Below are positions 1-64,000 of a DNA stretch of 64,000 nt, piece after piece. The notes beneath the pieces were generated by a model. It worked only from the letters and a program-made list of their open reading frames with translations, ran no database searches and was not told the DNA's origin. The DNA is from Macrostomum lignano (lineage: Eukaryota): assembly GCA_002269645.1 (NCBI GenBank), contig NIVC01001853.1, positions 124,001 to 188,000 of the forward strand, written 5' to 3'. Numbering within the stretch: position 1 is the stretch's first letter; every line of letters starts with the position of its first letter. Made by a program: the position numbers and the translations under genes.

Positions 1-665
1 CTCTCATCTCTTATCTCTCATCTCTTATCTCGCATCTCTTATCGTTCATCTCTCATCTCTGATCTCTAATCTCTCATCTTTAATCTCTCGTGTCTCATGT
101 CTCATCTCCATCTGCCATCTCTCATTGTTTATCTCTCATCTCTCATCTCTCATATCTCATCTCTCATCTCTTATCTCTCATCTCTCATCTCGCATCTCTC
201 ATCTCTCATCTCTCATATCTCATCTCTCATCTCTTATCTCTCATCTCTCATCTCGCATCTCTCATCTCTCATCTCTCATATCTCATCTCTCATCTCTTAT
301 CTCTCATCTCTCATCTCGCATCTCTCATCTCTCATCTCTCATATCTCATCTCTCATCTCTTATCTCTCATCTCTCATCTCGCATCTCTCATCTCTCATCT
401 CTCATATCTCATCTCTCATCTCTTATCTCTCATCTCTCATCTCGCATCTCTCATCTCTCATCTCTCATATCTCATCTCTCATCTCTTATCTCTCATCTCT
501 CATCTCTCATCTCTTATCTCGCATCTCTCATATCTCATCTCTCATCTCTTATCTCGCATCTCTTATCGTTCATCTCTCATCTCTGATCTCTAATCTCTCA
601 TCTTTAATCTCTCGTGTCTCATGTCTCATCTCCATCTGCCATCTCTCATTGTTTATCTCTCATCT
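1..665. repeat. Heptamer (ATCTCTC)n satellite with 63-bp higher-order period
   Basis: Variant CGCA recurs at 191 and 254 (63-bp period). The 1-130 block recurs at ~530-660. Confidence 0.9.
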
Positions 666-1429
666 CTCCTCTTTTTCATTTCTCGTATTTTATTTTTTCT
701 GTAAATTTTCATTCCTTTATTTTGTCTTTCAATTTTATTTCATTTATCTATTCCTTGTTTAATACATTAGTTGCTCTCTCTCTCTCTCTTCTTATATATA
801 ATCTCACATATCTCACCTCACTTATTACCTTATCATATTTTTCCTTATCTTTTCTATTATTCAAGTACAAATTGCAATTATTCACATTTTGAAATCCTCT
901 CATCTGACCCTCACCAACCAAACCATTCAATCCAACCTCAATTACTCAATGGATTTTTCTTTCCTCAGCCTCATCAAACAGTCTCACTTACCTATTAATC
1001 CGGGTCTTCCCCACTGCATCGGCTGTGTTTCTCCCACTTCAGGCCTGTCAGTCTCTGCTTCTAGAAAGCCAGAAGCAGCTCTGGCTCTGCTTCTGCGAGG
1101 GCTACACTGGCTATTAAAAGACTGGAGGCTGTCTTGGAATCTTAAGGGGGGGAGGTTTCGGGATGGAGAGAACGCCCCCAGGCATCTCCTGGCTTTAATC
1201 TTTCCCGAAATCTGTAAGGCTCAGGCATTAGTCTTCCTATAACTAACTCTCTGAGAGAAAACCTACTCAGGGCAAGTCCATGAGACGGGCAGAGCACTGA
1301 CGGTCAGAAATTTGAAAAGACGCAAAAGAGAGATGGACGGTTTAACAGGCAAAGCAGGTTGAAGCAGATAGCAGCACAACCTGATGTGGTACTTCAGGAT
1401 GCTCCCATGGGGATATGAAAATCTAAGAC

Positions 1430-2330
1430 TGGAGTGACGAGGGAGAGGGAGATAGGGGTGAGATAGAGACAGGGTGAGATAAAGACAGCTGAGATAAAGA
1501 CAGAGGTGTGAGAGGGAGACAGAGAGGTGAGAGGGAGACAGAGGTGTGAGAGGGAGACAGAGGTGTGAGAGGGAGACAAAGGTGTGAGAGGGAGACAGAG
1601 GTGAGAGGGAGACAGAGGTGTGAGAGGGAGACAGAGAGGTGAGAGGGAGACAGAGGTGAGAGGGAGACAGAGGTGAGAGGGGGACAGAGGTGAGAGGGAG
1701 ACAGAGGTGAGAGGGAGACAGAGGAGAGAGGGAGACAGAGAGGTGAGAGGGAGACAGAGTTGTGAGAGGGAGACAGAGGTGTGAGAGGGAGACAGAGGTG
1801 TGAGAGGGAGACAGAGGTGAGAGGGAGACAGAGGTGTGAGAGGGAGACAGAGAGGTGAGAGGGAGACAGAGGTGAGAGGGAGACAGAGGTGAGAGGGGGA
1901 CAGAGGTGAGAGGGAGACAGAGGTGAGAGGGAGACAGAGGTGAGAGGGAGACAGAGGTGTGAGAGGGAGACAGAGGTGAGAGGGAGACAGAGGTGTGAGA
2001 GGGATACAGAGGTGAGAGGGAGACAGAGGTGAGAGGGAGACAGAGGTGAGAGGGAGACAGAGGTGAGAGGGAGACAGAGGTGTGAGAGGGATACAGAGGT
2101 GAGAGGGAGACAGAGGGGTAAGAGGGAGACAGAGAGGTTAGAGGGAGACAGATAGGTGAGAGGGAGACAGATAGGTGAGAGGGAGACAGTGGTGAGAGGG
2201 AGGCAGATGTGAGAGGGAGACAGAGGTGTGAGAGGGAGACAGAGGTGAGAGAGAGACAGAGGTGTGAGAGGGAGACAGAGGTGAGAGGGAGACAGAGGTG
2301 AGAGGGAGACAGAGGTGAGAGGGAGACGTG
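1430..2330. repeat. Purine-rich 17-19 bp minisatellite (GAGAGGGAGACAGAGGT)
   Basis: Direct tandem units visible. Confidence 0.9.
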
Positions 2331-2879
2331 GGCACACTGAAAGATGCTGAGCCATGCCTAGCAGTCTTGATGAGGAATGAGAAGCCATACGAGCAGCGAC
2401 AAAATTATCAGTAAATCAGTCCATACACAGATTGGCACATTTATGGTTTCCCTATAAGCCGCCAGATTAAGCAAATTGTTGACCTCCTCAGATCAGGTCG
2501 CGTGTATGGCCTCGCTAAACCGGCCTATCCAAGGTGTTGAGCCCACCCAGTGAGCACAGAGCGAGGCATAGTGTGGGAAAAAATCTGCTCAATATCCAGG
2601 GTCGTCCGCCCGCACCGTGCTCAGATTTGTCTAGCGATGACAAGGGGCGAGGCTTGGACACAAAGGTTCAGGTAGCGAGTAGGGACCCGCCGCTACTTTC
2701 TCAAGTGGCACCGTTACCCTCCCGTGTTGCTCCCCTCCCTTCCCCTCAGAAAAACTAATTACTTTAATGCCTTTGACAAAGGGCTTTGAGTTTCAGTTTT
2801 GAGTACTCAGTCACGTGACATGTTTGTCTAGTTATTAAAACATTCTTCATGTTTTGCTTCATACCTAATCTTTTATATT

Positions 2880-3730
2880 GTTTAGATCTCTTCTTCTATC
2901 TTGTGTAGGTGTAGTCTCTCTTGTCTTCTGTAAGATCTAATCTCTTGTCTTCTGTAAGATCTAATCTCTCAGTTTATTGATATCTAATCTCCTAGCTTGT
3001 GTAGATCTAATCTCATGTCTTCTGTAGGATCTAATCTCTTGTCTTCTGTAGATCTAATCTCTTGTCTTCTGTAGATCGAATCTCTTGTCTTCTGTAAGAT
3101 CTAATCTCTCAGCTTATTGATATCTAATCTCCTAGCTTGTGTAGATCTGATCTCATGTCTTCTGTAGAATCTAATCTCTTGTCTTCTGTAGATATAATCT
3201 CTTGTCTTCTGTAGATCTAATCTCTTGTCTTCTGTAGATCTAATCTCTTGTCTTCTTTAGATCTAATCTCTTGTCTTCTGTAGATCTAATCTCATGTCTT
3301 CTGTAGATCTAATATCTTAGCTTCTGTATATCTAATCTCTTGTCTTCTGTAGATCTAATCTCTCAGCTTTTTTATATCTAATCTCCTTGCTTGTGTAGAT
3401 TTAATCTCATGTCTTCTGCAGATCTAATATCTTAGCTTCTGTAGATCTAATCTCTTGTCTTCTGTAGATCTAATCTCTCAGCTTATTGATATCTAATCTC
3501 CTAACTTGTGTAGATCTAATCTCATGTCTTCTGCAGATCTAATATCTTAGCTTCTGTAGATCTAATCTCCTAGCTTGTGTAGATCTAATCTCCTGTATTC
3601 TGTAGATCCAATCTCTTATCTTCTGTAGATCTAATCTCATGTCTTCTGTAGATCTAATCTCTTATCTTCTGTAGATCTAATCTCTAAGCTTCTGTAGATC
3701 TAATCTTATGTCTTCTGTAGGCCTAATCAT
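2880..3730. repeat. ~23-bp minisatellite (TAGATCTAATCTCTTGTCTTCTG)
   Basis: Direct tandem units with variants. Confidence 0.9.
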
Positions 3731-4249
3731 ACATAACCTTCTCTCCTCTACCAATCTAATCTCACCACAGCTGTCAAATCTGTTGAACAATTAAATTTCT
3801 TTACATCAAAAAATATAAATATTCGGAGATTAAGTGCGACATAAGTGAGATTATTGAAATAAATAATTGAAACCAGATTCCTACAGTCTCAGAGAACACC
3901 CCATCATCTCGCACTTAAAAACAGCCCGTGCAAAATAAAACCTCAGCCAGCAAAATCCAAACCTTTCACTCAGCCGTTTTTAGACGAGAGAGCTGGAGCT
4001 CATCTTAAATGCCTGTCTTCATCTCTCCTATATATAATATGTCTCTCTCTCCCTCTCTATCTCTCTCCCTGTTCTGTACTATTAAACTTTATAAAATATG
4101 CAAGCACAGTCCACTAGACTAACACCATGCTTAGCGACCTAGAAATGCAAGAATGATATTTTCTTGTTTTGACAGATTCAAAATTGGGTGGAGAGTCAAA
4201 AGAAGTGTGTCAGAGAGGGGTAATTATTGCTTCAGAGATATGAGTAAGA

Positions 4250-6390
4250 CTCAGATAAACTGTGTCAGACACTAACTGGATAAGAGAGTCAGATAAACTG
4301 TGTCAGAGACTAATTGGATGAGAGAGTCAGATAAACTGTGTCAGAGACTAACTGGATGAGAGAGTTAGATAAACTGTGTCAGACACTAACTGGATAAGAG
4401 AGTCAGATAAACTGTGTCAGACACTAACTGGATAAGAGAGTCAGATAAACTGTGTCAGAGACTAATTGGATGAGAGTCAGATAAACTGTGTCAGAGACTA
4501 ACTGGATGAGAGAGTTAGATAAACTGTGTCAGACACTAACTGGATAAGAGAGTCAGATAAACTGTGTCAGAGACTATTGGATGAGAGTCAGATAAACTGT
4601 GTCAGAGACTAATTGGATGAGAGTCAGATAAACTGTGTCAGAGACTAATTGGATGAGAGAGTCAGATAAACTGTGTCAGAGACTAATTGGATGAGAGAGT
4701 CAGATAAACTGTGTCAGAGACTATTGGATGAGAGAGTCAGATAAACTGTGTCAGAGACTATTGGATGAGAGTCAGATAAACTGTGTCAGAGACTAATTGG
4801 ATGAGAGTCAGATAAACTGTGTCAGAGACTAATTGGATGAGAGAGTCAGATAAACTGTGTCAGAGACTAATTGGATGAGAGAGTCAGATAAACTGTGTCA
4901 GAGACTATTGGATGAGAGAGTCAGATAAACTGTGTCAGAGACTATTGGATGAGAGAGTCAGATAAACTGTGTCAGAGACTATTGGATGAGAGAGTCAGAT
5001 AAACTGTGTCAGAGACTAACTGGATGAGAGAGTCAGATAAACTGTGTCAGAGACTATTGGATGAGAGAGTCAGATAAACTGTGTCAGAGACTAATTGGAT
5101 GAGAGAGTCAGATAAACTGTGTCAGAGACTAATTGGATGAGAGAGTCAGATAAACTGTGTCAGAGACTAACTGGATGAGAGAGTCAGATAAACTGTGTCA
5201 GAGACTATTGGATGAGAGAGTCAGATAAACTGTGTCAGAGACTATTGGATGAGAGAGTCAGATAAACTGTGTCAGAGACTATTGGATGAGAGTCAGATAA
5301 ACTGTGTCAGAGACTAATTGGATGAGAGAGTCAGATAAACTGTGTCAGAGACTAATTGGATGAGAGAGTCAGATAAACTGTGTCAGAGACTATTGGATGA
5401 GAGAGTCAGATAAACTGTGTCAGAGACTAATTGGATGAGAGAGTCAGATAAACTGTGTCAGAGACTAACTGGATGAGAGAGTCAGATAAACTGTGTCAGA
5501 GACTAACTGGATGAGAGAGTCAGATAAACTGTGTCAGACACTAACTGGATGAGAGAGTTAGATAAACTGTGTCAGAGACTAACTGGATAAGAGAGTCAGA
5601 TAAACTGTGTCAGACACTAACTGGATGAGAGAGTTAGATAAACTGTGTCAGACACTAACTGGATAAGAGAGTCAGATAAACTGTGTCAGACACTAACTGG
5701 ATGAGAGAGTTAGATCAACTGTGTCAGACACTAACTGGATAAGAGAGTCAGATAAACTATGTCAGAGACTATTGGATGAGAGTCAGATAAACTGTGTCAG
5801 AGACTAATTGGATGAGAGTCAGATAAACTGTGTCAGAGACTAATTGGATGAGAGAGTCAGATAAACTGTGTCAGAGACTAATTCGATGAGAGAGTCAGAT
5901 AAACTGTGTCAGACACTAACAGGATAAGAGAGTCAGATAAACTGTGTCAGAGACTAACTGGATGAGAGAGTCAGATAAACTGTGTCAGAGACTATTGGAT
6001 GAGAGTCAGATAAACTGTGTCAGAGACTAATTGGATGAGAGTCAGATAAACTGTGTCAGAGACTAATTGGATGAGAGAGTCAGATAAACTGTGTCAGAGA
6101 CTATTGGATGAGACTCAGATAAACTGTGTCAGAGACTATTGGATGAGAGAGTCAGATAAACTGTGTCAGAGACTATTGGATGAGAGAGTCAGATAAACTG
6201 TGTCAGAGACTATTGGATGAGAGAGTCAGATAAACTGTGTCAGAGACTATTGGATGAGAGAGTCAGATAAACTGTGTCAGAGACTATTGGATGAGAGAGT
6301 CAGATAAACTGTGTCAGAGACTATTGGATGAGAGAGTCAGATAAACTGTGTCAGAGTATTGGATGAGAGTCAGATAAACTGTGTCAGACA
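4250..6390. repeat. 35-38 bp minisatellite (CAGATAAACTGTGTCAGAGACTAATTGGATGAGAGAGT)
   Basis: Homogeneous tandem array with no unique spacers. Confidence 0.95.
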
Positions 6391-7039
6391 TATATGGAGT
6401 CAGAATCAAGGTTGCTATGAAGGAGAATAAATAAATTTCTTCCCAACAAACAATAAAACAGTGCGCTCCCTCAAAGTATGCTCACCGATGCAAACTTTCC
6501 CAACTTCCAATTCTTCCCCATATTAATAATCCCCGCAACCATTTTATCCAGCGGCATCCGAGCCATTGGCAACCGAGTCCACTAGAGAAAGCCCCCCCCC
6601 CCTGTAGACTGAGTTATCGATCCCCATCTGGAGCCAAGGGAAAACAGTGAGATGAACTCACCAGCTGAGCAGGGAAGCGGGTTGGGGAAGAAAATGAAAG
6701 GCGGTATGGAGGAACTGGAGAGGACGGTGGGGAGGGGAGGGGGCGGTCTACCAGCTAGGTTAGAAAGATAATTATGCAAATTAATTAATTGCAAACGGCC
6801 TTAAGGCTTACCCTATAGCCTCATATAGCTGGGCGATGGCTAAAAGGAATTATTATATAATGCTCTGTGCAGGGCCGGAAGCCTTAAAGTATGCAGCTCT
6901 GGTAGCGGTTGCTGTGTGTGTCTTTTGCGATTAATTGATTTTATTATCTGCAATAATCATTCTACTCCGACATGTCATCTTCAGTAGTGAAAGTGCATCT
7001 AAGAAGGACATTAGAAATGGTTTGATTCTAATAGAGACA

Positions 7040-7635
7040 GGTGAGGGGGAACTAGAGGGGTGAGAGGGAGGCAGAAAAGTGAGAGGGAGACAAAGAGGGA
7101 GACAGAAAGGTGAGATTGAGACAGAGGGTAAAGAGACTGGGTTGAGAAGTAGACAATAACCAATTGGACACGGGGGTGAGAAGTAGACACGAACCAAGAG
7201 AACACAGGGGGTGAGAAGTATACAAGAACCAAGAGGACACAGGGGTGAGGAGTAGACAATGACCAATTAGACACAGGGGTGAGGAGTAGACAATGACCAA
7301 TTAGACACAGGGGTGAGAAGTAGACAATGACCAATTAGACACAGGGGTGAGGAGTAGATAGGAACCAAGAGAACACAGGGGTGAGAAGTAGACAATAACC
7401 AATTGGACACGGGGGTGAGAAGTAGACACGAACCAAGAGAACACAGGGGGTGAGAAGTATACAAGAACCAAGAGGACACAGGGGTGAGAAGTAGACAATG
7501 AACAATTAGACACAGGGGTGAGGAGCAGATAGGAACCAAGAGAACACAGGGGTGAGAAGTAGACACGAACCAAGAGAACACAGGGGTGAGAAATAGGCAG
7601 GAACCAAGAGGACACAGGGTGAGAAGTAGGCAGGA
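7040..7635. repeat. ~34-bp minisatellite (CACAGGGGTGAGAAGTAGACAATGACCAATTAGA and variants)
   Basis: Two alternating unit variants in tandem. Confidence 0.85.
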
Positions 7636-8079
7636 ACCCACCACTCGGTCTGCAGGCCCCCCAGCCGGTCCCTGTGCTGTTGCAGCAGCTGCAGAACTTC
7701 AGTTTTAGCCAAAGAAGACTCCACAGCAATGGCTGCTGGCACAGAGGTTGCTGGCAGCCTCTTCTCGCCATTTCGCTTCCTCCGGATGGTTCCGGTCTCC
7801 TCAGAGTAGACGTACTCATCGGTGAGCTCAATCAGACCATTTTTGGATTCTTCTGAGTCGGGTTCAAATAGAAGCGATTCGGCCAGTTTCGTGGCTCTGT
7901 CCGAGACAGCCTCAGCAACAAGACAGAGGCCTCGGGATCTGACTTCCGAGTGGCGGATTTCGTTGTTACCAACTTCTGATGGAGCGGCAGCTGCCAGAAG
8001 GTGAGCTGATGTGAGAAATTCCTGCCATTGGACCGTGCCATCGAGCCACCGACTGTAGAGAGAGTTAATTGTTCGAAAC

Positions 8080-8735
8080 TGGTTGCTATGCTATTGATTA
8101 TCTGGTTGCTATGCAGTTGATTACCTAGTTGCTATGTTTTTTATTATCTGGTTGCTATGTTGTTGATTATCTAGTTGCTATGTTTTTGATTATCTGGTTG
8201 CTATGTTGTTGATTATCTGGTTGCTATGCAGTTGATTATCTGGTTGCTATGCTGTTGGTTATCTGGTTGCTATGTTGTTGATTATCTGGTTGCTATGTTG
8301 TTGATTATCTGGTTGCTATGTTGTTGATTATCTGGTTGCTATGTTGTTGATTATCTGGCTGCTATGTTTTTGATTATCTGGTTGCTATGCTGTAGGTTAT
8401 TTGGTTGCTATGCAGTTGATTATCTGGTTGCTATGCTTTTGATTATCTGTTTGCTATGTTGTTGGTTATCTGGTTGCTATGCTGTTGGTTATCTGGTTGC
8501 TATGCAGTTGGTTATCTGGTTGCTATGCAGTTGATTATCTGATTGCTATGCGGTTGGTTATCTTTTTGCTATGTAGTTGATTATCTGGTTGCTATGCTAT
8601 TGGTTATTTGGTTGCTATGCAGTTGATTATCTGGTTGCTATGCTGTTGGTTATCTGGTTGCTATGCAGTTGATTATCTGGTTGCTATGTTGTTGATTATC
8701 TGGTTGCTATGTTGTTGATTATCTGGTTGCTATGC
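8080..8735. repeat. 23-bp minisatellite (TGGTTGCTATGTTGTTGATTATC)
   Basis: ATTATCT recurs at 8281 and 8304. Confidence 0.9.
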
Positions 8736-9479
8736 CCTAGTTATTCAGCAAAAAAATCATTTTAGCAAGTTTTAACAAACTTGGAATTTTTTTTCCAGGA
8801 AAACTCACCGAATTCTTGCATTTCTCTGAGCGCACGAATGTGACATGGTTTCTTCTTAATTTCGGCTTTGAAAATGTGTACTTAGCCTTGAGGTAGCATA
8901 GCCGCCCTTATCCTGTGATCCTTTGGCGGCTCACTATAGTGCTAGCGTGTAATAACTTATAAAAAAGTAAAATTCAGTAGATTCTGGAGACTGGAGTTGC
9001 CGAGCGGTTAATTAGATGAAGTGGGAGATGTGAGAGGTTGGGGTGCGATTTTTTATGTTGCTGCTGCTGTAACCTTATTTTCTTCCTCTGTCTCTCTCTC
9101 TCAACTCGATCTGTGCTCACTAGAGCAGCCTTATTATCAAGCCGAGAAGAAGGCGGACTGCCGAGTTTCTTAACCAGAGAAGAGCTTGCAGGAGTGCGTG
9201 GGCACGCGGAGCTCGACTGGGAGCTGAGTGGATGGCAGGGGAGGAGAGCTGAGGTGGAGACTGAGGGATGGCTGAGGCTGAGGTTGCCGGGTGCTGAGTG
9301 GACACGTGCGCTACACGAGGACCTGCTAGTGCTGAGCCAGCCAATCAGTGAGTTGCGGTGCTCAGCTTCTGTGAAAGCTGAGCGAGGGATTAAAATTCCA
9401 GCTGCTAGTGTGTCGGGATTTAGTGGGATTTTAGTTTGTTGTGCAGTAGTGAGTGAATGACTGAATGATACTACATGAC

Positions 9480-10480
9480 TAATTGATTTTGTGACAACTA
9501 GGTGACTGAGTGACTGAGTGACTACTGGGTTATTGAGTGGCTGACTGAGTGAATCAATGAACGAGTGACTGATTGAAATAGTGAATGGGTGACTGACTGA
9601 GTGAATCAGTGAATGGGTGACTGACTGAGTGAATCAGTGAATCAGTGAATGGCTGACTGAGTGAATCAGTGAATGGGTGACTGACTGAGTAAATCAGTAA
9701 ATGAGTGACTGACTGAGTGAATCAGTAAATGAGTGACTGACTGAGTGATTCAGTGAATGGGTGACTGACTGAGTAAAACAGTAAATGAGTGACTGACTGA
9801 GTAAATCAGTAAATGAGTGACTGACTGAGTGATTCAGTGAATGGGTGACTGATTGAATGAATCAGTGAATGAGTGACTGACTGAGTGAATCACTAAGTGA
9901 GTGACTGACTGAGTGATTCAGTGAATGGGTGACTGATTGAATGAATCAGTCAATGAGTGACTGTCTGAGTGAATCAGTAAATGAGTGACTGACTGAGTGA
10001 ATCAGTAAATGAGTGACTGACTGAGTGAATCAGTAAATGAGTGACTGACTGAGTGATTCAGTGAATGGGTGACTGATTGAATAAATCAGTGAATGGGTGA
10101 CTGACTGAGTGAATAAGTGAATGGGTGACTGACTGAGTGAATCAGTGAATCAGTGAATGGCTGACTGAGTGAATCAGTGAATGGGTGACTGACTGAGTGA
10201 ATCAGTGAATATGGCTGACTGAGTGAATCAGTGAATGGGTGACTGACTGAGTGAATCAGTAAATTAGTGACTGAGTGAATCAGTGAATAAATGAATCAGT
10301 GAATCAGTAAATTAGTGACTGAGTGAGTGAATCAATTAATGAGTGACTGACTTAGTGAATCCGTGAATAAATGACTGAGTGAATCAGTAAATTAGTGACT
10401 GAGTGAATCAGTGAATTAGTGACTGAGTGAATCAGTGAATGACTAACTGAGTGACTAACTGAGTGACTGACTGAGTGACT
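9480..10480. repeat. GTGA/CTGA-based minisatellite (GTGACTGACTGAGTGAATCA)
   Basis: Tandem units of ~24-28 bp. Confidence 0.9.
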
Positions 10481-11109
10481 GAGGAACGAAATGATCAGCT
10501 GATCAACTGAGCGACTGCACCGACTGAGTGTCGGATTAAAAAGTTTCCCCCGAACAACCCCAGCCGAAATTTTCAGTCCCCAGATCAGGGAGAAAATCCC
10601 AGAATCCGCAAACTGTTTGCCCAGCCGGTCAGGCCAAGCCGCTACTCTAGCAACTAATCCAAAACCTATCGCATAACTGAAATTTGCTCAAGTCTCTGCC
10701 TCCTGTCTGTGCACTTTTGCTGGGCTGGCGGGCATGCAGCGAAGCATGCAGATGATGCAGAAGAGTCGCAGTTGCTATGCCAGGTTATGGGGGATCCTAG
10801 TTGCCTTATACAATTTGGCCAGGGTTGCTTGAGGAGGCGATTGTGAAGCCTCCACTCGAGTTGGAGCACAAAGAAAGTTCGTGGGTGAGTGGCGGGGCCG
10901 GTTGGACAGCTCGAGCATTGATTTATTACACAAATAATAAAACCTCCTTTGCATCACGAGCTAACGAATGTAGATTGCGCCTGTGGCTATGAGTTTAGTG
11001 TAGAATATTATTCTTATATCCGATTAAACTTCTCTTTATTTCTATTTAGTTGTACCGTATATTGATCAGCCAGAATTGCGAAACCGCTTTATCTGATCAA
11101 TTTTTATCT

Positions 11110-11620
11110 TTATCTCTCACATTTTCTCTCTCAGCCTCTCCCTTAGTTTCACTCTCTCGCTCTCAGCCTCTCTCTCCATCTCTCTCTCTCCCTCTCAGCC
11201 TCTCTCTCCATCTCTCTCTCTCCCTCTCAGCCTCTCTCTCCATCTCACTCGCTCCCTCTCAGAGTCTCTCTCTATTGATCTCACTTTCTCCCTCCCAGCC
11301 TCTCTATCTATCTCACTCTCTCCTCCTCAGCCTCTTCCTCCATCTCACTCTCTCTCCTCAGCCTCTTCCTCCATCTCACTCTCTCCTTCTCAGCCTCTCT
11401 CTATCTCACTCTCTCCCTCTCAGCCTCTCTCTCCATCTCACTCTCTCCCTCTCAGCCTCTCTCTCTCTCCATCTCACTCTCTCCCTCTCAGCCTCTCTCT
11501 CCATCTCACTCTCTCCTCCTCAGCCTCTCCCTTAGTTTCACTCTCTCCCTCTCAGCCTCTCTCTCCATCTCACTCTCTCCCTCTCAGCCTCTCTCTCCAT
11601 CTCACTCTCTCCTTCTCAGC

Positions 11621-11654
<34 letters not shown>

Positions 11655-12127
11655 GTCAGCCTCTCCCTCCATCTCTCTCTCCCTGACAGCCTCTCCCTCC
11701 ATCTCTCTCTCTCCCTGTCAGCCTCTCCCTCCATCTCACTCTCTCCCTCTCAGCCTCTCTCCATCTCACTCTCTCCCTCTCAGCCTTTCTCTCCATCTCA
11801 CTCTCTCCCTCTCAGCCTTTCTCTCCATCTCACTCTCTCCCTCTCAGCCTCTCTCTATCTCACTCTCTCCCTCTCAGCCTCTCTCCATCTCACTCTCTCC
11901 CTCTCAGCCTCTCTCTCCATCTCACTCTCTCCTCCTCAGCCTCTCTCCATCTCACACTCTCCCTCTCAGCCTCTCTCTATCTCACTCTCTCCCTCTCAGC
12001 CTCTCTCCATCTCACTCTCTCCCTCTCAGCCTCTCTCTCCATCTCACTCTCTCCTCCTCAGCCTCTCTCCATCTCACACTCTCCCTCTCAGAGTCTCTCT
12101 CTATTGATCTCACTTTCTCCCTCCCAG

Positions 12128-12167
<40 letters not shown>

Positions 12168-12185
12168 CATCTCACTCTCTCCCTC
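11110..12185. repeat. CT-rich ~30-bp minisatellite (CTCTCAGCCTCTCTCCATCTCACTCTCTCC), left part
   Basis: The same family resumes at 12965 after the retroelement remnant. Confidence 0.9.
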
Positions 12186-12940
12186 TTAGGACCCAGAGCT
12201 GACGAGCGGCGTCAGTGCCAGGAGGCTAAGTTCATCGAGGTCCTGAGGACTCGTGTTCCACACGGCGCCAACAAACTTGCCGGCATACTGCACAACTCGG
12301 CCATCCCGCTGATCCTGCCCCACTGTGCGACCTCCGACGCCCTGGCTGCCAAGGTGAAGGACAGGGTGATACGCCACTGCGAGACCCCGGTGCTGCCCGC
12401 CTACACCAAGGGGAGAAGCCTCCGGACCCTGCTCTGTCATAGTCGGCTCGATCCTGCCAACTAGGCCCCTTTTGACGCCTGTACAAAGCCTCTTTTACTG
12501 CTATTTTTCCCTCGGTGATTTTTCTGCATTGGCTTTATTTTGATTATTTTGATTATTTTTTTCTGACACTGTGTACAGTGCACCTGCATTTTTTGCTCTG
12601 AGCATTCGATAATTTTTATTTACCTTGTCTATTTAGTTTGGCTTTTATTTTTACAATTGTTATCCTACACTCAAAGGTCGTTAGGCCCACTTGTTCAGTT
12701 TTAGCCACCCCCCGCTTTTCTCAGAGTCTCAGACTCGTTTTAATGTACTGACCATGCGTACTGTTTTAAGTGCTTGAGCACACCTATTTATCGATCGTCT
12801 CTCCCTGGCGATATCGCCTTTATATATTGACGGCAATTCGCGCCAAATAAATTTTACACGCTTCCAGCCCTGACGAAGAATATACAATATTCGAAATATC
12901 GGCAATCCAACTAAATTGACTTTGTTCAGTCCTTTCTACC
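12186..12940 (+). mobile_element. 5'-truncated Penelope-like retroelement (PLE) remnant: GIY-YIG C-terminal end, C-terminal tail and 3' region
   Basis: Frame 12186-12464 (no ATG, so absent from the track) reads GPRADERRQCQEAKFIEVLRTRVPHGANK...IPLILPH...ETPVLPAYTKGRSLRTLLCHSRL*. RxxxExxxIxxLxTxxPxGxN matches the GIY-YIG C-terminus. PLxLP...AYxxxxxLxxxL resembles PLE ORF linker/tail segments. A hammerhead motif follows. Confidence 0.7.
12867..12903 (+). ncRNA. Minimal type I hammerhead ribozyme (PLE-associated type)
   Basis: GCC-CTGACGA-A-GAATAT-ACA-ATATTC-GAAA-TATC/GGC. Core CUGANGA and GAAA present. Stem II is 6 bp (GAATAT/ATATTC). Stem III is the palindrome ATAT. Predicted cleavage is after AUC (12900). 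Stem I is GCC/GGC. Confidence 0.75.
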
Positions 12941-12964
12941 GTGTCAGGGCCTGAGATTGGAGGT

Positions 12965-13780
12965 GCCCTCCTCTCTCTCTCTCTCTCCCTCTCTCTTTCT
13001 CTCTCTTTCTGTCTCTCTCCATCTCACTCTCTCCCTCTCAGCATCTCTTTATCCATCTCACTCTCCCTGTCAGCCTCTCCCTCCATCTCTCTCCCTGTCA
13101 GCCTCTTCCTCTATCTCACTCTCTCCCTGTCAGCCTCTCCCTCCATCTCACTCTCTCCCTGTCAGCCTCTCCCTCCATCTCTCTCCCTGTCAGCCTCTCC
13201 CTCCATCTCACTCTCTCCCTGTCAGCCTCTCCCTCCATCTCTCTCCCTGTCAGCCTCTTCCTCTATCTCACTCTCTCCCTGTCAGCCTCTCCCTCCATCT
13301 CTCTCCCTGTCAGCCTCTTCCTCCATCTCACTCTCTCCCTGTCAGCCTCTCCCTCCATCTCTCTCCCTGTCAGCCTCTTCCTCTATCTCACTCTCTCCCT
13401 GTCAGCCTCTCCCTCCATCTCTCTCCCTGTCAGCCTCTTCCTCTATCTCACTCCTCCTTCTCACCATCTCCCTTCATCTCACTTTCTCCCTCTCAGCATA
13501 TCTTCCTTCATCTCCCTCTTTCCCTGTCAGTCTGTCCCTTCATCTCACTCCCTACCTCTCAGACTCTCTCTCTCTCTCTCTCTCTCTCCTTCTCAGACTC
13601 TTCTTCATCTTAATCCCCCTCAGCCTCTCTCTCCATCTCACTCTCTCCCTCTAAGCCTCTCTCGCCGTCTCACTCTCTTCCTTTCAGCCTCTCCACCCTC
13701 AGCCTCTCTCTCTCTCTCTCTCTCTCTCCATCTCACTCTCTCCTTTCAGCCTCTCCATCTCTCTCTTTCATCCAACTCTC
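12965..13780. repeat. CT-rich ~30-bp minisatellite, right part
   Basis: Continuation of the 11110-12185 family. Confidence 0.9.
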
Positions 13781-14734
13781 TTTCTTTATAATCTTTCATA
13801 TCTACCAATTGTTTTATATCCCATCCATCACTTCTTTACCTTTCTACCCACTACATCTCTACTTCTCTCTATCTCTCCACCTACCCTTCTACTTGCTCGC
13901 ATCTGTCCATCTGCCCTGCAACTCTCTCATAAACTCTTCCCAAACTGCTATAATAATATCGCTTTGTGCATTTTAAGCAGAAATAATCAGGATGAAGCAG
14001 TATCAGAATCAAAGTGCCCCATCTTATCTATAAAATTATATCTCCAAAGTCGGCAGCCTCAAGCGAAATTCGCGGGCAAAAGTCTCTAATTAACAGAGAA
14101 TTCACCGACTCTACTGTATATTAATATTCAAAATATAAGGCCTAAGACTGGGGCATAAAAATATCTATCCTCATCTCCCTTCTCCCTATTCAGAGCGCCA
14201 GCTCCTTTGATTTGCATCGATGCCAGTTTTCCAGCAATTCACTAGGAATTTTTCCTCAAAACTCCTCTCTCATCCGCCACGCTGCCTTTGCTCAACTTTC
14301 TTCCCCCTTGCCCGAAGGTAGATGAATATTCCCAGAAAAATGCAATATCCCGGTCTGGGACTCATGAGGATCTGGGATGAGAGAGTTACACAGCGTATAA
14401 TATAACTCTCCGTCTGGGTTTTCTTAATTAAATTGGATGATTTCGTTTTAGTTAAATTTCGATAATTATAACACTGATTACCGGTTCGTCTATTGACAGT
14501 AGAAATACAAGAAAATCGGACGGAAAATACGCTAGTAAAGAATGCAAAGATGACAAGAAATTTAGCCATGCACGAATGTATGTCAAATTCATTCTATCTT
14601 CATCCCATCCCATCGCACCCGATCCGATCCCATCCCATCCCATCTCATCCCATTTCATCCCATCTCATCTTATCCCATCTTATCCCATCCCATCTTATCC
14701 CATCCCATCCAATCCAATCTAATCCCATCCTCAC

Positions 14735-19153
<4,419 letters not shown>

Positions 19154-19204
19154 CTGTTGGGGGGGGGAGCGGAAAGACAAATGACAGATTTTGAGCAATT
19201 GGGT

Positions 19205-21215
19205 TGAGAATAGAGAGTGACTAGAGAGAATAGAGAGTGACTAGAGAGGATAAAGAGTGACTAGAGAGGATAGAGAGTGACTAGAGAGAAAAGAGAGTGA
19301 CTAGAGAGGATAGAGAGTGACTAGAGAGAATAGAGAGTGATCAGAGAGAATTGAGAGTGACCAGAAATAATGGAGAGTGACTAGAGAGGAGAGAGAGTGA
19401 CTAGAGAGAATAGAGAGTGACCAGAGAGAATAGAGAGTGACCAGAGAGAATAGAGAGTGACCAGAGAGAATAGAGAGTGACTAGAGAGAATAGAGAGTGA
19501 CTAGAGAGAATAGAGAGTGACCAGAGAGGATAGAGAGTGACCAGAGAGAATAGAGAGTGACCAGAAAGAATTGAGAGTGACCAGAGAGAATAGAGAGTGA
19601 CTAGAGAGAATAGAGAGAGACTAGAGAGAATAGAGAGTGACCAGAGAGAATAGAGAGTGACTAGAGAGAATAGAGAGTGACCAGAGAGAATAGAGAGTGA
19701 CCAGAGAGAATAGAGAGTGACCAGAGAGAATAGAGAGTGACCAGAAAGAATAGAGAGTGACCAGAGAGAATAGAGAGTGACCAGAAAGAATGGAGAGTGA
19801 CCCGAAAGAATAGAGAGTGACCAGAGAGAATAGAGAGTGACCAGAGAGAATTGAGAGTGACCAGAAAGAATAGAGAGTGACCAGAGAGAATAGAGAGTGA
19901 CCAGAGAGAATAGAGAGTGACCAGAAAGAATAGAGAGTGACCAGAAAGAATTGAGAGTGACCAGAGAGAATAGAGAGTGACCAGAGAGAATAGAGAGTGA
20001 CCAGAGAGAATAGAGAGTGACCAGAGAGAATAGAGAGTGACCAGAAAGAATGGAGAGTGACCCGAAAGAATAGAGAGTGACCAGAGAGAATAGAGAGTGA
20101 CCAGAGAGAATTGAGAGTGACCAGAAAGAATAGAGAGTGACCAGAGAGAATAGAGAGTGACCAGAGAGAATTGAGAGTGACCAGAAAGAATGGAGAGTGA
20201 CCAGAGAGAATTGAGAGTGACCAGAAAGAATGGAGAGTGACCAGAAAGAATAGAGAGTGACCAGAAAGAATAGCGAGTGACCAGAGAGAATGGAGAGTGA
20301 CCAGAAAGAATAGCGAGTGACCAGAGAGAATAGAGAGTGACCAGAAAGAATTGAGAGTGACCAGAAAGAATTGAGAGTGACCAGAGAGAATAGAGAGTGA
20401 CCAGAGAGAATAGAGAGTGACCAGAAAGAATAGAGAGTGACCAGAGAGAATAGAGAGTGACCAGAAAGAATGGAGAGTGACCCGAAAGAATAGAGAGTGA
20501 CCAGAGAGAATAGAGAGTGACCAGAGAGAATTGAGAGTGACCAGAAAGAATAGAGAGTGACCAGAGAGAATAGAGAGTGACCAGAGAGAATAGAGAGTGA
20601 CCAGAAAGAATAGAGAGTGACCAGAAAGAATTGAGAGTGACCAGAGAGAATAGAGAGTGACCAGAGAGAATAGAGAGTGACCAGAGAGAATAGAGAGTGA
20701 CCAGAGAGAATAGAGAGTGACCAGAAAGAATGGAGAGTGACCCGAAAGAATAGAGAGTGACCAGAGAGAATAGAGAGTGACCAGAGAGAATTGAGAGTGA
20801 CCAGAAAGAATAGAGAGTGACCAGAGAGAATAGAGAGTGACCAGAGAGAATTGAGAGCGACCAGAAAGAATGGAGAGTGACCAGAGAGAATTGAGAGTGA
20901 CCAGAGAGAATTGAGAGTGACCAGAGAGAATTGAGAGTGACCAGAGAGAATGGAGAGTGACCAGAAAGAATGGAGAGTGACCAGAAAGAATAGAGAGTGA
21001 CCAGAGAGAATTGAGAGTGACCAGAAAGAATAGAGAGTGACCAGAAAGAATAGAGAGTGACCAGAGAGAATAGAGAGTGACCAGAGAGAATTGAGAGTGA
21101 CCAGAAAGAATGGAGAGTGACCAGAAAGAATAGAGAGTGACCAGAGAGAATTGAGAGTGACCAGAGAGAATTGAGAGTGACCAGTAAGAATGGGAGTGAC
21201 CAGAAAGAATAGAAC
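19205..21215. repeat. 20-bp minisatellite (CCAGAGAGAATAGAGAGTGA), ~100 units
   Basis: Exact 20-bp register visible across lines. Confidence 0.95.
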
Positions 21216-21864
21216 GAGAGACTTGAGAGGCTGGAGAGTTACAAGACAATTTACGGTAGTGTGTGAAACAGGGGGTCGCTGAGTGACAAAAGATGATTCC
21301 GAGTGAATAAAGAGAATACAGAGTGATGAAATAAGATGCAGAGTAACAGGAAAAGATTCTTGTCAGAATGTACTCGTAGATCAATTAAAGAGTCTGCAGA
21401 ATGAAAAGAGGAACCCAGAGCGAAAGCACAAACCGCACACACTCACACACATTATTAAGTGCATGCTATAGGATGCATAGATGCAGTTGCTCTGTGTGCC
21501 AAAAATACTGGGAGCAGATGATCATGGACTGGAGCACGAGTCTGCATCGATCTGATTTTGGGAGAAATTCCCAGATGTTTACTTAATAGCCACTAACTAT
21601 GCCAGCAGTCTTGGCTGTTCATTACGAAAAAAATGAGAAATTTTCGTTATGCCAAGCGTTCAACAAGCATTCGGCTCTTCATCAGTCTTCTGTCGGACAG
21701 CTAGGAGGAAAAGCAGAGAAGAACACTGAAGATGGCTACTAGAAAATCCTGTTTTTTTTCTGGAAGGCCTCTAAAAGCGAGGAATTTTTAATTGGGCTTT
21801 CAGTGATGCCTGAGATTGAAAACTGCTTTCTGGCAAAATTAGAATTGGGTTTGTGGTTAAGGAA

Positions 21865-22825
21865 ATTTAAGGAAGGCCCAGCAACTGAGGATCTGGAGGC
21901 TGGCCCAGCAACTGAGGATCTGGGAGGCTGGCCCAGCAACTGGGGATCTGGGAGGCTGGCCCAGCAACTGAGGATCTGGGAGGCTGGCCCAGCAACTGAG
22001 GACCTGGGAGGCTGGCCCAGCAACTGAGGATCTGGAGGCTGGCCCAACAACTGAGGATCTGGAGGCTGGCCCAGCAACTGAGGATCTGGAGGCTAGCCCA
22101 GCAACTGAGGATCTGGGAGGCTGGCCCAGCAACTGAGGATCTGGGAGGCTGGTGGCTGAGCAACTGAGGATCTGGGAGGCTGACCCAGCAACTGAGGATC
22201 TGGGAGGCTGACCCAGCAACTGAGGATCTGGGAGCCTGGTGGCTGAGCAACTGAGGATCTGGAGGCTGGCCCAGCAATTGACGATCTGGAGGCTGACCCA
22301 GCAACTGAGGATCTGGGAGGCTGGCCCAGCAACTGAGGATCTGGGAGGCTGGCCCAGCAACTGAGGATCTGGGAGGCTGACCCAGAAACTGGGGATCTGG
22401 GAGGCTGGCCCAGAAACTGAGGATCTGGGAGGCTGGCCCAGAAACTGAGGATCTGGGAGGCTGGCCCAGCAACTAATGATCTGGGAGGCTGGCCCAGCAA
22501 CTGATGATCTGGGAGGCTGGCCCAGCAACTGAGGATCTGGGAGGCTGGCCCAGCAACTGATGATCTGGGAGGCTGGCCCAGCAACTGATGATCTGGGAGG
22601 CTGGCACAGCAACTGAGGATCTGGGAGGCTGGCCCAGCAACTGAGGATCTGGGAGGCTGGCCCAGCAACTAATGATCTGGGAGGCTGGCCCAGCAACTAA
22701 TGATCTGGGAGGCTGGCCCAGCAACTGGGGATCTGGGAGGCTGGCCCAGCAACTAATGATCTGAGAGGCTGGCCCAGCAACTAATGATCTGGGAGGCTGG
22801 CCCAGCAACTAATGATCTGGGAGAC
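21865..22825. repeat. 27-28 bp minisatellite (GGAGGCTGGCCCAGCAACTGAGGATCTG)
   Basis: Direct tandem units. Confidence 0.95.
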
Positions 22826-23344
22826 TGGCTTATCGACTCACTCTGTATTCTGTCTAGGCACCCTCTATCGTCCCACTTTCCCCTTCTTTGTCTCCACTTT
22901 CCCTCTTTGTTTAAGAGCTCTCTCTCTCTTTATTCGTATTTAAAATTCTCCAAATTGCAGTTTACTTTTCTCCCAAAAAGCAATCATTTCCAAGTTCCTG
23001 AGATGCCTAGTGAGCAGTTTATTTTATAACTCTCTCCCCCAACTCCAGCAGAGGTTTCATTGAGTCCATCTACGAGCTTTATTGAGCACTTCTGGTTTTT
23101 TAGCAGTAATCCGCAGTCACAACTCACTCAGTCCATTAGGTCTGACATTCGGTGGCCACCATTAACTGCAGTTCAATATGGCCAGTCTAAATACTAAAAA
23201 TCCTGAGGCTTCCGGGGTCCTGAAAAATCTTGAGGACATGCGTGAGTTGCTGCTGGTGCATTTGTAGTCCAAGTTTGAGATTGAAGGGCGTGCGAGTTGA
23301 ACTGGATTGAAATGCTGTGTGAGGAGGCTTGTTGTGTCACATGT

Positions 23345-23645
23345 TTACCTCTCCTCTCTTGTCTACCTCTCTACTCCTGTCTACCTCTCCTCTCTTGTCT
23401 ACCTCTCTTCTCCTGCCTACCTCTCCTCTCTTGTCGACCTATATTCTCCTGCCTACCTATATTCTCCTGTCTACCTCTCCTCTCCTGTCTACCTCTCCTC
23501 TCCTGTCTACCTCTCCTCTCCTGTCTACCTCTCCTCTCTTGTGTACCTCTCTTCTCCTGTCTACCTCTCCTCTCTTGTGTACCTCTCTTCTCCTGTCTAC
23601 CTCTCCTCTCCTGTCTACCTCTCCTCTCTTCTCTACCTCTCTTTC
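23345..23645. repeat. 18-bp minisatellite (TCTACCTCTCCTCTCCTG)
   Basis: Direct tandem units. Confidence 0.9.
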
Positions 23646-23889
23646 GTTGGTTTCCTCTTTTTTTTCAGTTTATTATTGTTTATTACATATTCACGAAATG
23701 ATAAAAGTTTAAAGTGTAGTACAATAAAATGTTCATTCCATACAACTTTTTTATTTCCGGATGAATTTTGGAATATAAAAGTTACGAGGGCTGTCCTAAA
23801 AGCAGTGCTACTTCTCATTATATCTCTCGCTCTCATGATACAAATAAAATTTTATAGCGGTCTATATAGTCGTAGTATACAGTTTTTGG

Positions 23890-25225
23890 AAAGAGGGCGA
23901 TAGGGGACAGGGGGCAAAGAGAAGGAGAGAGAGGGAGACAGAGAGAGGGAGACAGAGAGAGGGAGACAGAGAGAGGGAGACAGAGAGAGGGAGACAGAGA
24001 GAGAGAGACATTGAGAGGGAGACAGAGAGGGGGAGACAGAGAGAGGGAGACAGAGAGAGGGAGACAGAGAGAGGGAGACAGAGAGACAGGGAGACAGAGA
24101 GAGGGAGACAGAGAGAGAGGGAGACAGAGAGAGGGAGACAGAGAGACAGGGAGACAGAGAGAGGGAGACAGAGAGACAGGGAGACAGAGAGAGGGAGACA
24201 GAGAGAGGGAGACAAAGATCGGGAGACAGAGACAGACAGGGAGACAGAGAGAGGGAGACAGAGAGAGGGAGACAGAGAGAGGGAGATAGAGAGAGGGAGA
24301 CAGAGAGAGGGAGACAGAGAGACAGGGAGACAGAGAGAGGGAGACAGAGAGAGGGAGACAGAGAGAGGGAGACAGAGAGAGGGAGACAGAGAGGGGGAGA
24401 CAGAGAGACAGGGAGACAGAGAGAGGGAGACAGAGAGACAGGGAGACAGAGAGAGGGAGACAGAGAGAGGGAGACAGAGAGACAGGGAGACAGAGAGAGG
24501 GAGACAGAGAGAGGGAGACAGAGAGAGGGAGACAGAGAGGGGGAGACAGAGAGAGGGAGACAGAGAGACAGGGAGACAGAGAGAGGGAGACAGAGAGAGG
24601 GAGACAGAGAGACAGGGAGACAGAGAGACAGGGAGACAGAGAGAGGGAGACAGAGAGAGGGAGACAGAGAGACAGGGAGACAGAGAGAGGGAGACAGAGA
24701 GAGAGGGAGACAGAGAGAGGGAGACAGAGAGACAGGGAGACAGAGAGACAGGGATACAGAGAGAGGGAGACAGAGAGAGGGAGACAGAGAGAGGGAGACA
24801 GAGAGAGGGAGACAGAGAGACAGGGAGACAGAGACAGGGAGACAGAGAGACAGGGAGACAGAGAGAGGGAGACAGAGAGAGGGAGACAGAGAGAGGGAGA
24901 CAGAGAGAGGGAGACAGAGAGAGGGAGACAGAGAGACAGGGAGACAGAGAGAGGGAGACAGAGAGAGGGAGACAGAGAGGGGGAGACAGAGAGACAGGGA
25001 GACAGAGAGAGGGAGACAGAGAGAGGGAGACAGAGAGAGGGAGACAGAGAGACAGGGAGACAGAGAGAGGGAGACAGAGAGAGGGAGACAGAAAGACAGG
25101 GAGACAGAGAGAGGGAGACAGAGAGAGGGAGACAGAGAGACAGGGAGACAGAGAGAGGGAGCTAGAGAGACAGCTGGAGACAGAGAGAGGGAGTTAGAGA
25201 GACAGGGAGACAGAGAGAAAGAGAG
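23890..25225. repeat. 14-bp purine minisatellite (GAGACAGAGAGAGG)
   Basis: Direct tandem units. Confidence 0.9.
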
Positions 25226-25819
25226 GCAGCAAGACAGCAGACCTCACTGTCGCAGCCACAACAGCCGTGAGAGCCGCTCACCCCATGCTGCTCAGCCGCA
25301 GGCTGATATTTCTGCAGCCAGTTCCGAAACAGGCAGCTGATCTTGCCGGCAATCATGACTCACTGAAGGCGCGCAAAGATGGCTGGCATGCAGATGGCGG
25401 TGAAATGCACAGACGAGGCAGTTTATATATATATATGTATGTATATATTATAAAGTTATAGAAAGTTGAGTTCCTCAGCTTGGTGATTTTTTCTTTCCCC
25501 AAACTTCTCAGACTCGCACACAGCTGCCAAAAAGTATTGGCAAGTTTTTATACTCATACATGTACAATACTTGGCCATATTCATATTTATATGCATAGAA
25601 ATGGGCATAAATTAATCCCTTGCTCTGCGTGACGGCTGCTCAGAGCTTGAGGCACTGGTTGCAGACTCACCCCATTGGTGAAGCAGTTTTGTGCGGAATG
25701 GTTGAGTCCGATAGTGATGAACATTATTGGATGCTGGGACTGCGTACAGGCTGCTCAGCTGAGTGCAATGGCTTTTTAGAGCAAACTGTTATAGTTTTTT
25801 CTGTTGTTATCAAGATGGA

Positions 25820-27320
25820 GGGGGAGATGGGAGATTCAGGAAAATTGAATATGGAGGGAGAGGGGAAACGGAGAGAGAGAAGAGATGGAGGGAGACGGGA
25901 GATGGAGGGAGAGGGGAGATGGAGGGAGATGGGAGATGGAGGGAGACGGGAGATGGAGGGAGAGGGGAGATGGAGGGAGATGGGAGATGGAGTGAGAGGG
26001 GAGATGGAGGGAGACGGGAGATGGAGGGAGAGGGGAGATGGAGGGAGATGGGAGATGGAGGGAGAGGGGAGATGGAGGGAGATGGGAGATGGAGGGAGAG
26101 GGGAGATGGAGTGAGAGGGGAGATGGAGGGAGATGGGAGATGGAGGGAGAGGGGAGATGGAGTGAGAGGGGAGATGGAGGGAGAGGGGAGATGGAGGGAG
26201 ATGGGAGATGGGGGGAGAGGGGAGATGGAGGGAGACGGGAGATGGAGGGAGATGGGAGATGGAGGGAGAGGGGAGATGGAGGGAGATGGGAGATGGGGGG
26301 AGAGGGGAGATGGAGGGAGACGGGAGATGGAGGGAGATGGGAGATGGAGTGAGAGGGGAGATAGTGGGAGACGGGAGATGGAGGGAGATGGGAGATGGAG
26401 TGAGAGGGGAGATAGAGGGAGACGGGAGATGGAGGGAGAGGGGAGATGGAGGGAGAAGGGAGATGGAGGGAGAGGGGAGATAGAGGGAGACGGGAGATGG
26501 AGGGAGAGGGGAGATGGAGGGAGATGGGAGATGGAGGGAGAGGGGAGATAGAGGGAGAGGGGAGATGGAGGGAGAGGGGAGATGGAGGGAGAGGGGAGAT
26601 GGAGGGAGATGGGAAACGGAGAGAGAGAAGAGATGGAGGGAGACTGGAGATTGAGGGAGAGGGGAGATGGAGGGAGAGGGGAGATGGAGTGAGAGGGGAG
26701 ATAGAGGGAGACGGGAGATGGAGGGAGAGGGGAGATGGAGGGAGAGGGGAGATGGAGGGAGATGGGAGATGGAGGGAGAAGGGAGATGGAGGGAGAGGGG
26801 AGATGGAGGGAGAGGGGAGATGGAGGGAGATGGGAGATGGAGGGAGAGAAGAGATGGAGGTAGAGGGGAGATGAGGGAGAGGGGAGATGGAGGGAGGGGG
26901 AGATGGAGGGAGATGGGAGATGGAGGGAGGGGGAAGATGGAGGGAGAGGGGAGATGGAGGGAGAGGGGAGACGGAGAGAGAGGTGAGATGGAGGGAGAAG
27001 GGAGACGGAGAGAGAAGTGAGATGGAGGGAGAGGGGAGATGGAGGGAGGCTGGATATGGAGGGAGAGGAGAGATGGAGGGAGAGAAGAGATGGAGGGAGA
27101 GGGGAGATGGAGGGAGGCTGGATATGGAGGGAGAGAAGAGATGGAGGTAGAGGGGAGATGAGGGAGAGGGGAGATGGAGGGAGGGGGAGATGGAGGGAGA
27201 TGGGAGATGGAGGGAGGGGGAGATGGAGGGAGGGGAGATGGAGGGAGGGGGAGATGGAGGGAGGGGGATGGATGGAGGGAGGGGGAGATGGAGGGAGGGG
27301 GAGATGGAGGCAGAGGGGAA
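25820..27320. repeat. 17-bp purine minisatellite (GGAGATGGAGGGAGAGG)
   Basis: Direct tandem units. Confidence 0.9.
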
Positions 27321-28469
27321 TGGAAGGATGCTGGAGGGAGTGGATATGAAGCAGATGTAAGGCGAAGGTTGTTGCAAAATGAAGGCAGAATGCCGGTGCG
27401 GCAGAAAGTGACAGCGAGACATTGCTGAGCACAATTTGAATTCAGTTTGAAGTGTTTAAAAAGTCAATAAAAATGACCGGAAAAAGCTATAACAATAAAT
27501 CAGCTATCATATCAATGTAGACAGGATTACAGAGCTCAGAGATTCCTGAGTAACTACGGCATCTGAGCACAGACTTATCCAGTTGTATTTGAGTTAAATT
27601 TGCACCCATATTCAGCTCAAGCCAGCCAATGATACTCTCAACAAAGTTGCTTTTCGAAGGCTGAGCCTGAAATTATTTTACAATGAGCTAACTCTGTCAC
27701 ATCTCATAATAATAGACAGATAATAGATAATAATCATGAAATTTACCTCAGCATTCTCCTTACATATTACTAACAATCTGAAAAATAAGTAGACAGTAGT
27801 GAGTCAGAGCCATCCAATTGCACTGAACATTTTAGAGTCGCTGATCGTGTACTTTTTAGCTTTTGGGGCAAAGCATCTCAGCCGTTCGACACTCCGCGCG
27901 CGGCCGCATTCACTTGGGGCTTGTGTGCTCAAAGACTGTCAAAAGGGGGTTGTCGTACGACTCACAGCCGTGACGGCCAACCCCAAAGGCAAAGAGATGT
28001 GTACATGCCTGACGTTTTGAATGTCAGGTCAGCTGTACATCCTGTACGAGCGTGTGTATATAAGAATACAAACGTCTGAGACAGATTGTTTCTGAGCACA
28101 GTTATTACTATATAATCTTTACACTACTACCTTCGGCTGTGTGAAGGCGGTATTGCAGCATGAAAAACTCCAGGCAACGCCGAAACCAGGACGCTGACGG
28201 AGTCGCTCGAACCGCAGGTTAACGCGGCGCTGGCCGCTGCACTTTAGCTGCTTCAGAGCGAGTCATCCGCGCCGAGTCGCCACCCACAGCCAGACGTTCA
28301 GGAGGTGCAGCTGCTGATGCAGCAGGCTGCCATGGGGGATTCTTCGACTGCCTGGCTGACCTTTGTTGTTTTTGTCAGCGTTTCATGCAGGCATTGTTGT
28401 CTTCAGGGATCTGGCAGGGGATGATCACTTCAGGGATCTGGCAGGGGGTTCACTTTAGTGACTTCAGGT

Positions 28470-29566
28470 CAGTCAGTCACTGAATGTTCATGAGGGAGCT
28501 GTCAGGCTGTCAGTCACTGAATGTTCATGAGGGAGCTGTCAGGCTGTCAGTCACTGAATGTTCATGAGGGAGCTGTCAGGCTGTCAGTCACTGAATGTTC
28601 ATGAGGGAGCTGTCAGACTGTCAGCCACTGAATGTTCATGAGGGAGCTGTCAGGCTGTCAGTCACTGAATGTTCATGAGGGAGCCGTCAGGCTGTCAGTC
28701 ACTGAATGTTCATGAGGGAGCTGTCAGTCACTGAATGTTCATGAGGGAGCTGTCAGGCTGTCAGTCACTGAATGTTCATGAGGGAGCTGTCAGGCTGTCA
28801 GTCACTGAATGTTCATGAGGGAGCTGTCAGTCACTGAATGTTCATGAGGGAGCTGTCAGGCTGTCAGTCACTGAATGTTCATGAGGGAGCTGTCAGGCTG
28901 TCAGTCACTGAATGTTCATGAGGGAGCTGTCAGTCACTGAATGTTCATGAGGGAGCTGTCAGTCACTGAATGTTCATGAGGGAGCTGTCAGTCACTGAAT
29001 GCTCATGAGGGAGCTGTCAGGCTGTCAGTCACTGAATGTTCATGAGGGAGCTGTCAGGCTGTCAGTCACTGAATGTTCATGAGGGAGCTGTCAGTCACTG
29101 AATGTTCATGAGGGAGCTGTCAGGCTGTCAGTCACTGAATGTTCATGAGGGAGCTGTCAGGCTGTCAGTCACTGAATGTTCATGAGGGAGCTGTCAGGCT
29201 GTCAGTCACTGAATGTTCATGAGGGAGCTGTCAGGCTGTCAGTCACTGAATGTTCATGAGGGAGCTGTCAGGCTGTCAGTCACTGAATGTTCATGAGGGA
29301 GCTGTCAGTCACTGAATGTTCATGAGGGAGCCGTCAGTCACTGAATGTTCATGAGGGAGCTGTCAGTCACTGAATGTTCATGAGGGAGCCGTCAGGCTGT
29401 CAGTCACTGAATGTTCATGAGGGAGCTGTCAGTCACTGAATGTTCATGAGGGAGCTGTCAGGCTGTCAGTCACTGAATGTTCATGAGGGAGCTGTCAGGC
29501 TGTCAGTCACTGAATGTTCATGAGGGAGCTGTCAGACTGTCAGTCACTGAATGTTCATGAGGGAGC
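28470..29566. repeat. 37/29-bp minisatellite (TCAGTCACTGAATGTTCATGAGGGAGCTGTCAGGCTG)
   Basis: Direct tandem units; a single related copy lies at ~58013-58047. Confidence 0.95.
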
Positions 29567-32500
29567 AAAACTTATTTATGAAAGTTACGAGACTCTCGTA
29601 ACAACGTAATATTATATCCATTTGCACCCATTACTACAGTTATCTGTTTGATTGGGCCATATGAGTGAAAAGGAGAGGAATAGAAGATGAGGGATGAAAA
29701 AAGAGAGGAGAGGGAATAGAAGAGGCCGGAGATAATGAAGAAAGGAGTTGGAAGGGGGATGGAGGAGAGAAAGGAGGGGAGAGTCAGAGAGGAGAGGGTA
29801 GAGGTGGTAGAGAATAGGGAAAGGAGAGAAAGGAGAGAGAGATAAGAGTAAAGAAGAGAGAATGATGGAGGAAAGGGAAGAAGTAGAGAGAGAGACGAGA
29901 GAGAGGAGAGGTCACGGCTTGTTGAGTTAAAAATTGAGTATATAAGAAGATACCGGCTTCAAGCCTCTGGGCAGAATCTACTGGCAGTCTGCAGAGCTTC
30001 GGATAAAAAGAATGACGTCCGATCACGAGCTCGTTTTAGGTTTGGGGATCTTACAGGTGATCAGGGGATCTCTTTTCGTATTCAAGAATTTCATGAAGGC
30101 CAGAATAATGAAATGTTGCTTTTTAATAAAGCAACTTGAAACATTAGAAAAGTAGGCATTCCGAAGGCAGCATTGAAAGCAAAAATAGTGAGTTAAAACT
30201 TTTTTGCAAATCGTCACAAGCAAGCAAACACGCTAAAAACGCAAAAAAATTTAATGAAGCAAACGAGTAATACTACCGACGGTAGGGACTAACGCGTTTT
30301 ATCATTTGAGATTGTTCTTGTAAATATGATTACTGGGACATGACAGCAATGGATCAAATAACGGAGACTGAAGAGTAGAGTACACGATGAAAGTACATGT
30401 TGAAAGTACATGTTGAAAGTACATGATGAATGTACATGATGAATGTACATGGTGAATGTACATGATATAAGTACATGATGAAAGTACATTATAAAAACAA
30501 ATAGCAGACTGATTGTATTGAAATTAGCAGGAGAATGTGCACGTATTATTTTGGATATAAAAAAGTTAAATATTTAAGAAACGGTTTTTTTTAAAACTAA
30601 ATTTCTTAAAAATGCCAGAGAAGCTTACAAAATTTCGTGTTCAACTCAAGCTGCGGCATCAAATCTCTCCAGCTTCTCCCTGACCCAGGCGACGACCTTC
30701 GAATTTTCCAGGTTCATGCAGATCACTGCTACAAGTTTGGCTTGAATATTTCAGTAAACAGCATGGGCAATTGGGTATTGAAATCCGCAGAACAAAATTG
30801 CAGAGAAAAGTCCACGTCAAGCAGTCAAAGCAGACACGCAGTTTGAAGGGAAAAAGCAATTCAGCATGCAGTGTGGATTGAATTGCAGCACAAATGTACA
30901 AAACTGCAGTTCATAGCACAAGGGCTGCTCGCACTCGATGGCTCTCGATGTGCTCATTTTCTTAAAAAGCAACTAAATTACTTAACTGAGTCAGCAACAA
31001 AGTATGGTCTATGCACAATAACCCAAGAGCATGTACAAAAACTTATGAATCAAATGATAAAAAGGTAAGGAAAACAGGAAAGCAAAACGGTAAAAGTATT
31101 CAGTAATTGGGTTTGAAAATTACAGTCCTGCAAAACTTGAAAATCTGAGCAACGAAGTCCTCAGGTTACTCAGGTCAGGTCTCATCCGACTGAGCTTGGC
31201 GTGAGTCCAGCTGTCTCTCTGCTCCGCTGCAGTTTCCATGGCAACCAGGCGACCCAAGTCGGCCCCGTCTCGCCGCAGCCTCGCCCTCGCCCACAGCCTC
31301 CGCTCCTCATCTTCCCTGCTGCGGTGAGCGCCGCTGTCGCTCCCGCTGCGGTTCGAAACTCGCCACCGCTTCTGCCTGACCCAGCCGATCTTCTCCTCGT
31401 CCTGCGTCTCCATGGCGACGCGTCTCTCTTTCTCGATCATCTCCATCTGCTGCAGGCTGAGCTCCACGTGCTGGCGGCAGTCGCTGTAGTGAGCCAGAGT
31501 GAGCAGCTCCTCAAAGTCCGGGTCTCCAAGCAGCTGTTCAATCCAATGATCGAATGCGATTGCAGGTGCGCGATTGCGGAGCAGCTCAGCTTGGAGACTC
31601 CAGCTCAGGCAGCGGAAGTTCACGTACAGGTGGGAGGAGAGGGGCTGCGACAGTCTGGCTGTGAACAGAGTCTGCGTGAACTCGGGAAGGAATGGGATGC
31701 GAGGCGGAGAGTCGCAGGGGAGGCAGAACCTCCACGCCCAGTCTGAGTCTTCTGGCAAATTAGTTTGGTAATAGCATTCATCTGTTTGAATATCCTGAGC
31801 CTTCAACCCCGACTGAACCTGATGTCTCTGCAGCTCCATCGCGAGTCTCTCAGCCTCCTGAGATTCTCCGAACTTCAAATGCGCCATGGCGGTCATGCAC
31901 AGGGCGGCGCACTTGCACCACTGCAGCTCATGCAGGAGACTGAGCTGCCTCATCAGAGTGTCTCTGTCGCTCGATTCCGACTGCAGCTCACTCACACACT
32001 GGTGCACCACACTGTACACGTTTGCGAACTTGTAGTAAAACTCATTGCTAAAAATTCCTTCCCTGATCTCTGTGACAGCAGGAGGTGCTGTCAGAGGAAA
32101 CAGAGTGAACGGGTGCAGCTCTCTAACACACTGATGAACCATACTGTACCCTTCTGAGAACTTGTGGTACATTTCTGGATATTCACTTTCTTCCCTGATC
32201 TCCCTGACAGCAGGCGGCGCTATCAGAGGCAACAGAGTGAACGGGTGAAAGTAGAACTTCTCTGACTGAAGAGGTCTCACGAGTCTCCTCAGCTGCTCGA
32301 CCACTCCGCCGATGTCGCTTCTCAGCTCACAAAGTCGGTCTCGAACCCTCGCCTTCGTGTTGTCGAAGTCGCCGCCGATTCCAGCGTTCTTGAAGTAGAG
32401 CGGAGCGTCGGGCATGAAGAAGTGCGGCATGCACTCATCGGGGGAGCTTCTCGAGTCGATGAAGCTCAGCATCATGTCGAGAGATTCCTTGAGCAGAGCG

Positions 32501-33470
32501 ATCAGATTGTGGGGCTGCCAAGCACCAGTACGCCAATTATATCTACGATGCTTCTCCAGCAGCATGAAGAAGAGCAGAGTCTTTGCATGGTAGGTCTTGA
32601 GTCCAGGTGTGTCCAGAGTGAGCGGCAAGTGTCTCTTGAAGATGAACTTGATGAGTGTGAACAGCTGGCCCTGGACTGAGCTCAGCCGTCTCATGATGTC
32701 TTTCTCTTGGAAGCTGAAGCTCACTCTGAGCTCGTTGGTCGAGCTCGGTCTGGTCGCTTGAACGAGGTGAACTTTCTTAGGACTGTCTCTAAGCAGTTTT
32801 CTAATTCTGTCTTCACAGAATCTGCTGCAGCACAGGATCGCATGGCACGTGTCCTGTGCAGGCCGCACACCGCACGCCGTGGCTGTCAGTGCAGGTTGGC
32901 TGCCTGCAGAGCGCAGTGAGCGAATAGTCGCTTTGAGGCTGCGGGCCACTCGGTTGCGAATTTAAAATTGAGCAATGTTAATGGGATTCCAGTTGCATGC
33001 GGATCTCAGCATTCTGATGATGAAACCAGCCTCACTCACCTGCTCCCACTGCCACTTGTGCGTGGCCCTCCGTGACCTGCAGCCGAGTGGCGTCTCTGCA
33101 GGAATCCCGTAAACTTTCTTGTCCATCGCAGCCGCCTTCCAGATGAAACTGCTGCCCAGCAACCAGCACAGTCCAGTCAATGTCCGAGTCTGCAGCTGTC
33201 CTGCCGTTCACTTGCACCAGACTGTTGGCCCAGCCCTCTGCGTAGCTGCCCGTCATCTGCCTGCCATCCTGTGTGAGGACTCGAGCGACTTCTTCCAGCC
33301 AGTCAGCCAGTCTCTGCTGACACTTTGCTCTCTGCTCGGTGAATCCCGCATTGCTGAGCAGTCGATGCAGCTCCTCGTTCAGGCGCCTGTCTTGCTGGGA
33401 GTCGTCTGGGAGCCTGGAATGATCCGAGATACGTGTGGGTGATTCTCTCAAAATTTGATGGACAGAACAA

Positions 33471-34806
33471 GCAGGAGAGCTGAGAGTGCAGCTGCTGCAG
33501 CACTCAGACTGGCATCTCAAGCAGGAGAGCTGAGAGTGCAGCTGCTGCAGCACTCAGACTGGCATCTCAAGCAGGAGAGCTGAGAGTGCAGCTGCTGCAG
33601 CACTCAGACTGGCATCTCAAGCAGGAGAGCTGAGAGTGCAGCTGCTGCAGCACTCAGACTGGCATCTCAAGCAGGAGAGCTGAGAGTGCAGCTGCTGAAG
33701 CACTAAGACTGGCATCTCAAGCAGGAGAGCTGAGAGTGCAGCTGCTGCAGCACTCAGACTGGCATCTCAAGCAGGAGAGCTGAGAGTGCAGCTGCTGCAG
33801 CACTCAGACTGGCATCTCAAGCAGGAGAGCTGAGAGTGCAGCTGCTGCAGCACTCAGACTGGCATCTCAAGCAGGAGAGCTGAGAGTGCAGCTGCTGCAG
33901 CACTCAGACTGGCATCTCAAGCAGGAGAGCTGAGAGTGCAGCTGCTGCAGCACTCAGACTGGCATCTCAAGCAGGAGAGCTGAGAGTGCAGCTGCTGAAG
34001 CACTCAGACTGGCATCTCAAGCAGGAGAGCTGAGAGTGCAGCTGCTGCAGCACTCAGACTGGCATCTCAAGCAGGAGAGCTGAGAGTGCAGCTGCTGCAG
34101 CACTCAGACTGGCATCTCAAGCAGGAGAGCTGAGAGTGCAGCTGCTGCAGCACTCAGACTGGCATCTCAAGCATGAGAGCTGAGAGTGCAGCTGCTGCAG
34201 CACTCAGACTGGCATCTCAAGCAGGAGAGCTGAGAGTGCAGCTGCTGCAGCACTCAGACTGGCATCTCAAGCAGGAGAGCTGAGAGTGCAGCTGCTGCAG
34301 CACTCAGACTGGCATCTCAAGCAGGAGAGCTGAGAGTGCAGCTGCTGCAGCACTCAGACTGGCATCTCAAGCAGGAGAGCTGAGAGTGCAGCTGCTGCAG
34401 CACTCAGACTGGCATCTCAAGCAGGAGAGCTGAGAGTGCAGCTGCTGCAGCACTCAGACTGGCATCTCAAGCAGGAGAGCTGAGAGTGCAGCTGCTGCAG
34501 CACTCAGACTGGCATCTCAAGCAGGAGAACTGAGAGTGCAGCTGCTGCAGCACTCAGACTGGCATCTCAAGCAGGAGAGCTGAGAGTGCAGCTGCTGCAG
34601 CACTCAGACTGGCATCTCAAGCAGGAGAGCTGAGAGTGCAGCTGCTGCAGCACTCAGACTGGCATCTCAAGCAGGAGAGCTGAGAGTGCAGCTGCTGCAG
34701 CACTCAGACTGGCATCTCAAGCAGGAGAGCTGAGAGTGCAGCTGCTGCAGCACTCAGACTGGCATCTCAAGCAGGAGAGCTGAGAGTGCAGCTGCTGCAG
34801 CACTCA
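33471..34806. repeat. 50-bp intronic VNTR, ~27 units (5 units in copy 2 at 49698-49946, 1 unit in copy 3 at 61662-61713)
   Basis: GCAGGAGAGCTGAGAGTGCAGCTGCTGCAGCACTCAGACTGGCATCTCAA in exact 50-bp register. Confidence 0.95.
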
Positions 34807-35839
34807 GTCCAGCCCAATCTCAACCCTCCTGAGTTTCGCTGAAATTTCTGCCCCAAGCTGCCAGTCTGTTGGAAGGCGCAGTGCTGCAGTGAAAGCTGAA
34901 CTCACCGATGGAGGCCCGAATCCAAGCTTGGAGCGGCTAGCTTCCGGGCTTCTGGACTTCTGCAATGTGGGAAGGGAGGAAGGGAGGGCTCTCACAGCAG
35001 TTGAGTCTGAGATTCTCAGGCGGCACAAATCATGGAGTTGTACGAGCTCCTATTTCCAGACGAAGCCCTCCGTCAGTGTAACTTCTTGTTTGTAGCTACA
35101 GTAGCTAACCGTAATCAGATGTTTGTTTGTTTTTTCACTCCTTGTTTTTGTTTATATAGTTAAGTATTACACCACTATAATTATTGGCATTATGAGACCG
35201 CCTTGCTCGTTTATCTTTCGTCGTGCCATGGGGTCACTAAAATTATACCAATACTGTTGTGCAATCGTGCCCTTTCGCGCCCTCCTGCCCCGCCCCAACC
35301 CTTTCAGTCTGCCCACCCCTCCAATCGATAATCAATGCGTACGCTGATCACGCCACCCCACCCACCTCCTCTGCTGTACCGTAAATTGGTTCAAAAAGTA
35401 GACATGTACTCGAGGGTCACAAAATAAATACAATGAATTTGCTGTCCAGTGGGCAGCCGCGGCCTTGCGTTCTTTTGGTCCTATCGTTGGCTACGTCAAA
35501 ACAAACTAATTACTTGTGCGAACTGCATCGGTTTTGCGCGGAAGCTCGTGAGTTCTGCTCTGTCCTTTTCCTGCTTCTCCCTGGGGCGCGGGACGGGAGC
35601 CCTAACGGGGGACCTGGGGGTCGCAGCTTCCCAACAGGGTTCAGCTGTAGGCGTTGCTCTGGAGGACGAGGCTCACAACAATACCATTGACGTTCTGAGG
35701 GCTGCGAAGCCTAATTTTCACCTGCGAGCAGACACGCCATATATTTCAATTTGCATATACTTTCTGTGTTCACCTTTTCTCCCTCTATTTCTTATTCACT
35801 TCTACTCTCGTTCCCGCGTTCGCACTTCGCTTAGCCTAA

Positions 35840-36029
35840 TATACTCAGCAACATTAAAAAGTCGCCATCACAGAAGATTCCGTCTGTGGTCGCCACTTTT
35901 GAGAGTGCAGGTAAAGTCTCTCAATCTTGCGGGTGACGCACCTCAGCTACCTCACCTCACCTCAGAACAGTCCAAGAGAAATTGCTCAGTAGCGAATAGA
36001 GTGGCGACTTTTTAATGTTGCTGAGTATA
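35840..36029. mobile_element. MITE with perfect terminal inverted repeats and TA flanks (Tc1/mariner-like)
   Basis: TATACTCAGCAACATTAAAAAGTCGCCA (35840-35867) is the exact reverse complement of 36002-36029. It is absent from the equivalent introns of copies 2 and 3. Confidence 0.8.
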
Positions 36030-37814
36030 CTTGCGTAAAAAGTATATCCTTAGCAATTTTTACCAACCGCTTCCGAACTGCACCAAAGAAATACTTTACC
36101 CAAGCAGAATACTACGCTGAAAACAGTCACAAAATTCTGGTCTCATGGTCTTACTCACCCCGCTTCTCTGGCATCCAGCAGCCGCAGCACCTGCCGCTGC
36201 TCAAATCGCTGTGCCACCTGCGCACACGTCAGACCCCGACCCTCTCGATGACTCGCATCCGCTCCTCTGTCCATCAGAGCCTTGGCTGCTCGCGCGTGAC
36301 CGGCTTCGCACGCTCGTGACAGAGCAGTCCGACCCTGACTGTCTTCAGCACGCACTGACGCACCGAGATCGATGAGTTTCTCAATGAGCTCGTGATGACC
36401 TGCATCAGCTGCCAGCATGAGAGCAGTGGCTCCAGTGCTGTCTGGCAGATCGACATGCTCTTTGCTGACTCGCTCATCATTGATCAGTGTGACAGCAAGA
36501 GCGACGTGTCTTTGAGAGATGGAGAGACGGAGCAGCTGTGTGATGTGAGCTGGCTGCATTCGAGAGAGGGTGTCGTTGAGAACAGAGTTTCTGCCTTCGA
36601 TGGCCATTGCTGCAGTGAAGGTGAGGATGGTGCTGGATTGGAAGAGCCAGTCAGGCTCGAGACCGAGGGAGGCATCAACATCTTTATGAAGACGAGAGCA
36701 AGCCGCGACCGCCCATTGCAAACCGAGATCCAGGGTTGAAAAACACGAAAGAAGGCACTTCATCACTTCTCGTTGATTCAATTCTGTAGCATACTTGGCA
36801 GCCTCGATGCAGCACTGATCTCTTTGTGTTTTGTGAGAGACTGTCGCCACGAGATATTTGATGGCTTCTAAGTGACCATTAGTTGCAGCATACTTGGCAG
36901 CCTCGATGCAGCACTGATCTCTTTGTGTTTTGCCAGCTAGTGTAGGCACGAGAAACTTGACAACTTCTAAGTGACCATTGCTTGCAGCAGATTTCGCAGC
37001 CTCGATACAGCACTTATCTATTTTTGTTTTGTCAGCGATTGTCAACACGAAAAACTTGACGACTTTTAAGTGACCACTGCTTGCAGCATATTTCGCAGCC
37101 TCGATGCGGAGGTGATCTCTTTTTTTTGGTCATCTAACATAGGCACGAGATACTTTACGACTTCTAAGTGACCCTTGCTTGCGGCATATTTCGCAGCCTC
37201 GATGCAGAACTGATCTCTTTTTGTTTGGTCAGCGACTGTCGGCACAAGAAACTTAACGACGTCCCAAAGACGATTGAGTGCTGCAAATTCGGCATCCTCG
37301 ATGCAGCAGTGATCTCTGTTTGCATATGTATGGTCAGCAATTCTCTGCACGAGAAACTGGAAGACTTCCCACTGTCCTTTGAATGCAGCAATTTTTGAAC
37401 AGCCTTTGCAGAAGTTATATATGTCTTTTTCTGTTTGTTGAAAATCCAGATAGTGGCTGAGCGCCTGAATGTTTCCTGTTTTGGCTGCCTCGTCAGCACT
37501 GATTTGTTGGCTCATTCTGCTTGGTTCGCCGGTGAGTGCTTTTCACTAGAAGAAAAATACTTTCCTGTTGTTGGGTGAAGGAGAGGGAAGGAGAAAACGA
37601 ATATATAAAAAACTGCTGCTTTCAGAGTTGCAGTTTGTTTTGATCTGTTCAAAGCAAAACAACGAATGGCTTGAAATAGCATCAGCTGGGTGAGGCGGCT
37701 CGGGTGCACAGGAAAGTGGCTTGTTAAACCGCCTTGGTGAGTTTTTCTCTCCCATTTTGCCGCTGCACGGCATCTCAACTGCCGCAGCTTCAGCCAGTTG
37801 GTTGGCAAGCAGCT

Positions 37815-38106
37815 CAGAATGACAGATGACAGTGCTCAGGTCCCAGCCCAGAGTGACAGATCACAGTGCTTAGGTCCCAGCCCAGAGTGACAGATCACAG
37901 TGCTCAGGTCCCAGCCCAGAGTGATAGATCACAGTGCTCAGGTCCCAGCCCAGAGTGACAGATCACAGTGCTCAGGTCCCAGCCCAGAGTGACAGATTAC
38001 AGTGCTCAGGTCCCAGCCCAAAGTGACAGATCACAGTGCTCAGGTCCCAGCCCAGAGTGACAGATCACAGTGTTCAGGTCACAGCCCAGAGTGACAGATC
38101 ACAGTG
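37815..38106. repeat. 34-bp VNTR (GTGACAGATCACAGTGCTCAGGTCCCAGCCCAGA) upstream of copy 1
   Basis: A homologous, longer array lies at 52560-53245. Confidence 0.9.
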
Positions 38107-39613
38107 ACCAATTTGAAAGACGCCACACGGGCCCGTTGGACAGTTTTCTTGGGCTGCTATTTATGCAACTAACTCGCCTTCGAGAGTCCGAGGTACGGCA
38201 TATTCAGCTCGTGGAGCATCTCAACAGAGTTATCAACGAGGTGTCGGGAATGCGTGCTGAGCTGACGCGGATTTCAGCTTCACTGGACCCAGACGCTGCT
38301 CCGGAGACCACCTTTTGGCCTATCAGAAGCTGGGAGCAGTACGTTCAGTTTGCTGACGAGCGGCCAGTGGAGCATTTAGCATCCTTGGTAAATTATATTT
38401 ATATTTAGCCAACAAAAATATATTTAGCATCTGCCCATGCAAAATGTGTTAGAATTAGAAACTCAGCATTTTTAAGCTAAATTTTCGATAAATTAAATTC
38501 CAAACCTAAACTACACAAAATTTTCTAATTACTCTACTGATTATAGCTAGTGAGTAGTATGACAGAAAGTCAACTTTAAAGCTCTTTATATACGTGTATA
38601 ATGCAAAATTATCATTGAAAATTGAAAATACAGAATGTATATCATTACCACAACTATTTCCAGAGGCTTCTACTGCGTCTGTGTCGCAGACAGAGATGGC
38701 AGGATTTTATCCGGGCTATGCTGGACTGCACTCTGTCGGCGAATATGCAGGCGGTCATAAACTTTAAGGGCAATGACCTGCAGGCGAGAGCCCATTACGC
38801 TGGCATTGAGACTATTCTATCAGATGGCGAATTGGCTTTTAGTGCCGTATTCATTGAGAGATTTCAAGGTATGGACTTTCTGTCTATTACACTAAATAAA
38901 TATTTACTTATTCCTTTTTACTTTTAAAAGGGGAGATGGGCAACATGGGCGTACAAGTATTAGCAAAATGTAAAAACAATTCTTCATTTAACATACAAAA
39001 CTAAGGAAATCTAACTTAGCGCTTCGTAATTTGGCTCCACAATATATACCGGTCAACTTTTGAACCCACAGATGCCATCACCACCATCTATGGCCCGTCT
39101 GAAGAGCTTGGGCGTCCCTCCCGAGACAATGTAAAAACTGTCGTTGTGGATCAGCTCAAACGCGGCAACGACAGAATTGCTGGGAGAATACATCGGCGAC
39201 AGCCTGTAATTGGAGCAGCCATTCGGCCCGCTGCCCCTGCATCAACGCCTACCAATAATAGCGGCCCTAAGGGGTCGTCTGCTTCCTCAGCAGATCCGGC
39301 ATCGAAGCCTTCTAACGACAGAAGGTTGTCAGCCTCTGCTGCCTCAGCAGATCCGGCATCCAAGCCTTCTAACGACAGAAGGTTGTCAGCCTCTGCTGCC
39401 TCAGCAGATCCGGCATCCACGCCTTCTAACGACAGAAGGTTGTCAGCCTCAGCTGCACCGCCGTCAACTCATAAAAAGCCCCAAGCGCCACAAAGCAAGT
39501 GCCAGGGCCGGGGCCGTAAGAGCCGCAAATTAGTGCAGCGGCCGGTGCCATTTCAGAGATTTGTGTCATCATCCGAGTCTGAGGATGATCAGAGGGACAC
39601 TGACCACTATTAA
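38107..39613 (+). CDS. Three-exon DUF4806-like gene, probably 5'-truncated, with a low-complexity C-terminal tail
   Basis: Exons ~38107-38387 (donor GTAAAT, phase 0), 38664-38868 (donor GTATGG, phase 1) and 39072-39613 splice in frame. Segments FWPIRSWEQY...IRAMLDCTLSANMQAVINFKG...LKRGNDRIAGR resemble the DUF4806 pattern from recall; no HMM was run. The tail has three 20-aa (60-bp) repeats at ~39280-39450. Confidence 0.6.
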
Positions 39614-41559
39614 TGACTGAATTTTTTGCATGTAAATCAATAAGTATTGACAGTTGCGACTGCTGAACACCGATACAGTAGAATGGGTTACTTTCAAAGG
39701 GCTTCAGAAACTTTGTCACAGTTGGCGCAAAAGCTTTGTTGGAGGGGTCAGAAATTTTTGGGAGATGGTGCCAGAAAGGGCAGAAACAATAGGAGAGGCG
39801 AGAAACAAGCCGTATGGGTATAAACCCTAGCTTACACTCGTCACAACTTGTCGAATAAATTTATAAATGTAGGAGACAGTTTACAGGCTTATTTCCCGTA
39901 TCTATAATGCTTGAAATGAGCTTACTTTTGCGTAAATGATTTTTTGTCTTTTCTATTCTAATTCTTATCTATTCCGTTATACGTCTTACTTTTTAGTTTT
40001 TTACGGACACTATACCGTTGTTAACATCAAATTTAATGTTGCTTTTATTTCATCATCACAATTTTTAAAGTCCATGTAATTGTCAAAAATGTGCTTACAT
40101 GTAGAAATCTTACGTATTCTCAAAATTTCGTTAGTGTAAGTTTTTCTTCTCATTTATAAGTTGTTCTGTAAATACACAAATAAAATGAAATTCAGCGCTA
40201 CGAGCAGTTCATTTATAGTTCAAGTAATTGTAAACACTCTTATAGTTATTCCTTGGGAAATTCATGCAATAAGCGGTACGTACAATATGCCTGCAAATGC
40301 AAAAAAGTTTTTCTTGCATGTGCTAAGCATACTACTATTAGTAGGATAAAAGTAGTATATTCGATATAAATCTAACCGTGCGCCCCGAACCGTTCGGGGC
40401 AACCGCGCGGCGTAGTCCTATACCATACGCGTCGGCACACGAGCGCTCAATAAGGGGCGCCGCCGTCAGCGCACGGTTGGGCGTACTGAAATTCCCCACT
40501 GGGATGGAGGGGAGCTAGAAGGTACAAATTCAGCATAAAGTCGTAAACTCAGTGAGCAATCGCAAGCCTAATTGACGGCTTCAGCTTCAACTCCAAAGCA
40601 AACCCAGCAGACTGAAGCAGGGCAGAGCAGGACTCACCGATGGCCAGTTTTGAACTCGCCAGGCTGAGACTCGCAGGTCGCAGAGAAGGTGGAGGCGCAC
40701 AAGGAATCACGTCGGTAATTGAAATAGGAGGAAGAGGAAGAAGACCGCAGATGGGGCAGAGAGACCAACAAAGCAGCGGTTAGCGACAGAAGCCTCAATT
40801 CTCCCTTTTCTTCGCCGGTTGGAAGGGAGGCAGTGCGATAAAACCGATCGTACGCAGCCGTCACAGAAAGTCATTCCCGTACATCTGAAGGCTGACAGCG
40901 CAAGCACAGGTATCCCTACCCCTCAGACAAATGAGTAAAACTTGACTGTACATTGGCAAGAAAGCGGGTAAAAAACTCACAATCCAAAACGGAACCTTTG
41001 CCCCACCCCAAAGCAATCAATAGGCTGGCCAGTGCGCACAAGAGGCGTGGAAGGCCCAGGCAAGGCCACTTCGTTTCCAAGGAACAGCAGGTCAAGCTGG
41101 GCGGAGGCACCTGACTGTCTGCTCAAATTTTGGAAAACTTGGTTTCGCTTGAGAGCTGACCAAATTCTTCACAATTCACAATTATTTACCGTTCTGCAAA
41201 CTCAAAATTGAAAATTTGTGATGCAGAACACTTTTTTCTGGAAGCTTCCACGCCTCCCGTGTAGCCAGGGCTGACCGCTCGCCCACCTGCCACTCACCCC
41301 GAGCATTTGCTCTCTGCTGTTTTTTACCATTTTCCGCTGTTGCTGCAGTTTGAGTTTGAGCAGTGCGGCAGTCGGCCATTTTGCAGCAGGGGCGAATCCA
41401 GCGGCTGAGCTGAGGGGCTGCTGCGGCCCCACTGAAATTTTGAGCTGCCCTTCTGGCGACCCCGCTAGGACAGCCGCTGAGGACCGGCGCCCAAATGCAG
41501 CACTGAGCTCAGCTCTCAGAACTCCCACAGCCAACTTGGCTCAGCAGCCTCTGCAGCTA

Positions 41560-41810
41560 TGGCGCCCTTTTCCTGCTGCCCCTGCACTGCGGCCTGGCAT
41601 TAACGCCCTTTTCCTGCTGCCCCTGCACTGCGGCCTGGCATTGGCGCCCTTTTCCTGCTGCCCCTGCATTGCGGCGTGGCATTGGCGCTTTTTTCCTGCT
41701 GCCCCTTCACTGCGGCCTGGCATTGGCGCCCTTTTCCTGCTGCCCCTTCACTGCGGCCTGGCATTGGCGCCCTTTTCCTGCTGCCCTGCACTGCGCCTGG
41801 CATTGGCGCG
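41560..41810. repeat. 41-bp GC-rich minisatellite (GGCATTGGCGCCCTTTTCCTGCTGCCCCTGCACTGCGGCCT)
   Basis: About 6 tandem units. Confidence 0.9.
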
Positions 41811-42346
41811 CCATCAGTGCGGCGCCCATATTTGGCGCCCTCGATTTGCGCGCTAAACTGGCGCTATTACTTGACGCCGTTAGTTGGTGTAGGGTTTAGA
41901 AGTCCTCAAGTAAACGCTATATAAAAAAGCCAAAGCAAAAAAACACTAAGGGAAAAGATCGGTTAGAAGTTCAAAAAGTAAACGTGAAAGATAAGACGCA
42001 TAACCGGGACAATTAGAACTCAGTAGCGGGGACATGAGTGTGAAGAGAGTGTGGCAGCCAGCATCCATTCCAGATACCGAGCAAAGCGACTTGACGTCAA
42101 CGCAAGCCTCGGGTACAAGGCAGAGCCAGTCGGCAGGGTGTCAGACAAAGCGAAAACGGCGAGACATCCCGACTGGCAGGCGAGGCAGGGCGATGGTCGA
42201 CAGGCGAGGTCAGTCCGTGCAATGAGGCCGACCGGAGAGGGGAGAAGCTGCGCCCCCTCCCAGGGAGAGGGGCAACCGAAGGGCTACGAGCGGTCTGATG
42301 CGCGAGAAAAATGGACTCCAGACTGACCCTCCTGATCGCTTTGACT

Positions 42347-42649
42347 CAATAATAATAATGATTACACCTGCCCCAATCGGGCCAGATGTGCAACCGACAG
42401 CTCAGCCACAGCTATTGCGCGGCGCATCTGAAGGCTGCGTACGGCTGTTCAGTCCAAGGACTTTGGGGGACGGGGTCGCCACACACACCCTCAATTACCC
42501 CAGCTAATGCTGGCACCCATTTTACAAGTGGGTGAAATGCAGAGTTAAGTGTCTTGCTCAGGGACACAAATTGTTCCAGTGGGATTTGGAATAGAACCCC
42601 CGACCTTCAAGTCGTGAGTCCGACGCTCTAACCGCTCGGCTACAACCCC
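42347..42649 (-). mobile_element. tRNA-derived SINE
   Basis: The minus strand starts GGGGTTGTAGCCGAGCGG (A box) ... GGTTCTATTCC (B-box-like). The body has TGTGTCCCTGAGCAAGACACTT and GTAAAATGGGTGCC, recalled as typical of metazoan SINE cores. It ends in an (ATT)n tail at 42347-42360. Confidence 0.75.
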
Positions 42650-43399
42650 TTGACTCAACCTAGCTGAAATACTGATAATGAATAATCCATCTCGTGCCAT
42701 AGCAACCTGATAATTTATTGTGAAACCCTTGCGTATTTATTTTCTGAACTCTGCCGTTGTCAGGGAAGCCGATCCCCCTCCAGCGGCAGGGGACAAGACG
42801 ATCAAGCATCTATAAATATAATAGACAGCCTCGGCCCCCGAGCTCTGCTGAGTAGCTAGTCTTTCAAATATTCAAAGTTTGTTTAGTCATTTGTGCTCAA
42901 AGCACGGAAGCATTCTACTTGCGATGATTGCAAGCCATTTGAAGTGCGGCTGGAACATTGGACAACGTCAAAACCGCTGGATGACACAAAGGGAAAACTT
43001 GTAAAAGCTGGAGATCAAAGAGGGTCTTTACAGTTGGCGCCCGGATAGTTGGCGCCCTCAGTTGGCGCCCTCAGTTGGCGCTCCCCAAAGGAAGGTCATC
43101 CATCACAGCCATTGCGTCGCGAATGCATGTTAAGTTTTGATGTCAATAATTTTCCGGGTTTTTATTTTGCATTCAACTTTCTTTGATTTTCTCGCAGCTT
43201 CACACCGAAGCGAGATCAGCAGATGAGGCTTCAGACGCTGCCTCCGCAAGCCCACCAGGTAGGAGAAGAACGGGGCGGTGGCGCCGATCTGATTCTGGCG
43301 CAGGTGGCGCAACACAGCACTGACAGGGCACCAGGAATTGGTTGGTATTGGACCGCTGCAGCTGCGGCACCAGCCCCAGATGGAGATGGACAGATGAGA

Positions 43400-43855
43400 G
43401 CCTGAGAAGTAGATACAGATGCAGCTGAGATGCGGGAGAGGCTGAGAAGTAGATAGAGACGCAGCTGAGATGTGGGAGAAGCTGAGAAGTAGATAGAGAC
43501 GCAGCTGAGATGCGGGAGAGGCTGACAAGTAGATAGAGATGCAGCTGAGATGCGAGAGAGGCTGACAAGTAGATAGAGATGCAGCTGAGATGCGGGAGAG
43601 GCTGAGAAGTAGATAGAGACGCAGCTGAGATACGGGAGAAGCTGAGAAGTAGATAGAGATGCAGCTGAGATGCGGGAGAAGCTGAGAAGTAGATAGGGGT
43701 GCAGCTGAGAAGCGGTAGAGGCTGAGAAGTAGATAGAGACGCAGCTGAGATGCGGGAGAGGCTGAGAAGTAGATAGAGGTGCAGCTGAGATGCGAGAGAG
43801 GCTGACAAGTAGATAGAGACGCAGCTGAGATGTAGTAGAAGATGAGAAGTAGATA
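43400..43855. repeat. 40-bp minisatellite (GCAGCTGAGATGCGGGAGAGGCTGAGAAGTAGATAGAGAC)
   Basis: Direct tandem units. Confidence 0.9.
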
Positions 43856-44569
43856 AATGCATACATGCATTCATAGATATACTTACCTACGTATATATTT
43901 GCAGACACAAGTAGAAAAAATATAATTGTACAGTCATAACATGAATTTAAGTATTGGACCTCATATACTAGAGTGCATTGTTTAATAACATGAAGCAGCT
44001 AGACTGCACTACGTTGAGTTACATTGCATTAACAAAGTAACAATTTCGAATGCAACTGTAGTTGGAGATGAATGAAAAGCGAAAAGTTCCCAAAGTGGAG
44101 TCAGCCATGCAGTTTTGGTTGCTTTTCAAACAATTCCAATCGGCTGTCCTCAATCGGCTGGCAGGGGAAGCGTCGGAGCTGGCCCAGCTGCCTCCTACAG
44201 CAGGCCTTGTGTCTCAGATATTCCGGACCGGTAACATCTGAAGGAACTCTTTGCAAGGCACTACACGAGCCTTTGCTGACTCACGGAAGGTCCTCGATTT
44301 GTGTGCCTCGACTCCATGGCATTGTTGAGGCGGCTCTCGCTGTGGCGCTCAGTGGCTGAGCATCGGAAGCGGCTCGGCTCTAAGCTCTGAGTAAAAGTTG
44401 GGTGGCAGATGAGACATGCATTCCAATAAGGCTCGTTCATTGCTTCCAATTTCTGGTTGCGAATGATGCAGATGAATGATGCTGGATTGCAGATTTGTTC
44501 GGGTTTGAGCACTGTTTCTGAGAAGCATTCTCAGCTTTCGATTGAAGCAGCGTTGCTATAGAAATTGAT

Positions 44570-44850
44570 TTCCTTAGCAACCGGATCAGCTTGATGGTTT
44601 CCTTAGCAACCGGATCAGCTTTATGATTTCCTTAGCAACCGGATGAGCTTGATGGTTTCCTTAGCAACCGGATGAGCTTGATGGTTTCCTTAGCAACCGG
44701 ATAAGCTTGATGGTTTCCTTAGCAACCGGATCAGCTTGATGGTTTTCTTAGCAAACGGATCAGCTTGATGATTTACTTAGCAAACGGATCAGCTTGATAG
44801 TTTCCTTAGCAACCGGATCAGCTTGATAAGCTTAATTCTCTTAGCAACTG
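44570..44850. repeat. 29-bp minisatellite (GATGGTTTCCTTAGCAACCGGATCAGCTT)
   Basis: Direct tandem units. Confidence 0.9.
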
Positions 44851-44869
44851 GGCTAATTGAAAAACCCAA

Positions 44870-45880
44870 GGCTGATCAAGCCTTGACAATGGGAAAACCT
44901 CATCCTCAACTGCCGGACAGCCTCAGCTAGTCTCTCAAGCCTTCTGTCATCACCAGGACGTCGTCGGCATCTTCAACTGATTAAACCATGTGACCTTGAT
45001 GCAAATTTCTTGATTTTCGCCGATCAAGCCTCGACAGAGAGCAAGCCTCAACTTTTGGACACCCTCAGCTGGTCTCTCGAGCATTCCGTCACCACCCCGA
45101 CACGGTCGGCACTTTCAACAGGTGGCATCAGATGACTATGGACATCCTTTTGCAACTATGTCAGGTTTTTCTTATTAAGCTTCAATAATGGGCAATTTGT
45201 AACTCCTAGTTATTCTCAGCTAGAGTCCCAAACAGTGTATAATCACCCGACGTGATTATGTTAACATGATGAGGTAATTTGTTAATTGAACTAAATTGAA
45301 CCCAGTAATCACGAAAATAAAAGCACTAAAAATTACCAAATTTTTCTGTGTTGAATGGAGATCAAGTCACAATATACTAAATTTCCAATTATTCTGTCTT
45401 ATAAGTTACTAATTTTTTAAAGATAAAAAAATCACACTTCTTGGTGTCCATGGTCATGGTTTCGTCCCCTTAAAGGTGCCGATGGCGGGTGAATGACGAC
45501 AGAATGCTTGAGAAACCAGTTGAGGTTGCCTAGCAGTTAATGTTTGCCCATTATTGAAGCTTAATAAGAAAAACTTGATATAGTTGCGAAAGGATGTCCA
45601 TAGTCATCTGATGCCACCTGTTGAATGTGCCGACGGTGTCAGGGTGGTGACGGAATGCTCGAGAGACCAGCTGAGGATGTCCAAAAGTTGAGGCTTGCCC
45701 ACTGTAAAGGTTTGATCGGCGAAACTCGAGAAATTTGCATCAGGGTTATTATAGTCGCCTGGTGTCATCTGTTGAAGGTGCCGACGGCGACAGGGTGATG
45801 ACGGAATGCTCGATAGACTAGCTGAGGATACCTGTTGATAGCAGTTGAGGTTTGCCCACTATCGAGGCTTGATCAGCGAA
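44870..45880. mobile_element. Foldback-like element with long modular imperfect inverted repeats
   Basis: 44870-45200 is the imperfect reverse complement of 45545-45878 (e.g. GCTGATCAAGCC / GGCTTGATCAGC; CAACAGGTGGCATCAGATGACTATGGACATCC / GGATGTCCATAGTCATCTGATGCCACCTGTTG). Each arm is built of repeated ~150-bp subunits around an AT-rich centre. Confidence 0.7.
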
Positions 45881-47306
45881 ACAAGATAAATTAGCAACAG
45901 CGTGTGCATAGTTACTTGGTGCCACCACTTGAAGGTCTAGAAGCTCCGTCTGGGAGAAGGCCAGTGACCAACAAAGTCAGAGCTGATGCAGACACATGTG
46001 GTCGACGTGCTGATGAAATTTGGAGACTTGGCAAGGCTGCACTGAGGCGCAGTGCTGATTGGCGCACAGGGGGTGCACTGAATACACTGGCGCTTATGGG
46101 TAAAATCCGACCTTCTGGCAGAATTGTCGAATATCTCGACGGTCCGGAGGGCTGGCGACTTGATTCTTGTTTGAGAAGGTGCGCAACAAAAAGTTAGGCC
46201 GTGTTCTTGAATTTTGTGTGTCTGCGTTGCTCCGTTCCGGCGTAGCAACAAAAATTCGACGGGCGGAAAAATGGTTTGATATTCCTACTGTTAAAATATC
46301 AGAAAATTTTTAGCTTGCAGCACGTCAAAGGCAGCATTAAAAGCAAACATAGTGAGTTAAATGTATTTGCATATCGTAAAAAGCAAGCAAACATGCTAAA
46401 TATTATAAATTAAGGAACCTACGAGTACAACTACTGACAGTAGGGTTGAACGCATTTTATCATTTACGCTTGTTTTTAGTATGATCACTGGCACATGACA
46501 GCAATGGATCAAATAGCTGGGAGTCACTGAATATCAGGCTGGCAGTCGCTGCAGAGTACATGATAAAAGTATGTGATGAAAGTATGTGATGGAAGTACAT
46601 GATGAAAACATTCACATGTTAATTGTGCTGACATATTTAAGGACATAAAAATACATGTAAAATGTTTACCAGAAACTGTTTTGTTTTAAAACAAAATTTC
46701 TTAAAATCCACAAATGCTTACAAAATTCCGAATTCAACTCAAGCTGCTGCATCAAGTCTCTCCAGCTTCTCCCTGACCCAGCCGACTTTTCAATTTTCCA
46801 GGTTTATGCAGATAACTGCTACCTGTGCATTTGGCTTGAATATTTTAATAAAAAGCATTGGCAATTGGATATTGAAGTCCACAGAACAAAATCGCAGAGA
46901 AAAGCCCGCATCAAAGCAGACACACAGTTTGAATGGAAAAAGCAATTCAGCATGCAGTGTGAATTGAATTGCAGCACAAATGTGCAAAACTGCAGTTCAT
47001 AGCAGGAGGGCTGCTCGCACTCGATGGCTCTCGATGTGCTCATTTCCTAAAAAAGAAACTAAATCAGAAACAAAGAAAACGAAATCTTCTACAGATTAAT
47101 TGTCTGTACAATTAATCAAAAAACATTGTACAGACAATGATCTCAAAGAATAACTCAAAGCATTTTTTTGAATGAAAATCATTTTGCAAGCATAAAACCA
47201 TAAAAATTATAGAAATTTTCAAATCAACTGAATTCAAAAAACGAAAACCGGATAAAACCATCCGTAAAAGCACACAGTTATTGTGTCTGAGGACGAAGTC
47301 CTCAGG

Positions 47307-50300
47307 TCACTGCAGTCTCATCCGACTGAGCTTGGCGTGAGTCCAGCTGTCTCTCTGCTCCGCTGCAGTTTCCATGGCAACCAGGCGCCCCAAGTCGGCC
47401 CCGTCTCGCCGCAGCCTCGCCCTCGCCCACAGCCTCCGCTCCTCATCTTCCCTGCTGCGTTGAGCGCCGCTGTCGCTGCCGCTGCGGTTCGAAACTCGCC
47501 ACGACTTCTGCCTGACCCAGCCGATCTTCTCCTCGTCCTGCGTCTCCATGGCGACGCGTCTCTCTTTCTCGATCATCTCCATCTGCTGCAGGCTGAGCTC
47601 CACGTGCTCGCGGCAGTCGCTGTAGTGAGCCAGAGTGAGCAGCTCTTCCAAGTCCGGGCCTCCAAGCAGCTCATCCAAGCGCCGGTGCCTCTGCAGCTCC
47701 TCCAAGTCCGGGTCTCCAAGCAGCTCATCCAAGCGCCGGTGCCTCTGCAGCTCCTCCAAGTCCGGGTCTCCAAGCAGCTCCTCCAAGTCCGGGTCTCCAA
47801 GCAGCTCTTCCAAGTCCGGGTCTCCAAGCAGCTCTTCCGAGTCCGAGTCTCCAAGCAGCTCTTCCGAGTCCGAGTCTCCAAGCAGCTCTTCCGAGTCCGG
47901 GTCTCCAAGCAGCTCTTCCGAGTCCGGGTCTCCAAGCAGCTGTTCAATCCAATGATCAAATGCGATTGCAGGTGTGCGATTGCGGAGCAGCTCAGCTTGG
48001 AGACTCCAGCTCAGGCAGCGGAAGTTCACGTACAGGTGGGAGGAGAGAGGCTGCGACAGTCTGGCTGTGAACAGAGTCTGCGTGAACTCGGGAAGGAATG
48101 GGAATCGAGGCGGAGAGTCGCAGGGGAGGCAGAACCTCCACGCCCAGTCTGAGTCTTCTGGCAATTTAGTGGGGCCAAAATCAGTGTCTTTTTGAATATA
48201 ATCTGGCTCCAACCCTGACTCAACCTGATGTCTCTGCAGCTCCATCGCGAGTCTCTCAGCCTCCTCAGATTCTCCGAACTTCAAATGCGCCATGGCGGTC
48301 ATGCACAGGGCGGCGCACTTGCACCACTGCAGCTCATGCAGGAGACTGAGCTGCCTCATCAGGGTGTCTCTGTCGCTCGATTCCGACTGCAGCTCGCTCA
48401 CACACTGGTGCACCACACTGTACACGTCTGCGAACTTGTTAAGCCCATCGCTATCACTTCCTTTCCTGATCTCCGTGACAGCAGGCGGCGCTGTCAGAGA
48501 CAGCAGAGTGAACGGGTGAAAGTAGAACTTCTCTGACTGCAGAGGTCTCAGGAGACTCATCAGCTGCTCGACCACTCCGCCGATGTCGCTTCTCAGCTCA
48601 CAAAGTCGGTCTCGAACCCTCGCCTTCGTGTTGTCGAAGTCACCGCCGATTCCAGCGTTCTTGAAGTAGAGCGGAGCGTCGGGCATGAAGAAGTGCGGCA
48701 TGCACTCATCGGTCGAGCTGCTCGAGTTGATGAAGCTCAGCATCATGTCGAGAGACTCCTTGAGCAGAGCGATCAGATTGTCGGGCTCCCAAGCTGTTGT
48801 TAACCAACGATCTGTGCCATGCTTCTCCAGCATTGTGAAGAGCAGAGTCTTTGCATGGTAGGTCTTGAGTCCCGGTGTGTCCAGAGTAAGCGGCAAATGT
48901 CTCTTGAAGATGAACTTGATGAGTGTGAACAGCTGGCCCTGGACTGTGTCCAGCCGTCTCATGATGTCTTTCTCTTGGAAGCTGAAGCTCACTCTGAGCT
49001 CGTTGGTCGAGCTGGGTCTGGTCGCCCGAACGAGGTGAACTTTTTCATTATTATAAAAAACCTGTTTCCTATTTCCATCCACACAGAAACTGCTGCAGCA
49101 CTCGATCGCATGGCACGTGTCCTGTGCAGGCCGCACACCGCACGCCCTGGCTGTCACTGCAGGTTGGCTGCCTGCAGAGCGCAGTGAGCGGAGAGTCACA
49201 AATTGTGGCGAGTGAAATGCAATCGGAGCCTGTGAATTCATCATCAGCATTCTGATGATGAACCCAGCCTCACTCACCTGCTCCCACTACCACCTGTGCG
49301 TGGCCCTCCGTGACCTGCAGCCGAGTGGCGTCTCTGCATGAACCCTCTCCGTCGCAACCACCTTCCAGATGGAACTCTTGCCCAGCAACCAGCACAGTCC
49401 AGTCAATGTCCGAGTCTGCAGCTGTCCTGCCGTTCACTTGCACCAGACTGTTGGCCCAGCCCTCTGCGTAGCTGCCCGTCATCTGCCTGCCATCCTGTGT
49501 GAGGACTCGAGCGACATGTTGCAGCCAGTCAGCCAGTCTCTGCTGACGCTTTGCTCTCTGCCAGGTGAATCCCGCCTCGATGAGCAGTCGATGCAGCTCC
49601 TCGCTCAGGCGCCTGTCTTCGTGGAAGTTGTCTGAGAGCCTGGAATGAACCGAGATGCGTGTGGGTGATTTGCTCAGAGTTGGATGGACAGAACAAGCAG
49701 GACAGTTGAGAGTGCAGCTGCTGCAGCACTCAGACTGGCACCTCAAGCAGGAGAGCTGAGAGTGCAGCTGCTGCAGCACTCAGACTGGCATCTCAAGCAG
49801 GAGAGCTGAGAGTGCAGCTGTTGCAGCACTCAGACTGGCATCTCAAGCAGGAGAGCTGAGAGTGCAGCTGCTGCAGCACTCAGACTGGCATCTCAAGCAG
49901 GAGAGCTGAGAGTGCAGCTGCTGCAGCACTCAGACTGGCATCTCAAGCTTCGCTGCAATTTCTGCCCCAAGCTGCCAGCCTGTTGGAAGGCGCAATGCGG
50001 CAGTGAAAGCCAAACCGGTCAGACTCACCGATGGAGGCCCGAATCCAAGCGGTGAACAGCTCCCTGCCGGGCCTCTGGGCTTCTGTAACGAGTGAAGGAA
50101 AGCAAGGTTCTTACAACTATGCATGAAGCTGTTCACATGAGTATTCATATATTTTGCCGTTCTGTGGAAAGCAAAATTGTTTATTTTCCTGTGGGAGAGT
50201 ACAAACTGCAAATATATTTTCATTTGCGACTTTTCTTACCTCCTTTTTCCTTTCATTTTTTACAATTAATCGTGTATTTGCATGAAAATACTTTTACGCA

Positions 50301-51499
50301 ATTTTTACCATGAATTTTCTAACAACCTTGCAGAATTCTCGCCTCACTCACCCCGCTGCACTGAGATCCAGCAGCCGCAGCACCTGCCGCTGCTCAAATC
50401 GCTGTGCCACCTGCGCAAACGTCTGACCCCGACCGTCTCGATGACTCGCATCCGCTCCTCTGTCCATCAGAGCCTTGGCTGCTCGCACGTGACCGGCTTC
50501 GCACGCTCGTGACAGAGCAGTCCGACCCTGACTGTCTTCAGCACGCACTGACGCACCGAGATCGATGAGTTTCTCAATGAGCTCGTGATGACCTGCATCA
50601 GCTGCCAGCATGAGAGCAGTGGCTCCAGTGCTGTCTGGCAGATCGACATGCTCTGTGCTGAATCGCTCATCATTGATCAGTGTGACAGCAAGAGCGACGT
50701 GTCTTTGAGAGATGGAGAGACGGAGCAGCTGTGTGATGCGAGCTGGCTGCATTCGAGAGAGGGTGTCGGTGAGAACAGAGTTCCTGCCTTCGATGGCCAT
50801 TGCTGCAGTGAAGCTGAGGATGGAGCTGGATTGGAAGAGCCAGTCGGGCTCGCGGCCGAGGGAGGCAACGACATCTTCGTGAAGACGAGAGCAAGCCGCG
50901 TCTGCCCATTGAAAACTGAGATCCGGGTTTGAAAGACACGAAAGAAGGAACTTCACCACTTCTCGCTGATTCGAATCTGCGGCATATTCGGCAGCCTCGA
51001 TGCAGCACTGATCTCTTTTCGTTTGCTCAGCGATGATCGGCACGAGAAACTTGACGACTTCAAGGTAACCATTTGTTGCAGCATATTTGGCAGCCTCGAT
51101 GCAGCACTGATCTCTTTTTAATTGATCAGCGACTGTCGGCACGAGAAACCTCACGACATCCCAAACACGAGTGAATGCAGCAGATTCGGCATCGTCATTA
51201 CAGAAGTGATCTGTTTGTGTTTGCTCAGCGACTGTATGGACGAGAAACTCGATGATTTCCCAGTGACCCTTTAATGCAGCATATTTAGCGGCCTCGATGC
51301 AGCAGAGCTCTCTGTTTGTTTTGTCGGCGACGGCGTGCACGAGAATCTTGACGAGTTCCAAGCGACCTTTGGATGCAGCATCAGGTAAATATCTTTTGCA
51401 AAAATAAATTCGATTTTCTTCTATCTGATGGTTGAGATGATGCCTGAGTGCGTGGATATTTCCTGTGCTGGCAGCCTCATCAGCACTGATTACCGGCAT
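47307..51499 (-). CDS. Ankyrin-repeat + cGAS-like (Mab-21/cGLR) nucleotidyltransferase fusion gene, copy 2, intact, 1142 aa
   Basis: Exons 51499-50352, 50082-50029, 49639-49278 and 49171-47307 total 3429 nt in one open frame. An in-frame TAA lies 12 nt upstream of the ATG. Canonical ANK repeats (GATALMLAADAGH, GRTALSRACEAGH) and NTase motifs (GSYAEG, DSDID, QDTCH, LRVSFS, KTYHAKTLLF) are present. Confidence 0.88.
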
Positions 51500-51617
51500 T
51501 TGCCTTGGTTAGGCGGTGAGTGCTTGATCTAGAAAGAATATTTTTGCTTGTCACGAACGATTTATTGTTTTTTGTCGCTGTACTTCTTTAATCAACTTTA
51601 ACTGTCTGTGATTCTTG

Positions 51618-51850
51618 TCTGCTGTCAGAGTGGCAGATGTCAGTCACGGCTGCTGTCAGAGTGGCAGATGTCAGTCACGGCTGCTGTCAGAGTGGCAGAT
51701 GTCAGTCACGGCTGCTGTCAGAGTGGCAGATGTCAGTCACGGCTGCTGTCAGAGTGGCAGATGTCAGTCACGGCTGCTGTCAGAGTGGCAGATGTCAGTC
51801 ACGGCTGCTGTCAGAGTGGCAGATGTCAGTCACGGCTGCTGTCAGAGTAG
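51618..51850. repeat. 31-bp VNTR (CTGCTGTCAGAGTGGCAGATGTCAGTCACGG)
   Basis: About 7-8 units; ~3-4 units at the homologous site 63510-63620. Confidence 0.9.
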
Positions 51851-52559
51851 CAGGTGTTTCAAAGGTTTGTGCAGCCGGTTGCCAGAAAGTTTTTACCACC
51901 TCATCTCTCAGCTTCCCACCTTTTGAGTCTCTGGTGAGGCCGACCACCCCCTTTCACCGTAGAAACCGAAACTTCTCTCCTGAGAATGAGCGCTAGCCCG
52001 CCCCTCCCCCAAGCACTTACTTCAGGGGTCCCAGGATGGCCACGGAGAAGCTGTGGCTGCAGCGGCCATCCCAAGCTGTACTTGATGAAGCTGAGCTGAC
52101 CCACCCATTGTGCCTCAGTGCTGTCTGAGATCTTTTGAAGCATTCAATGGCCTACTGAGAGGTGCACAATGCTGCTCAATCCCTCAGTGCATCGGTTTCA
52201 GTGGGCGTTTAAATGTACGGGGTATTTGTGCGAGTGAGAAGGAAGAGAGGGAGAAGCAGGGGAGGAGAGAAAGAGGGAAGTTAACCAGCCTTTGTGAGTT
52301 TTTCTCTCCCACTCTGCCGCTGCACGGCATCTCAACTGCCGCAGCTTCAGCCAGTTGGTTGGCAAGCAGCTCGGCTCTCTGCCCCCCTCTCTCTGTCTCA
52401 CCTTCACTGCCGACCCGCCACTCCTTCCAGTGCGAATTGAGACAAAGGGCTCAGGTGCGCTGCTGGCGCCTCCGCGTTGATGCAATCAAGACGGCACCCG
52501 ACAGCAGAATGGCGTCCGGTTGCGTCCGGGACCGGCGCCTCTATTTATCGCCCAACGCC

Positions 52560-53245
52560 CAAGTGCTCAGGACCCCGCCCAAAGTGACAGATCACAGTGC
52601 TCAGATCCCAGCACACAGTGACAGATCACAGTGCTCAGGTCCCAGCACACCGTGACAGATCACAGTGCTCAGGTCCCAGCCAAAAGTGACAGATCACAGT
52701 GCTCAGGCCCCAGCCCAGAGTGACAGATCACAGTGCTTAGGTCCCAGCCCAGAGTGACAGATCACAGTGCTCAGGTCCCAGCCCAGAGTGACAGATCACA
52801 GTGCTCAGGTCCCAGCACACCGTGACAGATCACAGTGCTCAGGTCCCAGCCAAAAGTGACAGATCACAGTGCTCAGGCCCCAGCCCAGAGTGACAGATCA
52901 CAGTGCTTAGGTCCCAGCCCAGAGTGACAGATCACAGTGCTCAGGTCCCAGCCCAGAGTGACAGATCACAGTGCTCAGGTCCCAGCCCAGAGTGACAGAT
53001 CACAGTGCTCAGGTCCCAGCCCAGAGTGACAGATCTCAGTGCTCAGGTCCCAGCCCAGAGTCACAGATCACAGTGCTCAGGTCCCAGCCCAGAGTGACAG
53101 ATCACAGTGCTCAGGTCCCAGCCCAGAGTGACAGATCACAGTGCTCAGGTCCCAGCCCAGAGTGACAGATCACAGTGCTCAGGTCCCAGTCCAGAGTGAC
53201 AGATCACAGTGCTCAGGTCCCAGCCCAGAGTGACAGATCACAGTT
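52560..53245. repeat. 34-bp VNTR upstream of copy 2
   Basis: AGAGTGACAG recurs at 52921 and 52955; ~20 units. Confidence 0.95.
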
Positions 53246-55399
53246 CAGCCCGAACTCGAGGAAGAAAAAGGGGATAGAAACAACAGAGGAAAAAGGAAAA
53301 CGCGAAGAAAAATTAGTCTGGGAACTCAGAGTAAAGTTTTTGATCAGTGAGCAATCACACACCTAATTGACAGCTCACTCCAACGCCAGCCCAGCAGACT
53401 GAAGCAGGGCAGAGCAGGACTCACCAATGGCCAGTTATGAGCTCGCCAGTCGGCTGACGCAGCGGCAGGTAGAGACTGGCAGGCCGCAGAGAAGTTGGAA
53501 CTCGCAAAAGCAGACAGGAGCCTCTGCAGCAAGCAAACACGGTACTTGAGATGAAAGGAAAGAGGCAGAAGACGGCAGAGCGGCGGGCAGAAAGAACAAG
53601 CAGTGCACCGCTGGGCTGCTACAGAAGTATCGAATGCTGTTCGGAAGGAAGGCTGGGAGAGAAAGTCGAGCCAAATGTCAGGACACAGCACAGAAATGCA
53701 CAGCAGACTGAGCGCTTTTTTTAAAGCAAACGCACGCAGCCGTCAGAGAAAGTCATTCCCGCACACCGAATTGGCTGAGACGGCAAGCGCAATAAACAGA
53801 ATAGAAATTCATTGCCCTCGCACCAGTGAGTGAAACCTGACTGCGCATTGACAGTAGAATCGGGTTCGAAACGCACATTGGAAAATGGCACCTCTGCCTC
53901 ACCCCAAAGCGATCGATAGGCTGGTCCGGAAGCACAGGAGGCACAGGCGGCCCAGCCCAGGCCAGTTCGCTTCAAACGACAACGGACTGTCAAGATGGGT
54001 GTGGGGCAGTGTACATCTGCCTCCCTCACTTGGTCCGGCGCTGTCGCTGCCCCGTGCAAGTGCGGACAGCCAACCACTCACTTCAATAATTGATTTACTA
54101 GGCAATTAGTCATAGCCAAATTTTTTTGTCGGTCCTGCTAAGTGCAAGCGGCCCTTTGAAGTTTTTCATGCCCGCTAGCACCATATCCACCATATCGCAG
54201 CACTGACTTTTCTACAATTGGCAGAGACACCTGACTGTCTGCTCGAACTTCTCGATAATTTCGGAATTGCAAAACCAAAATAGCAATCTTATTAGTATCA
54301 CTTTAAAGTTGACAGAATTCTTCACATGTTGTCACAATTCTTCACGATGTTAATAAAAATTCGACCTTCAATATTTGTGACGCAGAGAACTTTTTTATGG
54401 GTGCTTCTGCGCTTCTTGGGCTGACAGCTTACTCACTGTTGCGGCTCTTGCCATGTGAGCGATTAAGGATTTGACATAATGTCTGTCATGTATTTTGATC
54501 CACAGACTAAATAGCTAGCATTTAACTGCAAGGCTCATATGCAACACCCATGATGAAGTCTCCGGGCTGGATAGTTTTTGAGCGCTTTGCAGCCGCATGG
54601 GGCAGCTCTGCCAGCGACAGAGGACGCGTTGGAGTTGGCCTTGATGGCGCCTCCGCCGCCCAGCTGCCTTCGTACAGCAAAGGTCATTCAGCGTTTTTGC
54701 TGCTTCGGAATCGCTGCTCCGATCTCGCGGCCTCCTTGTCACGTCGCCCACCATTTTGCGAACAATTTCGTCGCATTGTTGGTGACACTCGGCTGTTCGA
54801 GTCTGTTTAGTAAGGAATTTCGAAGGGAATGAAATAATTTTAAATTTCAAATTTCTTGGCAGAAATCAAGAATAGGAAGAAACCATTCTGATGTTATTTT
54901 TCTTAGTATGTCTTTTAAATTGCTGGAATATTTCATACAACTGATAATCAATCAATTTGCATACAAGCATAGTTTCACTTACCTTTTCCATTTTCACAGG
55001 GTTAAACACCAATAGCTTATAAAAAGCCACCTGATAGCCACTACTCTGAACTGTTTCGGCACGGTGCAGCTGACCGGCCAGCCGTCACTGCTTCTCAGCC
55101 GAGTCGCACAGCAGGCCTTGAGTCTCAAGATATTCCGATAAAATCTGAAGGGACTCTTTGTAAAGCGCTACACGAGCCTCTGCTGACCCATGGGAGGCTC
55201 TCGATTTGTGCGCCTCGACACAGAGCAGGCCGTCTGGGTCTTGAAGTCACTGAAAGAGGAAAAGTTCGAGACAAGATATTGAGTAATCGATACGAAAGTA
55301 CTTCGATCCGAGCTCTCCATTGATCTGTGGGTAATTTGTTCCTACATTAACAGTTCACACACTTGGGTTGGATATCTATTGGTGACAAAAAACTCAATG

Positions 55400-55700
55400 A
55401 CCATCAGCTGAATGACCAGCGGCTCAATGATCAACGGCTCAATGACCCCAGCTTCTAGACAATGACCAATAGCTCAATGACCCAGCTTCTAGACAATGAC
55501 CAATAGCTCAATGACCCAGCTTCTAGACAATGACCAACGGCTCAATGACCAACGGCTCAATGACCCCAGCTTCTAGACAATGACCAATAGCTCAATGACC
55601 CAGCTTCTAGACAATGACCAACAGCTCAATGACCCAGCTTCTAGACAATGACCAACAGCTCAATGACCCAGCTTCTAGACAATGACCAACAGCTCAATGA
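55400..55700. repeat. ~33-bp minisatellite (CAATGACCCAGCTTCTAGACAATGACCAATAGCT)
   Basis: Direct tandem units. Confidence 0.85.
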
Positions 55701-56184
55701 CAAAAGCATTCTAAGAAAAAGGATTTGAAGTACATTATTCCTCGTACCTTGATCTGGCATTTCAGTCCGCCTTGGCTGCTCCAGGACCTTATCGTGTATT
55801 TCGAAGACGGCATTGCCATCTTGGCCTCCTGGTGATCCGCCAGTCCACCGTAACAGACCCGCCTCACTCTTTATGGACGAATTCGGCCAGTCTTTTGTGC
55901 TGTCCGAATGGCTTTCCAGCTGCGGCATGAGCTCGGCTTCAGTGAGAGACTGGCGTTGAAGCTTGCTCAGATATCGGCCGACCAACTCCAAAGCTGAAAC
56001 TGTTTGCTTCAGAACGCATATCTTCAGGTCCTTAAGCTAGCGGCCAACAGATATCCTGGTCCTTCACAGAGGTCTTTCAGATATCCTTCAAATTTCCAAC
56101 CAATAAAAGTCTGTGGTAGCAAATTATTATACAGAAACTTTCTCATGTGAATAGTCATTACTGAGGATGAGACGCCGGAAATGT

Positions 56185-56520
56185 AGGGAAAGGAGAGCGA
56201 GAGGGGAGAGAGGGAGGGGCGGGAGAGGGAAAGACGGGAGAGGAAGAGGCGGGAAAGGGAGAGAGGCGGGAAAGGGAGAGGCGGGAAAAGGAGAGGCGGG
56301 AAAAGGAGAGGCGGGAAAGGGAGAGGCGGGAAAGGGAGAGAGGCGGGAAAAGGAGAGGCGGGAAAAGGAGAGGCGGGAAAAGGAGAGGCGGGAGAGGGAG
56401 AGGCGGGAAAGGGAGAGAGGCGGGAAAAGGAGAGGCGGGAAAAGGAGAGGCGGGAGAGGAGAGGCGGGAGGAGAGGCGGGAAAAGGAGAGGCGGGAGAGG
56501 GATACAAGAGAGAGGGAGAG
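56185..56520. repeat. 15-bp purine minisatellite (GAGGCGGGAAAAGGA)
   Basis: Direct tandem units. Confidence 0.9.
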
Positions 56521-56759
56521 GCGAAATACAAATATAAGGCTGAATTTGGGGGTTCTCAAATGAAGCTGAGTTGTTGAGGCTCTCAATAAAAATGGGATCA
56601 AATATTTTTCTGAGAATGCACTTTTGCACTGCCACTTAGGACCCGCCATGCTGTTCGCTCAAGTGGCTGAGACCTTACTGGAGATTGCCTGCCATCTGGG
56701 GTCTGAATGTTCGGGATGAACTTGGCCTGCATTGGTGAGCTGACTGCTGATCTGTATGA

Positions 56760-57530
56760 GCCAATACAGATGAGTCAGTGGCGCCAATACAGATGAATCT
56801 GTGGCGCCAATACAGATGAGTCAGTGGCGCCAATACAGATGAGTCAGTGGCGCCAATACAGATGAGTCAGTGGCGCCAATACAGATGAGTCAGTGGCGCC
56901 AATACAGATGAGTCAGTGGCGCCAATACAGATGAGTCAGTGGCGCCAATACAGATTAGTCAGGGGCGCCAATACAGATTAGTCAGGGGCGCCAATACAGA
57001 TGAGTCAGGGGCGCCAATACAGATGAGTCAGTGGCGCCAATACAGATTAGTCAGGGGCGCCAATACAGATGAGTCAGTGGCGCCAATACAGATGAGTCAG
57101 TGGCGCCAATACAGATGAGTCAGTGGCGCCAATACAGATGAGTCAGTGGCGCCAATACAGATTAGTCAGGGGCGCCAATACAGATGAGTCAGGGGCGCCA
57201 ATACAGATGAGTCAGTGGCGCCAATACAGATGAGTCAGTGGCGCCAATACAGATGAGTCAGTGGCGCCAATACAGATTAGTCAGGGGCGCCAATACAGAT
57301 GAGTCAGTGGCGCCAATACAGATGAGTCAGTGGCGCCAATACAGATTAGTCAGGGGCGCCAATACAGATGAGTCAGTGGCGCCAATACAGATGAGTCAGT
57401 GGCGCCAATACAGATGAGTCAGTGGCGCCAATACAGATGAGTCAGTGGCGCCAATACAGATTAGTCAGGGGCGTCAATACAGATGAGTCAGTGGCGCCAA
57501 TACAGATGAGTCAGTGGCGCCAATACAGAT
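56760..57530. repeat. 23-bp minisatellite (CCAATACAGATGAGTCAGTGGCG), ~33 units
   Basis: Direct tandem units; most contain TGAGTCA, some TTAGTCA. Confidence 0.95.
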
Positions 57531-58059
57531 CAAAATATTCCGGTAGATGCACAGAAATTAACTGCTATGCTTCTATCCGGGAGATTTTGTAGAATTTTGG
57601 AAAAAACTGCTCTCCCAAAATGGTCCCAGCAATTGAGCTGCAGTCTGCAAAGCTTCGGATAAAAAGGGTGAAGTCCAATCACAAGCTCGTTTTAGGTTTG
57701 CATTTAGGGATCTTGCGGGTGATCAGGGGGTCTCATTTTATATTCAGGAATTTCATTAAGGTAAAAATGAATGAAATGTAGTTTTGTAAAGCAATTTGAA
57801 ACATCAGAAAAGATTTTTGCTTGTGGCTTGTCAAAGTGGGTTGAAATTGTTTGCAAATCGTCACAAGCAGGCAAACATGCTAAATATTTTTAAAGAAGCA
57901 ACCTACGAGTACAACAATTACTGACAGTAGAGATTAACGCATTTTATCCTTTGCGATTGTTTTTTTAAAATGACCACTGGGATATGACGGCAACGGATCA
58001 AATAACGGGGAAGTCACTGAATGTTCATGAGGGAGATGTCAGGCAGGCAGTCGCTGCAG

Positions 58060-58385
58060 AGTACATGATGAAAGTACATGATGAAATTACATGATGAAAG
58101 TATATGACGAAAGTACATGATGAAATTACATGATAAAATTACATGATGAAAGTACATGATGAAAGTACATGATGAAATTACATGATGAAAGTACATGATG
58201 AAAGTACATGATGAAGGTACATGATGAAAGTACATGATGGAAGTACATTATATAAGTACATTGTGAAAGTACATGATGAAAGTACAAGATGGAAGCACAT
58301 TATATAAGTTCATTGTGAAAGTACATGATGAAAGTACAAGATGAAAGTACATGATGAAAGTACAAGATGAAAGTACATTATTAAA
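58060..58385. repeat. 13-bp VNTR (ATGATGAAAGTAC)
   Basis: Shorter homologous arrays lie at ~30385-30490 and ~46555-46615. Confidence 0.9.
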
Positions 58386-58940
58386 ACAGACTGATTGTGC
58401 TGAAATAATCCAGGAGCATGTACACGCAATATTTGTGGACATAAAAATACCTGTAAAATATTAACAGAAACTGTTTTGTTTTAAAAACTAAATTTCTTAA
58501 AAATCCACAGAGGCTTACAAAATTACGAGTTCAACTCAAGCTGCTGCATCAAGTCTCTCCAGCTTCTCCCTGACCCAGCCGACCTTTGAATTTTCCAGGT
58601 TCATGCAGATAACTGCTACCTGTGCATTTGGCTTGAATATTTCATTAAACAGCATTGGCAATTGGGTGTTGAAGTCCGCAGAACAAAATCGCAGAGAAAA
58701 GCCCGCATCAAAGCAGACACGCAGTTTGAACGGAAAAAGCAATTCTGCATGCAGTGTGAATTGAATTGCAGCCCAAATGTGCAAAACTGCAGTTCATAGC
58801 ATGAGGGCTGCTCGAACTAGATAGCTCTTGATGAGCTAGCTTATTTCCTAAAAAAGATAAAAGACAAACTAAACCAAGTCGACAGAAATTCCAGGGGCTT
58901 TCATGCAGATCACGCAGAACCCTCATCAAGTCAGCGTGCA

Positions 58941-61900
58941 TCAGAATAAGCAGTTTGATTCAACAACGAAGTGCATGAAGTTTATAAAGTCTCTCCAGCT
59001 CTCGATGTGCTCGTTTTGTAAAAAAATTACCGACAAACAAAAGCAAAAACACAGCAAAGCAAAACAAAATAAAACAAAAGTCTTCCTTGTCCAACCTTGG
59101 TTTTGCGATTTGACGTTGAGTAGTTCGGATGCTCCATCAGGTCTCTCAAGATTCTCCAGTCTTATCCGTCTGAGCTTGGCGTGAGTCCAGCTGTCTCTCT
59201 GCTCCGCTGCAGTTTCCATGGAAACCAGGCGACCCAAGTCGGCCCCGTCTCGCCGCAGCCTCGCCCTCGCCCACAGCCTCCGCTCCTCATCTTCCCTGCT
59301 GCGGTGAGCGCCGCTGTCGCTGCCGCTGCGGTTCGAAACTCGCCACCGCTTCTGCCTGACCCAGCCGATCTTCTCCTCGTCCTGCGTCTCCATGGCGACG
59401 CGTCTCTCTTTCTCGATCATCTCCATCTGCTGCAAGCTGAGCTCCACGTGCTCGCGGCAGTCGCTGTAGTGAGTCAGAGTGAGCAGCTCCTCCAAGTCCG
59501 GGTCTCCAAGCAGCTCTTTAAAATCCAGGTAACTCTGCAGCACCTCCAAGCGCTGGTATCTCTGCAGTTCATCCAACCGTGGGTATCTCTGCAGCTCATC
59601 CAAGTGCTGATTGCAGAGCAGCTCGGCTTGGAGACTCCAGCTCAGGCAGCGGAAGTTCACGTACAAATGGGAGGAGAGAGGCTGCGACAGTCTGGCTGTG
59701 AACAGAGTCTGCGTGAACTCGGGAAGGAATGGGAAGCGAGGCGGAGAGTCGCAGGGGAGGCAGAACCTCCACGCCCAGTCTGAGTCTTCTGGCAGTTTTA
59801 TCTTAGTACGCCCGTATCTACTCTCGTCTCGAACATCCTGCGGCTTGAACCCTGACTCAACCTGATGTCTCTGAAGCTCCATCAGGAGTCTCTGAGCCTC
59901 CTCATATTCTCCGAACTTCAAATGCGCCATGGCGGTCACGCACAGGGCGGCGCACTTGCACCACTGCAGCTCATGCAGGAGACTGAGCTGCCTCATCAGA
60001 GTGTCTCTGTCGCTCGATTCCGACTGCAGCTCGCTCACACACTGGTGCACCACACTGTACACGTCTGCAAACTTATGGTACATTTCCTCTGAATACGGAT
60101 CACTTCCTTCCCTGATCTCTGTGACAACAGATCGCGCTGTCAGAGGCAGCAGAGTGAACGGGTGAAAGTAGAACTTCTCTGACTGCAGAGGTTTCACGAG
60201 TCTCCTCAGCTGCTTGACCACTCCGCCGATGTCGCTTCTCACCACACAAAGTCGATCTCGAACACTCGTCTTCGTGTTGTCGAAGTCGCCGCCGATTCCA
60301 GCGTTCTTGAAGTAGAGCGGAGCGTCGGGCATGAAGAAGTGCGGCATGCACTCATCGGGCGAGCTGCTCGAGTCGATGAAGCTCAGCATCATGTCGAGAG
60401 ACTCCTTGAGCAGAGCGATCAGATTGTCGGGCTCCCAAGCTGTTAACCAACGATCTGTGCCATGCTTCTCCAGCATTGTGAAGAGCAGAGTCTTTGCATG
60501 GTAGGTCTTGAGTCCAGGTGTGTCCAGAGTGAGCGGCAAATGTCTCTTGAAGATGAACTTGATGAGTGTGAACAGCTGGCCCTGGACTGTGCTCAGCCGT
60601 CTCATGATGTGTTTCTCTTGGAAGCTGAAGCTCACTCTGAGCTCGTTGGTAGAGCTCGGTCTAGTCGCCCGAACGAGGTGAACTGTATAGTCATTGCTAT
60701 CAGTATCGAGCAGGTTTCTAACTTTTTCCTCACAGAAGCTGCTGCAGCACTGGATCGCATGGCACGTGTCCTGTGCAGGCCGCACACCGCACGCCGTGGC
60801 CGTCACTGCAGGTTGGCTGCCTGCAGAGCTCAGTATGCGGAGAGTGGCTTTGTAGCGAGTGATAAAGATAGGTTAATTTGAATCTGTAGATTTTCTCTTA
60901 GCTGGTTGGTAATTTTGAGTGTTTGACTGTGTAATCAACTAAATATACAAAGGTTGTAAGATTAGAAATGTGAGCGCTGTCATTTTTTGTTAATCGACAT
61001 GTTTCTTTTCGCGACAGGCATCGTCAGGCTCTTTAAAATTACCCAAGCACCGCTGCACCCACTCTGCTGCAACCGGAGCCTGTGAGTTCAAAACCCAATG
61101 GCCCGGCTCAGCCAGTTGGCATCAGAGTTTTCTTTTCAATTTCGCCTGCCGCTAGTTTCAGCACCCAAGCCGACATTCGCAGTCACAGAAGCTGCTGGAC
61201 TCTTGTTCGCCACTATGTTGCGAATTTAAAATTGAGCAAAGTTAATGGGCTTCCATTTGCATGCGGATCTCAGCATTCTGATGATGAACCCAGCCTCACT
61301 CACCTGCTCCCACTGCCACCTGTGCGTGGCCCTCCGTGACCTGCAGCCGAGTGGCGTCTCTGCATTGCTGCCGATCTCTGTCGCAGCCACCTTCCAGATG
61401 GAACTCCTGCCCAGCAACTAGCACAGTCCAGTCAATGTCCGAGTCTGCAGCTGTCCTGCCGTTCACTTGCACCAGACTGTTGGCCCAGCCCTCTGCGTAG
61501 CTGCCGGTCATCTGCCTGCTATGGCCATCCTGTGTGAGGACTCGATGCAGCTCCTCGCTCAGACGCCTGTCTTGCTGGGAGTCGCCTAAAACCCTGGAAT
61601 GATCCGAGATGCGTGTGGGTGATTTGCTCCAAATTGACATATGGTTGAAAAGACAGAGCAAGCAGGAGAGCTGAGAGTGCAGCTGCTGCAGCACTCAGAC
61701 TGGCATCTCAAGCAGAATTTCAACCCTCCTGAGTTTCACTGCGATTTCTGCCTCAAGCTGCCAGCCTGTTGGAAGGCGCAATGCGGCAGTGAAAGCTCAA
61801 CCGGTCAGACTCACCGATAGAGGCCCGAATCCAAGCCGTGAGTGGCTGCCTGTCGGGCCTCTGGGCTTCTGCAATGCGGGAATGGAAAGTGCACTTGCTG

Positions 61901-63391
61901 GATAAGTCTTCACTTATTAGGTTTTTAGTATTTTTTAAAATAATTTATTGAAAAAAATTCTAAACCTTTGAATTTCAACAGTCAACCATAAATAGGGGAG
62001 ATAGTAGCTCGTTGTTTTGCAAAATTAAGTTTCCGCCAGAATGCTGAACTTCACTTATTTAATCAAAATTGTCTAAATTGTCTAAATTGTCTAAATGGCC
62101 TTACGATCGCTGGTACTCACTCCGCTCCACTGAGATCCAGCAGCCGCAGCACCTGCCGCTGCCCATATCGCTGTGCCACCTGCGCACATGTCTGACCCCG
62201 ACCGTCTCGATGACTCGCATCCGCTCCTCTGTCCATCAGAGCCTTGGCTGCTCGCACGTGACCGGCTTTGCACGCTCGTGACAGAGCAGTCCGACCCTGA
62301 CTGTCTTCAGCACGCACTGACGCACCGAGATCGATGAGTTTCTCAATGAGCCCGTGATGACCTGCATCAGCTGCCAGCATGAGAGCAGTGGCTCCAGTGC
62401 TGTCTGGCAGATCGACATGCTCTGTGCTGACTCGCTCATCATTGATCAGTGTGACAGCAATTGTGACAGCAATAGCGACGTGTCTTTGAGAGATGGAGAG
62501 ACGGAGCAGCTGTGTGATGTGAGCTGGCTGCATTTGGGAGAGGATGTCGGTGAGAACAGAGTTCCTGCCTTCGATGGCCATTGCTGCAGTGAAGCTGAGG
62601 ATGGTGCTGGATTGGAAAAGCCAGTCGGGCTCGAGGCCGAGGTAGACAACGACATCTTCACAAAGACGAGAGCAAGCCGCGACTGCACATTCGAAATCGA
62701 GATTCGTTGTTTGATTCCGACTTAAGAGACACGAAATAAGGAACTTCACTACTTCTCTCTCATTCTTCTCTGTTGCAGATTTAGTAGCCTTGATGCAGCA
62801 CTGATCTCTTTTTGTTTGATCAGCGACTGTCGGCACGAGAAATTTGACAACTACCCACTCACGATTGCTTGTAGCAGATTTGGCTGCTTCGATGCAGCAC
62901 TGATCTCTTTTTGTTCGGTCAGCGACTGTCGGCACGAGAAATTTGACGGCTTCTAAGTGACCCTTGCTTGCAGCATATTTCGCAGCCTCGATGCAGCATT
63001 GATCTCTTTTTGTTTGGTCAGCGACTGTCGGCACGAGAAACCTCACGACATCCCAAACACGAGTGAATGCAGCAGATTCGGCATCGTCATTACATAAGCG
63101 ATCTGTTTGTGTTTGCTCAGTGACTGTATGGACGAGAAACTTGATGATTTCCCGGTGACCCATGAGTGCAGCATATTTAGCGGTCTCGATGCAGCAGAGC
63201 TCTCTGTTTGTTTTGTCGGCGACGGCGTGCACGAGTAACTTGACGAGTTCCAAGCGACCTTTGGAGGCAGCATCAGGTAAATATCTTCTGCAAAAAAGAT
63301 ATCGGTTTTCTTCTATCTGATGTTCGAGATGATGTCTGAGTGCTTGGATATTTCCTGTGCTGGCAGCCTCATCAGCACTGATTACCGGCAT
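58941..63391 (-). CDS. Ankyrin-repeat + cGAS-like (Mab-21/cGLR) nucleotidyltransferase fusion gene, copy 3, open frame, 1164 aa
   Basis: Exons 63391-62121, 61868-61815, 61593-61304 and 60820-58941 total 3495 nt in one frame, with the same splice sites and phases as copies 1 and 2. It has a 27-aa in-frame deletion upstream of the GS motif and an extended C-terminus. Confidence 0.85.
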
Positions 63392-64000
63392 TTGCCTTGG
63401 TGCGGCAGAGATTGCTTGATCTAGAAAGAATATTTTTGCTTGTCACGAACGATTTATAGTTTTTTATCACTGTACTTTTTTAATCAACTTTTACTGTCTG
63501 TGATTCTTGTCTGCTGTCAGAGTGGCAGATGTCAGTCACGGCTGCTGTCAGAGTGGCAGATGTCAGTCACGGCTGCTGTCAGAGTGGCAGATGTCAGTCA
63601 CGGCTGCTGTCAGAGCGGCAGGTGTTTCAAACGTTTGTGCAGCCGGTTGCCAGAAAGATTCACCGCCTCATCTCTCAGCTGCCCACCTTTTGAGTCTCTA
63701 TGGTGAGGCCGACCACCCCCTTTCACCGTGCAACCGAAACTTCTTTTCCGAGGATGAGCGCTGAGCCCGCCCCTCTCCCAAGCCCTTCAGCTCCCAGGAT
63801 GGCCACGGAGAGGCTGCGGCTGCAGCGGCCACCCCAAGCAGTACTTGATCAGGCTGAGCTGACCCATTGTGCCCAAGTGCAATCTGAGATCTTTGGACGC
63901 ATTTACTGGCCCTCAGTGCAGTTACAGTAGGCGTTTAAGTGTACGAGGCCTTTGTGCCAGTGAGAAGGAAGAGAGGGAGAAGCAGGGGAGGGGAGAAAGA

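Follow-up and report, generated by a model that had tools for sequence, protein, structure and literature searches.

The window analysed here, a 64,000-nt stretch of Macrostomum lignano contig NIVC01001853.1, contains exactly three same-strand paralogous genes (tblastn; all on the minus strand), whose products are predicted from sequence profiles and a structure model to combine an N-terminal ankyrin (ANK) array with a two-lobed nucleotidyltransferase (NTase) of the cGAS/Mab-21 fold. From the gene structure, domain identities, fold, motif conservation and family distribution established below, we consider it probable that they are tandem duplicates belonging to a Macrostomum-specific family of ANK-cGLRs and would work as ligand-activated second-messenger enzymes. 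A tandem array of such fusion genes had been proposed from the letters of this DNA, and it is borne out, with the catalytic GS / DxD / D residues conserved family-wide. The array may extend past the window on the upstream side, since the ATG of copy 3 lies only 609 bp from the window end.

Gene models and lesions

As listed in Table 1, each copy has four exons, and the GT/AG junctions and the phases (2/2/1) are identical in the three copies. The exon 1 reading frame ends in all three at a TGA within the G/GTGAGT donor, a cattccag/G acceptor and the 54-nt exon 2 are common to all, and exon 3 measures 374, 362 and 290 nt in copies 1, 2 and 3, respectively. All coordinates and numbers of the sequence-only reading were reproduced (ATGs, donors, the 54-nt exon, the phases, and frames of 1142 and 1164 aa, or 1189 aa for the corrected copy 1) by the three-copy spliced translations, and what it had called genes hidden as split ORFs are just ordinary introns. 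For the junctions that it had proposed to compare with transcripts, homologous ones including the 54-nt exon are used in the RNA-seq-derived gene model (annotation method: PMC5730564) of a M. lignano paralogue, P0001, at locus L001. The 18-aa exon of P0001 matches window exon 2 at 100%, and its locus shares 90–95% nucleotide identity with the window over aligned stretches, introns and flanks included. Because the P0001 model shows the same junctions, the window gene models are not due to chance.

Table 1. Features of the three gene copies in the window (positions of the whole stretch; aa positions refer to copy 2)
Feature	Copy 1	Copy 2	Copy 3	Strand	Basis or remark
Gene	31120..37515 (frameshifted as assembled; 1189 aa with one base allowed for)	47307..51499 (ATG 51499, stop 47307)	58941..63391	-	open spliced translation (copy 2); open spliced frame, three-copy alignment (copy 3)
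Exons	37515-36159, 34959-34906, 33413-33040, 32903-31120 (3569 nt, one base short of frame)	51499-50352, 50082-50029, 49639-49278, 49171-47307 (3429 nt, 1142 aa, single terminal stop)	63391-62121, 61868-61815, 61593-61304, 60820-58941 (3495 nt, 1164 aa)	-
Exon 2 (54 nt, 18-aa linker SPEARQ...)	34906-34959	50029..50082	61815-61868	-	transcript-derived model P0001 uses same exon; exon comparison
Variable array of 99-nt (33-aa) ankyrin repeats	36788..37317 (5.4 units)	50978..51381 (4.1 units)	62775..63251 (4.8 units)	-	TRF
Three canonical ankyrin repeats adjoining exon 1 donor	36173-36439	50366..50632 (aa 290-378)	62135-62401	-	Pfam Ank/Ank_2; alignment
TGSYAEGW, h[QT]GS active-site motif	33230-33253	49456..49479 (aa 455-462)	61485-61508	-	alignment, AF2 model
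DSDIDW, [DE]h[DE]h metal-binding motif (D-I-D)	33173-33190	49399..49416 (aa 476-481)	61428-61445	-	motif pattern, AF2 model; alignment
AQDTCHAI, candidate third catalytic Asp (core D138)	32836-32859	49104..49127 (aa 537-544)	60753-60776	-	hhalign, conservation; alignment
C-lobe hallmarks LRVSFSFQEK ... KTYHAKT		48846..48998		-	aligned to cGAS WRLSFSHxEK ... SYHVKT
Family-specific ~190-aa domain after NTase		47940..48510		-	AF2: helical hairpins and small sheet
Coding 27-nt minisatellite, LLGDPD[LS]EE		47637..47939 (~11 units)		-	TRF; alignment
In-frame tandem duplication, exon 4, two ~132-nt units	32056..32247			-	TRF 31982-32247; alignment
50-nt minisatellite, intron 2	33468..34807 (26.8 units)	49694-49948 (5.1 units)	(~1 unit)	.	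TRF
A8 homopolymer, exon 1, one base short of repeat consensus	37120..37127			-	exon 1 nucleotide alignment (three copies), ORF list
In-frame deletion junction, exon 3			61530..61556	-	three-copy alignment, invariant columns of family alignment

Among the three window copies, only copy 2 looks intact, with no evident lesion. In copy 1 the repeat consensus CAAACAAAAAGA reads CAAAAAAAAGA at the A8 run (37127-37120), and the missing base causes a frameshift with a stop at 37068-37066; with an N placeholder in the run the frame gives 1189 aa and no further stop, and the shortfall reflects a genuine lesion or else an error in assembling the homopolymer. Copy 3 is without the equivalent of copy 2 aa 418–444 (49590-49510: RLLIEAGFTWQRAKRQQRLADWLQHVA), 27 residues of a conserved helix segment that includes the family-invariant G-F-T.

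Domains and active site

The ANK part (about ten repeats) consists of a variable-number 33-aa array, which has two repeats more in copy 1 than in copy 2, a degenerate middle, and three canonical repeats that are near-identical among the copies (dS 0.03–0.05). Comparison with ankyrin profiles, which had been suggested as a check, gave an Ank_2 match of 86 bits for the whole copy 2 protein (the 33-aa repeats at the N-terminus of copy 3 alone score 63 bits), and the best stretch for Pfam Ank and Ank_2 in copy 2 is aa 283–355.

For the NTase, the family profile matched cGAS (E 4.7e-6) and Sp-cGLR1 (9e-6) among PDB sequences, and more weakly MAB21L1 (0.015) and MB21D2 (0.9); hhalign against a cGAS/cGLR alignment gave a probability of 97.2% (E 3e-11). 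The AF2 model (pTM 0.81) has cGAS as its top Foldseek matches (E 1e-5, probability 1.0, ~350–400 aligned columns), and the probability is also 1.0 for MAB21L1, MB21D2 and MiD51 of the MiD49/51 group. The sequence-profile alignments span the third-Asp strand and the C-lobe only, and the N-lobe match comes from the structure model, with moderate confidence there (pLDDT ~58–74) and values <50 just before the third Asp. The earlier assignment to Mab-21/cGAS holds by family profile, hhalign and Foldseek and not by Pfam, where Mab-21 (PF03281) had no match to copy 2 and Mab-21_C reached 21.9 bits, under its cut-off of 24.1.

GSYAEG, DSDID, LRVSFSFQEK and KTYHAKT are found in all three copies. Among 85 family representatives (50% clustering), the G and S of GS, invariant in family alignment A1, are kept in 84/85 and 85/85, and the two Asp residues of D-I-D in 84/85 and 81/85; in the AF2 model GS falls in the turn after strand 50–54 and D-I-D at the start of strand 79–91. 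The candidate third Asp lies within three residues of human cGAS D319 by hhalign, with low local model confidence, and is D or E in 73/85 representatives, many with hydrophobic flanks (Q and T, not hydrophobic, in the three window copies). The set claimed earlier (GS, DxD and a third acidic residue) is present in the copies and conserved over the family: TGS...DID...D is complete in 72/85 representatives, and 13/85 have lost an active-site residue. Judged by alignment, the TGS / D-I-D / D signature appears intact in the window proteins, and it fits the pattern of Li et al. 2023 (PMC9980059) as h[QT]GS-X20-DIDW-X56-QDT, the 20-residue spacing from GS to DxD being the upper limit of that pattern.

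The window proteins have the two-lobed Mab-21 fold in common with cGAS, Drosophila cGLR1 and the coral/oyster cGLRs (Sp-cGLR1, Cv-cGLR1), as well as the active-site pattern GS / [DE]h[DE]h / h[DE]h and, in the C-lobe, the motifs WRxSFSxxE and SYHxKT. Identity to them is ~14–19%, and the window proteins differ in carrying an ankyrin solenoid of ~380–450 aa at the N-terminus and a further domain of ~190 aa towards the C-terminus. The pI of their NTase core is 6.6–8.8 (near-neutral, 6.6 and 6.7, in copies 2 and 3), versus >8.5 for nucleic-acid-sensing cGLRs (Li et al. 2023, PMC9980059). The near-neutral values are the one observation that bears on the sequence-only suggestion that the ANK array gates the enzyme and may sense protein. 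The ~190-aa domain, part of the helical tail to which that reading gave a putative regulatory role, is confidently modelled (copy 2; AF2 pLDDT 84, pTM 0.86), has no significant PDB neighbour and no Pfam match, and is followed by an acidic repeat tract and a charged C-terminus. The 27-nt coding minisatellite is expanded in copy 2 compared with the other two copies, and the exon 4 duplication of copy 1 is placed directly past the NTase core. The locus sits among tandem repeats in a minisatellite-rich region.

Family and mode of evolution

The family count that the sequence-only reading had called for gave 81 representatives at E<=1e-30 (clusters at 50% identity, at least 81). All ten sampled members, down to E ~1e-23, are from M. 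lignano and the next relatives are bivalve proteins; by these matches, the family has expanded greatly and specifically in Macrostomum. Neither the architecture nor this Macrostomum family is novel, a point that reading had left open: Li et al. 2023 (PMC9980059) included Ank_2-bearing M. lignano PAA proteins in the cGLR list of their Table S2 (e.g. PAA93208.1 and PAA68676.1, with the same architecture and family as the window genes) and picked five of them for their screen, and the class has no published function. Two close paralogues (#92 and #93), whose NTase regions appear to resemble the window genes closely (TGSYAEGW, DSDIDW, AQDTC, LRVSFxFQEK and KTYHAKT are common to both), were expressed without the ANK part, offered nucleic acids only, and carry no 'active' note, being outside the 15 active enzymes selected (PMC9980059). 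New relative to that catalogue are three separate paralogue loci (closest match in the protein collection ~85–88% identity, none higher, for all three proteins), their tandem arrangement, and their repeat-number and indel differences.

Pairwise dN/dS is 0.5–0.7 in the variable ANK array, NTase core and tail alike, and exceeds 1 only where dS is 0.03–0.05, values that are meaningless because there are too few changes, so the description of the family as diversifying is not upheld. The copies vary mainly by in-frame indels and repeat-number change. Synonymous divergence is mosaic (dS 0.03 to 0.54), which suggests gene conversion, and the same flanking minisatellites are found at dispersed paralogues; unequal crossing-over may have shaped the array, along with segmental duplication and gene conversion. 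By analogy only, NLR/LRR and ankyrin-NACHT type immune receptors, which diversify by unequal crossing-over, likewise join a variable-number array of repeats to a signalling enzyme or switch, have expanded in particular lineages, and show tandem paralogues and mosaic divergence.

The dN/dS values, together with the copy 1 frameshift and the copy 3 deletion, suggest weak constraint. They also fit young decaying duplicates in a minisatellite-rich, recombination-prone region, with copies 1 and 3 at the least, and perhaps copy 2 as well, being non-functional by-products of segmental duplication, as do the embedding in tandem repeats, the loss of the invariant G-F-T and the lack of any protein-collection match >~88% identity. 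We find this doubtful: about 3.4 kb per copy is open except for one homopolymer indel that may be an assembly error, every other indel is in frame, splice sites and catalytic residues are all intact in the three copies, and dN/dS of the NTase core is clearly <1.

Predicted function

MiD49/51, which like MAB21L1/2 and MB21D2 have no ankyrin fusion, are non-catalytic adaptors, membrane-anchored at the N-terminus. The window proteins might be catalytically silent Mab-21-fold scaffolds of that kind, or possibly like MAB21L1, with the ANK array and tail serving to bind other proteins and the former active site retaining, if anything, the binding of a nucleotide cofactor. Such a role, which we regard as unlikely, agrees with the shared Foldseek probability of MAB21L1, MB21D2 and MiD51, the 13 members with a lost active-site residue, the lack of reported activity for the close paralogues, and the complete active sites of MAB21L1/2, which have no known product (Li et al., PMC9980059). 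Against it, few positions of this otherwise weakly constrained family are as conserved as GS, DxD and the third Asp, cGAS and Sp-cGLR1 score well over MAB21L1 and MB21D2 by profile, and the screened constructs were without ANK and offered no other ligands than nucleic acids.

Variable repeat arrays fused to other domains are typical of immune receptors. Active signalling enzymes serving reproduction, development or stress signalling, in a family expanded by recent genome duplication and paralogue richness and not by pathogen pressure, seem improbable to us. In favour are the high redundancy of the M. lignano genome (PMC5730564), the lack of any pairwise dN/dS >1 except at dS 0.03–0.05, and the absence of a documented STING in flatworms; on the other side, whole-genome duplication yields 2–4 copies versus at least 81 clusters here, the fusion to a variable array is of the immune-receptor type, and bivalve and coral lineage-specific cGLR radiations are read as immune (Li et al., PMC9980059).

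The reading as ligand-activated ANK-cGLRs is the one we favour, and we counted against it the close paralogues lacking an 'active' note, the signs of weak constraint, the sub-threshold Mab-21_C score and missing Pfam Mab-21 match, the dependence of the N-lobe match on the structure model, the non-hydrophobic flanks of the third Asp, and the absence of cGAS and STING from planarians and parasitic flatworms. Each gene would then encode a cytosolic protein made up of the ANK array, the 18-aa linker, the NTase, the ~190-aa domain, the acidic tract and the charged C-terminus. As in other cGLRs, the enzyme would be held inactive until a ligand binds, with the ankyrin solenoid as the best candidate for binding the ligand or a partner, or for autoinhibition, and the ligand-bound enzyme may make a nucleotide second messenger that would act on a putative downstream receptor.

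Gene models and layout of the tandem locus

Three paralogous genes on the minus strand of region 29,970-64,000 were rebuilt from the junctions proposed in the sequence-only reading, and every junction, length, phase and other number of its three-gene observation was reproduced (see the table of coordinates). The donors are GTGAGT throughout, and in all three copies the stop of the first-exon ORF is the TGA within the donor. Exon 2 is 54 nt in each copy, the acceptor cattccag/G (the slash marks the junction) is common to them, and the phases are 2/2/1. The missing base of copy 1 was traced to an A8 run, where the repeat consensus CAAACAAAAAGA appears as CAAAAAAAAGA in a nucleotide alignment of the three first exons; with an N placeholder, inserted for alignment purposes only, the remainder is open (1189 aa).

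Searching the part of copy 2 after the ankyrin (ANK) repeats against proteins gave 31 matches, all from M. lignano except one JGI protein (best identity ~85%). The locus of the top match, the paralogue P0001 (locus L001, contig NIVC01000085.1, GCA_002269645.1), is 90-95% identical to the window across the aligned stretches, introns and flanks included. The GenBank annotation of GCA_002269645.1 was built on a genome-guided RNA-seq transcriptome (PMC5730564), and P0001 aligns to its own locus in four blocks, each at or close to 100% identity, whose junction sequences are those of the window copies (CGGG/gtgagtgagg; ttgcag/AAGCCCAGAG...CCTCCATCG/gtgagtctga; cattccag/GCTCTCAGAC; ctctgcag/GCAGCCAACC). 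Because this transcript-derived model uses the same junctions, the predicted exon structure including the 54-nt exon is supported, the transcripts being those of a close paralogue as distinct from the window loci. The split ORFs are not a prokaryotic or pseudogene artefact, a reading ruled out by canonical introns, by conservation of the phases and by the paralogue model built on transcripts.

According to a blastn self-comparison of the window, the three copies lie 12-14 kb apart on the same strand and have 5' and 3' flanks and flanking minisatellites in common; tblastn found only these three copies in the window. This layout, with intergenic DNA between the genes, bears out the tandem cluster described from the sequence. 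The 31-, 34- and 23-nt minisatellites that flank the window copies also flank dispersed M. lignano paralogues, which indicates that the duplicated unit is the gene plus its satellites and that segmental duplication carried the two along together. Minisatellites form a patchwork both between the genes and over the first 30 kb of the window, with no credible genes: ORFs of the intergenic and upstream DNA are located in tandem repeats and yielded no credible match to Pfam, and long ORFs in the first 30 kb (e.g. 1423-2388) were rejected as repeat read-throughs. Positions 1-29,970 hold at least 15 unrelated minisatellite arrays (units of 4-53 nt), and this part has a strong purine/pyrimidine strand skew (GC skew up to 0.73). 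The 50-nt minisatellite of intron 2 has a unit identity of 97-99%. Intron 1 measures 1.2 kb in copy 1 versus ~0.26 kb in copies 2 and 3; within that of copy 1 lies a foldback-like insert whose inverted arms are ~27 nt long (atactcagcaacattaaaaagtcgcca and its complement), possibly a small MITE.

Coordinates of gene models, repeats and other features (window positions unless a paralogue locus is named; L002 is a further M. lignano paralogue locus)
Feature	Position	Strand	Detail
Copy 1, exons 1-4	37515-36159, 34959-34906, 33413-33040, 32903-31120	minus	3569 nt, frame short by one base
Copy 2, exons 1-4	51499-50352, 50082-50029, 49639-49278, 49171-47307	minus	open frame 3429 nt, 1142 aa
Copy 3, exons 1-4	63391-62121, 61868-61815, 61593-61304, 60820-58941	minus	3495 nt, 1164 aa
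Copy 1, A8 run	37127-37120
Copy 1, intron 1 foldback-like insert	~35850-36035
Intron 2 50-nt minisatellite, copy 1	33468-34807		26.8 units
Intron 2 50-nt minisatellite, copy 2	49694-49948		5.1 units
Intron 2 50-nt minisatellite, copy 3	~61660-61710		~1 unit
Flanking 31-, 34-, 23-nt minisatellites	51619-51857, 63511-63625, 37810-38106, 52562-53244, 56760-57530
Flanking 31-, 34-, 23-nt minisatellites, L001	9123-9492
Flanking 31-, 34-, 23-nt minisatellites, L002	7279-7715, 15768-16872
Minisatellite, first 30 kb	4247-6388		38 nt x 57
Minisatellite, first 30 kb	19206-21213		20 nt x 100
Minisatellite, first 30 kb	25851-27328		17 nt x 87
P0001, L001	9860-10455		variable 33-aa array absent
Domain of ~190 aa after NTase, copy 2	47940-48510		aa ~746-935
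Hydrophobic segment, copy 3	59019-59081		aa 1119-1139

Ankyrin repeats, predicted nucleotidyltransferase fold and active-site motif

The ankyrin identity of the N-terminal part holds by Pfam: the whole protein of copy 2 scores 86.3 bits with Ank_2 (cut-off 27.3) and 66.7 bits with Ank, and the N-terminal array of tandem 33-aa repeats (period 99 nt by TRF) reaches 63.2 bits with Ank_2 by itself. TRF counts 5.4, 4.1 and 4.8 units of this array in copies 1, 2 and 3, and by alignment copy 1 has two ankyrin repeats more than copy 2. P0001 lacks the entire variable array, and at its locus almost nothing separates the upstream 31-nt satellite from the conserved portion of exon 1; the variable array can therefore be lost as a block.

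By profile-level similarity and predicted fold, the C-terminal part is a nucleotidyltransferase (NTase) of the cGAS/Mab-21 type, as the sequence-only reading had proposed. With copy 2, Pfam Mab-21_C (PF20266) stays below threshold (21.9 bits vs a gathering cut-off of 24.1) and Mab-21 (PF03281) has no match at E<=1; several paralogues carry precomputed PF20266 matches. The sub-threshold scores weaken a claim of Pfam membership but leave the fold assignment unaffected. As a single sequence, the NTase region found nothing relevant among PDB sequences; a 12-sequence family profile retrieved cGAS (E 4.7e-6) and the coral Sp-cGLR1 (9e-6), with MAB21L1 (0.015) and MB21D2 (0.9) behind them. With hhalign, the family profile matched human cGAS alone at a probability of 51% and a small cGAS/cGLR alignment (sequences from Table S3 of Li et al. 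2023) at 97.2% (E 3e-11). These sequence-profile alignments span only core positions 107-289, from the strand of the third Asp through the C-lobe. An AlphaFold2 model of NTase plus tail (pLDDT 76, pTM 0.81) matched cGAS best in a Foldseek search of the PDB (E 1e-5, probability 1.0, 350-400 columns, target-normalised TM ~0.45-0.52), followed by MAB21L1, MB21D2, Sp-cGLR1, bacterial CdnE and MiD51; the N-lobe is matched only through the structure model, whose confidence there is moderate. The proteins are shown by sequence profile, motif and predicted fold to be members of the cGAS-like receptor (cGLR) family fused to an ankyrin solenoid.

The published cGLR pattern is h[QT]GS-X8-20-[DE]h[DE]h-X50-90-h[DE]h (Li et al., PMC9980059). 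All three copies fit it with M-T-G-S, X20, D-I-D-W, X56 and Q-D-T, although X20 is the upper limit of the first spacer and the third Asp is flanked by polar Q and T, not by the hydrophobic residues of the pattern; many, more divergent, paralogues have V/M/F/I and L/F/I at these flanks. This candidate third Asp, D138, falls within three residues of cGAS D319 in the hhalign alignment. The structure model puts GS at a turn between strand and helix, D-I-D at the start of the following strand and D138 at the start of strand 139-145. Their predicted placement is the expected topology, with the stretch directly before D138 poorly modelled. Of 85 family representatives (50% clustering), 72 keep the full set of GS, the two Asp of D-x-D and the third acidic residue.

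The ~190 aa that follow the NTase form a domain with strong conservation across the family and a confident model (pLDDT 84, pTM 0.86); Pfam gave no match to it, and Foldseek found nothing significant in the PDB (best E ~1, weakly TPR/IFIT-like).

Divergence among the three copies

Differences between the copies are mainly structural: repeat numbers vary, there are in-frame indels, and the divergence is mosaic. In copy 3, an in-frame deletion in exon 3 takes out RLLIEAGFTWQRAKRQQRLADWLQHVA, 27 residues lying just before the GS strand, among them the family-invariant G-F-T; copy 1 carries a tandem 132-nt duplication after the NTase, and a coding 27-nt minisatellite (LLGDPDLEE) is present in ~11 units in copy 2. 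The frame of copy 3 also stays open beyond the point at which copies 1 and 2 stop, and the T-rich stretch that it enters encodes a 21-aa hydrophobic segment (TFVLFCFALLCFCFCLSVIFL), which could be a tail anchor or 3' UTR read-through; hydrophobic C-terminal tails are found too in P0014 and P0020, two more distant paralogues.

Pairwise Nei-Gojobori estimates for the three sequences gave dN/dS of 0.53-0.65 in the variable N-terminal ANK array (dS up to 0.54 against copy 1), 0.59-0.71 in the NTase core (dS 0.10-0.14), ~0.7 in the tail (dS 0.11-0.18) and 0.5-1.1 in the C-terminal region (dS 0.03 in two of three pairs, 0.16 between copies 1 and 3). The near-identical canonical ANK segment exceeds 1 (1.2-1.6) at a dS of only 0.03-0.05, too low for the ratio to have meaning. 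The label 'diversifying', which had been attached to the family from the sequence, is not upheld by these values: by these estimates the pattern shows weak constraint and no demonstrable positive selection. The mosaic dS is what gene conversion or unequal exchange among paralogues would produce. That the genes, copies 1 and 3 in particular, are decaying duplicates is somewhat unlikely, and is the best placed of the alternatives that we considered.

The calculated pI of the NTase core is 8.8, 6.6 and 6.7 in copies 1, 2 and 3 (controls: cGAS 9.1, coral 9.6). Nucleic-acid-sensing cGLRs have a pI above 8.5, and non-nucleic-acid ligands have been suggested for acidic ones (Li et al., PMC9980059). 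The values of copies 2 and 3 are a weak hint in favour of the earlier idea that the ligand may not be a nucleic acid. The gap in pI between neighbouring paralogues hints at divergence of the surface charge used by cGLRs in ligand binding.

The ankyrin-cGLR family of Macrostomum and its possible role

An exhaustive profile search of 1.84 billion representatives gave 1122 proteins at E<=1e-3 and 81 at E<=1e-30. Ten matches were sampled for names: six of the seven down to E ~1e-23 are named M. lignano proteins, most of the seven with several hundred residues N-terminal of the NTase, and the next tier (E ~1e-12 to 1e-16) consists of two bivalve proteins and one ENA protein. Ankyrin- and TPR-fused cGLRs exist as architecture classes, and M. 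lignano PAA proteins with Ank_2 appear in the domain table of the same study (Li et al. 2023, PMC9980059). The architecture and the Macrostomum family are already in the literature, and the window loci are new members. Li et al. screened 140 enzymes biochemically, five from M. lignano among them; the window genes have close paralogues in entries #92 (PAA93208.1) and #93 (PAA68676.1). Their constructs began just before the NTase and so lacked the ANK part, and the ligands supplied to them were nucleic acids; 15 enzymes were chosen as active, and #92 and #93 carry no 'active' note (PMC9980059). A literature text search found no functional study of any ANK-cGLR.

From cGAS and other cGLRs, the enzyme would be expected to stay inactive until a ligand binds and then to make a nucleotide second messenger, with the ankyrin array an obvious candidate to bind a ligand or a partner, or to exert autoinhibition. 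By this analogy, the proposal that the array is a fused sensor gating the enzyme is reasonable. A fuller reading, which we hold to be quite improbable, is that the ANK-cGLRs form a recognition repertoire whose ligands are not nucleic acids but, for example, proteins: variable-number ankyrin arrays, arising by unequal crossing-over within tandem clusters, would set specificity, and binding would free the NTase to make a second messenger for a receptor other than canonical STING. A signalling role outside immunity is rather unlikely. Just as doubtful is a catalytically silent scaffold comparable to MiD51 or MAB21L1, the alternative most disfavoured by the conservation of active-site residues in an otherwise weakly constrained family.

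'Most platyhelminthes' were reported without cGLRs, Table S5 counts neither a cGLR nor a STING gene in its parasitic flatworms (Li et al. 2023, PMC9980059), and planarians are without both cGAS and STING (PMC13563047). Literature searches for Macrostomum with STING or cGLR found no statement on Macrostomum STING, and a search with the ligand-binding domain of human STING returned only vertebrates and a hemichordate among 357 candidates, which says nothing on Macrostomum. Macrostomum is the exception among flatworms, most of those studied (planarians, cestodes, trematodes) being reported without cGLRs and STING, and its radiation comprises at least ~80 clusters (50% identity), almost all of them ANK-fused; the sole published test of the family used ANK-less constructs and nucleic acids only. 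The window adds a locus-level view, in which tandem paralogues vary mainly by repeat number and in-frame indels. If the ANK-cGLRs do form such a recognition repertoire, they would signal in a phylum whose other studied members lost cGAS and STING. M. lignano is transgenic and RNAi-tractable, so what a cGLR fused to a repeat array senses is directly approachable, and the remaining interest lies in the biology of ANK-cGLRs in this tractable flatworm.
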